Assembly: GCF_963921235.1 (NCBI RefSeq)
Contig: NC_086107.1
Coordinates: 110,052,001 to 110,116,000 of the forward strand
DNA: 64,000 nucleotides
Origin: Mobula hypostoma
Lineage: Eukaryota
Direction of reading: 5' to 3'
The notes under the pieces were generated by a model. That model saw only the letters and a program-made list of their open reading frames with translations, was not told the DNA's origin and searched no databases. This document shows positions 1 through 64,000 of this stretch, piece after piece. How positions within the stretch are numbered: position 1 is the stretch's first letter; the number at the start of each line of letters is the position of its first letter. Position numbers and translations under genes: made by a program.

Positions 1-1
1 C

Positions 2-199
2 TTTGAAGAGCGTGGTGTTGACCTGTCCAAACCGCTGGTGGGCACCTGTGGCTCAGGGGTCTCTGCCTGCCACGTCGCTCTTGCTGCCAGCCTGTGCGGG
101 CAAGACAACGTGATGATCTACGATGGCGCCTGGGTGGAGTGGTTCAGAAGAGCTAGTCCGAGTTACATCATCTCGGTGAAAAGTGAGAAAACTGGGTAA
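2..199 (+). CDS. MPST: 3-mercaptopyruvate sulfurtransferase (rhodanese family), C-terminal coding exon; 5' part lies outside the window
   Basis: Frame 2 reads [65 protein letters not shown]. It has the MPST-type active-site loop CGSGV(S/T) (TST has CRKGVT) and the rhodanese C-terminal signature YDGxWxEW. TAA at 197-199. Confidence 0.9.
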
Positions 200-293
200 T
201 CACCACTGAAGTCAATGGCTTGGGGTTGAAGCCACACACATCAAAGTTGCTGGTGAGCGCAGCAGGCCAGGCAGCAACTCTAGGAAGAGGTAC

Positions 294-329
294 AGTCAAC
301 GTTTCAGGCCGAGACCCTTCATCAGGACT
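294..329 (-). ncRNA. Minimal type-I hammerhead ribozyme motif (GUU triplet variant)
   Basis: Reverse complement AGTC-CTGATGA-AGGGTCTCGGCCT-GAAAC-GTT-GACT: CUGANGA and GAAA core boxes, stem I AGTC/GACT. Confidence 0.7.
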
Positions 330-1042
330 AAGTGAAGGAAGAGCTAGTAAGAGATTTGAAAGTGGGAGAGGGAGGGGGAGATCCGAAATGATAGGAGAAG
401 ACAGGAGGGGGAGGGATGGAGCCAAGAGCTGGACAGGTGACTGGCAAAAGGGATACAAGAGGATCATGGGACAAGAGGTCCGGGAAGAAAGACCAGGGGA
501 AGAACCCAGAGGATGGGCAAGGGGTATATTCAGGGACAGAGGGAGAAAAAGGAGAGTGAGAGAAAGAATGTGTGTATAAAAATAAATAACAGATGGGGTA
601 CGAGGGGGAGGTGGGGCATTAGCAGAAGTTAGAGAAGTCAATGTTCATGCCATCAGGTTGGAGGCTACCCAGACGGAGTATAAGGTGTTGTTCCTCCAAC
701 CTGAGTGTGGCTTCATCTTTACAGTAGAGGAGGCCGTGGATAGACATGTCAGAATGGGAATGGGATGTGGAATTAAAGTGTGTGGCCACTGGGAGATCCT
801 GCTTCCTCTGGCGGACAGAGCATAGGTGTTCAGCAAAGCGGTCTCCCAGTCTGCGTCGGGTCTCGCCAATATATAAAAGGCCACATCGGGAGCACCGGAC
901 GCAGTATATCACCCCAGCCGACTCATAGGTGAAATCACCTGTCCAGCTCTTGGCTCCATCCCTCCCCCTCCTGTCTTCTATCATTTTGGATCTCCCCCTC
1001 CCCCTCCAACTTTCAAATGTCTTACTCACTCTTCCTTCAGTT

Positions 1043-1078
1043 AGTCCTGACGAAGGGTCTCGGCCTGAAACGTCGACT
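1043..1078 (+). ncRNA. Minimal type-I hammerhead ribozyme motif
   Basis: AGTC-CTGACGA-AGGGTCTCGGCCT-GAAAC-GTC-GACT: core boxes, stems I and II, palindromic ACGT stem III; predicted cut 3' of C1074. Confidence 0.8.
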
Positions 1079-1275
1079 GTACCTCTTCCTAGAGATGCTG
1101 CCTGGCCTGCTGCATTCACCAGCAACTTTGATGTGTGTTGCTTGAATTTCCAGCATCTGCAGAATTCCTGTTGTTTGCGGCTTGGGGTTGACTTCTGAGA
1201 TCTGTGAAAAATTAGTGAGTCCCTTTTTTAAACCAGCGTCAGGGCACTCTATCTAATATTTAACCAGGAGGAAAT

Positions 1276-1639
1276 ATTAAAACGAAGTGTGTTTTAAATG
1301 TTCTGTGGAATATGTCTGGCACTCTTTATGGCAGTGTGTAGCAACAGTTACATCCTCTTCTTCCATGGTTTCCATGAGCTGGTGAGTTAACGGACTAAGT
1401 GTTGAACCTCTGTTTATCTTCTGATCCTTATGGTTCTTCCAGGAGTCAAAAAGTTGTGAGCAGTCTTTATTCTAACGATCGTACAAATAAACCTACAAAT
1501 ACTAAGCAAACTAAATAAAGAACTGAGGAAGGATGCTGAGAGGTGAATTCAAAGACAAAAGAATAAAGAAGCAAAGCAAAAGATGGTGCCTCTGAAAAAT
1601 CCATGACTTTTATAGATAAGAAACTTCTTAGATAATAAA
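1276..1639 (+). terminator. Candidate MPST polyadenylation signals
   Basis: ATTAAA at 1276-1281 followed by GT-rich sequence; AATAAA at 1486, 1514, 1562 and 1634. Which is used cannot be seen. Confidence 0.4.
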
Positions 1640-1962
1640 CTAGTTAATAGGCTACATAATTAAAATAATTGCATCACGTGGGTGATGTGCTAATACTTAG
1701 CCAATGAAAAATGAGAAAAGGTGATAAACCATTAGTTCAGCTGTTATACCACTTTCTGCCAGAGAGTGGGGATGAAACACTATGTATGGTGAAAAATACA
1801 TGAGTTTATTTAAAAAGTACGAATCTTATAATAAGTACGGTATTATCAAAAAAAAACAGTGATCTTCAAAAGTGGGTTGACAAATGTCAAGGTGACTCCT
1901 CAAGGTGCTGTGGTGGAACTGTTAATGAGAGGGGAATGTGCAGGCAAACATCATGCAGAATG

Positions 1963-2215
1963 CTGGCATGCTAGTGTAGTGGTTAGCGTGACGCTATTAC
2001 AGCTCGAGATGTGGGCGTCTGGAGCTCAATCCCGAGTCCTCTGTAAGGAGTTTGTACGTCCTCTCCAAAGGATGCTCACAGTCCAAAGGCCGAGTGGTTA
2101 GTAGGTTAATTGGTCATTGTAAATTGTCGCATGATTAGTCCAAGTTTAAACTGGTAGATTGACAGCGAGGCTCATTGAGCTGTGAGGATCTGTTCCATAC
2201 TGTGTGTCTAAATAA
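1963..2215 (+). mobile_element. HE1-like tRNA-derived elasmobranch SINE (degenerate)
   Basis: GTAGTGGTTAGC A-box head, then CTGTAAGGAGTTTGTACGT and GGTTAATTGGTCATTGTAAATTG. Related copies near 3400-3630(-), 6160-6410(-), 44180-44392(-), 50820-51085(-), 51813-52130(+), 55737-56010(+). Confidence 0.6.
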
Positions 2216-4129
2216 GTAAAAGTAAATACATTTAGAAAAGCAGCCTTACTACTGAAATCCCTGGAGTTAGACCCGAACCCTCAATTTCTGGTTCGTTTGA
2301 GATTGTTACCAATTAAACCAGCTGCACCAGAGGATGCATCACACGGGTGAATTATTCCAACAGGGCAGCCCAGGTTTCTGACTGAGAACACGAATCCTCG
2401 ATGAGTTTAGAATCCCAGAAGATAAAATCCAAGTCTAAATATTGTTGATCCTTTAAATGATCATCAGTCCTCCAAATGCATTTGTCAGAAGACCAAAGTT
2501 TTAACATGCAGGATTGTAGGCAGCTTCTTGGCCGCCATCAAAAGTGCAGCACAATTGGGCCAAGAGTTAAGTTTATTCAGCATTTTAGGTTACTCTGTCC
2601 TGTCACTAACCCAAGCCATGCCAAGCAAGTGCTAAAACACTTCCCTTCAGCAAGGACAAAATGTTAGATATGGGAAGGAAGGAATTGAATTGAAAATGAT
2701 GTGAAAAAAAACATCAGAAAGAAAATGTGTGATGAATTCAACATTTAAATTAAAAAATGCCTATTGTCCTAGTTAATTAATAATTAAAACAGCCTCTGAA
2801 CTAATTTACTAGAGGTTGAATATTAGCTGCCTTGGAGACACAGCAATATCATCCAACGTAAACAGCATTTTACAAACTTATAATCAGACTCAGATTTGAG
2901 AACTTTGATCGTATAAAAAGAATAAAGCTGTGAAATTGTTTGAAGATCTTGTACCTTGGCTTGTTGATATTGTGCTTCTCCTTCCAATAAAGGCAAGATA
3001 GGAAACATAGACACACAGGCCTATCATTTTACTGAGTGAATTTACTTCACGTTGAATGTTACAGAGGAGAACAGCACCTGAGTGTTTCATAATGTTCCCT
3101 TCACTGGATCTGCTTCACAGGACTGTTTGTTAATTAATTAATTTATTTTGGAGATACCGCACAGAATATGCCCTTCTGGCCCTTTGAGCTGTGCTGCCCT
3201 GGCATCCCCTCAACCCAGGTTTAACCCTGACCGATTTCTTCTTCCTTCTTGGGCCCTTAGCTCCCAGTGAGGCAAAGGCCATCAAAGACCTCCGGTTTCC
3301 ATTGTCCAAAGTCAAGGTTATGTTTGGAGGTTGTCATTTTTTTTCCGTAATCCATTATATCCACCGTACAGGGGATTGGCCTCCACAGCTTCACCAGAGC
3401 ACTGTAGGCCAGCCTTGCCTGTTTCCACCTCTCACGATGGGGACATAGGATTGGACTTTGAGAGGCACGGGACAATTTGCATTGACCAGTTAACCTACCC
3501 AGCACGTCTTTTCGACTGCGGGAGGAAACTGAAGCACCCAGGGGAAACCTATGCTTTTCGCGGAGACCCCTTACAGAGGACAGTCCAAGCTGTGATAGGT
3601 CCTCCAAGCTAGCCGCAACCCTACCATGGTGCCCATGTTGAGCATTCCTAAGTGATTGCATTTGCTTCTAATTCCAGGAATTGTCTTATGAGGGGAGAGA
3701 TCAAGTACACTGACTAAATTTCTGAAGGAATAGTAAATAACTGCATTGAAGCAGGCGACATTCTGAAAGCAACTGACAAGGTGGATGTGATGGGCATTTC
3801 TCCCCCAGACTTGAGAGTCCAGAGACAAGGGACAGGCATGGTCCCGGGATCAGGGTCAGAAAGTTTGGATTGAGAAGAGAAACAATTCACTTACTTAGAA
3901 TCGTGTCTTTGAAATCCTCCACTCTGAGAGGATGTGCTTGCTTAGTTGTTGAGAGAATTCAGAGTCGACTAATAGAACTTGAGCAGTCAAGGGAAGAAAG
4001 CAGGTTGCACGTCAGGCATGAATATAGGCTTGAAGGAGAACAGCATTGTTGATCACTGAAGAGTGGAACAGGCTTGAGGTGCTGTAGTGGCTAATTCAGC
4101 TTCTTTCTCTTTCATTCTTGTGTTATCTT

Positions 4130-4690
4130 TGAGCCACAGAGTCTTGGAACTCTACAGCACAGAAACAGGCCCTTCAGCCCATCTAGTCCATGCCAAACTA
4201 TTATTCTGCCTAGCCCCATTGACCTGCATTCGAACCATAGCCCCCATAACCCTCCCATCCAAATTTCTCTCAAACATTGCAATCAAACCCACATCCACCA
4301 CTTATGCTGGCAGCTGGTTCCACACTCTTACCCACATTCTGAGTGAGAAAGTTCCCTCTCGTGTCCCCATTAACCATTTCACCGTTCACCCTTAATCTAT
4401 GACCTCTAGTTTTAGTTTCACCTAACCTCAGTGGAAAAAGCCTACTTGCATTCACCCCTCATAATTTTGTATATCTCTACCAAATATCCCCTAATTCTCC
4501 TAACCAGCCAATCTTTCCCTTTAACTCAAGTCCCAGCAACATCCTTGCAAATTTTCTCTGCACTCTTTCAATCTTTTTGAAATTTTTCTTGTGACCAGAA
4601 CTGCACACAATACTCCAAATGAGGCCCCAGCAACGTATTATACAACTTCAACATAACATCCCATCTCCTATACTTAGAATTTGATTTATG
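4130..4690 (-). mobile_element. CR1 LINE 3' fragment, degraded
   Basis: Minus-strand remnants LFPLRLGETKTRGHRLRV...RGNFLTQ and VLCAVLVT(EYCVQFWS)-like sequence match the CR1 RT C-terminus seen in the intact copies. Confidence 0.7.
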
Positions 4691-6619
4691 CAAGTCAGTT
4701 TTCTGGGCAGGGGAGATTCTAAATGTCCATCCACTGGCAAATGTGTACCACAGCTGTGGCTGCCTCCAGCTTCATGAATGGACTGAGATCAGAAACCCTT
4801 CCAGCTTCAGTTCAACTTGTACAGTGTAGCAGATCGAATGGTATTTCAGGCCAGAGATGCAGAGTCAGAATCAGGGTTAATATCACCGGCATATGTCATG
4901 AAACTTGTTGTTTTGCAGCAGCAGTACGATGAAATACATACTAATAAAAATCTATTAAAAGTAGTACAAAAAGAGGTAAAAATGCTGAAGTAGTGTTCAT
5001 GGGTTCAATGTCCATTCAGAAATCTGATGGCAGAGGGGAAGAAGCTGTTCCTGAAAAGTTGAGTGTGTGTCTTCAGGCTCCTGTACCTCCTCTCTGATGG
5101 TAGCAATGAGAAGAGGGCTTGTCCTGGGAGATGGGGGTCCTTAATGATGGATGCTGCCCGTTCAAGGCATCGCTTTTTGAAGGTATCCTCGATGCTGGAT
5201 TACACTGAGCCCTCCCACTTGTTGAAGTGAAACCTGACTCCTTCGAAAAACTTGAGACACGAGTGAAATCTGAAGCAATGCACAAAAGGCTGGAGGAACT
5301 CAGCAGGTCAGGCAGCATCAACAGCGGGAAATGTACGGTTGATGTTTTGGTCCTGATGAAAGTTTTTGCCTGTTGCTCCTTCAGAGTGACTGCTAGACAT
5401 AGGCTGGTGTTGTCTCAGGCTGTTTGCCGATCCTTGTGGACTCTGCAGAGTGCCCCTGTTCTCAGTTTCTCACGCTGGTCTAGTTGGATATTAAAGAAAT
5501 GTATTGGAGAAGGACAGGAATTATTATTTTAAAATTACATAAAATAAGCCTTTCCAGAAGAACTCCCTCAGCTTAAGGCTTTAATGACAACTTTTGTCCT
5601 GTTTTATTGTGATATCACTCTGGAGGAACATTGTATCATTTCTTAATGCATGCATGCATTTCTAAATGACAATAAACGAGGACTGAGTGTCCTCATAATC
5701 TAATCTAAAATCTAAAAACAGAGTGGAACTTTGCTGCTAATCTCCACGAAACTACCAATAATTCCTCAACAAGACATCCTGAAATTTTCGCAGTGATCCC
5801 CTCCCTGAGGTCTTCAGAATTGGTAATTTGATATAACTTTCACTTGTTTATATGCTTCTTCTGTAAAAATATTAAAACGTTACTCCTTGGGTGATGTCTA
5901 ACTGATTTTCTAACTGCCTTGAGATGTAATTAGTGCTGAACAATCTCTATGGCTCTGTAAAGTTATATTTCTGTTCAGCTGTCCAGAATAATTAAATAAA
6001 TATTATATATGTTATAACTTTTAAAAAATATTAGTTTAAAGTATTTGAGTTTTTAGAAACATGGTTACACAGTGTAGAAAACAGGCCCGATAATCCGTCT
6101 GAACCACATTGACTAAGTTGCCTGAATGACCTAATCAATTTGCATTTATTTATTTATTTATTGAGATACAGTGCGGAATAGGCCCTCTCCCCAGCAACTC
6201 CCAATTTAACCCGAGCCTAATCACGGGATGATTTACAATGACCAATTGTAAATCTACTAACCGGTACGTTTGTGGACTGTGGGAGGAAATCGGAGGACCG
6301 GGAGAAAACCCACCCATTCCACCGGCTCCTTACAGATGATGTCGGAATTGAACTCTGAACTCTGCCCCCCCAAAAAAAACAGCGTCACGCTAACCGCAAC
6401 GTTACCATGGCACCCCCATACACCTCCTAACCTGGGCTCCATGAACCCCGCGGTTAATGGTAATGTTAAAAAGTTTGGGATCCCAGCTCTAAACCTTTCC
6501 TACCCAAATGTCTTTTAAAAGTTGTTAATTGTACCCACATTTTCCAGTTTCTCTGGTAAACCTTCCCATATACCCGCCACCCTCTATGACAGGAGTTCCT
6601 CCAACTTTTTTATGCCATG

Positions 6620-6924
6620 TGTTGGTGCGTGGCCAAGTGGTTAAGGTGTTCGTCTAGTGATTTGAAGGTCGCTTGTTCGAGCCTTGGCTGAGGGTGCGTG
6701 TTGTGTCCTTGAGCAAGGCACTTAACCACACATTGCTCTGCGACGACACTGGTGCCAAGCTGTATGGGTCCTAATGCCCTTCCCTTGGACAACATTGGTG
6801 TCGTGGAGAGGGGAGACTTGCAGCATGGGCAACTGCCGGTCTTCCATACAACCTTGCCCAGGCCTAGGCCCTGAAAACTTTCCAAGGCACAAATCCATGG
6901 TCTCTTGAGACTACCAGATGCCTA
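6620..6924 (+). mobile_element. tRNA-derived SINE with CORE-like central segment
   Basis: A box TGGCCAAGTGG, B box GTTCGAGCC, then TGTGTCCTTGAGCAAGGCACTTAACC. 11-bp TSD TTTATGCCATG at 6609-6619 and 6925-6935. Confidence 0.75.
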
Positions 6925-7562
6925 TTTATGCCATGGACCAACACCATTAAGCAAGGGAGCCCAGGTTGGAAAGCCCTGATCTGTGTGAAAGAGTGCCCCT
7001 CAGGTCCCTTCTGAATCGTTCCTTTCTCACTTTAAACCTGCTTCTTCTAGATTTGGATCCCCTTATCCTGGTGAGAAGTCTTTTGCCGTTCCCCTTATCT
7101 GTGCCAACGGTGATTTTATAAAAGGCTCGAGGAGCCGAGTCGTCTCCACCTGCTCCCGTTTTTTGTTGCTGCCGTGGCCGGAGGCTTTGAGCTTCCCTGT
7201 GCGGTGAAAAGGGGCAGCTGCATCATGAAACCAAGAAAAATAGAACACTGAAAGAAGTCAGCAGGTCAAGCAATATCTGTGGAGGCAATAGGTATTGGAA
7301 TTGGTTTATTATTGTCACGTGTACTGAGATACAGTGAAGTGCTTGTCTTGCAAAATGGTCATTCAGATCAAATCATTACACAGTGCACTGAGGGAGAACA
7401 AGGTAAGACAATAACAATGCAGAATAAACTGTAACAGCTACAAAGAAAATTCGGCACTGGCAAATAATAAGATAGATTGTGAGGTCAAGAGTCCAATTTA
7501 TCATACTAGGGATATATTTAATAGTCTTACAACAGTAGGGTAGAAGCTCTCCTCATGTCATT

Positions 7563-8080
7563 GTCATAGTCATAGTCATACTTTATTGATCCCGGGGGAA
7601 ATTGGTTTTCATTACAGTTGCACCATAAATAATTAAATAGTAATAAAACCATAAATAGTTAAATAGTAATATGTAAATTATGCCAGGAAGATAAGTCCAG
7701 GACCAGCCTATTGGCTCAGGGTGTCTGACCCTCCAAGGGAGGAGTTGTAAAGTTTGATGGCCACAGGCAGGAATGATTTCCTATGACGCTCTGTGTTGCA
7801 TCTCGGTGGAATGAGTCTCTGGCTGAATGTACTCCTGTGCCCACCCAGTACATTATGTAGTGGATGGGAGACATTGTCCAAGATGGCATGCAACTTGGAC
7901 AGCATCCTCTTTTCAGACACCACCGTCAGGGAGTCCAGTTCCATCCCCACGACATCACTGGCCTTACGAATGAGTTTGTTGATTCTGTTGGTGTCTGCTA
8001 CCCTCAGCCTGTTGCCCCAGCACACAACAGCAAACATGATCGCACTGGCCACCACAGACTCGTAGAACATCATCAGCATC
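7563..8080 (-). mobile_element. Rex1/Babar-type LINE 3' end
   Basis: ORF ending FYESVVASAIMFAVVCWG...RKSFLPVAIKLYN...GGSDTLSQ*; AATAAA plus (TATGAC)n tail; nearly identical to 53100-53605. Confidence 0.75.
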
Positions 8081-8541
8081 ATGTTAAGCTCTTTCAGATT
8101 TTTCTGTCTTATGCCCAATGGAAGAAGGGAGACAACAGAAGGTCCAGGGTGGATAGAGTCGTTGACCATTCTGGCTGCTTTACCAAGCCAGTGAGAAGTA
8201 TAGGTTGATGCTTTCGATCAGGAGTGAGAGGGAAGGGAAACGATTGTCAGATATAGATGTAATAATAATATTGCTACCATTATTTTGTTTTTCCTCTTTC
8301 TTTTTGTATTTGCAGTTTGTTGTCTTTTGCTCATTGGGTGTTTGTCCGTCCTGTTGGCTGTGGTCTTTCATTGATTCTATTGTGTTTCTTGCACGTACTG
8401 TGAATGCCCACAAGAAAATGAATTTCAGGGTTGTACATGGTGACATTTATGTACTTTGAACTTTGAATTAGATTAGAGACAGCTGGAATTATCAGTTCTG
8501 TTATCGACCTTTCGTGAGAACACTGAGAGCATTGTTGGTCA

Positions 8542-8744
8542 CACAACACATATCTAAGTTGCTGGTGAACACAACAGGCCAGGCAGCATCTCTAGGAAGG
8601 GGTACAGTCGACGTTTCAGGCCGAGACCCTTCGTCAGGACTAACTGAAAGAAGAGCTAGTAAGAGATTTGAAAGTGGGAGGGGGAGATCTGAAATGATAG
8701 GAGAAAACAGGAGGGGGAGGGATGGAGCCAAGAGCTTTGTGTTT
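8542..8744 (-). mobile_element. Penelope terminal-repeat fragment with hammerhead motif at 8606-8641 (-)
   Basis: Same repeat as 235-441. Flanked by GCATTGTTGGTCA (8529-8541) and GCATTATTGGTCA (8745-8757), a TSD with one mismatch. Confidence 0.8.
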
Positions 8745-9594
8745 GCATTATTGGTCAAGCTGGTTTCCCTTGGCCTGGATTACTCTGTATGTCAATGGGA
8801 AAAATGTGACATCAAACAACCCAATCGCGGATTTATTCTCCATCAGATAACGGGCAACAACGGAGTAGGGCAGGATTTGATGGTTTTAATTTTGGACATA
8901 AAGCGCAATAATGAGCCCTACCAGCCCAGTGAGTCCATACCGCCCAGTTACACCCACGTGACCGAGTAACCCACCAACCCGTTCGTCTTTAGAATGTGGG
9001 AGGAAACTAGAGCACCCAGCCCTTAAGGCATGGGAGTAGAATGAGGCTATTCAACCCATCGAGTCTCCTCCGCCATTCCATCATGCCTGATCTACTATCC
9101 CTCTCAACTTCATGCTCCAGCCTTCTCCCCATAACGTTTAACACCCTTACTGATCGAGAACCTGCCAACCTCCATTTTAAACATACCCAATGACCCCACA
9201 GCCGTCTGTGGGACAACTGTGCCACGCCGGCCATGATACTAATGCTTTCTTACAACAACCTATGCAATGGACTATGTATAATGTGCATAGAAATTGTTCT
9301 GTGAAAGGGCCCGTGAACCCACCAGGGCAACACACACAAAATGCTGGAGGAACTCAGCAGGCCACACAGCATTCATGAAAATGAATAAACACTTTCGACA
9401 TTTTGGGCTGAGACCCTTCTTCAGGTCTTGAGCTGAAGTGGGGCGGGGGAGACAACAGAATAAAAAGCTGGGGGGAGGGGAAGGAGGACAAACTGGGAGG
9501 TGTTGGGTAAAGCCAGGTGAGTGGGAAAGGCATTGCAGTCTCAGAGGACAACCCACAGCAGGAGTTACACAGGGAATCGGAGAAGACTGAGAAG

Positions 9595-10400
9595 AGCAGT
9601 AGAACAGAGGGATCTGGGAATACATATCCATAATTCCTTGAAAATGGCATCACAGGTAGATAGGGTCGTAAAGAGCTTTCAGCACATTGATCCTTCATAA
9701 ATCTGAGTATTAGGTACAGGAGTTGAGATGTTATGCTGAAGTTGTATAAGATACTGGTAAGGTCTAATCTGAGGTATTGTCTACAGTTTTGGTCACCTAC
9801 CTTCAGGAGAGATGTAAATAAGATTGATAGAGTACAGAAAAAAATTACAAGGATATGGCTGGGGCTTGAGGGCCCGAGTTACAGGAAAAGGTTGAATGGG
9901 TGAGGATTTTATTCCCTGTAGTAAGCCGGCTGGTGGCCTAGTGGCATCAGCGCCGGACTTTGGAGCGAAGGCACCCGAATTCGAATCCAGCCGGCTCCCT
10001 TGCACGCCTTCCATCTGTGCTGGGTTGAGCATCGAGCTAGCAACTCAGCTTCGTGAAAATAGGAAAGCCTGCTAAAAAGATGGCATCCCAATGACTCCAC
10101 TTGGAGTTAGGGGCTTCCTTCTTTCTTATTCCCTGAAGTGTAGGGGAACGAGAGGAGATTTAATAGAGGTATACAAAATAATTAGGGGTCAGATATGGTA
10201 AATGCAAGCGGGCTTTTTCCACTGCGTTTGGGTGAGACCAGAACTAGAGGTCATAGGTTAAGGGTGAAAGGTAAAATATTTAAGGGCAACCTGAGGGGAA
10301 ACCTTTTCCACTCACAAGATGCTGCGAGTGTGTGGAACGAGCTGCCAGTAGAAATGGTGGTTGTGGGTTCGTTTGCAACGTTTGAGAGAAGTCTGGGCAC
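9595..10400 (+). mobile_element. CR1 3' fragment interrupted by a tRNA-derived SINE (about 9919-10125)
   Basis: CR1 RT remnants (LFPLRLGETRTRGHRLRVKG) on both sides. SINE head GGTGGCCTAGTGG...TTCGAATCC with TSD TTATTCCCTG at 9909-9918 and 10126-10135. Same SINE family near 24448-24650(+) and 45720-45927(-). Confidence 0.7.
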
Positions 10401-11109
10401 GCATTGGGTAAAAATACAAACTTGGGTTGTTTTCTCTGGCGTGGCAGAGGCTGAGGGGGGATCTGACAGAGGTTTAGAAGATTATGAGAGACGTAGATAG
10501 AGTAGACGGTGTATTTTTTCCCAGGGTAGAAATGTCAAATACCAGAGGGCATGCATTGAAGGTGAGAGGGGTAGGTTCAAGGGGGATGTGAGGGGTAAGT
10601 TTTTTCACTCAGAGAGTGGTGGATGCCTGGTAAGGCGGTAGAGGCAAATAAATCAAGGGCTTTTAAGAGGCGTTTCGATAGGCACATTAATGTGAGGGAA
10701 GATGGAGGGATATGGACGGTGTGTAGATAGGAGGGATTAGTGCGTGGGGGTTTGTGATTCGGCACAGTACTGGGGACCAAAAGGCCCGTCCCGGTTCTGT
10801 ACTGTGCCATGTTCTCCATGAACAGTATGCTAGACAAGCTTTCCACTGCATCTCAGGACATGCGATAATAATAAATAAAATACAGTGCAAAAATAAGTAA
10901 ATAGCTCAAAAGCAAGGAATAACAAGGTAGTGTTCGTGGACCACTTAGAAATCTGTAGGCAAGTGTAAGAAACCGTTCCTAAGACGATAATGTGGGTGTT
11001 CAGGCTCCTGTGCCCCCTCTCTGATGGCAAAGGAGAAAAGGGCATGTGCCAGATGGTGGGGTCCTTATCGATGGACACCACCTTGAAGATGGCCTCGATG
11101 ATAAAACCG

Positions 11110-11510
11110 TAAGATATAGGAACAGAATTAGGCCATTTGGCCCATCGAATCGGTTCCACCATTTCGTCACAGCGGATGCATTTTCCCTCTCAGCCCCAAC
11201 CTCCCCGTATCCCTTCATGCCCTGTCTAATCAAGAATTTATCAATCCCAAATATACATAAAGACGTGGCCTCCACAGCCACCGGTGGCAATGAATTCCAC
11301 AAGTTCACCACTCTCCAGCTAAAGAAATTCCCCCTCATCTCTGTTCTAAAAGGACGCCCCTCTATTCCGAAGCTGTGTCCTCCGGTCTTAGACCCCCCAC
11401 CATAGGAAACATCCTCTCCACATCCACTTTTTTGAGGCTTTTCAACATTTGATAGGTTTCAATGAGGTTACCCCTCATTCCTCTGAATTGCAGTGAAAAG
11501 AGACCCAGAG
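11110..11510 (-). mobile_element. CR1 LINE 3' fragment
   Basis: MRGNFFSWRVVNLWNSLP...GMKGYGE motif on the minus strand. Confidence 0.7.
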
Positions 11511-11687
11511 CCTCTACTCACTTATGCCTTGATGGAAAGGAGTTGCCAAAGTAGATACTGCCTGACCTGCTGAGCCCGTCCTGCAGATTGTGTGTTGCTC
11601 TGGATTGCAGGCTCTGAGGTCTCTTGAACACAAGACGTTCTGCAAATGCTCGAAGCAACATACACACAAACTATGCAAAAAAAAGCT

Positions 11688-13140
11688 CAAACACGAGGAA
11701 ATCTGCAGATGCTGGAACTTCAAGCAACACACATAAAAGTTGCTGGTGAACGCAGCAGGCCAGGCAGCATCTCTAGGAAGAGGTACAGTCGACGTTTCGG
11801 GCCGAGACCCTTCGTCAGGACTAACTGAAAGAAGAGATAGTAAGAGATTTGAAAGTGGGAGGGGGAGGGGGAGGGGGAGATCCAAAATGACAGGAGAAGA
11901 CAGGAGGGGGAGGGATGGAGCCAAGAGCTGGACAGGTGATTGGCAAAAGGGATACGAGAGGATCATGGGACAGGAAGCCTAGGGAGAAAGAAAAGGGGGA
12001 GGGGGAAGCCCAGGGGATGGGCAAGGGGTATAGTGAGAAATAGGAGAGAGAGAAAAAGAATGTGTGCATATAAATAAATAAATAACGGATGGGGTACAAG
12101 GGGAAGGCGGGGCATTAGCGGAAGTTTCAGAAGTCAATGTTCATGCCATCAGGTTGGAGGCTACCCAGATGGAATATAAAGTGTTGTTCCTCCAACCTGA
12201 GTGTGGCTTAATCTTTACAGTAGAGGAGGCCTTGGATAGACATATCAGAATGGGAATGGGATGTGGAACCAAAATGCGTGGCCACTGGGAGATTCTGCTT
12301 TATCTGGCGGACAGAGCGTAGGTGTTCGGCGAAACAATCTCCCAGTCTGTGTCGGGTCCCGCCAATATATAGAAGGCCACATCCGGAGCACTGGACGCAA
12401 TATATCACCCCAGCCGACTCATAGGTGAAGTGTCGCCTCTCCTGGAAGGACTGTCTGGGGCCCTGAATGGTAGTGGGGGAGGAAGTGTAAGGGCATGTGT
12501 AGCACTTGTTCCGCTTACAAGGATAAGTGCCAGGAGGGAGATTGGTGGGGAGGGATGGGGGGGGAGACGGATGGACAAGGGAGTCACGTAGGGAGCAATC
12601 CCTGCAGAAAGCAGAGTTGGGGGAGGGAAAGATGTGCTTAGTGGTGGGATCCCGTTGGAGGTGGTGGAAGTTACAGAGAATTATATGTTGGACCCAGAGG
12701 CCGGTGGGGTGGTGGGTAAGGACAAGGGGAACCCTATTCCTAGTGGGGTGGCGGGAGGATGGAGTGAGAGCAGATATGCGTGAAATGGGGGAGATGTGTT
12801 TGAGAGCAGAGTTGATGGTGGAGGAAGGGAAGCCCCTTTCTTTAAAAAAAGGAGGACATCTCCTTCATCCTGGAATGAAAAGCCTCATCCTGAGAGCAGA
12901 TGCGGCGGAGACGGAGGAATTGCGAGAAGGGGATGGCATTTTTGCAAGAGACAGGGTGAGAAGAAGAATAGTCCAGATAGTTTGAGAGTCAGTGGGCTTA
13001 TAGTAGATATCAGTAGAAATGGACCAGGTAAACTTGAGGGCAGGGTGAAAGTTGGAGGGGGAGGAAGTTTGGAGGAAGTGGGAGGAGCCAAAGGAGAAAT
13101 TATTAAGAGTAAGAAACAGCTCCATGTGTACTTCTGCCAT
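11688..13140 (-). mobile_element. Penelope-like element, 5'-truncated and internally deleted (RT remnants, GIY-YIG, terminal repeat with hammerhead at 11787-11822)
   Basis: Minus-strand remnants ELFLTLNNFSF, LKFTWSIS, TDIYYKPTDS, LRLRRICSQD and IYCVQCSGCGLLYIG; ends in the terminal repeat and ...TTCCTCGTGTTTG tail. Confidence 0.85.
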
Positions 13141-13620
13141 CTCGCGTCTCTCAGACAAAGGCGCTGTTGTTCCGCCGCCACGGCAGGTGGCGCTGTGCTG
13201 GGAAGGGCAGCGGGAGCAGCCGCATTTCGGGCGCTTCTCGTCACCTAGATACCGAGGGCCCGAGGAGTTCGGCGTGGTCATTCGCGGCTCTGTTCCGATC
13301 GGACGCGGCACGATGTCGGCAGCGCTGGTCAGGAAGGGGCTCGATCTGATGAGCGAAGATGTAAGAGGTAACGGAGAAGGTTTAGTTCACGACCCGGCGC
13401 CTCGGCAGAGAAGCGGCGCGCCATAGGAGATCTCCCTGCCGGCTAGGCCTCCCCAACCTCCCGTCAGGGGCATTCGTCTCTATACCGGCCTCCCATCGTG
13501 AGGTAGATGAAGGGGGGGGTTGTTGCAGCGCCCCCCTATGGTGTGGAGCAGAGCCCCGACTCTAGCCTCCGACCACGAGGGGCGCTACGGGGCGCCGTGT
13601 AGCACTGCCTGGCTTCCAAG
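13141..13620 (+). promoter_or_regulatory. CpG island / RPS19BP1 promoter and first exon
   Basis: Abrupt GC- and CpG-rich island in CpG-poor surroundings, centred on the RPS19BP1 ATG. Confidence 0.75.
13313..13367 (+). CDS. RPS19BP1: RPS19BP1 (AROS, active regulator of SIRT1) coding exon 1 of 4
   Basis: MSAALVRKGLDLMSEDVR+G, resembling the AROS N-terminus MSAALLRRGLELL. Donor AG|GTAACG, phase 1, matches exon 2. Confidence 0.9.
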
Positions 13621-13999
13621 TACCAAAGTGAAGACATTAGTTAAAAGAGCTTTGTTTTGGGTGCCGTCCATATTTTATTACTACAGTACATTGAGGTAGT
13701 ATGGCCTCTGATTCTTTCAGACCCAGGCAATCTAGTTCTGTTCTACTCTCTTATATTATCCCACACGTCCTATAAGACAGAGGAGCAGAAATGAGGATTT
13801 TTTTTTAGAAAATGGTGAATCTGTGGAATTCATTGTTACAGGTAATTCGGTTGAGAGAGAGAGAATAAATCAGCCTTTCAGCCCTTCAAGTCTGCTTTGC
13901 CATTTCATCATTTGTAAACCCAGTTGTGCTTTTTCCTTGTAATCTTTGACCCCTTCTAACCAAGAACCTGTTAACCCCCACTTTGAGTTAGAATACAGA

Positions 14000-14575
14000 A
14001 CACAGAAACCTACAGCTCGTAACAGGCTCTTCGGCCCACAATGTTGTGCTGACCATGTAACCTGCTCTAGAAACTGCCTAGAATTTCCCTAGCACACAGC
14101 CCTCTTGCATAGACTTTCACCGTGGCTGTCGGCAGTGCATTCCACACACCCACCACCCTCTGTGAAAAACTTACCCCTGACATCCCCTCGGTACCTGTTT
14201 CCAAGCGCCTTAAAACTATGCCTCCTTAGGTTAGCCGTTTCAGCCCTGGGGAGAAGCCACATGATCAATGCCCCTCATCATCTCATACACCTCTATCAGG
14301 TCACCTCTCATCCTCCGTCACTCCAAGGAGAAAAGGCCAAGTTCACTCAACCTAGTCTCATAAGGTACACCCTCCAATCCAGTCAACATCCTTTTAAGTC
14401 TCCTCTGCACTGTCTCTATAGTATCCACATCCTTCCTGTAGTGAGGTGACCAGAACTCCATGAAAAGTCTGACCAAGGTCTTATATAGCTGTAACATTAC
14501 CTCACGGCTCTCGAACTCAGTAGCATGGTTGATGAATGTCAACATACCATACACCTCCTTAACAACACTGTCAAA
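14000..14575 (-). mobile_element. CR1 LINE 3' fragment, degraded
   Basis: LYKTLVR...EFWSPHYRKDVDTIETVQRR...LSELGLFSLE on the minus strand. Confidence 0.7.
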
Positions 14576-14684
14576 TTTATAATTCAACCATATACAGCCA
14601 AACAGAACAGCCTTCGCCGGGGCCGAGGTGGAAAACACAGTACGATAGTCATATGCAACATGAAACACATATAGCACGTATTAA

Positions 14685-14996
14685 ATTTAAGACATCCGTA
14701 AGTCTTGCGAGACCATGGATCTGTGCCTGGAAAGTCTTCACTCTCCAGGGTGCAGGCCTGGGCAAGGTTGTATGGAAGACCGGCAGTTGCCCATGCTGGC
14801 AAGTCTCCCCTCTCCACGACACCAATGTTGTCCAAGGGAAGGGCATTAGGGCCCATACAGCTTGGCACCAGTGTCGTCGCAGAGCAATGTGTGGTTAAGT
14901 GCCTTGCTCAAGAACACAACACGCTGCCTCGGCTGGGGCTTGAACTCACGACCTTCAGATCACTAGTCTAATGCTTTAACCACTTGGCCACGTGCC
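14685..14996 (-). mobile_element. tRNA/CORE-like SINE, same family as 6620-6924
   Basis: Reverse complement aligns along its whole length with 6620-6924; short direct repeat CACGTAT at 14675-14681 and 14997-15003. Confidence 0.75.
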
Positions 14997-15141
14997 CACG
15001 TATAAGATAGCAAGTAAGCATATGTCACACAAAATATACATAATATATAGTCCAATTACCTAAGTATCACATCCTGTAAATTGATGGTACGTGGGTGTTA
15101 TTGGCTGTTCTCAGCAGTCTGCAGGCAATGACTGCATGCAA

Positions 15142-15818
15142 GCAACATACATCAAAGTTGCTGGTGAACGCAGCAGGCCAAGCAGCATCTATAGGAAGAG
15201 GTGCAGTCGACGTTTCAGGCCGAGAATTAATTCCACGTCCCATTCCCATTCTGACATGTCTATCCACGGCCTCCTCTACTGTAAAGATGAAGCCACACTC
15301 AGGTTGGAGGAACAACACCTTATATTCCGTCTGGGTAGCCTCCATCCTGATGGCATGAACATCGACTTCTCTAACTTCTGCTAAGGCCCCACCTCCCCCT
15401 CGTACCCCATCTGTTACTCATTTTTATGCACACATTCTTTCTCTCACTCTCCTTTTTCTCCCTCTGTCCCTCTGAATATACCTCTTGCCCATCCTCTGGG
15501 TCACCCCCCCCCGTCTTTCTTCCCGGACCTCCTGTCCCATGATCCTCTCGTATCCCCTTTTGCCTATCACCTGTCCAGCTCTCGGCTCTATCCCTCCCCC
15601 TCCTGTCTTCTCCTATCATTTTGCATCTCCCCCTCCCCCTCCAGCTTTCAAATCCCTTACTCACTCTTCCTTCAGTTAGTCCTGACGAAGGGTCTCGGCC
15701 TGAAACGTCGACTGCACCTCTTCCTATAGATGCTGCTTGGCCTGCTGCGTTCACCAGCAACTTTGATGTGTGTTGCTTGAATTTCCAGCATCTGCAGAAT
15801 TCCTGTTGTTTGCGTTAA
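15142..15818 (+). mobile_element. Penelope-like fragment with inverted 5' terminal-repeat piece, in RPS19BP1 intron 1
   Basis: 15142-15225 is an inverted partial repeat. 15226-15815 carries the GIY-YIG C-terminus (NSTSHSHSDMSIHGLL...DFSNFC), terminal repeat and tail. 15-bp TSD AATGACTGCATGCAA at 15127-15141 and 15819-15833. Confidence 0.9.
15678..15713 (+). ncRNA. Minimal type-I hammerhead ribozyme motif
   Basis: AGTC-CTGACGA-AGGGTCTCGGCCT-GAAAC-GTC-GACT; predicted cut 3' of C15709. Confidence 0.8.
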
Positions 15819-16822
15819 AATGACTGCATGCAACCCAGCTTGTCATTGCACTGATCGAACACTGGGGGGCAGCACTGATCTGAAGTGCTAGGCCCCACAC
15901 CAGCATGGACGCTGCTGAGGGCACTTCCGAGATTGCTGCTACAGGCAAGCCTGCAGCTTAAGGCCTAGTCCGTACAGCCCCCACCGCCTGCCTTGCAATA
16001 AGCAAGGGAAACGGACTTGCAGCATTTTGCATTACCAATCTCCACCAGGGTCTTGCGATGGCAAGAAAAACATCCAAGACAATTGCTCGCTGTTAGATTG
16101 CATACCAGCTTCTGGCACTAATTCACATGCCTTCCTGTAGCTGGCAGTAACGCAGTCCGCACCAAGTCCAGCTCCTCCACCAACGAGCAGCTGATGGGGT
16201 ACCTGAAGTTCTTACTACCCAGCATTGTCTTGTGATCATAAAAAAGAATAAAGAAGCTTTACATTGGCACCAGAGAGGCTGCTGTGTCTAAACACGCCGC
16301 CACTAAACCCTTACATTCAGTTTTGTACCGAACTATACTGCTGTCTGCATATTTACTGCCTTTAATCATTCACAAATTATGATTTTTTTTTCTGGACTCT
16401 GTTGAACTATTTTGATGTTTCCCTTTGTTGTTCTACATCGTATCCAAGATCTACTTTCAGTTCCTCGGAATCAGCCTTTGTTCAATCTATTAGGATTTGA
16501 ATACGTTCTATGACTTGGCTTCCACAGTCAAATGTAGTAATGAATTCCACAGATTCACCATTCTCTGACTAAAGGAATTCCTCCTCATCTCTGTTCCAAA
16601 GGGACCTCTGGTCCTAGACTCTCCCATCCTCCGCGGATCCACTCTTATCTCGGGCTTTCAATGAGGTCACCCTCATTCTTCTAAACTCCAGCAAGGTCAA
16701 GCCCATAGCCATCAAACAATACTCATGCATACCCAGGATCATTCTCATAAAGCTCCTCTGGGCCTTATCCTTTTGGACAAGTCAGTAGTGACCATCCCCT
16801 CCTCCTCATGCTTCACTTCAAG

Positions 16823-16978
16823 GGCAAGGCAAGAAGACGAATCGAGGACACTCGTCAGATGCTGGCTGTTTGCTCAATACAAGCAAGAAAGGGAGAAGGA
16901 AGGAACTGGAGAGGATTCGCAGGCAACGGGAAAAGAACAAGGCTACTGTCAAAGGGAAGGTAGTTAAATCAGCACTGG
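16823..16978 (+). CDS. RPS19BP1: RPS19BP1 coding exon 2 of 4
   Basis: Pyrimidine tract then TTCAAG| acceptor. Reads (G)QGKKTNRGHSSDAGCLLNTSKKGRRKELERIRRQREKNKATVKGKVVKSAL (AROS KGKVPKSAL motif). Donor G|GTAAGT. Confidence 0.9.
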
Positions 16979-17777
16979 GTAAGTGATAGGTTAATGTTCC
17001 TGAATCCCTGTATTGCTCTGTGCAAAGAAATTTCATAGCTGTAAGTGTTTGGCTGTACAAGTGATACAAGGGCCTGTTTTTGGTTGCATCAGATACATTG
17101 CCCCTATGCTAGAATGCTTCTTTGATGAAATGGCCACAAAATAGTCACGAGGACTAATTTTCATAATTTTAAGGTGATTGGAGGGAAGTATGGATGGGGG
17201 GGATGTCAGAGGTAGGTATTTTCACAGAGAGTGCTGGGTGTGTGGAACATGCTGCCAGGGGTGGTGTTAGAGGCAGATACATTAGGGACATTTGAGCCAC
17301 ATGGATGATAGAAAAACGGAGGGATATGGAGGAGGGATGGTTAAGAGGTCGGCACAACATTGTGTCCTGAAGGGCCTGTACTGTGCTGTGGCGTTCCTTG
17401 TCCTATTTATAGCTTGGGTTATCTCCCGGTACCACCGGCCCTTGGATCGACTAGGTTGTTGAGCGCTGATGCCACTATGCCACCAGCCGGCAAGGTGGTT
17501 CACTAAAGTCCTTCAAAAGAGAACATCCTTTCCCAGTCTGGTCTGTATGTCACCCTTCTTGAGGGTCTCGTAAGTGTCACTTACAGGCAACTCCCCCTGG
17601 GCACTTGGGGATGAGCAGCGATTGCTGACCTTGGAAGCTGGAGTCACAGCAGGGAAGCAGGCGATTTGGCCCAGCACGTTCACGTCAACCAGTGGGCACC
17701 CATCTGTATCCATCCCATCTTCCAGCGCCCAGCCGACTGAAGTGCGGATCTAGACACTTGTTAAACGATTGTAAGAC

Positions 17778-18450
17778 ATTCGATTAGATTCAACTTTATT
17801 GTCATTGTGCCGAGTACAGATACAAAGCCAATGAAATGCAGTTAGCATCTGACCAGAAATGCAAAGAATAGTGTTATTTACAAAATAACTGTGAATAGAA
17901 GAAGTGCTACAGCACACAAATATGAAAGTACTGAGACAGTACAATATGGGTGCAATACTGTTTTGCGCTGTGATGTGAGGTTCAGCAGGGTCACAGCCTC
18001 AGGGAAGAAGCTCTTCCTGTGCCTGCTGGTGCGGGAGCGGAGGCTCCTGTAGCGCCTACTGGATGGGAGGAGAGTAAAAAGTCCATGGTTAGGGTGAGAT
18101 GCATCCTTGATAATGCTTTTTGCCTTGCCCAGGCAGCGTTTATGGTAGATGTTCTCAATGGTGGGCAACTGGGTGCTGATAATCCGCCGGGCAGTTTTCA
18201 CCACATGCTGGAGTGCTTTGCGGTCTGATACAGGACAATTGCCATACCACACTGAGATACAGTTGGTGACTATGCTCTCAATGGTACAGCGGTAAAAGTC
18301 CGTCAGTATCCTGGGACAAAGGTGAGCTTTCTTGATGCTCCGCAGGAAATAAAGGGACTGTTGCACCTTTTTGATCAGGATGGAGGAGTTCAGGGACCAG
18401 GTGAGATCCTCGGAAATGTGGACACCAAGGAATTTAAAGCTTGGTACACG
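17778..18450 (-). mobile_element. Rex1/Babar-type LINE 3' end (second subfamily)
   Basis: SFKFLGVHISEDLTWS...FYRCTIESI...KSFFPEAVTLLN; AATAAA followed by a short repeat tail. Confidence 0.75.
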
Positions 18451-19059
18451 TAGGACTAGAACTAGGCTCTTCGGTGAAATGCTTTCCCTACACTCTCTGG
18501 CAATATATTCCAAGTACTCCCCACCCTCTGGGTGAAGAAATTCCCCCCTCCCACACCCAGATCCCCCCCTAAATCTCCTGCCCCTCACTCTATATTTAAG
18601 TCTTCTTGTTTTATCTGCCTCTGGTAATGGGACAAGAATCCTGCAGTCTTCCCCATAATCAGAGTCAGGTTTAATATCATTGGCATATGTTGTGAAATTT
18701 ATGGCAGCAGTACCGTCCAATACATTATATTAAAAACTATAAATTACAATAAGATATATATAAAAAAAGAAAATTAAATTAAGTAGGTAGTGCAAAAGGA
18801 GAGGGAGAAAATTCTGAGGTAGTGTTCATGGGTTCATGGTCCATTCAGAAATCAGATGGTAGAGGGGAAGAAGCTGTTCAGGAGACACTGAGTGTGCGTC
18901 TTCAGGCTCTTGTACCCTCTCCCTGATGATAGCAATAAGACGGGGGTCCTTAATGATAGATGCCGCCTTTTTGAGGCATCGCCTTTTGAAAATGTCCTTG
19001 ATGCTGGGGAGGATAGTGCCCATGATCGAGTTGGCTGAGTTTTACAACTGTAGAACATT

Positions 19060-19620
19060 AGAAAGTTTTTGACAACAGGCCATTCGGCCCAACGAAACTT
19101 GCCAAATTCCTATTCACATCGTGAGTTGAAATACTGTAACTATGGAGTTTAGATTTGAAAGTCTCTAAGGTAGTACAGGTAGTTTGTTCCATGTGTCCAC
19201 AAGTCGCTGTGTAAAGAAATGCTTCCTGATGTTAATCTGAAACCTCCCTTTAAACCAGTCTCCACCTATGGCCCCGTGTCCTTGTGGATGGATTAATTTT
19301 GAAGTAGCAGCTGGCATCCACTTCTAACATGTCTCCTCTCATTCTGTGACTACTTTGGCTAAAAAGATTTAACTCTTTCATTTTTCTACATAGCTCATAC
19401 CCTGTAGACCTGGAATGAGTAGTCGCCCTTCTCTGAACTCTCTCCAGTGCCTTCATGTCCCTCACAAAATATGGAGACCAGAATTGTACACAATACTCAC
19501 AAGCACAGTTTAAGGAGAACGTCTCTAGACTTGAACTCCCCTGAGTGCTTTATGTAGCCCAACATCCTGTTGGCCTTCCTAATCACTTCTGTGCATTGTC
19601 TAGATGTTGATAGTGACGAG
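19060..19620 (-). mobile_element. CR1 LINE 3' fragment, degraded
   Basis: ALERVQRRAT...RMRGDMLEV...TRTRGHRWRL on the minus strand. Confidence 0.65.
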
Positions 19621-20294
19621 TCTACTCAAGATGAAGTGTCTCAGCCCGAAACATCAACTGTTTATTCTCTTCCGTAGATATTGCCAGGCCTACAAGTTCC
19701 TCCGGGATCCTGTGTGTGTTCCTTACAGGCAGCGGCAGGAAATGAACTGGGGTCACTGGTACTGTAAAGCATTGTGCTAACCGCTGCATTGCAGTGCCGC
19801 CCTCTTAACCTGCTCCACTCCAGCGGAAACAGACCCACCCTCTCCCCGTTACAGAAACGTTCCATCCCAGGCAGTGTTCTTTGGAATTCTCTCCCAACAC
19901 TATGGCATATTCCCTTAACAAAAAAAAAATGCCATCACACTTCAATAGAAGCAGATGGTATTATATTCAGACCAATGTGTCGGGTTGAAGTGACGCCCAG
20001 GAGCTTGGAACTGGCTCAGTCCTGTGGGAAACAAAGGTACTGGTTCAGCAGGTGTGCTGTTTGCCTTTGCACTGTAGTAACCTGCCCAGCCCTATTGCCG
20101 CCGGCAGGTTTCTGTTCCAAGTAGCAGGAAGCTCTTCTCGAGTTTCATACGGGTTCGGTACTAGGTAACCGGCAGCTGTGAAGTTGTGTTCTAAATAAGG
20201 AGCCAGTGCTTCACCCAGTGCAAAGCTCTACACAGACCATATTTCTTTCTGCCTCAATAAAGCAGTCAGCATATTTTTATTTAGAGAAACTCTA

Positions 20295-20970
20295 GTGGAT
20301 CAACATTGATAAGACAAAGGAGATGGTGATGACTTTAGGAAGACTAACCCTGCACTGCTCCCTTCCACTATTGGTGGTGAGAATGTGGATGTGGTGAGGA
20401 CCTACAGGTACCTGGGGGTGCACCCGGTTGACAGACTTGACTGGAGCACCAACGCAGAGGCTGTGTACAAGAAGGCCCAGAGTCACCTCTACTTCCTGAG
20501 TATGCAGGCCTCTCCTTCACGTGTTCTACCAGTCTGTTGTCGCCAGTGCAATCTTCTATGCAGTGGTGTGCTGGGGCAAAGGCATCAACACGGGTGATGT
20601 CAACAGGCTCATAAACTGATTGGAAAGACTGGCTCAGTTATAGGAGTCACACTGTGAAACAAAGGACCTTACTCAAATCCTGGCAATCCTAGACAATGTT
20701 TCTCACCCTCTGCATGCCACCTCGGCTAAACAGAGGAGCACTTTAAGTAATAGACGAAGACAACTGTGGTGCTCCAAAGATCGCTGTGTGAGGGCGTTCT
20801 TACCCTCAGGCATTAGGCTGTATAATGGGTCAATCTATAGATGGGGAAGTGATGGCCCCCTCCTGTTAGACTGAGGTAACTTTTTTTTAAATTCTTTCTG
20901 TTTCTCCTCTAATATTTACATCTGTGCATTTATAATGCTAGTGTGACATGAATTTCCTTTGGGATCAATA
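20295..20970 (+). mobile_element. Degraded Rex1/Babar-type LINE 3' end
   Basis: YRYLGVH..DRLDWSTNAEAVYKKAQSHLYFL remnant; ends GGGATCAATAAA, where the CR1 inserted. Confidence 0.65.
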
Positions 20971-23900
20971 AACATAGAAACATAGAAAATAGGTACAGGA
21001 GTAGGCCATTCGGCCCTTCGAGCCTGCACCGCCATTTATTATGATCATGGCTGATCATCCAACTCAGAACCCCGCCCCAGCCTTCCCTCCATACCCCCTG
21101 ACCCCCGTAGCCACAAGGGCCATATCTAACTCCCTCTTAAATATAGCCAGTGAACTGGCCTCAACTGTTTCCTGTGGCAGAGAATTCCACAGATTCACCA
21201 CTTTCTGTGTGAAGAAGTTTTTCCTAATCTGGGTCCTAAAAGGCTTCCCCTCTATCCTCAAACTGTGGCCCCTCGTTCTGGACTTCCCCAACATCGGGAA
21301 CAATCTTCCTGCATCTAGCCTGTCCAATCCCTTTAGGATTTTATACGTTTCAATCAGATCCCCCCTCAATCTTCTAAATTCCAACGAGTACAAGCCCAGT
21401 TCATCCAGTCTTTCTTCATATGAAAGTCCTGACATCCCAGGAATCAATCTGGTGAACCTTCTTTGTACTCCCTCTATGGCAAGGATGTCTTTCCTCAGAT
21501 TAGGGGACCAAAACTGCACACAATACTCCAGGTGTGGTCTCACCAAGGCCTTGTACAACTGCAGTAGTACCTCCCTGCTCCTGTACTCGAATCTTCTCGC
21601 TATAAATGCCAGCATACCATTCGCCTTTTTCACCGCCTGCTGTACCTGCATGCCCACTTTCAATGACTGGTGTATAATGACACCCAGGTCTCGTTGCACC
21701 TCCCCTTTTCCTAATCGGCCACCATTCAGATAATAATCTGTTTTCCTATTTTTGCCACCAAAGTGGATAACTTCACATTTATCCACATTAAATTGCATCT
21801 GCCATGAATTTGCCCACTCACCCAACCTATCCAAGTCACCCAGCATCCTCCTCACAGCTAACACTGCCACCCAGCTTCGTGTCATCCGCAAACTTGGAGA
21901 TGCTGCATTTAATTCCCTCATCCAAGTCATTAATATATATTGTAAACAACTGGGGTCCCAGCACTGAGCCTTGCGGTACCCCACTAATCACCGCCTGCCA
22001 TTCTGAAAAGGTCCCGTTTATTCCCACTCTTTGCTTCCTGTCTGTTAACCAATTCTCCACCCACATCAATACCTTACCCCCAATACCGTGTGCTTTAAGT
22101 TTGCACACTAATCTCCTGTGTGGGAACTTGTCAAAAGCCTTTTGAAAATCCAAATATACCACATCCACTGGTTCTCCCCTATCCACTCTACTAGTTACAT
22201 CCTCAAAAAATTCTATGAGATTCGTCAGACATGATTTTCCTTTCACAAATCCATGCTGACTTTGTCCGATCATTTCACCCCTTTCCAAATGTGCTGTTAT
22301 CACATCCTTGATAACTGACTCCAGCAGTTTCCCCACCACCGACGTTAGGCTAACCGGTCTATAATTCCCCTGTTTCTCTCTCCCTCCTTTTTCAAAAAGT
22401 GGAGTTACATTAGCCACCCTCCAATCCTCAGGAACTAGTCCAGAATCTAACGAGTTTTGAAAAATTATCACTAATGCATCCACTATTTCTTGGGCTACTT
22501 CCTTAAGGACTCTAGGATGCAGACCATCTGGCCCTGGGGATTTATCTGCCTTCAATCCCTTCAATTTACCTAACACCACTTCCCTACTAACATGTATTTC
22601 GCTCAGTTCCTCCATCTCACTGGACCCTCTGTCCCCTACTATTTCTGGAAGATTATTTATGTCCTCCTTAGTGAAGACAGAACCAAAGTAATTATTCAAT
22701 TGGTCTGCCATGTCCTTGCTCCCCATAATCAATTCACCTGTTTCTGTCTGCAGGGGACCTACATTTGTCTTTACCAGTCTTTTCCTTTTTACATATCTAT
22801 AAAAGCTTTTACAATCCGTTTTTATGTTCCCTGCCAGTTTTCTCTCATAATCTTTTTTCCCCTTCCTAATTAAGCCCTTTGTCCTCCTCTGCTGAACTCT
22901 GAATTTCTCCCAGTCCTCAGGTGAGCCACTTTCTCTGCCTAATTTGTATGCTTCTTCTTTGGAATTGATACTATCCCTAATTTCTCTTGTCAGCCACGGG
23001 TGCACTACCTTCCTTGATTTATTCTTTTGCCAAACTGGGATGAACAATTGTTGTAGTTCATCCATGCAACCTTTAAATGCTTGCCATTGCATATCCACCG
23101 TCAACCCTTTAAGTGTCATTTGCCAGTCTATCTTAGCTAATTCATGTCTCATACCTTCAAAGTTACCCCTCTTTAAGTTCAGAACCTTTGTTTCTGAATT
23201 AACTATGCCACTCTCCATCTTAATGAAGAATTCCACCATATTATGGTCACTCTTACCCAAGGGGCCTCTCACGACAAGATCGCTAATTAACTCTTCCTCA
23301 TTGCTCAAAACCCAGTCCAGAATAGCCTGCTGTCTAGTTGGTTTCTCGACATGTTGGTTCAAAAAACCATCCCGCATACATTCCAAGAAATCCTCTTCCT
23401 CAGCACCTTTACCAATTTGGTTCACCCAATCTACATGTAGATTGAAGTCACCCATTATAACTGCTGTTCCTTTATTGCACACATTTCTACTTTCCTGTTT
23501 AATACCATCTCCGACCTCACTACTACTGTTAGGTGGCCTGTACACAACTCCCACCAGCGTCTTCTGCCCCTTAGTGTTACGCAGCTCTACCCATATCGAT
23601 TCCACATCTTCCCGGCTTATGTCCTTCCTTTCTATTGCGTTAATCTCTTCTTTAACCAGCAACGCCACCCCACCTCCCCTTCCTTCATGTCTATCCCTCC
23701 TGAATATTGAATATCCCTGAACGTTGAGCTCCCATCCTTGGTCACCCTGGAGCCATGTCTCTGTGATCCCAACTATATCATAATCATTAATAACAATCTG
23801 CACTTTCAATTCATCCACCTTATTACGAATGCTCCTTGCATTGACACACAAAGCCTTCAGGCGCTCTTTTACAACTCTCTTAGCCCTTATACAATTACGT

Positions 23901-24415
23901 TGAAAAGTGGCCCTTTTTAGTGCTTGCCCTGGATTCGTCGGCCTGCAACTTTTACTTTTCTCCTTAGTACTTTTTGCTTCTACCCTCACTTTACACCCCT
24001 CTGTCTCTCTGCACTGGTTTCCATCCCCCTGTTGTGAACTAACCTCCTCACGCCTAGCCTCTTTAATTTGATTCCCACCCCCCAACCATTCTAGTTTAAA
24101 GTCACCTCAGTAGCCCCAGCTAATCTCCCTGCCAAGATATTGGTCCCCCTAGGATTCAAGTGTAACCCGTCCTTTTTGTACAGGTCGCGCCTGCGCCAAA
24201 AGAGGTCCCAATGATTCAAAAACTTGAATCCCTGCCCCCTGCTCCAATCCCTCAACCACGCATTTATCCTCCACCTCATCGCATTCCTACTCTCACTGTC
24301 GCGTGGCACAGGCAGTAATCCCAAGATTACTACCTTTGCGGTCCTTTTTCTCAACTCCCTTCCTAGCTCCCTATATTCTCCTTTCAGGACCTCATCCCTT
24401 TTCCTACCTATGTCA
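20971..24415 (-). mobile_element. CR1 LINE, 5'-truncated in ORF1; near-intact ORF2 (APE endonuclease plus reverse transcriptase)
   Basis: ORF1 esterase-like tail (24091-24354; DGLHLN). ORF2 24085-21836 ([41 protein letters not shown]) continues after one frameshift to 21064. (TTTCTATG)n 3' tail. Confidence 0.95.
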
Positions 24416-25165
24416 TCTATCTAAAGTATCTATCCCAGGTGGTATGCTAGCCAGTGGTGTAGTGGCATCAGCACCGGACTTTGAGGCTAGTGATCCCAGC
24501 TTCAGATCCGGCTGGCTCCTTGCACGCTTTCCATCCATGCTGGGTTGAGCGTTGAGCTAACAACTCGGCCTCCTAACAAACAGACAGATGCTAAAAGAAA
24601 CGGCAAGGTTGCCGCCTGATGCACTACAAGGCGTGGAAAGGAATAAACACAAATATTGTGCAGTCACGGGGAGAACATACAGAGACCTTACAGACAGCTG
24701 CGGAAACTGAACCTGGGTTTCTGGCGCTGTAATGTCATTATACTAGCTGTTACTCTACTGTGCCGAAGCTGGGTCCTAATCTGAAATGTCGACCATCCCT
24801 TTGCATCCTGAGATGCTACCTGACCCACCGAGTCACTGAAGCAGTTGGTTTTGTATAAAGGTCAGTGAATATCACGGTCAGATCAAGTTGGAGGGTGTGA
24901 GAATGAGTCTGAGTGAGACAGAAACACCATCATGGGGCAGTTTGAGTGGCACTGGCTTTGATTTATGTACCAAGATACAGTGAAAAGCTGGTCTTGCATC
25001 CTGTTCGTACAGTTCAGAACCTTGTGTTCCCAAATTTACCAACTCCTTCAGAATCCAAAGGACCTCTTCAAAAGAGACCCTACTGGAGAAAAGATGTGGG
25101 CAGGGGTACAGACCCTGCTGCTTGTTCCTGATTTCAGAGCTAATGAGTCTTGTTTGCCTTCACAG

Positions 25166-25263
25166 AGGAATACAGGAAAACCAGAGCAGCCGATCATACA
25201 GAGGCAAACCTCCAGTACATGCTTGGTTCCCAATTCCTGACCGAGAGCAGTGTCACTGAGAAG
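25166..25263 (+). CDS. RPS19BP1: RPS19BP1 coding exon 3 of 4
   Basis: Acceptor TTTGCCTTCACAG|. Reads (E)EYRKTRAADHTEANLQYMLGSQFLTESSVTEK (AROS EYRK...DH..NL). Donor AAG|GTATGT. Confidence 0.9.
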
Positions 25264-25585
25264 GTATGTATCTTTCCCACACAGAAGGGAAACCCTGAAC
25301 TTGTTAGTCGACTATTGGAAATTGAATCTCTGTTAGATAAGACAGAAAAAAGGACTGAAATCATAATGTCTTAATGAAACGCGGAGTATAAGTTCCATGC
25401 CTTGCAGCAGTAGCATAGCACATTTCAAGCATAAGTTATGTAAACTTAAATAATATAAGTTATACAATACTGTGCAAAAGTCCTAGGCACATATATATAG
25501 CTAGGGTACCTAAGACTTTAGCACAGTTCTGTATTTGTCAACATGTAGTAGAGAGCCAGTTTGTAAATCTGGCGGGAGCAAAGGA

Positions 25586-26150
25586 TGAATGAATGAATGA
25601 AATTTATTTCTGTCAGTACAAACATAACAAAAAGCATCATTTTCTACAATGATTTCATAGGACAAAATTACAACAAAAAAACATAGATATTCTTTAAAAC
25701 AGACTGAAAGGGTGTAGGCTGAAGCTACAGCTTATTACGCCTACCCCTCTTACTTACACAACAGCATATCTGGTGACAATCGTCACATCAAAACAAAAGA
25801 TTTCATAATCTTTTAACAGAAAATCCAATTCCAAGTATCATTTATGTACATTACTCCCATTCATTTTAAATCATGTATTTTATATTTGTTCATTAAATTA
25901 TTTTTAAATAATTTTTTAAACTTGTTAAGTGTGGTGCATGTTTTTAAATTCTCACTACAACTGTTCCATAGATTCACCCATCTGACTGAAATACAATGAA
26001 CTTTTACATTTGTTCTTATCCTTTGTTTTTGAAATATACATGTTCCTCTCAAGTCATGTTGACTTTCTCTCATTTTAAACAACCTTTGGATACTTTGTGG
26101 TAGCTGTCCATTTTTTACTTTATACATAATTTGTATTATTTTAAAATCTA
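25586..26150 (-). mobile_element. AT-rich LINE 3' end (L2/Crack/Daphne-like) with (CATT)n tail
   Basis: ORF KIIQIMYKVKNGQLP...HDLRG...CISVRWVNLWNS...FKKLFK; AATAAA plus (CATT)n tail at 25586-25600. Confidence 0.65.
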
Positions 26151-26318
26151 CGAAATCTGTTGGGAATGGCGAGTGTGGGAGTAGGACTACCGGGAGTGGT
26201 GCAGACACATCGTTACAGAATGCCTCTCTGGTGCTTCCCACTCCCTCCCCCTTTTTCCAACCATGATTCCCCTCTCCCTGCCCCTTTTCACTCTCAGTCC
26301 ACAATAGGGACCCACATT

Positions 26319-28527
26319 GACGGGTTGCACTTGAGTCCTAGGGGGACTAGTGTCCTGGCGGGGAGATTTGCGAAGACTACTGGGGAGACTTTAAACTAGA
26401 ATGGTTGGAGGGGTGGGAATCAAATTGAAGAGACTAGGAGAGAGGAGGTTAGTTCACAAATAGAGAAAGCTAGTAGACATTGTGTGAGGCCAGGGACAGA
26501 GAACGGGAGCAGTCAAAACAAAGATGTAGGGGAGAAGGAAGAAAAACTTAACAAAGTTGTTTGCACCATTAGGGATATACAGAGAGTAAGAGGTGGAGAG
26601 TTTCTTAAACGCATCTATTTTAACGCTAGGAGCATTGTAAGGAAGGTGGATGAGCTTAGAGCACGGATTGATACCTGGAAATATGATGTTGTAGCTATTA
26701 GTGAAACATGGATGCAGGAGGGGTGCGATTGGCAACTAAATATTCCTGGATTTCGTTGCTTCAGGTGTGATAGAATCGGAGGGACAAGAGGGGGAGGCGT
26801 TGCATTGCTTGTCAGAGAAAATATTACAGCGGTGCTTTGGCAGGATAGATTAGAGGACTCGTCTAGGGAGCATATTTGGGTGGAATCGAGGAATGGGAAA
26901 GGTGTAGTAACGCTTATAGGGGTGTATTATAGACCACCTAATGGGGAGCGAGAATTGGAGGAGCAAATTTGTAAGGAGATAGCAGATATTTGTAGTAAGC
27001 ACAAGGTTGTGATTGTGGGAGATTCTAATTTTCCACACATAGACTGGGAAACCCATTCTGTAAAAGGGCTGGATGGTTTGGAGTTTGTAAAATGTGTGCA
27101 AGATGTTTTTTTGCAGCAATCATAGAGGTATCAACTAGAGAAGGGGCAGTGTTGGATCTCCTGTTAGGGAATGAGATAGGGCAGGTGACGGAGGTATGTG
27201 TTGGGGAGCACTTCGGGTCCAGTGATCACAGTGCCATTAGTTTCAATATAATTATGGAGAAGGATAGGACTGGACCCAGGGTTGAGATTTTTGATCGGAG
27301 AAAGGCTAACTTTGAGGAGATGCGAAAGGATTTAGAAGGAGTGGATTGGGACAATTTGTTTTATGGGAAGGATGTAATAGTGAAATGGAAGTCATTTAAA
27401 GGTGAAATTTTGAGAGTACAGAATCTTTATGTTCCTGTTAGCTTGAAAGGAAAGTTTAAAAGTTTGATGGAGCCATGGTTTTCAAGGGATATTGGAAACT
27501 TGGTTCGGAAAAAGAGAGAGATCGACAATATAATGGGTCCAATGTCGTTTGTCATATACATTAATGATCTGGATGATGGGGTGGTAAATTGGATTGGTAA
27601 GTATGCAGATGATACTAAGATAGGTGGAGTTGTGGATAATGAAGTAGGTTTTCAAAGCTTGCAGAGAGATTTAGGCCGGTTAGAAGAGTGGGCTGAAAGA
27701 TGGCAGATGGAGTTTAATGCTGATAAATGTGAGGTGCTACATTTTGGTAGGATTAATCAAAATAGGACATACATGGTAAATGGTAGGGCATTGAAGAATG
27801 CAGTAGAACAGAGGGATCTAGGAATAATGGTGCACAGTTCCCTGAAGGTGGAATCTCGTGGATAGGGTGGTGAAGAAAGCTTTTGGTTTGCTGCCCTTTA
27901 TTAATCAGAGCATTGAGTATAGGAGTTGGGATGTAATGTTGAAATTGTACAAGGCATTGGTAAGGCCAAATTTGGAGTATTGTGTACAGTTCTGGTCACC
28001 AAGTTATAGGAAAGATGTCAACAAAATTGAGAGAATACAGAGAAGATTTACTAGAATGTTACCTGGGTTTCATCTCCTAAGTTACAGAGAAAGGTTGAAC
28101 AAGTTGGGTCTTTATTCTTTGGAGAGTAGAAGGTTGAGGGGGGACTTGATAGAGGTATTTAAAATTATGAGGGGGATAAATAGAGTTGACGTGGATAGGC
28201 TTTTTCCATTGAGAGTGGGGGAGATTCAAACAAGAGGACATGAGTTGAGAGTTAAAGGGCAAAAGTTTAGGGGTAACATGAGGGGGAACTTCTTTACTCA
28301 GAGAGTGGTAGCTGTGTGGAACGAGCTTCCAGCAGAAGTGATTGCGGCAGGTTCAATGTTGTCATTTAAAGTTAAATTGGACAGATATATGGACAGGAAA
28401 GAAATGGAGGGTTATGGGCTAAATGCAGGTCGGTGGGACTAGGTGAGAGTAAGAATTTGGCACGGACTAGAAGGGTGGAGATGGCCTGTTTCTGTGCTGT
28501 AATTGTTATATGATTATATGGTTATAT
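26319..28527 (+). mobile_element. CR1 LINE with large internal deletion (ORF1 tail, endonuclease, RT C-terminus)
   Basis: DGLHLSPRG (ORF1); NARSIVRK, ISETW, SDH (APE); jump near 27530 to GPMSFVIYINDL/YADD; (GTTATATG)n tail. Confidence 0.9.
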
Positions 28528-29274
28528 CATTAGTGCAAGTTGAGAGAATCAAGATGTATTAAAACATTATTTTTTGGCATAGAGTAAGGCAGTTCTTCCT
28601 GCATCATGGATATTTTTACATCAAACTAAAAATCAGCTAAACTCGTTGTTTGATCATTGTCACACTGCTGTTTGTGAGAACTTGCTAAACTAATGTGACA
28701 TTACAACGGTGACTGCACCTCACTTGTGCCACATGGAGTCCTCAGATTGTAACGTTTGACGTAAGCTCAGCAACTTACCTTTTTCATCTGCTCCTCGGGG
28801 CTCAGGATGCAGCTTTGTGATCTGACTCCACAGAGAATGTCAGCGCACAGTTGCAGTATTCACAGCCCAGTCGTGCTAGCTCAGTGTTTGATCATGTCTC
28901 TACCACGCTATGCCCTTGGCAATTTCTCAAGCTTAAGAAATTTGTGCATGTGTTGTCATGCATACTAGTGAGTTATTTCTATATATAAAAATATCTGAGT
29001 CATATGCATTCCTGTGCCAAATGTAGCAACAAGAAAAGTACATGGATTACTTTTTCATTAAACTGCACCCTCTCCAAGACCAGTGAGGAGTGGGGCTGAT
29101 CCACATTCCTCATGTTTGAAATTTCCTCTGCCGATATAGTTCAGAAATTCTGTGCATGGTGGTAGAAAAATATAATTCTGTTGTTTCTGTCCACCGTCCC
29201 AGCTGGCAGGAAGTGTTAATGTCAATAATATCTCTGTGTAAAATTATAACGCTGAGGGCTTTTTGTTACCATAG

Positions 29275-29409
29275 GTGGAGACATACAATCGAGGAAGGAA
29301 AGCAAAGGATCGTCCAAAGGAAAAGAAGGTGAAGAAAAAAGAAGAAACAAGTATATTCTCAGAGAACGATTTTGCGAAGTTCCAAAGAGAGTATTTCGGG
29401 ACAATCTAG
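29275..29409 (+). CDS. RPS19BP1: RPS19BP1 coding exon 4 of 4 (total CDS 444 nt, 147 aa)
   Basis: Acceptor TTTTGTTACCATAG|. Reads VETYNRGRKAKDRPKEKKVKKKEETSIFSENDFAKFQREYFGTI* (AROS NRGRKA.DRP and F.E.DF.KFQ.EYFG). ATTAAA at 29432-29437. Confidence 0.93.
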   Translation: METYNRGRKAKDRPKEKKVKKKEETSIFSENDFAKFQREYFGTI

Positions 29410-31419
29410 ACTGGACAACAGGTTTGGTTTTATTAAATTGTAAGAAGACGTGGCTGCTTCACTTAGCCGGTGAGGAGGGATCAGATCATCAGTGCGTCAC
29501 CTACCCCCCCAACCTGCTGGGACTGGGAATGATGGATAGAGCCAAAAGAAAAATCCTGCATCCAAAACAAAATGCTGGAAATTCTCAGCAAGTCAGGCAG
29601 CGTCTCTGGAGAGAAATAAATTTAATGCTTGAGACTAGTGATCCTACATCAGAACAGAAACCTGAAATGTCCACTCACCAAGATGCTGTTTGTGTGTCTT
29701 ACCTTTTCTGTTTTGTCCCGATACAGTTTTGTGTGTGTGTGTGTTTGTGTGGTGAGAACAGAATGAAGGTATAACCCCAGGAATCAAGACGCGACTGCTT
29801 CATCTGTCATTGTCCAGTATTTTCAGTTTTAACACTGGAATAGTTGTGTCAATGAATCACCATTGTTTGGTAGTTAGGCTGTTGTCAGATTACATAAAAT
29901 TACGCCAGAAGTAAATTGCAGAATGTGTTAGTGAAGTAATGTGTTTAGCTTTGCGCTCAACACTTTAAGATATTGCAGGCCATGGTGAGCAAGTTCAAGC
30001 TTATTGTCGTTCAACCATATATGTGTATACCAACAAATGAAACAATGTTCCTCTGGACCAATGTGCACAACACAATACATATGACAGAGTGATGTTACTA
30101 CAAACAAATTAACAAATAATAAAATATATTCCAAAAGATTGACATTTAGCATAATGTGCATAACAGTATAGTACTACTGGTGTTTCATACACGACAAGAC
30201 CTGGGTGGTGGCATTGAGTTCAGCCTCGGAGAAGCAGTTGTTTCCCGCCCTAACATTTCTTGTCTTAATGCCACGACAGTGCCCCTCTGGTGAAAGGGCT
30301 TGTGCCCATTCTGGGGCAGCTTGCTCGTTCTTGGTGGTCAGCGGACGCTCGGCTCTCACCTGTGGCTCCAAGTAGCTGTTTGCACACAGCAGCAGTCACA
30401 CCCTGCTGCACTGCTTTGACAGACGGGCTAAGCTCGGTGAGAGTGGCTGGCAGGCCTCATACCCTGGTCAGGTAAGGGTGTGCCTGTCCTAGCATGCGAA
30501 GCTACTCTGGTGGACTGGGTAGATGAGATCTGTAGTGAGATCCAGTGGCCAGGAAGGGGGCTCCATAACACTCCATGGAGAGTAAGGGGCATGACGAGGC
30601 GCGGAAGAACTCATGGTCATCCACTGCAAACAAAGAAGACATCAGTTGTGATGCTTGTTTGTACCACTGGACCTGGACTTCTGAGTGGAACTATCCCAAT
30701 GCAATAGCTTTTCCACTTTAAAAACCCTGCCGGACAGATTTTCTGTCATGTTCGGACATGATGGACAACCAGTAGATCCCTTAATCCTGTAAAATGACAG
30801 GGATGCATCACAATGTGTTATTCCTGGTGAGGATGGAGTTTCAGTGCAAGACTGAAGTTCCTTCCTTCTCTCAGCCTGCCCAGCCCCACAGACATTAACA
30901 GCCCTTCTGGTACTCAGTAATGTGGAAATAACTGACAAGACTCTGATTTGCATGTACTTCCAGGTATTTAATGTTCTGTCAACATGCAACTCTGCCTGCT
31001 CCACTATTCTTGAATTTCCACCTCAAAATATTTTCAACCTGACTCCATCTGCGAATCAACTCTTGCTTGCTGTTGAATTGTCGTTCAACCATACACGTGT
31101 ATACAGCTAAACGAAACATCAGTCCTGTGGGACAAGTAATTACAATCAAGTACACACAGTAATGTTAGGCTAGACCTGAGATTGACAGGTGCAAGGCGCA
31201 TGTAGGGCAGTATAATGTTACTGGCATCATTATAATAAAACAAGCAGTTGTGTAAATATTTGAAATAGCAGCAATGAACTACTACCAATGCCGGACGAGA
31301 ATGTTGCCCTACTCCCTCTTTTATCACCCCTCTACTCATCCAATCCGGATGAAAGGTCTCAATCCAAAATGTTGATGCTCAGATGCTGCCTGACTCACTG
31401 AATTCGATCTTGCTCCAGA

Positions 31420-32180
31420 TTGAGTTCAAGAGCCATGAGGTAATGTTGCAGCTCTATTAAAACTCTGGTCGGACCACACTTGGAATATTGGCTCAGTTCT
31501 GGTCATCCCACTATAGGAAAGATATGGAAGCTTCAGAGAGGGTGCAGAGGAGATTTACCAGGATGCTCCCTGGATCAGAGAGTGTGTATTATGAGGATAG
31601 GTTGAGCAAGCTTGGGCTTCTCTCTGGAGCAAAGGAGGATGAGAGGTAGGATGATAAGAGGCATAATCATCAAAGACTTTTTTTTTCCAGGGTAGAAATG
31701 GCTAATACAAGTGGGCATAATTATAAGGCGATTGGAAGAAAGTATAGTGGGGGTGGGGGGTATCAGAGGTAGGCTTTGTACACAGAACAGAATTCCCTGT
31801 CAGGGATGGTAGTAGAGGAAGGTCTGTGAAAGTTATTAGAAGTGTACATAGCTGGGATTGCTAAATTCTTGATTAGTAAGGGCATCAAAGGTTAGGGAGA
31901 GAAGGCAGGAGAATGGGGTTGAGACTGATCAGTTTGTCAGCCATGATGGTGTAGCAGAGCCAAGTCAAAGGGCCGAAAGGCCTAATTCTGCTCCTATGTC
32001 TTAAGGCCTCAGAGGCAAATACATTAAGGACATTTAAGAAACTCTTAGATAGGTACATGGATGAAAAGAAAAATTGGAGGGTGAGATGGGTGAGCGGGAC
32101 TATTGATTTTACAACAGGGTAAAAGGACGGCACAATATGGTGGACTGAATGGTCTGTACAATCTCATACTGTTTGATACT
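31420..32180 (+). mobile_element. Degraded CR1 3' fragments
   Basis: CR1 RT C-terminal nucleotide motifs (CCACACTTGGAATATTG, GAGAGGGTGCAGAGGAGATTTACCAGGATG) with frameshifts. Confidence 0.65.
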
Positions 32181-33924
32181 CTATGTCCCCATTCCCCTGT
32201 GCTGACCATAGTTTTCTCAACACACACATTTGCCACTGCTAGACCTTTCTTTGTACATCTTTTGCATTTATGTTTCTTGATCGATTGTTTGATCGCCCTT
32301 TACCAAATTCAAAAATGTTCCTAGTTCATTATAACAGGCAGATCTCAAAAGGTCTTTGATCGCTGAGGATTAGAGGTTTGTAGGGCTGCCAAGCCCATGC
32401 AATAAATTGATAAGTTTTACATAAAAGTCATTGCACAATCAGGAACCAACATGCTGTGAGTGAATGCAGATATGGTGGCTCAATCAGTGGGAGTGTGCTG
32501 GAATGTCAAGCCTAACTGGCTGGCAGCCAAAACCAGCCTTATACTGGTTAACAGCAGTGACCAGATTAACTGACTTCACCTGGTAAATTCCTGGGCTGGG
32601 TGGACCGCATCTTGTGACCCTCTGTAAACTGGAATGGAATCTTTTACCTTCCCTTCTAGGCAGAACGCGTGTTGTTTACAGTAACTTCTCAAGGACACCT
32701 AAACACTGCAGTAAAGTGTTCTGAAGAGTGGCTGAGGAAAGGAGAAGATTTGTGTTACATCAAAACAGACAGTGAAATGTGTCATTGACCAACACAGTTT
32801 GAGGATGTGCTAGGGGCAGTCCATAAATATCACTGTGCTTCTGGTGCCAACATAGCATACCTGCAGCTTACCTACTCAGTACTGTGCCACGGTTCAAAAA
32901 GGAGGCTCACCACCACCATCTTATCAAAGGAGGCCATGAAAGGTATCAAATATTTAACACCCCCCCCCCCAAGGTAATCTACATTGTGAGAAAGGTATAA
33001 AAAAAGCATCTTCAAATCCCATCTGAAATAAGTTATTGAAACCACATATGAGTTAGTTTGAGCACTTAATTCCACATTTCTGAAATGAAAACTTAATTTC
33101 TTGTTTCTCTAGGCAGCAAAACTAAACATTCCGTAAGTGAAGTCCGTTGCTACTTCCTTATTTCAGAAAATCATGCTTTTTCTGTTCTCTCAGGGCAGCT
33201 GTCCTCAGGGTCAGAGGTTCGTTGTCAAGACTGTGGGACAAGGGACCTTACTTTCTACTAGCCGCCTCTCGAAGCAAAGTGTCACTAAGTATATCCATTA
33301 CACCACAAAGAGGCTAGAGAAAACGATGATCGCCATGTAGTTTTGGGGTCATAGGTTCAGAGAGAGAGAGAGAGATAACATGGAAACAGGCCTTTCAGCC
33401 CATTAACTCCACACAGCCCATCAACCACCCATTTTACATTAATCTTATTTTCTTCCATTCCACCTCTCACCAACAATGGGTTAGATCATCTACTCCTCCT
33501 GGGGGCAATTTACAGTGGAAGCAGAGGGCATGGTCTCAGAATTTAGGGGGTACCCATTTAAAACTGAAGTAAGGAATAACTAAAGAGATTTGTGAGTTTG
33601 AAGAGCACCTTGTCACGCACAGCTGTAGGGACGATCCTTGGGTACATTTTTGGATGAAATAGATTTGATTCCCAATCAGTAAGGGAATCAGGAGTAATGG
33701 GGAAGAGGACAGGAAAATGGACTTGTGGAATGGCGTATAGCCATAATCCCATTGAATGGCAGAATAGACAATGGGTTAGATCATCTACTCCTCCTAATCC
33801 TGCTTCTTTGTATAATTTGGTCATAGAATAATTGGGAAACAGGCCATTTGGCCCATCGATATTAACCCCACCTTCCTGCACTTGGTCCTTGGCCATATAT
33901 GCATTCAAGTGATCATCTAGACAC

Positions 33925-34120
33925 AAAATTCTCCGCAGATGCTGGGGTCAAAGCAACACTCACAACACGCTGGAGGAACTCAGCAGGTTGGGCAGCATCC
34001 GTGGAAACGATCAGTCAATGTTTCGGGCCGGAACCCTTCGTCAGGACTGAAGAGGGAAAGGGCAGAGGCCCTATAAAGAGGGTGGGAAGGAGAAGGCTGG
34101 TAGGTTCCAGGTGAAAAATC
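33925..34120 (-). mobile_element. Older Penelope terminal-repeat copy with hammerhead-like motif at 34013-34048
   Basis: Reverse complement AGTCCTGACGAAGGGTTCCGGCCCGAAACATTGACT followed by GATGCTGCCCAACCTGCTGAGTTCCTCCAGC. Confidence 0.65.
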
Positions 34121-37100
34121 AGTAAGCATCTCTCCAGCATTTTCCAGGAGGTACTCGCCATTCCCTGAGTGAGAAAAATCCCACTCAGTTCTCTTACTCC
34201 TGACCCTATGATCTTATGGAGTTTGTCCTAGAGTACAGATTCTTGAACCATGCTGGTAGGGGGAGCTTTTTTCTGCAGAATAAGCAGCGTCTTCACCAGA
34301 ACTGGGCCCTCCTACTAAGAAATGAACTTATCACAAACATTCCAAAAGCGTAATAGAAAATTCCCAGAACAAATAGTATTTGATTCATTGTCCCTCTGGA
34401 TTTCCCCATCTGTGTCACACAAGAACGTCAGAATAAGAGCAAGAGTAGACTACTTGGGCCCTCAAACCTGTCCCGCCATTCAATATGATCATGGCTGATC
34501 TACACTGGCCTCAACCAGCCTATACAAGTACCCCAAACTTTGAAATATTTATCTAAATCCTGACATATATCTAATAATGTGGTCCCACCACCCGGGTGGC
34601 AGAAATTCCACTGAATTAATCACCCTCTGAGAGAATAAATTTTGAAGCATTCCTGGCTAAGCGACTGGAAAGTTACACAATACCATGACATTTACAAAAA
34701 CACGTGGCACTGTCCAACCGAAGTAAAGGGTAAGTTTTTTAAAAAGACACCAGACTTTAACAGCTGTTAAAAATTCTTAAAATTTATTTCTCCTTCTCCA
34801 AATTTGTCTGGATTCAATAAATCTTTTGATAGTCTCCCTTGAATAACAGGCACCCAGATTCAGTCCCAGTAGTGATTCAAGGTCATCCCATTCCCCTACA
34901 AAAAAAAAGCACTTATTTTATTTCACCTCTATAGAATGCCAGTGATGCGGAAATTATCTGAGAAGGGGGTAAAGGGTATTGTGAAAAAATCCTTATCCAA
35001 ACACCATGTAAGGTTTGACTGTTGTGAATGTGCCCCTTTCTAACTCACTGCAATCTATCCAGACCTTCCAGTAACAGGAGATTGGAGCTGCAGATACAGC
35101 TATCACAACCCTGCTCTCTGAACTCATCTGAATTTGCGTTGTTTCCCACCCAACAGGAGAGACACGTTCATTCAAATCCCACGGCAACTTCAGAATCTGC
35201 CAGACATCTGCAGGGAAAATGCAGCTTGCTGAACTATAGTTAGAGCAATAATGTAAGATGATTAACTTCAAAGAAGGGAAGTTGTGATGCCATTGTAGGG
35301 AGAATAGGTCCTTAATCATGCAATATAACATTGCAGGGTCCCTTAATTCCCTCTGACAGTTTGATGAGGATCTCACCTCAGTGGAAATTGATATTCCTAC
35401 AATGCTCCTGTCGTCTGGATTTTTGAGCTAGAGTCTCAGACTGTGGATCATGATTCACAAAGGAGGGTGCTCTCTCAGAACAACAACTGACTTGCTCGGC
35501 CACCACTGTAAAAAGAAGTTACTCTCAGCATTCTGACCCTCCTATAAAGCACAGGGGACATTATTTGGCTCAGAGTATGAATGCTAGTATTGCTTTGCCA
35601 GAGGTTTTGGGAAGTGGCCAAGAGCAGGGTATCAGCTGAGCTGTCACTGCATCTGTTCAGATCTCAGCAGCTATATCCCAACTGCCTCAAACGACTGAGG
35701 ATTGTGTGACCTTGGCGTAAGGGTGCAGAACTTTTTTTCTAAGTATTTGTGGTCTACTGAGCAACCGCAGTTTCTCATTTCTGTACATCTACTGCAGATG
35801 TAAATGGAGAACATAACCCTTTTAAGCAACTGTTCTTGCCTTTTATAGACTTCATGTCATTACCTCCTTCCCCCTCTCCAGACACACTTCTGCTTAAAAT
35901 ACTTGACTCTGCAGTACAATAGTAACTTACATTTATGTGGCATCATGAAAGCAAAGGCATCTTGGACACCACGGGAGTGGTGTTGAGCCATGTTGAAGAA
36001 TTAAGATGAGTGACCCAGGGTTAGGTCTGGGGTTACTCGAGGCAAGTTTTTCCAATTCCAACTGAGTTGAGCTTTGCACTTGTATATCAAAATATTCAGT
36101 GAAGTGTGTCGTTTATTGCATCAGATCAAACTGTGCTGGGGGCAGACAGCAAGTGTTGCCACTCTTCCAATGTCAACATAACATGCCCCATAACTTACAA
36201 ACCCTAAAGTGTGCATCTTTGAAAGGTGGGATGAAACCCACGTGGTCACTGAGAGAATGTAGAAACTGCTCACATAAAGTGGCGACCAACACAGGCCTCG
36301 CCAAACTAAGGATGCTGACCCGCATTGAGCACCCACTCCTGGCCATAATTCTTCATTTACTGCCCCTGGGAACTCTCCCATATCCATCCTTAAACCCCAC
36401 AAATTTTCACTGAGCCTAACTACTAAATCCCAGCCACATTGCATTAGCCCTGATGTAGTTTCCACCCACCAATGCTGTACAACCTGCTAGTTCTCCCAGC
36501 ATTCCAACAGTAGTTCACATGAGTTTAAGAATGAAGGCAGTCACCAGTGTGAGCCACAGATTAGAGACATCGCATTTTACACTTTTCTAGCTTTGGTGAC
36601 AAATAACGACTAGGAAGTGAAACTCAAAGTCCTCAGAATATTGCCAAGGGATCCTTCAGAGAACACAAGTCTTAGTTCAACATCTCATTTGAAACAGTGC
36701 AATCCAAGATTGCCACACCATTTCACCCAATAATTTCTGCAATGAAACTTAAAATCTCCCAATATATTATTCAAGGGTCTAAGTGGTTTCTATGTGGACC
36801 TGATGGCAAAGCAGGCTCCCCCTTCCAAGGGCACTATCCAATAGATCTGTTGGGCACCTGAATAGTACACAAAGATATACATTACAGGCTAACCACCTCC
36901 AAACATCTTTAGCAATTTCTCTATTGTCTGAATGCAATTACTTCCCAGCTAGTCAGACTCATAACTTATGGACTCAATGTAAATGGCTTGGACAAACATG
37001 GATGAATCATACATGAAACAAAATTAAAGTGAAATCTCATTATTCCACCTTCACAAGCTTCTGCATTCCTGTCTCCCCTGACAGCACTGTTAATGCCTTC

Positions 37101-37681
37101 AGCTAACAGTGTTGTTGACTTCAATACAGGCTTTTATATATTCCACTTCCATCTCAAATCTCTGCACAGCAAGCTATTCAGATGCTGTGCTCAATAGATC
37201 AGATCTCCACTGAAAATTCAAGATTAAATTGCTTCAATGCCTTATACATTTCTGCAGAGGCTCTATCCCAGATGGTGCTTGGGTTCATCCTCAACAAGCA
37301 GTCAGCCATATAACTATAGTTTGTGAGAGCTAGATTACCACCTGCCAGAAAGCATCTCAACAGCCAGCAATAATTTTATGGCTAACCCAGGGTTAAGGAA
37401 ATATTCAACAGCTCCTTTGGAGCCTTCAGTAGTGGTCAGAACATCAATACATTTTCCAATTCTTATTTGCTGGTGCTACCTGCTTTGCTGAATATTTACA
37501 ACTGCAGGGCTGCCAGAATTAATTGACATGGTCAGGCAGGAGAGCACGTAGAGCTGCAGCCACAGCTCCAGTATCAACCAGCAGTGGACGGACATTCTTA
37601 CCAGGATTGCATCACATTTCCGGCAGGTTAGATTGCTAGACACAAAATCAAGACAAATTACAAAGCAAACTTGTTCCAAAT

Positions 37682-37687
37682 TTTATT
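37682..37687 (-). terminator. ATF4 polyadenylation signal
   Basis: AATAAA on the minus strand 56 nt after the stop codon, followed by T/GT-rich sequence. Confidence 0.75.
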
Positions 37688-37743
37688 ATAAAATTACAAT
37701 ATTTAGCCAACACTACATGTATGTACAAAACTAAAGCATAGTG

Positions 37744-38534
37744 CTATGTTACAAGCTTTTTACTTTTAGCCTTCCTAACCTCTTCTATCAAGCCCTTTAA
37801 ATATTGGATTTCTTTAGTCAATGAATCAGCTTTTTCCTTTAAGGTTTTATTTTTCTCCTCCAGAAGGCTACACTCTGCGACTATAGCACCTTGCTCTGCC
37901 CTCTTCTTTTGTCTGTATCGCGTTGCAGCACTCTTGTTCTGCTCCATCTTCTTCAATTTTTTCTCCATACTCTTCGGCTCCAGACGATTGCCTTTTAATT
38001 TGGGTGAACACCCTACAGTTTCCACACTAGGGCGATCATATGGTTTTGACCTTGCAGGGCTGAAGTTGTTGAGCAAGGACTGGTCTTCGGAAGATCTCTC
38101 TGACACACTTCTATCTAAAGACTCAACAGGGGAGTGAGGACTAGAACCAAGACCACTGTCAGAATCTAATGATGGCCCTTCATCTGTTTCTGTGCAAGAA
38201 TCCTGCAGCGGTGATGACTGAGTCAAAATCATGTCTGGCTTCTCAACATCTGAGTTAATTACCTTTTCTAAGTGGAGTGAGTCAAAGATAGTGGATTCTG
38301 GGACAACTGCAGGGGTACCAGGAGACAGCTGATCTAATCCTTGGGGTGAATTTGGGAATGACTCAAGATCCAGGCTCAGGCCAAGATCTGCTACCTGTTT
38401 GGCTGGCAAGGGTTCAAAAGGCAGTTCTTCCAAAAGATTACAAGAACTGTCCAAAGCAGCCAGCAGATCTGGACAACCAGTGTCAAAGAGATCCACCTTC
38501 TTTGCCATCCAGTCCAAGCCGGTGAACGCATCCT
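37744..38534 (-). CDS. ATF4: ATF4 (bZIP transcription factor) coding exon 2 (gene exon 3)
   Basis: Acceptor TTTATCCCTTTCAG|. Reads (E)DAFTGLDWMAKKVDL...DSDSGLGSSP (beta-TrCP-type degron)...RSKPYDRP...KKLKKMEQNKSAATRYRQKKRAEQ...EIQYLKGLIEEVRKAK. The basic region is ATF4-type, not ATF5-type. Confidence 0.97.
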
Positions 38535-38791
38535 CTGAAAGGGATAAACAACAAACAGGTTAAATTATCTTCAAAAAAAAATCACGCCGGCAGTTAACCA
38601 AGTTTAGTCTAGACAAGATCAAGGACTTCACAATATTGAAATGAAGATTCAGTAAGGCAGCATAAAATACAATAGTTCTGCACTAACACTCTTTATGGAC
38701 TTCAATACTTATGACATTGCAATCCCCATTTGCTCCAACTAAAAAATGGACAAGTAACAACAAATTCCAATGAAGGAACTCATTAACTTAC

Positions 38792-39014
38792 CCACATTAT
38801 TTGTGTCCAAAGGGTCAAGATATGGACACGGGGAGGACAATTCACTTCCCTCATTGCCACCAAACTGGTGAGGTGTGAGGCAAGACTTCACCGGCCCGGC
38901 CTCCAAGTCTACATCTAGGAGACACGGGTCCCCGTCAGCCATCAGAAACGGCGAATCGAGGTAGGACATGCAGTCCTGCAGGGACGAGAACGGAGAATCT
39001 AACCAAACTGACAT
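38792..39014 (-). CDS. ATF4: ATF4 coding exon 1 (gene exon 2 spans 39115-38792)
   Basis: ATG at 39014; MSVWLDSPF...FLMADGDPCLLD...TNNV+G; donor G|GTAAGT, phase 1, joins in frame (223+791 = 1014 nt, 337 aa). Confidence 0.9.
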
Positions 39015-39940
39015 CTTTCTGTACTTTGAAATACTCTTCGAGAGAAAACTGGGTCTGCAGGTCGAGTCTTTCTATGCTGCCGACTACAGCAAAGCTGAGA
39101 AGCCCATTGTGGAACCTGAGAAGAAAGAAGTATTGCTCAATGAATGCATCGTTCAGAAAACAATGTGGAAATTCCATATGCTATTGGAACGTTATACTTA
39201 AAAAACGAGGCATAAACCCGTTCTCTCCCCCCCAATCCAAATTGGGTTAAAAATATATAAATACGAGTGTAATTAGCAATCTACAAGTACTTGAAGTGGA
39301 ACTAAGATTAAACACCAAATCCCGTCTCAGCATTGCAGCTGGTGAACGGCGAACTAAACAGGCGGAGGGTGGGGCGGAAAACAGACACGAACAGCCGGTA
39401 AATTCACACATGAATTGCTGGCAGAGAAGGTGGAGGACGGTGGTTAACGCTGTCCCGGAGGTGTGAGCGCAGGGAGGGAGGGGGCGGTGGAGATCGGACG
39501 GGCACCGCCCAGAGCCGGAGGGAGGGGGGGAGCTGCCACGTTTCACCCGGCCGGCGCGCCATCTTATCCTGCCAGTCATCCGGCCGAAGAGAACGTACAT
39601 TCCCCGGTCTCGGACGGGCCCCCGACTCTCTCCCCCCCCCACCCACCAATCAGGCCGCGGAGACCCCACCCCAGCAGGGATCCATTTTCCTAATTCACGA
39701 GAAGGTCGGGTAAAAACTCCCTATTACGGAGTCCCTTCCTTTCTTTCTGCCAATAATCACCACTCGCATCATTTTCCCGGAGTATTTTTACCCCCCCCGC
39801 GCATATTAGCCAGCCTCAAAGCGAAGCGGAACCCGTCCCCGCCGGCGGGGCGGCGGCCACCGCCGCCATTTTCTATTCTCCCGCGCTCGGGTTCGCGAGG
39901 GGAATAAAGCGTTTTTCTTTTTAAAGTAAACTTACGCCAT
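38935..39940 (-). promoter_or_regulatory. ATF4 uORF2 (spliced 39940-39936 + 39115-38935; 61 aa), overlapping the CDS out of frame
   Basis: AAAATGGC|GTAAG at the end of exon 1; acceptor TTCTTTCTTCTCAG|. Reads MAFHNGLL...FAVSDG*, ending 80 nt inside the ATF4 CDS, as for the classical inhibitory uORF. Confidence 0.85.
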
Positions 39941-40000
39941 TTTTAAAGTCTGCACTTGTGCCCAGTGCTGTGCACTGTTGCGAGTTGCCGCTGTACCGCT

Positions 40001-40015
40001 TTATTGAGCCGCCAT
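40001..40015 (-). promoter_or_regulatory. ATF4 uORF1 (MAAQ*)
   Basis: AGC-ATG-GCG-GCT-CAA-TAA in strong Kozak context, 60 nt upstream of the uORF2 ATG. Confidence 0.85.
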
Positions 40016-40073
40016 GCTGAATTAGAGGCGGACCCGCCAAATCTCAATCTCCTTCCTCAGAAAACAGCCGACG

Positions 40074-40151
40074 AAATGAGGAGAAAGTTCCGCCCACCAC
40101 CTTATATAGACGACCGCATCACTCTACCACCGATCCCACCGCCTGACGTCA
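40074..40151 (-). promoter_or_regulatory. ATF4 core promoter: CRE, TATA box, initiator
   Basis: Palindromic CRE TGACGTCA at 40144-40151; TATATAAG at 40108-40101; Inr-like TCATTTC with A at 40077, about 30 nt downstream of the TATA box. Confidence 0.8.
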
Positions 40152-40344
40152 TCAGAGTTAATCCCACCAACAAACCGCTTTTGGTCGCCAGTTCCCACTT
40201 CAAACTTACATACTTTATCGTCTTCACTACAGTAAGTATCGTTGGAATGCCTCGCATGTTTATTTGTGACGATAATTAGTATTTTGGCGAAGTGAAAAGC
40301 AGGTCGGCGGTTTTCGCGGATTGATTGATTGCGGCACGGATATT

Positions 40345-40478
40345 ATGATTGGCAGACGGCTATCGGGCTCGGCCGTAGGCCATGACGTTTGCCAGACGGC
40401 GAATGTGATTGGCAGACGACGATCGCGATCGGGAAGAAGACCATTGTGATTGGCAGATGGCGAATGTGATTGGCAGGC
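40345..40478 (-). promoter_or_regulatory. Cluster of four CCAAT boxes
   Basis: TGATTGGCAG (CTGCCAATCA on -) with ATTGG at 40348, 40408, 40449 and 40469. Confidence 0.65.
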
Positions 40479-41105
40479 GACAGGTAGGTGCGCTGTTCTC
40501 GGCGTGGCGGCGGGTCACAGCCGGTGCTCAGTAAATACAAACACAGAGCGTTAGAGACCCAGGCGTGTACAGTGTTTAATAACTAAATAAACACGTTCTC
40601 TAGAGCACTGTAAATGGGACTCGTTTGGACAACGGTTCGAGGTTAAGTGCGGGGGAGGGGGAGGCGATGGGCCGAATGGCCACCCACTTTACGCTCGATC
40701 GATATCTAGGTCTGGTTATACCTAAGACTGAAGTTGCCCAAGAACGTGCAGATCCAAAGTAATTAAAGGGAATTATCTGAGCAGTTAGACGATGGCCCAA
40801 TCGCATGGTGAGATTACCACTAAAGCTAGCAAAGCAAAAAAGTCAGATCTCCTCGCCCAATGAATGATTTTATAGGGTATGGTTCACATTTGCCCGATCA
40901 GTCTGCCCTTGTGTTCACGGCCCACTCAACCCTCCCATCTTTCCTGATGTAATTCCGTTACTGTTTCCATCTCTTTGTCCAGGCTTCTCTGAAAGAGAAT
41001 CGCCTCCGCCATGCCAGCAACTTTGATGTGTGTCGCCTCAGCCACGCCTGTTTTGCCGCTGCTTGAGTGACAATGTCTGTTTAGCTTCCTTTTTGATTAT
41101 ACTCA

Positions 41106-41460
41106 TAGATAGATAGATATACTTTATTAATCCCGGGGGAAATTTGGTTTCGTTACAGCCGCACCAACCAAGAATAGAGCGTAAATATAGCAATACAAAA
41201 ACCACAAACAATCAAACAACAAAATGCAAACTATGCCAGATGTAAAATAAGTCCAGGACCAGCCTATTGGCTCAGGGTGTCTGACCCTCCACGGGAGGAG
41301 CTGCACGTTCGATGGCCACAGGCAGGAACGACCTCCCGGGCCGCCCAGTGTTGTATCACAGTGGAATGTGGCCGAAGTCCGACAATAAAAAGTTCAATAT
41401 CCAGTCTGCAAAACCTCATGACCTCTAACTGCGATAAGAAAACTTTCCACCATGTCGCTA
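41106..41460 (-). mobile_element. Rex1/Babar-related 3' fragment with (TATC)n tail
   Basis: Shares the GGSDTLSQ*/CAATAGGCTGGTCCTGGACTTATTT terminus with 7563-8080 and 52894-53605. Confidence 0.6.
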
Positions 41461-41571
41461 AGATGTGTAACCATTTGTGGTGAAGGAAGAAAAGTAAAAG
41501 CAGGAAGGAAACAAGGACAGGCGAAACGCCAGATTCTGCAGATGCTGGAAATCCAGAGTAACACATGCAAA

Positions 41572-41844
41572 CAACAGGAATTCTGCAGATGCTGGAAATT
41601 CAAGCAACATACATCAAAGTTGCTGGTGAATGCAGCAGGCCAAGCAGCATCTATAGGAAGAGGCACAGTCGACGTTTCAGGCCGAGACCCTTTGTCAGGA
41701 CTAACTGAAGGAAGAGTGTCGACGTTTCAGGCCGAGACCCTTCGTCAGTTAGTCCTGACGAAGGGTCTCGGCCTGAAACGTCGACTGCGCCTCTTCCTAT
41801 AGATGCTGCTTGGCCTGCTGCGTTCACCAGCAACTTTGATGTAT
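41572..41844. mobile_element. Palindromic Penelope terminal-repeat insertion carrying three hammerhead motifs
   Basis: Motifs at 41667-41702 (-, core mutated to CTGACAA), 41718-41748 (-) and 41751-41786 (+). 14-bp TSD GTAACACATGCAAA at 41558-41571 and 41845-41858. Nested in an older related repeat. Confidence 0.85.
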
Positions 41845-42792
41845 GTAACACATGCAAAATACTGGTACTCAGCAGGTCAGGCAGCTTCAGTGGAGAGGGA
41901 TAAAGAGTCAAGGTTTCAGGCTGAGACCCTTCATGAGTCCTGTGTGTGTGTGTGTGTTTGCAACCTGGAGTCCATGGACCCTTCGCTTAATGGTGAGGGT
42001 CCACAGCATTAAAAAGATTGGGAACCTCTGATAGGGTGTGATTAAGAATGGTAAAGGGATGCTTGTGTGCATCTCAACACTGTACTTGTGTTGGCCAGAA
42101 TGCCTACTTTGAATTCCCTATAGATAATTCTTCGCTGTGTGTGTGTGTGTGTGTAAATAAGGCATCATGCTTCCCTCAACTCCTCCACTGGTTTCTTGGC
42201 CAGCTTCCACCATGCATTCTTGTGAACTTTATCTGATCTAAAATTCTTGAGATACCTGTCTGACAACTCCCACCAAAACCTGTTGGTCCATTGCTCAGTG
42301 ACACATTATCTTGTCATCCAACATAACCTTGAATTTAAGATTCCAAGAATTTGTTGGTTTGCGATGTGCCGCGTTGTATGAGGTGGGTGATCACAGTCTT
42401 TCCATGCTTCAGCGCACATTTATTATCAAAGAATGTGTAAATTATAAAGCCTGAAATTTGCTTTCTCACAGGTAGCCGCAAAGCAAGAAACCTGAAAGAG
42501 CCCATTTAATAAAAAATGAAAGACCAACACCCAACACGCAGAGAAAGGGGGAAAAAAAACACAAATCATGCAAACAACTGAAGCCAGCAACAACATTCTG
42601 AAGCAAGTTAAGTCCTCAGGTCCGAACCACAGAGTGGGCCCTAAGCCTCGCTTATCAGTTCATCATATCAGCAGGCATGGAGCACAGCAGCCGGGGCAGT
42701 CTTCATAGCCTCAACACCACGGAGACGAGTGACTCTTGTGGAAAGCAAGTGAAATCAGCTCTCGCCTCAGATCCCAACAACCTGTCTTATCT

Positions 42793-43303
42793 ATTGGAGG
42801 AACAACACCTTATATTCCGTCTGGGTAGCCTCCAACCTGATGGCATGAACATTGACTTCTCAAACTTCTGCTAATGTCCCACCTCCCCCTCGTACCCCAT
42901 CCGTTATTTATTCATATACACACATTCTTTTTCATTCTCTCCTTTTTCTCCCTCTGTCCCTCTGACTATACCCCTTGCCCATCCTCTGGGTTCCCCCCCT
43001 CCCCCTTTTCCTTCTCCCTGGGCCTCCTGTCCCATGATCCTCTCATATCCCTTTTGCCAATCACCTGTCCAGCTCTTGGCTCCATCCCTCCCCCTCCTGT
43101 CTTCTATCATTTTGGATCTCCTGCTCCCCCTCCCACTTTCAAATCTCTTACTATCTCTTCTTTCAGTTAGTCCTGACGAAGGGTCTCGGCCCGAAACGTC
43201 GACTGTACCTCTTCCTAGAGATGCTGCCTGGCCTGCTGCGTTCACCAGCAACTTTTATGTGTGTTGCTTGAAATTCCAGCATCTGCAGGTTTCCTCGTGT
43301 TTG
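42793..43303 (+). mobile_element. Penelope-like 3' fragment with hammerhead at 43169-43204 (+)
   Basis: LEEQHLIFRLGSLQPDGMNIDFSNFC, terminal repeat and tail; 10-bp TSD TGTCTTATCT at 42783-42792 and 43304-43313. Confidence 0.85.
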
Positions 43304-43694
43304 TGTCTTATCTGGGCCGGCGTTTAAATTGACCAAACAACCGATCATGATTGTTCTTGGCAAATTTTTCTACAGAAGTGGGCAGTGTCTTTACAAGACG
43401 GGTGAGCACACCGCCACCCTCCCCCCGCCCCCAGCCATTATCAACACTCTCCAGAGATTGTCTGCCTGGCGTCAGTGGTCACATAACCAGGACATGTGAT
43501 ATGCACTGGCCGCTGATACGACCATCCACTACCTGCTCCCACGGCTTCATGTGACCCCGATCAGGGGGCTAAGCAGGTGCTACACCTTGCTCAAGGGTGA
43601 TCTTTAGGCTAGCAGAGGGAAGGAGTGGTCTTCCGCCTCCTTTGATAGAGACGTATCTCCACCTTGCCACCCTATGAATTATCTTGCTTAATAA

Positions 43695-44145
43695 ACTACT
43701 ACTATGTCGACTCAGGCCTAGGGGGCCAGCGTCGGGCACGATGATGGACTCTCCACTTCTCCCTCTCCCTCATCAGTGTGTCCAGTTCATCTACATTAGC
43801 CGTGCCGCTCTCTTCTAGGAGCGTGTTGACCATAGTTTTGGGAGGGCACCCAGGGTTCGTCCTCCCGTGCTTGGGCTCCCATATGATGACTAGGCTGACA
43901 GGTAGCTCGGGGTGGCGTAGACAGTGCCCCGCTAGTTGCAGTCTTCTCGCCTCGATTTTAGTGGAGAGCATTGGTAGGTTGTTAGAGAGCTCAACGTTCG
44001 TCATGTGCTATTGCCAACTCACGTCAAGAGCCATCCGGAGCATTCGTGTATAGCAACCATCTAGAGACTTCTGCATCGTCTTTGTGAGTGTCCATGTCTC
44101 GCATCCGTACGTGAGAATGGACTCTGTGACTGCTATGAAACTCTC
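43695..44145 (-). mobile_element. RTE-clade LINE 3' end
   Basis: RRLQLAGHCLRHPE...IIWEPKHG...G.PPKT...MREREKWR; (TAG)n tail at 43695-43704. Confidence 0.7.
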
Positions 44146-46937
44146 TGTATAATTTATTTATTTTATAACAAGCCCTTCTGGCCTAACGAGTCCACGTCAT
44201 CTAATTATACCCAAAGGACCAATTAACCTACTAACCCATACATCTTTGGAATGTGGGAGTAAACTGGAGCACCCAGAGCAAACCCACATGGTCATGGGGA
44301 GAATTTACAAACTTACGGACAGTGGCGGGAATTGAACCCGGGTTTCTGGTGCTGTGAAACATTACACCGATCGTTACACTGCGGTGCTGCCCCAACTGTG
44401 ATGTGAAACATCCCCTTGGCGTCTGCGGGCTCGGCAACGTTTACTCTGCTATGTGCTGAAGTGAGTCTGAGGCTGTGGGCCTGCTCCAGGCTTCATGTTC
44501 TAAATGCTGTTTGCTTGCATGATTTCCTTTGTTTTCCTCTCTCTGCACAGTGGGTGTTCGAAAGTTTTTTAAAAAATGGGTTCTTTTGGGTTTCTTGTTT
44601 TGTGGTCACTTGTAAGAAGACAAATCTCAAGGTTGTATACTTCGATAATAAATGCACTTTGAACTTTGTACTTTAATAAGACAGTTGGAGCCCGAGAACT
44701 TCATTTTGAAAAGATGAGCAAGGACGAGTTGGCCATTATATACAAATGCTCTTTGTCTGAGCTGTGGAGATTAAAAGGCTAATTCTCTATGGTGAGGTGT
44801 AATTCCAGAAAGAATTACCTTACAGCTGCCCATAGCTCACAAACCTGGCTTAACGCTGTTCTATATAAATCCGACCACCTCTGAACGCAGAATCAAGAAT
44901 AGTCTTGGATTTTAAGTACTTCTTTTCAGAATCCTGGTGATGCATTATTGAGTATTACCAACTAAAGTGAAAAGTAAAGCTTTCACTTATGCAGGGCTTT
45001 TCACTTGCAGAGTGTTTCAAAGCATTTGCAGCTACTGAATTACTCAGGAGTATAGTTCTAGTTGTACACAGGGCCCTTAGCATTGTCAAGGATTCCTCCC
45101 ATCCGTCCCACAATCTTTCTGACTCTCCCAACCATCTGGCAGGAGGTGCTAACACGGGAAAGTCTGCAGACACCGGAAATCCAAGCAAAACACACACAAA
45201 GTGCTGGAGGAACTCAACAGGCCAGGGCGTATCTATGGAAAAGAGTAAACAGTCAACAGCAATCAGTGAAGGATGAAGGGTCTCAAGTCAAGGTAAAAGG
45301 TATGGGGAATAAATAGTGGCCATTCTAGGGACATCCTGCAAATGAATATAAAAAAAAGCAGATTTAATATTCCTATCAATTACTTTTCTGATGGATGGTG
45401 ATTGTTATGGAGAGAAAAGCCTGGGATGGCACTCTTCAACCCACTTGAGTCCAGATCAAAAAGTCAAGCACCCATCTACAGGGGCAGTGTATGCATCTCA
45501 CTGCCCCAGGAAAGCAGCCAGCACAATCCCCGGACATTGTCTCTTCTAGCCCATCGGGCAGAAGATACAAAAGCCTGAAAGCACATACCACCAGGCTCAA
45601 TCCCACTCTTATCAGACTCTCGAATGGAGCTACTGTCTGATAAGATAGACTCTTGACCTCACAATCTACCTTGTTATGATCTTGCACCTTGTCTGCATTT
45701 TCCCTGTGGCTTCTGTGTCCTATCATTATTTGACCCTCTTCCACCTCCTGTGGCGCATCAGGCAGCAAGCTTGCCGCTTCTTTAGCGTTTTTGTCTGTTT
45801 TTTTAATGGGGCCGAGTTGCTAGGACAACACTCGGCCTAGTACGGATGGCAAGGAGCTGGCTGGATTTGAACCCGGGACCACCCACCTCAAAGTCTGGTG
45901 CTGATACCACTACGCCACCAGCCGGCTATGTTCTAGCTTAGAACACTGTATGATGATTGGATCTATATAAATATATGCAAAGCAAGCCTTTCACTGTATC
46001 ATGGTACGTATAACAGTGATCAATGAAAACCAAATCAGCAGCTGGCTGAACCCTGATCTCAACCAGGTCACGTTTGTTTTGGTCTTAATTGAAGGAGAAA
46101 TAATTAACAGAGGAACAGGGACAGAATGTGTTAGAATTTCTGTTACTGTGCTAGATATTACGCGAAGAACATGCCATTGTGATCTATTTAACAACAAGTG
46201 AAAGACCAAAATAGGACTGGACCTAATTTTAACACCTCAGTTAATGAAAGACCTTGCAAACATGAAAGCTCCTTTGAAAGGTAAATACATATTTTCAAAA
46301 AAAATTAATTTAATCATCCGCATAATCACACAGAGGCATTTCTGTAGATGTGGCACTTGAGAGGCTGCTGGATTTGTGCCAGATTGTTTCACCTACTCCC
46401 TGAGTTGTCAAACAACAAGCCACCTCAAGTGTATGAGTGTATTTGTGTCCATGGTTACCTTGCTGTTGAAGATTAAATCTCACTTAATCCATGATTAGAT
46501 TATTAGCTGGAAATGTTCATAGATTTACTTTTCTTGTGACGAAGGAAGCAAAACACTGGGCTACCACTGACTTGTAAATTACTCGATGAATTAGCAGGAT
46601 TAGGGTCAGTAGAGAGAGTGTTCTAATCCTATAATTCCTTTTTTTAAAAAAAACCCACCATCATATCCTCTGTAACATTGAATGATTCGAGTTTCTCTGG
46701 AGCACAGATTTAAAGTTTGACATGAGGTGAATTAAATAATTTACTTGAAATAGGTATTGGCTTATTAATGTCACACGTAGAGTGAAAATCTTGCATCCTG
46801 CTCGTACAGATCAGATCATTACACAGTGCATTGATGTAAAAGAAGGTAAAACAATAACAGAATGAAGAATAAAGTGTAACAGCACAAAAAAAGTGCAGTG
46901 CTGTTACAATAAAGTGCAAAATCATGATGAGATAGAT

Positions 46938-47544
46938 TAACTAAAGAAATTTGGCCTGTCCCCTAAAACCCTCACTAATTTTTACAGATGCACCGTAGAA
47001 AGCATTCTTCCAGGGTGCATCACAACCTGGTATGGAAGTTGTCCTGTCCAAGACCGAAAGAAGCTGCAGAAGATCGTGAACACGGCGCAGCACATCACAC
47101 AAACCAATCTTCCGTCCTTGGACTCACTTTACACCGCACGCCGTCGGAGCAGTGCTGCCAGGATAATCAAGGACACGACCCACCCAGTCAACAGACTTCT
47201 CGTCCCTCTTCCCTCCGGGAGAAGGCTCAGGAGCTTGAAGACTCGCACGGCCAGATTTGGGAACAGCTTCTTTCCAACCGTGATGAGACTGCTGAACGGA
47301 TCCTGACCCGGATCTGGGCCGTACCCTCCAAATATCCAGACCTGCCTCTCGGTTTTTTTGCACTACCTTATTTTCCATTTTCCTATTTATGATTTATAAT
47401 TTAAATTTTTAATATTTACTAATTTTTACTATTTTTAATATTTAATATTTGTAATCCAGGGAGTGGGAAGCGCAGAATCAAATATCGCTGTGATGATTTT
47501 ATGTTCTAGTACCAATTGTTTGGCGACAATAAAGTATAAAGTAT
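46938..47544 (+). mobile_element. Rex1/Babar-type LINE 3' end (third subfamily)
   Basis: FYRCTVESIL...CITTWYG...IIKDTTHP...SGRRLRS...NSFFPTVMRLLN; AATAAAGTATAAAGTAT tail. Confidence 0.75.
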
Positions 47545-49792
47545 GAGGCCAAGAGTCAATCTTATGGTACAATAGGAGATCCATTCAAAAGTCTGATAAC
47601 AGCGGGATAGAAGCTGTCCTTGATCCTGCTGGAATGCGTTCTCAGGTTTTTGTACCTTCTGCCTGACGGGAGAGAATGGTGGGGAGTATATTGACTGGCA
47701 GCATCACAGCCTGGCATGGAAACACCTTGGACAGAAAATCCAACAAAAAATAGTGGATACAGCCCAGTCCATCAGAGATTGAGTCCTCCCCACCACTGAG
47801 CACGTCTACACAGAGTGTTGTCGCAGGAAGGCAGCATCCACCATCAAGAGCCCCCACACCCAGGACATGCCCTTTCCTCACTGCTGCCATCAGGACGTGA
47901 GTGAAGGAGCCTCGGGGTTCACACCGCCAGGTTCAGGAACGGTTACTACCCCTCAACCATCAGGCTCTTAAACCAAAGAGGACATCTTCACCCAATTTCA
48001 CTTGTTCCATCACTGAAATACTCCCACAGTCTATGGACTCACTTCCAAGGACTCTTCATCTCATGTTTTGAATATTTGTTGCTAATTTATTTATTATTAA
48101 TTTCTTTCTTCATTTGCACAATTTATTGTCTTTTGAACACCCAATTGGTGCAATCTTTCACTGATTCTATTATGGTTATTGGATTTATCGAGTATCCGCA
48201 CAAGAAAAAATAATCTCATGGTTGTATATGATGACGTGTATGTACTTTGATAATAAATTTACTTTGAATTTTGAACTTTGTACTTTAAACTATGTATTAT
48301 GGTTGAGGGAGCATGCAGTCCGAGATGGGATACAGCCAACTAGCTGGTTTTTGGATTATTTAATTATTTCTACCCAGTTGGACATGAAGCAGTTAATTGC
48401 TTAAACTTATACAAGACGTAGATGAGGCCACATTTGGAATATTGTCTTCAGTTTTGATCACTCTGCTGTAGGAAAGACAAATGTATAAAGATGTATATTT
48501 ATAGAGATGCATAAAGTCATGAGGAGCATAGATTGGGTGAATGCACATGGTCTTTTTCTCAGGGCTGGGGAATCAGTAAATAAAGGGCATCAACATGAGA
48601 GAGTCTGCAGATGCTGGAAATCCAGAGCAACACACACACACACACAAAATGCTGGAGGAACTCAGCAGGCCAGGCAGCATCTATGGAAATGAATAAACAG
48701 CTGGCATTTTGGGCCGAGACTCTTCATCAGGGCTGGAAAGGAAGGGGGAAGGGCCAAAATAAAAGGGTTGGGGGGAGGCCAAGCTAGAAGGCGAAGGCGG
48801 GTGGGTGGGAAAGGTAAAGGGCTGGAGAAGAAGGAATCCGATGGAAAAGGAGAGTGAACCATGGGAGAAGGGGAGGGAGTAAGTTCACCAGGGATAGGCA
48901 GTTGAATAGCAGAGGCCAGAATGGGAAATGGAAAAAGGGTAGAGGAAAAAAATCACCAGAAGGAGAAATTGATATTCATGCCATCAGGTTGGAGGCTATC
49001 TAGATTGCTATGATTAATTGTAGAAGGTATAGATTTTGAGTGAGATAGGAGAGATTGAATAGGAACTTGAGCGAAAACCTTTTCCACCACAGGGTGGTCG
49101 GCATATGGAGTGAGCTGTTGGAGCAAGGGGTGAAGGCAAGTACATTAACAATATTTGAGAGGGGTTTGGAGGGGTACATGGATGGGAAAGGTTGAGCAGA
49201 ATATGGGCCAATCACAGTCAAACGGGACTAGTTTAGATTAGAACCACAAGAGGTTCTGCCGATGCTGGAAATCCAGAGCGACCGACACACACAGAAAGGG
49301 AGTCAAAACCCTAGATGAGAATTTTGCTTGGCTTGCACGAGTTAGGCTGCCTGGCTAAAATTGCTTGTCATGTTTTCATCTGTGTATGTTGCTGATAAAG
49401 CAGTTCAGATCTGATGAGTCATGCTTTGCAAGTTACCACCTTCTGACCACACCTCACTAAAACTTACCATCAGGAACAGGCTGACTGCACACATTGAACT
49501 GAAGAGAACAGGCTATCCGGGAATATTGAACCATACAATGAGAAAGGATTACACAATAATCTTAGTAACACTCATATACATAAGGCAGCACCTGTGCAAA
49601 GAGAAACAAGGTTAATGTGTTGGATTCAAGACTCTCCTAATTCCAATAATTTTGCTCACCCCCTTCCCTCTTCTTCTATTCTGGCCTCTTACATCTTCTC
49701 CTCACCTGCCTATCATCTCCCCGGTGCCCTCCTCCTTCCCTTTCTCCTCACCTAGCAGATTCCTTCCTCTCCAGCCCTTTACCTTTCCCACA

Positions 49793-50165
49793 TATAAGAT
49801 TATTAAGGGATTAGACACGCTAGAGGCAGGAAACATGTTCCCGATGTTGGGGGAGTCCAGAACCAGAGGCCACAGTTTAAGAATAAGGGGTAGACAATTT
49901 AGAACGGAGTTGAGGAAAAACTTTCTCACACAGAGGGCTGTGGTTCTGTGGAATGCTCTGCCTCAGAAGGCAGTGGAGGCCAATTCTCTGGATTCTTTCA
50001 AGAAAGAGTTAGATAGAGCTCTTAATGATAGCAGAGTGAAGGGATATGGGGAGAAGGCAGGAAAAGGATACTGATTGTGGATGATCAGCCATGATCACAG
50101 TGAATGGTGGTGCTGGCTCGAAGAACTGAATGGCCTACTCCTGCACCTATTGTCTATTGTCTATT
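49793..50165 (+). mobile_element. CR1 3' end inserted in an old Penelope-derived repeat
   Basis: YKIIKGLD...SRTRGHSLRI...NFLTQR..LWNALP; (CTATTGT)n tail at about 50147-50167. Confidence 0.75.
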
Positions 50166-51110
50166 GTCACCCATCTGGCTTCACCTATCACCTTCCAGCT
50201 GGTCCTCCTCTCCTTCCCCCACCTTTTTTTAACGGCGTTTCCCCCTTCCTTTCCAGACCTGATAAAGGGTCTCAGACATTGATATTCCTTTTCACAGATG
50301 CTGCTTGACCTGGTGAAATCCTCCAGCAATTTGTGTGCGCTCCTCTGCATCTCCAGTGTCTGCAGGATTTCTTGTCTGTATGATTTGCTGCTCCACTGAG
50401 AAATCTCTTTGTGGAATGGCTACCCTGGAGAAGTTTAAATTTGCTCTTCAACAGGAGTTCAGAGAGACTCTCTCTCACTGCCCCCTCTCTGTGATCTCTG
50501 CCGCCCTCCAAATCTTTGATCATGTGCTCACCCAAACTCGCACCTCCCAGCTTGTACTCCTTCCCCTCCTCCCCATCTTCTTAATCTGGCTTCTTCCCCC
50601 TTCCTTTTGAGTCCTGTTGAAGGGTCTCGGCCCAAAACATTGACTGTTCATTCCTTTCCACAGATGCTGTCTGACCTGCTGAGTTCCTCCAGCATTTTGT
50701 GTTCGCTATTTTGAATTTCTAGCATCTGCAGAGTGCCTTGTGTTTATAATATTTTCTATTTAGTCCAGAATTCGAATACCTGCTGTTTTTTAAATTTAAA
50801 ACAGATTATTTTATTTAGAGAGATAGCATGGAATAGGCCCTTCTGGCCCTTTCAACCTTGCCACCAGAAACCCCCTATTTAACCCTAGCCTAATCAGTTT
50901 AGAATGATCAATTAACTTACAGACCAGTACGTCTTTGAACCATGGGAGGATGCTGGAGGACATGGAGGAAAACCCATGCATTCCCTGGACGTACAGAGAC
51001 TCCTTACAGAGGACACCGGGAATGAACTAGGAACTCCGATGCCCCGAGTTGTAATACCATTGCGCTAACCACTACTGTGGCGCTCAGCAAACTTTTTATT
51101 AATAATCTTG

Positions 51111-51700
51111 TTGACAAAGCCACTTTGGAAAGAGGGATAATAATTCAAAGGAATTTGGCACTGAGTTTGGGGGAAAATGATCATTGTTGACAAATCTATT
51201 TGGGGAAAAGTGATCATAATTCACAAAGCTATGTGGGGAAGAATAGTCATAATTCACAAATCCATTTGGGGAAGAATGATCATATTTCACAAAGGCATTT
51301 GGGGAAGAGTGATCATAATTCAATGGAATTTGGCACTGAGTTTGAGAAAGAGTTCTCCAAGAGGACTCCCTTGTCGTACAGGATGGAGGCTTGTGTGTCT
51401 CAATGATCCAGAGTGCTATGTTGGCTGGAGTCACGGCCTTGTGCTTTGACTGTTAGTATGGTTATCCATGCCAAACAGGTGAAAGCATAGAGGCCAGACT
51501 AAGAGTTGTCCATTGGTCCTACAAGCTCAGGGATTCAGCTCATCATTACGGAAACAGCAATGAAGAATCCTACTGCTCTCCTAAAGGCCAGTGGTGTAAC
51601 AGGCATTTGATGATCATGATGATTGGGAAAGAGAGATCATAATTCTCAAAGCCATTTGGGAAAGAATGATCATAATTCACTGGAATTTGGCACCAAGTCT
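51111..51700. repeat. 33-bp minisatellite interrupted by a roughly 270-bp insertion (about 51353-51622)
   Basis: Units approximate TTCACAAAGCCATTTGGGGAAGAATGATCATAA, with three variant units containing GGAATTTGGCAC. Confidence 0.75.
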
Positions 51701-52124
51701 GAAAATTATGTAGTTAAAAGTATTAAATCTAAAGGCAACTTGTATGAGAAGACATTTGACTGTGATTGATGAGGAGAATACATAGAATGTGCTGGTAAAT
51801 GTGGAAGATTGATGCCACGGTAGTGTAGTGGTTAGCACAACGTTATTACAGCTCAGAAGTGTCAGAGTTCAATTCCGGCGTCCTCTGTAAGGAGTGTGTA
51901 TGTTCTCCCCATGACCACCTGGTTTTCCACCAGGTGCTGCGGTTTCCTCCCACAATCCAGAGCCGTACCAGTTAGCAGGCCAAATGGTCATCAGGTAAAT
52001 TGACCTGCGAATAGGGTAAAGTTAAATGTGTGTGTTGCTGGCAGTGTGACTCAGTGAGCTTTGTCTCTTAGGAGACATTCCACTACAATTCACACACGTT
52101 GGGCCTGTTCCATGCCTTCTTTTC

Positions 52125-52150
52125 TAAATAAATAAATAAATAAATAAATA
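52125..52150 (+). repeat. (TAAA)n microsatellite at a SINE 3' end
   Basis: Six tandem TAAA units. Confidence 0.8.
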
Positions 52151-52893
52151 AGAGAAGCAACTTGCATGAATTGCAATGACAAGTCCCCTCAGACACACAG
52201 CAAAAGGTAAAGTGATTCACACTTGGCTGACAAGTGAAAATAAAGTATTAAACTGAAGGAAGAAACGTACAAAGGTACCAGAAATAGGCCTGGGAATTAG
52301 AACTTTAAAATGGAGGACCAAGAAATTGATAAAAATGACAAAACAGAATATGAGAGTAGGTGCACAAGAGATTTTATGGATTTTCCTCCTTCACATAGAG
52401 GAAAAGATTAGTGAGGATTAATGCGGGAACTAACAGAGAGTTTAAGTTAAGCCCATCGGCACTCTGGGGCATGGGCAGCTGACGGCAACTCACCAGAGCC
52501 CTCTGTCCTGGGCCATCTTTCAAGTTGTCCCAGGTGTAGCCCATCCCGTCTTCTCCTTCCTCCCCCGGGAAGGAGCTCTTTGCGAAGCTTTTGTTAGCAC
52601 TTTTGTAGCTCTGGGTTTTTACCGGACGGAGTTGCTAGCCCCCGCACACAACCCTCCTCCTTTTACAGTCGGGCTTGGGACCGTCCATGGCGAAGCTAGC
52701 TAGCAGATAGAGGCAAGAATCGGCAGGTAGAACCACAATCAGAGAAATTACTGTACTTGAAAAATTAAAGAATCAGACCGGCGTATGTCGTGAAACTTGC
52801 TGTCTTTGCGGCAGCAGTGCATAATAACAGAGAAAAGACATGGTTTACGGTCACTATATATGTAAATTAAATAAATAGTGCAAAAATAGAAAT

Positions 52894-53605
52894 TAAGGAG
52901 AGGAGAGCTAAGGTACCGGTGACCCCTGTTTTCATCCAGTGGTCAGTGTGGACATGGTGGAGGATTACAAATACCTGGGGATACGAATTGACAATAAACT
53001 GGACTGGTCAAAGAACACTGAGGCTGTCTACAAGAAGGGCCAGAGCCGTCTCTATTTCCTGAGGAGACTGAGGTCCTTTAACATCTGCCGGACGATGCTG
53101 AGGATGTTCTATGAGTCTGTGGTGGCCAGTGCTATCATGTTTGCTGTTGTGTGCTGGGGCAGCAGGCTGAGGGTAGCAGACACCAACAGAATCAACCAAC
53201 TCATTCGTAAGGCCAGTGATGTTGTGGGGATGGAACTGGACTCTCTGACGGTGGTGTCTGAAAAGAGGATGCTGTCCAAGTTGCATGCCATCTTGGACAA
53301 TGTCTCCCATCCACTACATAATGTACTGGGTGGGCACAGGAGTACATTCAGCCAGAGACTCATTCCTCCGAGATGCAGCACAGAGCGTCATAGGAAGTCA
53401 TTCCTGCCTGTGGCCATCAAACTTTACAACTCCTCCCTTGGAGGGTCAGACACCCTGAGCCAATAGGCTGGTCCTGGACTTATTTCCTGGCATAATTTAC
53501 ATATTACTATTTAACTATTTATGGTTTTATTACTATTTAATTATTTATAGTGCAACTGTAATGAAAACCACTTTCCCCCGGGATCAATAAAGTATGACCA
53601 TGACT
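52894..53605 (+). mobile_element. Rex1/Babar-type LINE 3' end, young copy
   Basis: Uninterrupted ORF YKYLGIRIDNKLDWS...RLYFLRRLRSF...KSFLPVAIKLYN; AATAAAGTATGACCATGAC tail. Confidence 0.8.
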
Positions 53606-54685
53606 AAAAAAGTAGTGAGATAGTGTCCATTCAGAAATTGGATGGCAGAGGGGAAGAAGCTGTTCCTGAATCGCTGAGTGTGTGCCTTCAGGCTTCTGCA
53701 CCTCCTTCCTGAGTGGCAGCAATGGGAACAAGGCACGTTCTGGGTGGTGGGACCCCTTAATAATGGATGCCTCCCTTTTGAGGCATCGTTCCTTGAAGAT
53801 GTCCTGGATACTACAGAGGTTAGTGCCCATGACGGAGCTGACTAAGTTTATAGTCAACTTATGCAGCTTAGTCAACTCTGCAGCTTATTTCGATCCTGTG
53901 CAGTAGCCCCCCACCACATCCCCCCCCACCCCACCACCATACCAGACGGTGATGCAGCCAGTTAGAATGCTCACCACAGTACACCTGTAGGAATTTGCAA
54001 GAGACTCACTTTATTTATCGCATGTACATCGAAACAGTGAAATGGGCCGTTTGCCTCAACAGCGAGTGTGCTGGGATAGATTGCAAATTAATTATGGTAC
54101 AGCAAGAGCATACTGGAAATAACAGGTAATTCTCAGGTCGGCAGCGTAGCTGTGCGGAGAATCCTCGAAGGATTATATGGTCTACTCCTGTTTCTCGTAT
54201 TTTTATATTTAGAAGTTGCATTTCACTCCAAGTGCTGTTGTGTAGGAAGTATACAAGATACCAAGAGCGTAAGCAACACTTTAGCATAGCAGTACATGGC
54301 ATGCAATGCCCACTTCAACGGGAAACGCTCAATGGGGACAACGTTGGAAATAGCGATTATGTCTCCTTTTAGCAGAAATGTGGGCTGATGGTCAGGCACA
54401 GGAGCAGGTATCTCACTTTTCCAATGCTCGATGGCCACAGTATAGGGGATGGCCGCTGGGAGCAGGGCTTGGGACCCCAGGCCCACTTAAGGAAGTAGAA
54501 AGGTCTTGTTTGTAAAACCGTGGTGGATCTGGTGCATCAGAGGAGAATCTGACCTTGTATTCCTAGAAGGATTTCCCAAAAAACAGTTCAGGTGAACAGT
54601 AACTATGACGTTATGAATGACATTATTGCTGTTTGCCCAGTGCCTCTGAGGATAGGCATGGCCTGTGAAAGAATGCATGCACTTC

Positions 54686-55552
54686 CGTTACATACCTCAT
54701 GGATATCTTGTGACTGTCTTATGGGGATGATGTAATGGTCTTGCAGAGGTCACATGATGTAATTTTCCCGCCGATGTGAGGTCACGTGATGACCTGTTCT
54801 CACCAGGTATATAAGTGTAGACCCCTGGTGACGCAGTTGGTTTTCCAGTTAGAACGTTAGCCAGAGACTCTGCTCTGCTGCGTATTTGCCTTATGACGCA
54901 GTTTCGATTTAAAATGGAGTTTTACATTCTATTGTAAGGTACAAAAGTGCTGGACCGGCAGTTTAACCAATTTCTGCCAGGTTTGTTGATGTATCTTTTC
55001 AGTAGTATTGGAGGGTGAAGACGGGAACCTGAAGGAGTCGTTCGACGATTGAAAGTATCGACCATTATTGAATTGGTTCAAGAAAGAGTGATCTGCATGA
55101 GATAGCCTCTGCTAAAAGTGGCAGAAAGGGCTGTGCAGGACCTAGTATCTAGAGGAAAAAGGTCAGTGCCTTTAAACCGTTTTACTTCCGTCGTTGTGAG
55201 TCCTGCGGACAAGGCAGGATCCGGCTGGGATTGGCGTGACGTCGTGTCTTCGAGGAATTCTTTACTAAAGGGAAGTCTCTCCTGATTGACTGTATAAATC
55301 TCTTGGACTTTCGAATTTACCATTCTAAGAACTGTGTTTGAATTTACCGCTTTAAGAACTGTTTTTGCATTTATCGCTTTAAGAACCAGTACTGAGTGGC
55401 GGTTTGTTAAATGGCCACGTAGCAGTTTACTTCCAGTTAAGATTTTCGTTTGTTTATTTTTTTATATTGAGCAGAGTTGAATAAATGTTTGATTGTTTTT
55501 ATAAAACCTGACTCAATTCAATTCTATTTTCATTGTTGCCCGTCACATGACA
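54686..55552 (+). mobile_element. Probable solo LTR (Gypsy/ERV-like)
   Basis: 4-bp TSD CTTC at 54682-54685 and 55553-55556; ends (C)GTTAC...GACA; TATATAAG near 54808; AATAAA at 55480; CpG-retaining and non-coding. Confidence 0.6.
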
Positions 55553-56775
55553 CTTCAAGTTCAGTTTGTCTGCTCTTCTGCTAGACCATGTTGAGTGCTT
55601 GATGTTCCATGTCCTATTTTTCGGGTTGAGCCATGGAATTGATTTTGCAACTGCTGATAATTTCCTGTGCAAAAGGGACCGAGAAACAGGAAGGTTTCAT
55701 TGTCAACAATCAGCATGCTGGCAAAAGTGAGACAGAGGCTACGGTAGCGTGCTGGTTAGTACAACGATATCACAACTCGGGCCGTTGGATTTCGCGGTTC
55801 AATCCCGCCGTCCCCTGTAAGGAAGTTTATATGTTCTTTCTGTGTGTTCCCTCTGGGTGCTCTGGTTTCCTCCCACAGTCCAAAGACGTACAAGTTAGTA
55901 GGTTAATTGGTCATTGTGAATTGTCCTGTGATTAGGCTACAGTTAAACAGGTGGGTTCCTGGATGGCACGGTTCAAGGACCTGATTCACATTGTATCTCT
56001 AGATAAAATAGAAAATAAAATCAATGATGTCAGGCAGCATCTGTAGAGGGGAATGAATAGCCAGCCTTTTGGGTCATGTCCCTTCATCAGGCCATTATTC
56101 TCATGCCCACCTGAGTTCGGCTAATATACAAAATGGTTTTATGTGACTATCTTAACCATTGAACAACTACGTGAAATTGAAGACTTATAAGACAAACATG
56201 CATTTCTCACCAGCAGGTAGTAAAATACTTTCAACTTCAGTTGTTTGCCTTCATTTTTGGCTTGGAGATGAAATTATCTGCGCTTTGTCAACTTGTGAAC
56301 GAGGGAAAGTAAAATGTTATAAAGCATTCACCAATCTCTGTGGGACTCAGTCTATGGCCTTGTATCGTCGTTGATCAACAGGACTCTAAAAACTCACACT
56401 CTTTCCTCAACCACACTTTATTTTGCTTGTGCACAAGAAGAACAGTGTGGCCCCTTTCACCCCACTGTTCTGAAGTCTGAGTGGAGAAATGTTATTTTTA
56501 TACAGGATTGACAAGCAGTTACAGATGTTGACTGTTTGGTAAACTGTAAAGCAACACACACAAAATGATGGAGGAACTCAGCAGGTCAGGCAGCATCTAT
56601 AGAAATGAATAAACAGTTAACATTTCGGGCTGAGACCCTTCTTCAGGACTGAAATGGAAGGGGTAAGATGCCAGAATAAGAGGTAGTGGGGAGGGGAAAG
56701 AGGCCAGCTAGAAGGTGATAGAACTATGTATGTTTGAATTCCTTACTTGCAAGATCAATTGTTATTCACAATAGA

Positions 56776-57285
56776 GGCCTCCTCTACTGTAAAGATGAAG
56801 CCACACTCAGGTTGGAGGAACAACACCTTATATTCCGTCTGGGTAGCCTCCAACCTGATAGCATGAACATTGACTTCCCAAACTTCCGCTAATGCCCCAC
56901 CTCCCCCCGTACACCATCCATTATTTATTTATATACACACATTCTTTTTCTTTCTCTCCTTTTTCTCCCTCTATCCCTCTCACTATACCCCTTGCCCATC
57001 CTCTGGGCTTCACCCCTCCCCCTTTCTTTCTCCCTGGATCTCCTGTCCCATGATCCTCTCATATCCCTTTTGACAATCAACTGTCCAGCTCTTGGCTCCA
57101 TCCCTCCCCCTCCTGTCTTCTCCTATCATTTTGGATCTCCCTCTCCCCCTCCAACTTTCAAATCCCTTACTCACTCTTCCTTCAGTTAGTCCTGATGAAG
57201 GGTCTCAGCCTGAAACGTCGACTGCACCTCTTCCTAGAGATGTTGCCTGGCCTGCTGCATTCACCAGCAACTTTTATGTGTGTTA
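56776..57285 (+). mobile_element. Penelope-like 3' fragment with hammerhead at 57188-57223 (+)
   Basis: GLLYCKDEATLRLEEQHL remnant plus terminal repeat; AGTC-CTGATGA-AGGGTCTCAGCCT-GAAAC-GTC-GACT. Confidence 0.8.
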
Positions 57286-57729
57286 CTAGAAACTACAAGC
57301 TAACAGCTTCAAGGAGCGGCCCCTCAGGTGGCATCCAGCAGTAAGGACCCCCATCACTCAGGACCTGCCCTTTTCTCACTGTTACCATCAACAAGGATGT
57401 ACAGAAGGCTGAAGGCACACACTCAGCGCTTCAGGAACAGCTTCTTCCCCTCTGCCATCTGATTTCGAAATGGACATTGAACCCATGAACACAGCCTCAC
57501 TTTTTCATTACAGTATTTCTGTTTTTGGACTACTATTTTTAAATTAACCATTTAATATACATATATATATTTACTGTAATCCATTTTTCCCTATATTTAT
57601 CATGTATTGCATTGTACTGCTGCCACAAAGTTAACAAATTTCACAACTCGTGCCAGTGATATTAAACCTGTTTCTGATATTTTGAAGTTAGTAATTGTCC
57701 CCTTGTAAGAACATGTGTTTCATATCATT

Positions 57730-58240
57730 CAGTTACTGTGCTCAGTTCTGGTCGCCTCACTACAGGAAGGATGTGGAAACCATAGAAAGGGTGCAGAGGA
57801 GATTTACAAGGATGTTGCCTGGATTGGGGAGCATGCCTTATGAGAATAGGTTGAGTGAACTCGGCCTTTTCTCCTTGGAATGACAGAGGATGAGCGGTGA
57901 CTTGATAGAGGTGTATAAGATGATGAGAGGCTTTTCCCCAGGGCTGAAATGGCTAGCGCGAGAGGATGTAGTTTTAAGGTGCTTGGAAGTAGGTACAGAG
58001 GAGATGTCAGGGGTAAGTTTTTTATGCAAAGAGTGGTGGGTGCGTGGAATGGGCTGCCGGCGACGGTGGTGGAGTTGGAAACGATAGGGTCTTTGAAGAG
58101 ACTCCTGGATGGCTACATGGAGCTTAGAAAAATAGAGGGCTATGGGTAAAGCCTAGGTAGTTCTAAGGTAGGGACATGTTCAGCACAGCTTTGTGGGCTG
58201 AAGGGCCTATATTGTGCTATAGGTTTTCTACGTTTCTAGT
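57730..58240 (+). mobile_element. CR1 3' fragment
   Basis: YCAQFWSPHYRKDVETIERVQRRFTRMLPGL...; TTTCTA-type tail. Confidence 0.75.
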
Positions 58241-59674
58241 TACAATCTTATCTTGTCTCCATTACATTAATGCCTCATCTCTGTAAGTGAAATGGTTCTG
58301 AGAATCTGCTATAGAAAGGAACACTATGCTTCCCTTCCTGGGCTGTGTGCACACCGTCTGCAAACCATCCTTGCCTGGACATTATGTTAACCCTTGCCTT
58401 ACCACAACTCTCACACTTACAAGGAAATGGGTGTGGTATTCTGAAAGATGGGGGGCGGGCAGTCTAACAGAATGAAAGACCTAATCATGTCAACAAAATC
58501 TATCCTGTGATCTTTACAAGATTCACTCTTCGCTCACAGCTAACTTCTACATTTAGAAGGTACTTGGTATATCAAATGTACTGGGAGTAATTTAAACTCA
58601 GCCCAGAGTGAGAGGAACAGGTGAAGGGAAAGTGCAGCGTTACTGGGTTGGGAGTGATTGACCAATCCGTTCTCAGGAACAGATCAAAGTTCAAAGTAGA
58701 ATACGTCACCCTGAGATTCATTTTCCTGCAGGCATTCGCAGTAGAACAAAGAAATACAATAGAATCAGTGGAAAACTGTACACAACGGCTGACAAAATGT
58801 GCAAAAGAGGACAAACTGTGCAAATATTTAAAAAAACAAATAATAATATTATTTTTTTTATTTAGAGACACAGAGCAGAACAGGCCCCTCTAGCCCAACA
58901 TGCCTCGCTGCCCAACAACTCACCCATACTGAGAACACAAGTTGTAGAGTCATTGAGAGTGAGTCCATAGGTTGTGGAATCAGTTCAGAGTTGAGGTGAG
59001 CGAAGTTATCCACGCTGGTTCAGGAGTCTAATGGTTGAAGGCTAATAACTCTTCCTGAACCTGGTGGTGTGGGATCTAAGGCTCCTGTACCTCCTTCCCG
59101 ATGACAGCAGTGAGAAGAGAGCACGGTCTGGATGGTAGGGGTCCCTAATGATGGATGATGCTTTCTTGTAACAGTGCTACTTGTAGGTGTGCCTAATGGT
59201 GGGGAGGGGGCTTCTCCTGTGATGGACTGGGCTCTGTCCACCACTCTCTGTAGGCTTTCCTGTTCTTGGTCTTTGGTGTTTTCAAACCAGGCCGTGATAC
59301 AACCAATCACTTGATAAGGAGGTGGGGTACCTCTATCTTATCTTCTGCATGTTTCAGATTTTTAGAATGAAGAAGATCAGGGAAGACAACACAAACTGTC
59401 ACTAAAGGAGGAAGCCCACTTAGCAGAAGACAAATTGAAGTGAATTTCACTCAACCAGACCATTGGATGGATTGTTGATGCAAATGGCCCATTTCGCTGT
59501 GTGTTTTGATGTGCGTGTGATTTCAGTTTCAGATTTCTCTGCCATGTGTACATGGAAACATTCTGTGAAATGCGTCATTCACATTAACAACCAACACAGC
59601 ACAGGATGTGCTGGGGGCAGCCCCCACCACACATTCCAGTGTGACAAATACAAATAATCTTCATTAATCTCAGA

Positions 59675-60487
59675 TGGTGACGGGAGGGCGTACAGAAGCA
59701 AGATCTACCAGCTGGTGGAGTGGTGTCATAGCAACAACCTTGCACTCAACCTCAGTAAGATCAAAGAGCTGATTGAGGACTTCAGGAAGGGTAGAATAAA
59801 AGAACACACAGCAATCCTCATAGAGGGATCAGAAGTGGAGAGAGTGAGCAATTTCAAATTCCTGGGTGTCAAGATCTCTGAGGACCTGACCTGCTCACAA
59901 CATATTGATGCAGCTATAAAGAAGGCAAGACAGCATCTATATTTCATTTGTCACCTAAAACACTCAAAAACTTCTACAAATGTACTGTGGAAGGTAGTCA
60001 GCTGGCTGCATCACATCCTGGTATGGGGAGGGGTTGGCGACTGTAGAGGATCGAATTAAGTTGCAGAAAGTTGTAAAATTAGTTCCATCATGGGTACTAC
60101 CCCTCCCTAGCATCCAAGACATCCTCAAGGAGTGGTGTCCATCATTGAGGACCCCCACCACCCAGGACGTGTGCTCTTCTCACTGTTACCATCAGGAAGG
60201 AGATACAGAAGCCTGAAGGCACACACTCAACGATTCAGAAACAGCTTCTTCCCTTTGCCATCCGATTTCCGAATGGACGTTAAACCCATGAACGCTAACT
60301 CACCACTTCTAAGAAATTTTTTTTCTGTTTTTGCATTATTTATTTGAACTTAACCATTTAATATACATGTATGTACTTACTATAAATCAGGTTTTTTCCT
60401 ACATTTACCATGTATATCACTGTACTGCTGCCGCAAAGTTAGCACATTTCGCGACATATGCCGGTGATATTAAACCTGATTCTGATT
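59675..60487 (+). mobile_element. Degraded Rex1/Babar-type LINE 3' end
   Basis: WCHSNNLALN.SK.KEL..DFRK...FKFLGV.ISEDL...KKARQHLYF; SGRRYRSLKAHTQRFRNSFFP; ATTAAACCTGATTCTGATTC tail. Confidence 0.7.
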
Positions 60488-61159
60488 CGGCCCAGCGAGT
60501 TGGAACTGACTATCAGCCTCTAGTTTATTTTAATTTGACAATAATCCTACTTCTTACTCTCTTTAACTCCCTCCGGAGATTGTATCATGTATGCTCCGGG
60601 GCGATTTACAGTTACCAAATCATCTGAGCACAAGTCTTCAGGATGTAGGAGGAGGAAGAACATGTTAGCTCTTCGTGTTCAGCTCGAGAGGCCGGGCTGG
60701 AAGTCGGGTCATTGGAGCTACGAGACAATAACTCTCTACCAGTTGTGACGAGGTGGCTGTGCGCCGCCGGTCTGAATCTGCCTGATGAACCCCAGCTGTG
60801 GTTCCCTCGGTAACAAGTAGGTCCTTTCCCTCAGGTTAAAAAAAGAATCTCATCTAAAAGACCCGGTGCTGCACAGAAACGTCAGCCTAAGACGTTAATG
60901 TCCCAGAAAGAGGGATTATATGCAGGTGTTCTTGCTCAGAACAAAAAGTACTACAGCCACAGCCCTGAGCCGCAGCTGACTGAAGGAAAAGTAGAATGAA
61001 GAAGTACCAGAAAAGTAGATTCAGGAATCACGAACAAATATAGTAAATTTGCAGTAAATCTAAAATTTCTTCGGCGCTCTTCCACTTCCTGTTCCGTGGT
61101 TGACTGAGTCAATATGTCGGGAAAGCATAAGAATGTTCTGTTCTAGGGACTTCCCAGAA

Positions 61160-61950
61160 TATTCTAAGAAATAAAACACTCTAGGGTATACAAGGATATA
61201 ATGCTGAGACTTTATAAGGCGTTGGTCAGACCACACTTGGAGTATTGCAAGCAGTTTTGGGCGCCATTTCTAAGAAAGGATGTGCTAGCATTGGAGAGGG
61301 TCCGGAGGAGGTTCATAACAATAATCTGGTAATGAAAGGGTTAATGTACGAGGCTGTTTGATGGCTCCGTGCCTGTACTTGCTGGAATTTAGAAAAATGA
61401 GGGGGGAATCTCATTGAAACCTATCGAATATTGAAAGGGCTAGACAGGGTTGATGTGGAGAGGATGTTTTCTATTGTGGGGAGTCTAGGACCAGAGGGCA
61501 CAGACTCAGAATAAAACAGGGATGAGGAGGGATTTCTTTAGCCAGAGGGAGGTGAATCTGTGGAATTCACTGCCACAGGTGGCTGTAGAGGATATTTAAA
61601 TTGGAATTGATAGTGTTGGGCACGTAGTTAAGGTGTTCGTCTAGTGATCTGAAGGTCACGTGTTTGTGCCCTTGAGCAAGGTGCTTAACCACACATTGCC
61701 CTACTATCTGTGCGAGGAGTGGCGCCCCACACAGACTTCCAATCTGCGCCTTGTAAGGCATGAAAATGCCCAACGCAGGCCTCTCATGGTCTGAGTCGTT
61801 GTTTCCCTCCCTGATAGGGTCTCGATGAGTGTGCACATCGAAGGCTATGGGGAGAAGGCAGGAGAATGGGATTGTGGGGAAATGAATCAGCCCTGATGGA
61901 ACGATGCAGCAGATCTGATTGGCCGAATGGTCTAATTCTGCTGATGGTCT
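61160..61950 (+). mobile_element. Degraded CR1 3' fragment with a nested SINE remnant (about 61615-61810)
   Basis: CR1 RT nucleotide motifs; nested AAGGTGTTCGTCTAGTGATCTGAAGGTC...CCTTGAGCAAGG matches the 6620 SINE family. Confidence 0.6.
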
Positions 61951-62930
61951 TTCTGAAATGCAGTCAGAGGCAACTGCGTTTCCACGTAAACCCGGCTCTC
62001 CACATTGTTGCGTTAAATTCTGACAAGTTGTGGCTGCTGTTATGCGATGGGTAGGTCACGTCACGCGAATGCTCACGAAACAGATGCTGTCCTCCCAGTC
62101 AAAGGATGGTCAATGACCCATTGGTGAGCAAAGGAAACGCTTGAAAGATAATATCAAAATTAACCTGTAGAAATTCAACGTGACATCTATGAACTGGGAG
62201 GACCATAGATACCCCTGGAGGAAATCTGCTCAAGAGGGAGCTGTGGTACATGTGGGCAACCTCTCACGAGTGAGACTGAACACCCAAAAGAGCCATCCAC
62301 AAACCACAGCCACCACCTACTCTTGCCCACACTGCACAAGAACACGTGGATCCCCAGATCAACCTCTGCAGCCACACAAAGACCTGCCAATAGGCAACTC
62401 CTTAGAACATCACACTCGACTCAAGTGATCGCACTACCCTATCTATATAGCTTATCGGTTAATAAAGTTTTAAACCATCAAATCTTCCTGTGCCAGTGTG
62501 AACCTGTTCACCTCTTTCAGTGGAGTAGCATGCAGCTTGATACCTGTTACCTCCCCGGGATGATTTAAGTCATTGGAGACATTATATAAAATAGATATTA
62601 TTATCCTCCAAAAACATAGATGCTCTCTATTAGTGTTCTCTGAACGATAATATGTTTGGAGCAACAGGAAATTATTTTAAGATCGGCTTTGTAAACATCA
62701 TGTGCAGTAACTTCTCAAAGTCCAACCCTACACCCCTGTTACAAGAGGTGGAAATGGGTATGGCCGGCCAACAGGGCTCTGGTGAAGCTGTATAGGAAAA
62801 TCCCCTGTGCAGTAGAGGCAATGGATTGCAAAAGCATTGATGAACTCCAACCATAACATCAACTTCGGAGGACAATGGAGATGGGAGGTCATCGATGGCT
62901 TATGCTCCACTGGGAGCTAGGGGCCCACTT

Positions 62931-63838
62931 ATACTAAGATAGGTGGCGTTGTGGATAATGAAGTAGGTTTTCAAAGCTTGCAGAGTGACTTAGGCCAGTT
63001 AGAAGAGTGGGCTGAAAGATGGCAGATGGAGTTTAATGCTGATAAATGTGAGGTGCTACATTTTGGTAGGACTAATCAAAATAGGACATACATGGTAAAT
63101 GGTAAGGCATTGAAGAATGCAGTAGAACAGAGGGATCTAGGAATAACGGTGCATAGTTCCCTGAAGGTGGAATCTCATCTGGATAGGGTGGTGAAGAAAG
63201 CTTTTGGTATGCTGGCCTTTATAAATCAGAGCATTGAGTATAGGAGTTGGGATGTAATGTTGCAATTGTATAAGGGATTGGTAAGGCCAAATTTGGAGTA
63301 TTGTGTACAGGTCTGGTCACTGAATTATAGGAAAGATGTCAACAAAATTGAGAGAGTACAGAGAAGATTTACTAGACTGTTACCTGGGTTTCATCTCCTA
63401 AGTTACAGAGAAAGGTTGAGCAAGTTGGGTCTTTATTCTTTGGAGCGTAGAAGGTTGAGGGGGGACTTGATAGAGGTATTTAAAATTATGAGGGAGATAG
63501 ATAGAGTTGACGTGGATAGGCTTTTTCCGTTGAGAGTGGGGGAGATTCAAACAGGAGGACATGAGTTGAGAGTTAAAGGGCAAAAGTTTAGGGGTAACAT
63601 GAGGGGGAACTTCTTTACTCAGAGAGTGGTAGCTGTGTGGAACGAGCTTCCAGCAGAAGTGGTTGAGGCAGGTTCGATGTTGTCATTTAAAGTTAAATTG
63701 GATAGATATATGGACAGGAAAGGAATGGAGGGTTATGGGCTGAGTGCAGGTCGGTGGGACTAGGTGAGAGTAAGAGTTCGGCACCAACTAGAAGGGCCGA
63801 AATGGCCTGTTTCCGTGCTGTAATTGTTATATGGTTAT
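62931..63838 (+). mobile_element. CR1 LINE 3' end, same young subfamily as 26319-28527
   Basis: Open 270-aa RT C-terminus (LQSDLGQLEEWAERWQMEFN...NFFTQRVVAVWNELP), nearly identical to 27612-28527. Confidence 0.9.
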
Positions 63839-64000
63839 TAAAAATTTGTAAATGTCATGTTCACTGTGCTGGCTGCACAGTCTGGCACTGAACCAACGCC
63901 AGGAAACTTGGCTCCACCTTGATCACAACTTTAGTCAAGATAGCCTATCTATATTTACAGTCTGTCCTACCTCACCTTGCGCTGCAGCAATAGGGAAATA

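Follow-up and report, generated by a model that had tools for sequence, protein, structure and literature searches.

A Penelope-like element with a predicted long hairpin in the MPST 3' UTR of Mobula hypostoma is probably an ordinary insertion rather than a dedicated switch

The stretch of DNA analyzed in this study (the window) comprises 64,000 nucleotides of the Mobula hypostoma assembly GCF_963921235.1 (contig NC_086107.1, positions 110,052,001 to 110,116,000 of the forward strand) and its first letters fall within the last coding exon of a rhodanese-family gene on the plus strand. The 3' part of that exon occupies positions 1-199, as delimited by an open frame (2-199, plus strand) that ends with the TAA stop codon at 197-199, by PDB matches and by the starts of transcript-like contigs, which place the beginning of the exon ~104 nt upstream of the window. 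When the frame was extended to the exon start, the top PDB matches for the resulting 100-residue product were to human MPST (4jgt and 3olh, E ~7e-37), with the rhodanese/TST entries ranking behind them (E ~6e-31), and the product was found to have CGSGVSA at the active-site position. Based on this best match and the active-site sequence the gene was assigned as MPST, the same identity that had been proposed in an earlier reading of the window made from the letters alone (referred to below as the sequence-only reading). The Pfam Rhodanese model scored the exon at 20.5 bits (E 6.5e-4), which is below its curated cutoff of 22.2.

Of 22 public runs listed, none of them on record as RNA, Logan contigs of four were aligned to L012, a sequence spanning window positions -999 to 8000. 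Two of the runs, X1 and X2, derive from organism A, and the others from organisms B (X5) and G (X19). Since the X1 and X2 contigs differ from the window by only 0-2 letters per contig downstream of the insert described below, organism A was taken to be the species of the window itself. Over the pieces listed, divergence from A was ~2.7% for B (115 of 4,258 letters) and ~4.6% for G (128 of 2,780 letters), values to which some pieces that are perhaps paralogous repeats may contribute. The runs are labelled 'RNA?', which is a guess, and their RNA nature rests on contigs that begin at a splice acceptor: each of the four runs yields a contig that starts at L012 896, a predicted acceptor consisting of a polypyrimidine tract and AG, and in X2, X5 and X19 this contig has 707, 585 and 24 further letters, respectively, that lie off the stretch. 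Based on these off-stretch letters, the contigs appear to be spliced transcripts.

The 3' UTR of MPST is interrupted by an insert of 949 bp (230-1178) that starts 30 nt 3' of the stop codon. The insert lies between two identical copies (100% identity) of a 13-bp target-site duplication, GGCTTGGGGTTGA, which were located by repeat search: the left copy, at 217-229, begins 17 bases past the stop and is seen also at the empty site in organism G, and the right copy, at 1179-1191, is seen also in the contigs. A native ATTAAA is located downstream of the insert at 1276-1281. The same arrangement, a 949-bp insert with a 13-bp duplication between the stop codon and the native poly(A) signals, had been claimed in the sequence-only reading, and its coordinates hold. 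In the contig from organism G, L012 896-1215 is joined straight to 2178-2717, that is, window position 215 to 1178, so that this one contig joins the exon to window 1717; the skipped length of 962 nt equals the insert plus one copy of the duplication. Splicing was considered as the cause of the gap and rejected. The ambiguity of the duplication allows no GT..AG pair, as the only GT (225-226) would pair with an intron end of GG, not AG, and the gap is therefore an empty site. Organism G carries a precise empty site, which is independent proof of the insertion, and both this site and the target-site duplication belong to the features by which membership of the Penelope-like elements (PLEs) was judged. 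At 216 the G contig reads C and the window T, and window position 1178 is also C; the duplication was thus probably 14 bp originally, beginning at 216, and was shortened by a later C-to-T change at a CpG. A further gap of 1,361 nt in the G contig (window 2924-4284) was considered as a second transposon insertion and rejected, as unique DNA makes up most of it, apart from one old repeat of ~230 nt.

The insert is present in the other two organisms. At the left junction the exon contig enters the left arm of the insert by 31-34 nt, and at the right junction another contig starts 28-29 nt inside the right arm and runs out of it, a length below the 31-nt rule for bridging (X1, X2 and X5 in each case). 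The contigs that cross either junction break where the sequence becomes common to the rest of the family. Organisms A and B carry the insert, and they carry it within transcribed sequence. As judged from these sequences, the insertion would date from after the split of G from the A+B lineage and before the split of A and B.

Several features of its sequence identify the insert as a 5'-truncated PLE, the main copy of which lies on the minus strand, antisense to MPST. In mRNA direction, it starts with the 3'-terminal repeat arm of the main copy, which is without a 'tail' (230-441, minus strand, defined by arm alignment and family copies). This is followed by the PLE 3' untranslated part, from the stop codon to the terminal arm, which would form part of a hairpin loop in the mRNA (442-618, minus strand), and by what is left of the C-terminal part of the PLE ORF, the GIY-YIG endonuclease (619-933, minus strand, based on Pfam and on collinearity with longer family ORFs). 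The remainder consists of an inverted 5' copy of the terminal arm, sense on the mRNA strand (934-1142, plus strand, from the arm alignment), and a 36-nt tail (1143-1178, plus strand), which is found on the inverted arm only, the arm alignment ending at 1142. The Pfam GIY-YIG model (PF01541) matched the minus-strand ORF 1125..619 with an E of 2.6e-5 and 24.8 bits, relative to a cutoff of 22.6. When compared to other genomic copies, homology to the family ORF begins near 933/934, which was taken as the 5' truncation point, and 934-1142 is an inverted copy of the 3' end of the element itself, not ORF. As a result of the truncation, the insert copy has no reverse transcriptase. Longer family ORFs (417 and 691 aa) contain a YIDD box and a Cys-rich CKRNKCYTC stretch before the endonuclease; Pfam RVT_1 was unmatched on these longer ORFs even at E 10, and the copy from locus L004 is truncated, at 417 aa. 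The nearest ESM-Atlas clusters (score 0.98, which is a lead only) consist of animal proteins, of whose members 52-92% have RVT_1 and 26-52% have GIY-YIG.

A gapped alignment of 934-1142 against the reverse complement of 230-441 showed the two arms to be 93.75% alike (195 matches, 13 mismatches and one 3-nt indel), and in ungapped comparisons 226-411 and 961-1146 were 89% complementary and 396-440 and 935-979 were 100% complementary. The inverted repeat is thus slightly longer than the ~205 bp (235-441 versus 934-1137) described in the sequence-only reading, which is otherwise borne out on this point. The divergence of the arms, 6.25%, is somewhat greater than the ~4.6% between A and G, an excess that is within sampling noise for 13 differences and that could result from CpG decay, two different templates or reverse transcriptase errors. 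With regard to the tail, the 3' ends of family copies are bimodal: 17 of 40 arm matches include the tail and the other 23 stop 30-40 nt short of its end.

This architecture correlates well with descriptions of PLEs. The PLE layout given in PMC8557442 includes an 'inverted 5'-truncated copy' and a 30- to 40-bp extension, the tail, which is described also in PMC11167929, and across these two papers and PMC4209133 the points of likeness to the MPST insert comprise a C-terminal GIY-YIG domain, 5' truncation and duplication of the target site, together with an inverted 5'-truncated copy by which terminal inverted repeats are formed, a tail of 30-40 bp at one of the ends and a terminal repeat that carries a minimal hammerhead. 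The MPST copy differs in having lost the reverse transcriptase. The Penelope identity that the sequence-only reading had given to the insert therefore agrees with its GIY-YIG domain, inverted arms, tail and target-site duplication. According to PMC11167929, there are two adjacent internal start sites for reverse transcription in PLEs, and both strands of the target are cleaved and extended. At the MPST locus a single staggered cut presumably supplied a primer on each of its strands, and the 3' region of the PLE RNA was reverse transcribed from both, once from either of the two known start sites, giving rise to the two head-to-head arms. Priming from the two strands of a single staggered cut would also explain the 13-14-bp duplication, which it would leave behind.

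The two junctions imply that the mature MPST mRNA would carry the whole element. The junction-crossing contigs run at least 485 nt past the insert in A and B, and downstream contigs extend to L012 7016 (X1), 6637 (X2), 6636 (X5) and 6478 (X19). Inside the element (L012 1261-2149) the contig cover stems from all family copies, and one 147-nt contig of X2 (L012 1385-1531, with 4 other letters) could represent either the MPST copy or a paralogue. Among the substitutions tallied, ordinary transitions run both ways (in X1, for example, A>G 24, T>C 31, G>A 27 and C>T 18), and the tallies are unusable for editing. Near the native 3' end, contigs of two studies, X1 and X5, end at window 1664 and 1663, respectively, ~25 nt past an AATAAA at 1634-1639; these ends hint weakly at a proximal poly(A) site around 1663/1664 (candidate feature 1634-1664, plus strand). 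A contig of X2 passes through 1663/1664, and the X19 contig ends at L012 2717.

An AATAAA is also present inside the element on the mRNA strand (581-586, by motif scan), just where the sequence-only reading had noted one, and it is followed by G-rich sequence. A share of MPST transcripts might be polyadenylated at this signal, resulting in a shorter UTR without the native downstream sequence. Word depth just past the insert, compared to that of the exon contig, was 259/334 in X1, 94/121 in X2 and 79/83 in X5, a 5-22% reduction that points weakly in the direction of such an early 3' end. Conversely, the contigs resume at the right junction at similar depth and go on for kilobases, the rows listed include no loose poly(A) end around L012 1600-1630, and the signal is situated inside the predicted hairpin loop with a strong duplex on both sides. 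Since the parts of a gene cannot be ranked by contig depth, these values are taken as a weak indication that the insert is read through in most transcripts. Early polyadenylation within the element is accordingly an explanation that we judge unlikely.

The predicted fold of positions 200-1200 has the arms paired almost end to end over ~210 bp, with an MFE of -562.8 kcal/mol. In view of the junction-crossing contigs that continue downstream, the MPST mRNA most likely contains this ~210-bp hairpin, and both inverted copies reside within one transcribed 3' UTR (X1, X2 and X5 contigs), as in the case of inverted Alus (IRAlus). The sequence-only reading had proposed a long hairpin that sequesters a ribozyme; consistent with this, the contigs cross both junctions and the sense hammerhead motif described below falls fully inside the predicted duplex, opposite its own antisense copy. 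In vivo, the hairpin would be expected to form and to be a generic substrate for ADAR, Staufen and similar proteins, based on what is described for inverted Alus as substrates of dsRNA-binding proteins (PMC4378195, PMC11263572 and PMC3458544). The MPST insert resembles human 3' UTR IRAlus in having two inverted transposon copies in one 3' UTR and a predicted long intramolecular dsRNA, but it differs in that both of its arms come from a single insertion event and in that it belongs to an unrelated class of element.

A hairpin of this length could measurably alter MPST expression in A and B with no part played by the hammerhead, by routes such as A-to-I editing, Staufen or paraspeckle binding, nuclear retention or reduced translation. 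Supporting this possibility are the predicted ~210-bp fold, the presence of both insert junctions in the transcript-like contigs and reports of mRNAs with inverted Alus in their 3' UTRs being retained in the nucleus or translated differently (PMC4378195 and PMC3458544). Against it, the contig word depth past the insert is near that of the exon, which is a weak point given the nature of the measure, the outcomes of inverted Alus as covered in PMC3458544 differ between reports, and the genome has a great many hairpins of this type. On balance, a measurable effect of the hairpin on MPST expression appears rather unlikely.

The right arm contains a minimal (PLE-type) hammerhead on the mRNA strand (1042-1079, plus strand), which was defined by core scan and fold and which corresponds to the sense hammerhead motif that had been placed near 1043-1078 from the letters alone. 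Its core consists of CUGACGA (1047-1053), GAAA (1067-1070) and GUC (1072-1074), with a predicted cleavage position after C1074. Helix I is ~5 bp (1042-1046 paired to 1075-1079), and helix II is 4 bp (GGGU/GCCU) with the loop CUCG and is preceded by an extra A. Helix III is absent: GAAAC is followed directly by GUC (1067-1074), leaving no room for an intramolecular helix, and the ACGU in its place is palindromic. A second motif is located on the minus strand in the left arm (~294-330, core 299-325), with GUU as its triplet.

The motif shares with the minimal PLE hammerheads of PMC4209133 the CUGANGA and GAAA boxes, the extra nucleotide between A9 and G10.1, a helix I of ~5 bp, the lack of helix III, a palindromic ACGU at 15.1-16.1 and the occurrence of two motifs on opposite strands, reported there to lie 100-700 bp apart. 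There are differences in that the Schistosoma minimal hammerheads described in that paper have a helix II of 7-8 bp, versus 4 bp in the MPST copy, and in that its descriptor has a G-C pair at 10.1-11.1. In the MPST copy the partner of G10.1 is U, not C; the pair is G-U in seven of the nine copies in the window and G-C in two. The motif departs from a canonical hammerhead as represented by the Rfam models and by three helices, and has instead the minimal PLE core and a NUH triplet. No Rfam hammerhead model matched over 1-3000 (E up to 1) or over 1020-1100 (E up to 10), and the sole Rfam hit, PrrB/RsmZ with an E of 0.72, was dismissed as a chance match. The MFE structure of the 51-nt motif shows helix I and the 4-bp helix II, but with a z of -0.33 it is no better than those of shuffled sequences.

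The presence of this motif raises the question of a regulatory switch, in which unwinding or editing of the hairpin would free the sense hammerhead and a cut after C1074 would remove the poly(A) tail, placing an H2S/persulfide enzyme under conditional control. The core nucleotides, the GUC triplet and helices I and II are all intact on the mRNA strand, and a precedent for a hammerhead in a 3' UTR exists in the rodent Clec2 genes, in which Martick et al. in 2008 reportedly described a discontinuous hammerhead. The Clec2 ribozyme is reported to be active and to have all three helices as well as tertiary contacts. The MPST motif is like it in being a hammerhead motif in the 3' UTR of a protein-coding mRNA, but unlike it in being minimal, without helix III, transposon-borne and situated in a predicted duplex.

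A number of observations weigh against such a switch. For single minimal PLE hammerheads, Cervera & de la Pena 2014 (PMC4209133) report no detectable self-cleavage in vitro, and for dimeric and trimeric ones they report low activity, mostly at non-physiological Mg2+. The MPST motif is of this minimal type without helix III, it is the only sense-strand copy within 8 kb, and it has the G10.1-U pair in place of G-C. PMC11167929 describes RNA-seq from Anolis in which no reads end at the PLE hammerhead site. In the opposite direction, the same paper reports cleavage by PLE hammerheads at 3-25 mM Mg2+, which speaks against inertness; their in vivo role is still an open matter in the accounts of both papers. 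The sense minimal hammerhead is presumably catalytically inert in the context of the MPST UTR because it is present as a single copy, has no helix III, is buried in a duplex and has no counterpart among the RNA ends in Anolis. Given the minimal type, the single sense copy and the inactivity reported in PMC4209133, the claim in the sequence-only reading of a ribozyme able to cut off the poly(A) tail finds no support.

The genome as a whole provides a further line of evidence. First-look searches returned 7,987 family candidates by DNA and 242,777 by protein, with family copies ~94% identical to query 1-704 and with open frames that reach 1,054 aa among 100 scored protein candidates. A strict 30-nt hammerhead motif was found 59,517 times (29,737 + 29,780) in the 3.48-Gb assembly, versus 0 times for the reversed control, and the loose pattern CTGANGAN{8,30}GAAACGT matched nine times in the 64-kb window, where 0.02 matches were expected. 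Among the first 100 motif places listed there were 10 (-,+) pairs within 1.3 kb and no (+,-) pairs, and an inverted partner adjoins the 5' end in four of the nine other family loci examined. The window itself contains ~8 more family insertions, none of them between 1200 and 8500. Hairpin-forming, hammerhead-bearing insertions are the norm for the family and no peculiarity of the MPST locus. In light of the abundance of the family and its usual layout of inverted arms, nothing sets the MPST copy apart. The 59,517 occurrences of the motif, the usual layout and the lack of a match in Rfam all count against a transposon-made switch on MPST, as the sequence-only reading would have it, and we consider conditional cleavage of the MPST mRNA by its own hammerhead exceedingly improbable.

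Taken together, the best explanation is that the locus probably contains an ordinary PLE insertion in the MPST 3' UTR, and not a dedicated switch. On this view a 5'-truncated PLE inserted in a lineage-specific manner, its main copy, antisense to MPST, comprising the GIY-YIG remnant, the 3' UTR and the terminal arm with its minimal hammerhead, and an inverted copy of the 3' end of the element, including the 36-nt tail, being joined to it head-to-head. The insert would be transcribed within the MPST mRNA and would not be a dedicated regulator, and any effect on MPST would be generic and mild. A more elaborate possibility is that MPST output differs between A/B and G via a heavily A-to-I edited or protein-bound hairpin, with the unmasked hammerhead cleaving the UTR in trans: once the duplex had been opened or edited, the hammerhead would pair through its ACGU palindrome with another PLE RNA. 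This we regard as highly unlikely, although if true it would turn the locus into a natural comparison, with and without the insert, for ribozymes that a transposon brings into a host mRNA.

If the reading of an ordinary insertion is right, the MPST copy is of little import in itself, as one of tens of thousands of PLE insertions in a transposon-rich genome that happens to lie in a tolerant 3' UTR. The kinds of feature involved, namely a PLE insertion, an inverted-repeat transposon in a 3' UTR and a hammerhead in a 3' UTR, are already known. The locus has a modest value in that close relatives with the insert (A and B) and without it (G) are available for the same MPST 3' UTR, a contrast that could be used to probe the in vivo effect of a hairpin formed in a single event and of a minimal hammerhead borne by an mRNA.

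A genome-wide, protein-level search of Mobula hypostoma returned 242,777 first-look candidates for the Penelope-like element (PLE) family represented by the insert in the MPST 3' UTR, and the hammerhead motif of this family had 59,517 exact matches across the genome. Many of the 100 PLE protein matches that were scored carried stop-free open frames of 800-1,054 amino acids at ~95% identity, which suggests that the family is or has recently been active. Besides the MPST-UTR copy, blastn identified ~8 additional PLE-family insertions in the 64-kb window, with matches at 8544-8736, 11688-12429, 15136-15813, 41567-41937, 42794-43303 and 56776-57291. Two hammerhead motifs, at 41722-41748 on the minus strand and 41755-41781 on the plus strand, lie head-to-head with a spacing of only 7 nt, so close together that they take the inverted-pair layout to an extreme. 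Comparable pairs, spaced by 38-90 nt, were recurrent among the genome-wide motif matches listed.

The two arms of the MPST-UTR insert (230-441 and 934-1142) are separated by 13 mismatches and one 3-nt indel, a difference of 6.25% that exceeds the ~4.6% between the window's species (organism A) and organism G, even though the insertion postdates the split of A and G. The excess might stem from CpG decay, from two distinct RNAs having served as templates or from reverse transcriptase errors. One contig from organism A (run X2; 147 nt, depth 31) lay inside the insert at window 385-531 (1385-1531 in L012, the stretch covering window -999 to 8000) with only four differences, closer to the insert than are its paralogues, which typically differ by ~6%. 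It could be a transcript of the MPST-UTR copy with a few changes.

Among the contigs of runs X1 and X2 (organism A), X5 (organism B) and X19 (organism G), many broke at window 5281-5319 (L012 6281-6319), or were joined there to sites immediately 3' of each arm's hammerhead (joints at L012 2080/6319 and 6319/1292). A blastn search with the PLE found no copies of it at 5281-5319, which is probably the boundary of another repeat of high copy number, one often located beside the ends of PLEs.

An X19 contig (depth 7) linked L012 3923 to 5285, omitting 1,361 nt (window 2924-4284; L012 3924-5284) that are present in organisms A and B and consist largely of unique DNA with a single old repeat of ~230 nt (window about 3235-3467). 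GT..AG was absent at the stated ends of this gap. The gap may have arisen by deletion in organism G, or it may stem from an atypical joint or from an artefact of assembly. Runs X1 and X2, both from organism A, differed from the assembly within the MPST coding exon at window 41 (L012 1041; G>A) and window 127 (L012 1127; C>T), presumably as polymorphisms.

Follow-up and report, generated by a model that had tools for sequence, protein, structure and literature searches.

Within the 64-kb window of Mobula hypostoma DNA analyzed here (64,000 nt in full), a 36-nt motif of near-constant sequence recurs between the ORF end and the 3' end of a retroelement and is conserved across subfamilies of this element. 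We consider it probable, on sequence grounds, that a massively amplified Neptune-type Penelope-like retrotransposon (PLE) carries this motif in its pseudo-LTR (pLTR) as a minimal type-I hammerhead and, jointly with this identification, that the hammerhead would be selected in master elements and carried elsewhere as a neutral passenger. Motifs of this kind have been known since 2014, and only the density found here stands out.

Motif copies and hammerhead anatomy

An earlier note on this DNA had listed nine full motifs and nine degenerate copies. A strict 36-nt pattern matched exactly at eight of the nine full sites (294-, 1043+, 8606-, 11787-, 15678+, 41751+, 43169+, and 57188+), and the ninth, 41718(-), keeps its core and 3' arm intact with an inversion junction in place of the 5' stem-I arm. 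All nine degenerate copies were recovered through a 25-nt core with 1–6 mismatches, and an additional degenerate core, absent from that list, was detected at 56066(-). Overall, 19 core hits (≤6 mismatches) were obtained in the window vs 0.1 expected from 20 shuffles, which rules out chance matches, and a profile built from 16 copies placed 28 of 35 rows below E = 0.01, with no shuffled or reversed control scoring better than E = 0.11. An assembly artefact as the source of the motifs was likewise rejected. Rfam covariance models run on the window gave no match at gathering score, with no hammerhead family among the 14 at E ≤ 10, and the hammerhead assignment thus rests on motif anatomy and literature. 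No exact copy of the motif turned up among viral or metagenome contigs or in genomes of prokaryotes.

The motif is laid out as a stem-I arm (AGUC), the core CUGAYGA, an extra A, stem II (GGGU-CUCG-GCCY), GAAA, ACGU, C17, and a second arm (GACU), with the self-complementary ACGU occupying the place of stem III. The minimal type-I hammerhead with a palindromic, loop-less stem III proposed in the earlier note is supported by this anatomy, which matches that of minimal hammerheads (min-HHRs) of metazoan PLEs, as described in text parts of Cervera and De la Pena 2014 (PMC4209133). Likenesses include type-I topology, a 4–5 bp stem I, an extra nucleotide before 10.1, a G10.1–C11.1 pair, a palindromic 15.2–16.2, the lack of a loop III, and a location in pLTRs, mostly as dispersed single truncated copies. 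Unlike the schistosome min-HHRs of the same source, in which stem II has 7–8 bp, stem II here has 4 bp, and copies here are near-identical whereas those published are highly variable. Elasmobranchs are not named in the text parts or in one supplement table of PMC4209133, and no paper on hammerheads and Penelope in cartilaginous fish was found in our literature search; Lunse et al. 2017 may list examples.

ACGU and the extra A (before 10.1) occur in all young copies, and, among 13 distinct rows, 6 have GC and 7 have GU at the 10.1–11.1 pair. For stems I and II, 91.5% of 117 cells pair vs 14–43% in slid registers; covariation was limited to one of nine pairs changed on both sides, a score reached by 68 of 500 shuffles in sequences that represent a single family. 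The core, in the type-I order CUGANGA ... GAAA ... UH, is intact with GUC in 7 of 27 aligned pLTR pieces, i.e., 1043..1078 (+), 8606..8641 (-; in a solo truncated pLTR at about 8546–8740), 11787..11822 (-; G10.1–C11.1 form), 15678..15713 (+; sense to a host gene, with cleavage predicted after C17 at 15709), 41751..41786 (+), 43169..43204 (+), and 57188..57223 (+). Other copies include 294..329 (-), with an intact core and a GUU triplet (C17 to U at a CpG), 41667..41702 (-), with G8 to A, and the armless core at 41718..41748 (-). The older subfamily is represented by decayed copies at 9393..9428 (-; G12 to A), 19624..19659 (+; sense, in intron 2 of RPS19BP1), 41906..41941 (-), 48699..48734 (-; G12 to A), and 50610..50645 (+; A6 to U, G12 to A), and by 56615..56650 (-), in which the core is intact and the closing pair of stem I is broken. 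The copy at 31342..31377 (+) is strongly decayed, the newly found core lies in a further decayed copy at 56059..56094 (-), and a third-type pLTR carries a hammerhead at 34013..34048 (-) with an intact core, a lost ACGU palindrome, and an AUU triplet.

Insertion structures and host element

The nine listed motifs correspond to seven insertions. At five sites, 294(-), 11787(-), 15678(+), 43169(+), and 57188(+), the motif follows GIY-YIG ORF remnants downstream, in the same orientation, as the earlier note had stated for every attached ORF; this does not extend to 1043(+), which lies upstream of its own insertion's ORF and in the opposite orientation. The latter (230..1178, mixed strands, 13-bp TSD at 217 and 1179) includes an inverted pLTR with tail (933–1178, +), then the GIY-YIG ORF end and a tailless pLTR (-). 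Its ORF remnant (625..933, -) matches Pfam PF01541 with E 3.3e-5 and P0003 at 81%, and PF01541 was above cutoff at 622–1227. The longest copy (11690..13122, -) comprises an RT remnant interrupted by internal deletions and stops, a thumb, a C-x4-C-x2-C linker, GIY-YIG, and a tailed pLTR, with RT, thumb, and EN remnants in order at 13122–12118, RT preceding a C-terminal GIY-YIG. In intron 1 of RPS19BP1, a mixed-strand insertion (15143..15815; 15-bp TSD at 15127 and 15819) joins an inverted core-less pLTR (15143–15225, -), an ORF end (15226–15378, +), and a tailed pLTR. A fold-back insertion with three motifs (41572..41844, mixed strands; 14-bp TSD at 41558 and 41845) lies inside the tail of the older pLTR that carries the 41906..41941 copy. 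Truncated copies were found at 42794..43303 (+), with ORF end (42794–42868), pLTR, hammerhead, tail, and a 10-bp TSD at 42783 and 43304, and at 56773..57283 (+), with ORF end (56773–56889), pLTR, and hammerhead but no tail. Profile matches also revealed pLTR relics at 5264..5352 (-) and at 7254, 11552, 24771, 29568, 45152, and 50207.

TSDs of 10–15 bp were identified in four of seven young insertions, and all three inverted insertions have a tail at one end only. Every copy in the window is 5'-truncated, with 5' ends that all differ, five of them reaching into ORF sequence. Self-comparison revealed no direct tandem pLTR-ORF-pLTR (competent copy) within the 64-kb window, in which no master element was found either. 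No ORF start was found in the tail, which did not match three full-length relatives. Insertions beginning at the cut site were absent from six young 5' ends or junctions, nine relics being too decayed to call, and no cut-site peak was seen among the run-contig loose ends listed.

The ORF remnants display 83% identity to a Mobula protein and 36% to ~890-aa RT-GIY-YIG proteins. The C-x4-C-x2-C linker, within 12208–12864, is shared by 64 of 78 full-length relatives, and a CX2-5CxxC linker between RT and EN is given as a mark of Neptune/Nematis in the parts of PMC8557442 drawn on here. This suggests a Neptune-type clade, though Neptune and Nematis cannot be told apart by the linker alone. Consistent likenesses to Neptune-clade EN+ PLEs, as described in parts of Craig et al. 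2021 (PMC8557442) and Arkhipova et al. 2013 (PMC3846280), include the C-terminal GIY-YIG with its linker, 5' truncation, an inverted 5' pLTR, a 30–40 bp tail at one end, and TSDs; unlike these, no full-length or partial-tandem copy occurs in the window.

Conservation across subfamilies and decay of inserted copies

Between the young and older subfamily majorities, the hammerhead agrees at 31 of 36 positions vs 62 of 111 columns in the flanks (p = 0.001), with all five hammerhead differences at CpG positions, and a second subfamily comparison also found the hammerhead better kept than its flanks (p = 4e-5). For the older and third-type subfamilies, the values were 28/36 and 76/113, respectively (p = 0.30). 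The higher conservation expected under the earlier note was thus found, for the hammerhead block as a whole, in two of three pairwise comparisons, with a flank contrast that is inflated by two of six older copies having a non-pLTR upstream flank. In contigs of all four runs, likeness to the other subfamily, as read from loose ends, ends at 15678 and 15714, i.e., the edges of stem I; figures from run contigs reflect the variant and loose-end rows listed, in which an unlisted position is not necessarily invariant. A hammerhead block common to subfamilies with differing flanks fits selection in master elements.

Inserted copies decay at a neutral rate, like their neighbors and dead repeats, and mostly at CpG sites including G12. 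Across seven older copies, the core shows non-CpG changes at 5/63, compared with 11/119 elsewhere, and CpG changes amount to 22/63. In contigs of the two largest runs, G12>A was found at 9.9% and 8.5% among the variants listed, with other CpG sites at 6–15%.

Mechanism, copy density, and alternative roles

We propose that selection on the hammerhead would act only in rare master elements, in which its cleavage would free the element RNA from a precursor of tandem or read-through type, either through a double hammerhead formed in cis or with the protein encoded by the element acting as chaperone. Reverse transcription would begin past the cut site, about 65–70 or 105 nt further downstream, and would in most cases abort early, so that nearly every insertion would carry the hammerhead as a passenger. 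Such passengers would be mostly silent, with an inactive rod as their default fold, and would decay neutrally, mainly at CpG. The Poseidon element PAc of Anolis, as presented in parts of Frangieh et al. 2024 (PMC11167929), likewise has a hammerhead in its pLTR and, downstream of the cut site, two preferred 3' ends separated by the length of a tail, but belongs to another clade, has an ORF starting inside the hammerhead, and starts RT in an AC-rich loop, vs ends in GU-rich tracts here.

Folding models, with energies that take no account of tertiary contacts, favor inactive structures for both monomer and dimer RNA. The predicted monomer rod, which pairs core GAYG with CGUC and is the ground state in all eight young copies folded, reaches -11.0 vs -7.0 kcal/mol for the open hammerhead, and the predicted inactive dimer duplex -30.3 vs -11.5 kcal/mol for the double hammerhead, a gap of about 19 kcal/mol. 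This gap weighs against a large working population in which dispersed copies in host RNAs would form dimers, whether in trans or between neighbors in cis, and cleave measurably, a scenario we regard as improbable. It is favored by the seven intact copies in 64 kb (109 per Mb, Poisson 44–225), co-oriented intact pairs 1.4 and 3.2 kb apart, the dimer cleavage reported for the minimal hammerhead class in parts of PMC4209133, and lower CpG decay (G12>A at 1.9% and 3.1% among the variants listed) in contigs of two presumed-RNA runs from other organisms. However, even tethered dimers cleave poorly in vitro according to the same source, selection on the core, whether for or against it, is not seen in older copies, and, in one case, an intact RPS19BP1 (AROS; 13313..29409, +; four coding exons from 13313, 16822, 25165, and 29275; 90–100% to P0103; Pfam AROS) carries the intact hammerhead 15678(+) in its intron 1, in sense orientation. 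The very large ribozyme population claimed earlier is therefore supported as a copy number but not as a working population, the copies being 5'-truncated, neutrally decaying, and prone to inactive folds, with one intact in an intron; the claimed abundance of partners for trans-dimerisation appears weak given these pairings, this intronic copy, and a tested relative, PAc, that cleaves only with its protein (PMC11167929, in part). If the window is typical, the genome may possibly hold 10^5 intact copies, exceeding ten- to a hundredfold the numbers given in parts of PMC4209133 (about 4,000 per genome in coelacanth and 9,000 in Xenopus), from which the density here already stands far apart. Such a scale makes in vivo PLE hammerhead cutting, and its weight for element and host, testable by counting alone. 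It is distinctly improbable, in our view, that ~10^5 latent intact hammerheads, many in sense in introns, persist as silent rods until a partner copy or the element protein switches them on and host pre-mRNAs are cut; were this true, element derepression would cut host pre-mRNAs genome-wide, as a conditional ribozyme load on the transcriptome, and a strand-biased loss of intact copies from genes would be expected.

Since parts of the downstream tail are conserved too, the block may instead be kept as a protein-binding signal, i.e., a hammerhead-derived rod next to the RT start region that no longer cuts and is recognized by an element protein. The rod being the predicted ground state would suit this role, as would the U at 11.1 that replaces the canonical G10.1–C11.1 pair in most young copies, and hammerhead activity was dispensable for in vitro insertion of the anole element, for which core mutants had no effect and no RNA-seq ends were reported at the cut site in the parts of PMC11167929 considered. 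We nonetheless find this rather unlikely: the young subfamily keeps every catalytic position, non-CpG core positions are common to the older subfamily, and cleavage, with C3/G8 rescue, does occur in the anole relative (PMC11167929, in part). Far more remote is a non-autonomous retrozyme or SINE-like family spreading via small circular RNAs. Non-LTR retrozymes, as covered in parts of PMC7229834 and bioRxiv 10.64898/2026.07.22.740005, share type-I hammerheads and very high copy numbers (up to 120,000 copies in axolotl) and are dimer-dependent in vertebrates; most copies in the window are short, and PLE-pLTR-derived tandem retrozymes, including one chondrichthyan, are reported in the latter source. 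A retrozyme array was, however, rejected, as self-comparison of the window revealed no head-to-tail tandem units each with a complete hammerhead; in addition, the 5' ends all differ, five of them lying in ORF sequence, and the inverted-plus-tail architecture is the one seen in ordinary PLE insertions. Whereas retrozymes consist of non-coding units in tandem arrays, the copies described here are dispersed, ORF-linked truncated ends.

Hammerheads in Penelope-like pseudo-LTRs

The recurrent 36-nt motif that an earlier note had assigned to minimal type-I hammerheads (min-HHRs) of Penelope-like elements (PLEs) carries every feature listed for metazoan min-HHRs in PMC4209133. The pattern given there was exact at 8 of 9 sites, while 41718(-) retained the core and 3′ arm and lacked the 5′ stem-I arm. 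A 25-position core scan (≤6 mismatches) yielded 19 matches in the window versus 0.1 in 20 shuffles, recovering all nine previously listed degenerate sites and adding one at 56066. A profile built from 16 copies detected 28 pieces at E < 0.01 among the 35 matches listed, whereas the lowest value among shuffled and reversed controls was E 0.11; no Rfam hammerhead family matched the window, at gathering score or at E ≤ 10. PLE-derived sequence makes up ~10% of the window. Core, GUC triplet, and both stems were intact in 7 of 27 aligned pseudo-LTR (pLTR) pieces, all seven from the young subfamily, one of three pLTR kinds found here alongside the older subfamily and the 34013 type. Stem partners could pair in 91.5% of cells, and covariation in the stems was not above shuffles.

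This kind of PLE hammerhead is already known. In the literature examined, of incomplete coverage, no published description from cartilaginous fish was found; a 2026 preprint reports PLE-derived retrozymes from one chondrichthyan (bioRxiv 10.64898/2026.07.22.740005).

Conservation across subfamilies and decay of inserted copies

The earlier note held that a core no better kept than its flanks across subfamily consensuses would refute its hammerhead reading, and this comparison was made as far as the window subfamilies allowed. Between the young subfamily and the older majority (built from 6 copies, 2 of them without an upstream pLTR), 31/36 hammerhead positions and 62/111 flanking positions were identical (p = 0.001), with all five hammerhead differences at CpG positions. 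Young and 34013-type elements gave a similar picture (31/36 versus 54/112, p = 4e-5), and the difference was not significant between older and 34013-type elements (28/36 versus 76/113, p = 0.30). In contigs from four public runs (27,122, 17,155, 5,348, and 6,710 records compared), likeness to the other subfamily started at 15678 and stopped at 15714, i.e., at both stem I edges. Taken together, these sequence comparisons indicate that the hammerhead block is kept constant from one master lineage to another.

Once inserted, copies showed no sign of selection, either in older-copy changes or in run-contig variants. Scored against the 11787 motif, seven older copies displayed non-CpG changes at 5/63 core positions versus 11/119 elsewhere, CpG changes at 22/63, and downstream flank differences at 36/326. 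Among the variants listed for the two largest runs, G12>A reached 9.9% and 8.5%, and other CpG sites 6–15%. Since the motif contains up to five CpGs, including at core and cut-site positions G8, G12, and C17, methylation-type decay would quickly disable it.

Insertion structure, folding, and probable ribozyme role

As proposed earlier, ORF remnants lie upstream of and co-oriented with the motif, in five cases. The longest, 13122-12118 (-), combines RT fragments that carry deletions and stops with a C-x4-C-x2-C linker and a GIY-YIG domain. It shares 36% identity with RT-GIY-YIG proteins of ~890 aa, 64/78 of which have the linker too; this linker type marks Neptune and Nematis (PMC8557442). A Mobula protein matches the element ORF at 83% identity. 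Clean internal deletions in the RT remnant at 13050-13122 (-), where residues 59-121 of the ray protein model P0003 and some 19 others are missing, suggest a deleted derivative or template jumps. P0003 and P0004, public ray gene models bearing host-gene names, consist largely of the ORF of this PLE and are probably annotation chimeras or exonisation.

Target-site duplications (13, 15, 14, and 10 bp) flank 4 of 7 young insertions. From their positions, 294(-) and 1043(+) form a single insertion event, as do 41667(-), 41718(-), and 41751(+), whose insertion target was the tail of an older copy, 41906(-). In this second event (41558-41941 region; 14-bp duplication), a young fold-back PLE piece entered the TG-rich tail of the older pLTR, and its inversion joint uses a short inverted match between bases just 5′ of stem I and the core start. 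Elements end 64–72 or about 105 nt beyond the predicted cut, inverted insertions carrying the longer form at one end only (3/3), and run-contig ends, among those listed, fall at the same places (15773-5, 15804, 15811-15). This inverted-pLTR-plus-tail pattern has been described for PLEs in PMC3846280 and PMC8557442, and in the anole element (PAc of Anolis) the tail reflects two internal RT starts (PMC11167929). A predicted stem-loop 3′ of the hammerhead (15730-15797 (+) and equivalents), partly conserved between subfamilies, extends across the nearer of the two element ends, which makes it a candidate RT-initiation signal. No pLTR-ORF-pLTR tandem occurs within the window.

Nearest-neighbour folding, which omits tertiary contacts, favored a monomer rod pairing the core with the cleavage-site strand (-11.0 versus -7.0 kcal/mol for the open form) and, for two molecules, an inactive duplex (-30.3 versus -11.5 for the double hammerhead). 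These predicted folds agree with published min-HHRs, whose monomers are uncleaved and dimers cleave at low level (PMC4209133). For the anole element, PMC11167929 describes cleavage as protein-dependent, yet dispensable for insertion in vitro, with RNA-seq ends absent at the cut site. The hammerhead likely processes tandem RNA of a master element, in cis or protein-assisted, and dispersed copies would be passengers because reverse transcription starts just 3′ of it.

The earlier note envisaged a very large ribozyme population in which partner RNAs for trans-dimerisation would be abundant. Intact copies number 7 in 64 kb, or 109 per Mb (Poisson 44–225), and with batoid genomes of 2.2–4.0 Gb (bioRxiv 10.64898/2026.10.27.761883) this extrapolates to roughly 10^5 to 9x10^5 per genome, which may be too high as it derives from one density-flagged window. 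Published counts are about 4,000 hammerheads in coelacanth and 9,000 in Xenopus (PMC4209133); for retrozymes, axolotl reaches as many as 120,000 copies (PMC7229834). A working trans population is a weak explanation: intact co-oriented copies do lie only 1.4 and 3.2 kb apart, but the intact 15678(+) copy occupies intron 1 of RPS19BP1, an intact host gene, in sense orientation, though this is a single case.

Host genes and other repeats

The four RPS19BP1 exons are 90–100% identical to the Hypanus protein, and matches to named proteins assign the window to a batoid. The longest PLE copy (11690-13600 region) stops about 190 bp 5′ of the RPS19BP1 start codon, in head-to-head arrangement with that gene and next to GC-rich sequence, where a bidirectional promoter could transcribe the intact 11787(-) hammerhead. 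A host bZIP exon at 37744-38559 (-), presumably ATF4-like, is convergent with RPS19BP1. A twister-ribozyme-like stretch at 52648-52702 (-) scored far under the gathering score (Rfam twister-P1, 28.3 bits, E 0.062), its 14-nt core occurring once exactly in the window and once with 2 mismatches, at 54464; it may be what is left of the 5′ end of a retroelement of RTE type. Two 300-bp repeats with a tRNA-like head (14690-14992 (-) and 6628-6923 (+); 87% identical) are probable tRNA-derived SINEs. Finally, a long LINE remnant at 21064-24420 (-) has 756 aa open with endonuclease and RT domains, and part of a GDSL-esterase-like ORF1 lies ahead of it.
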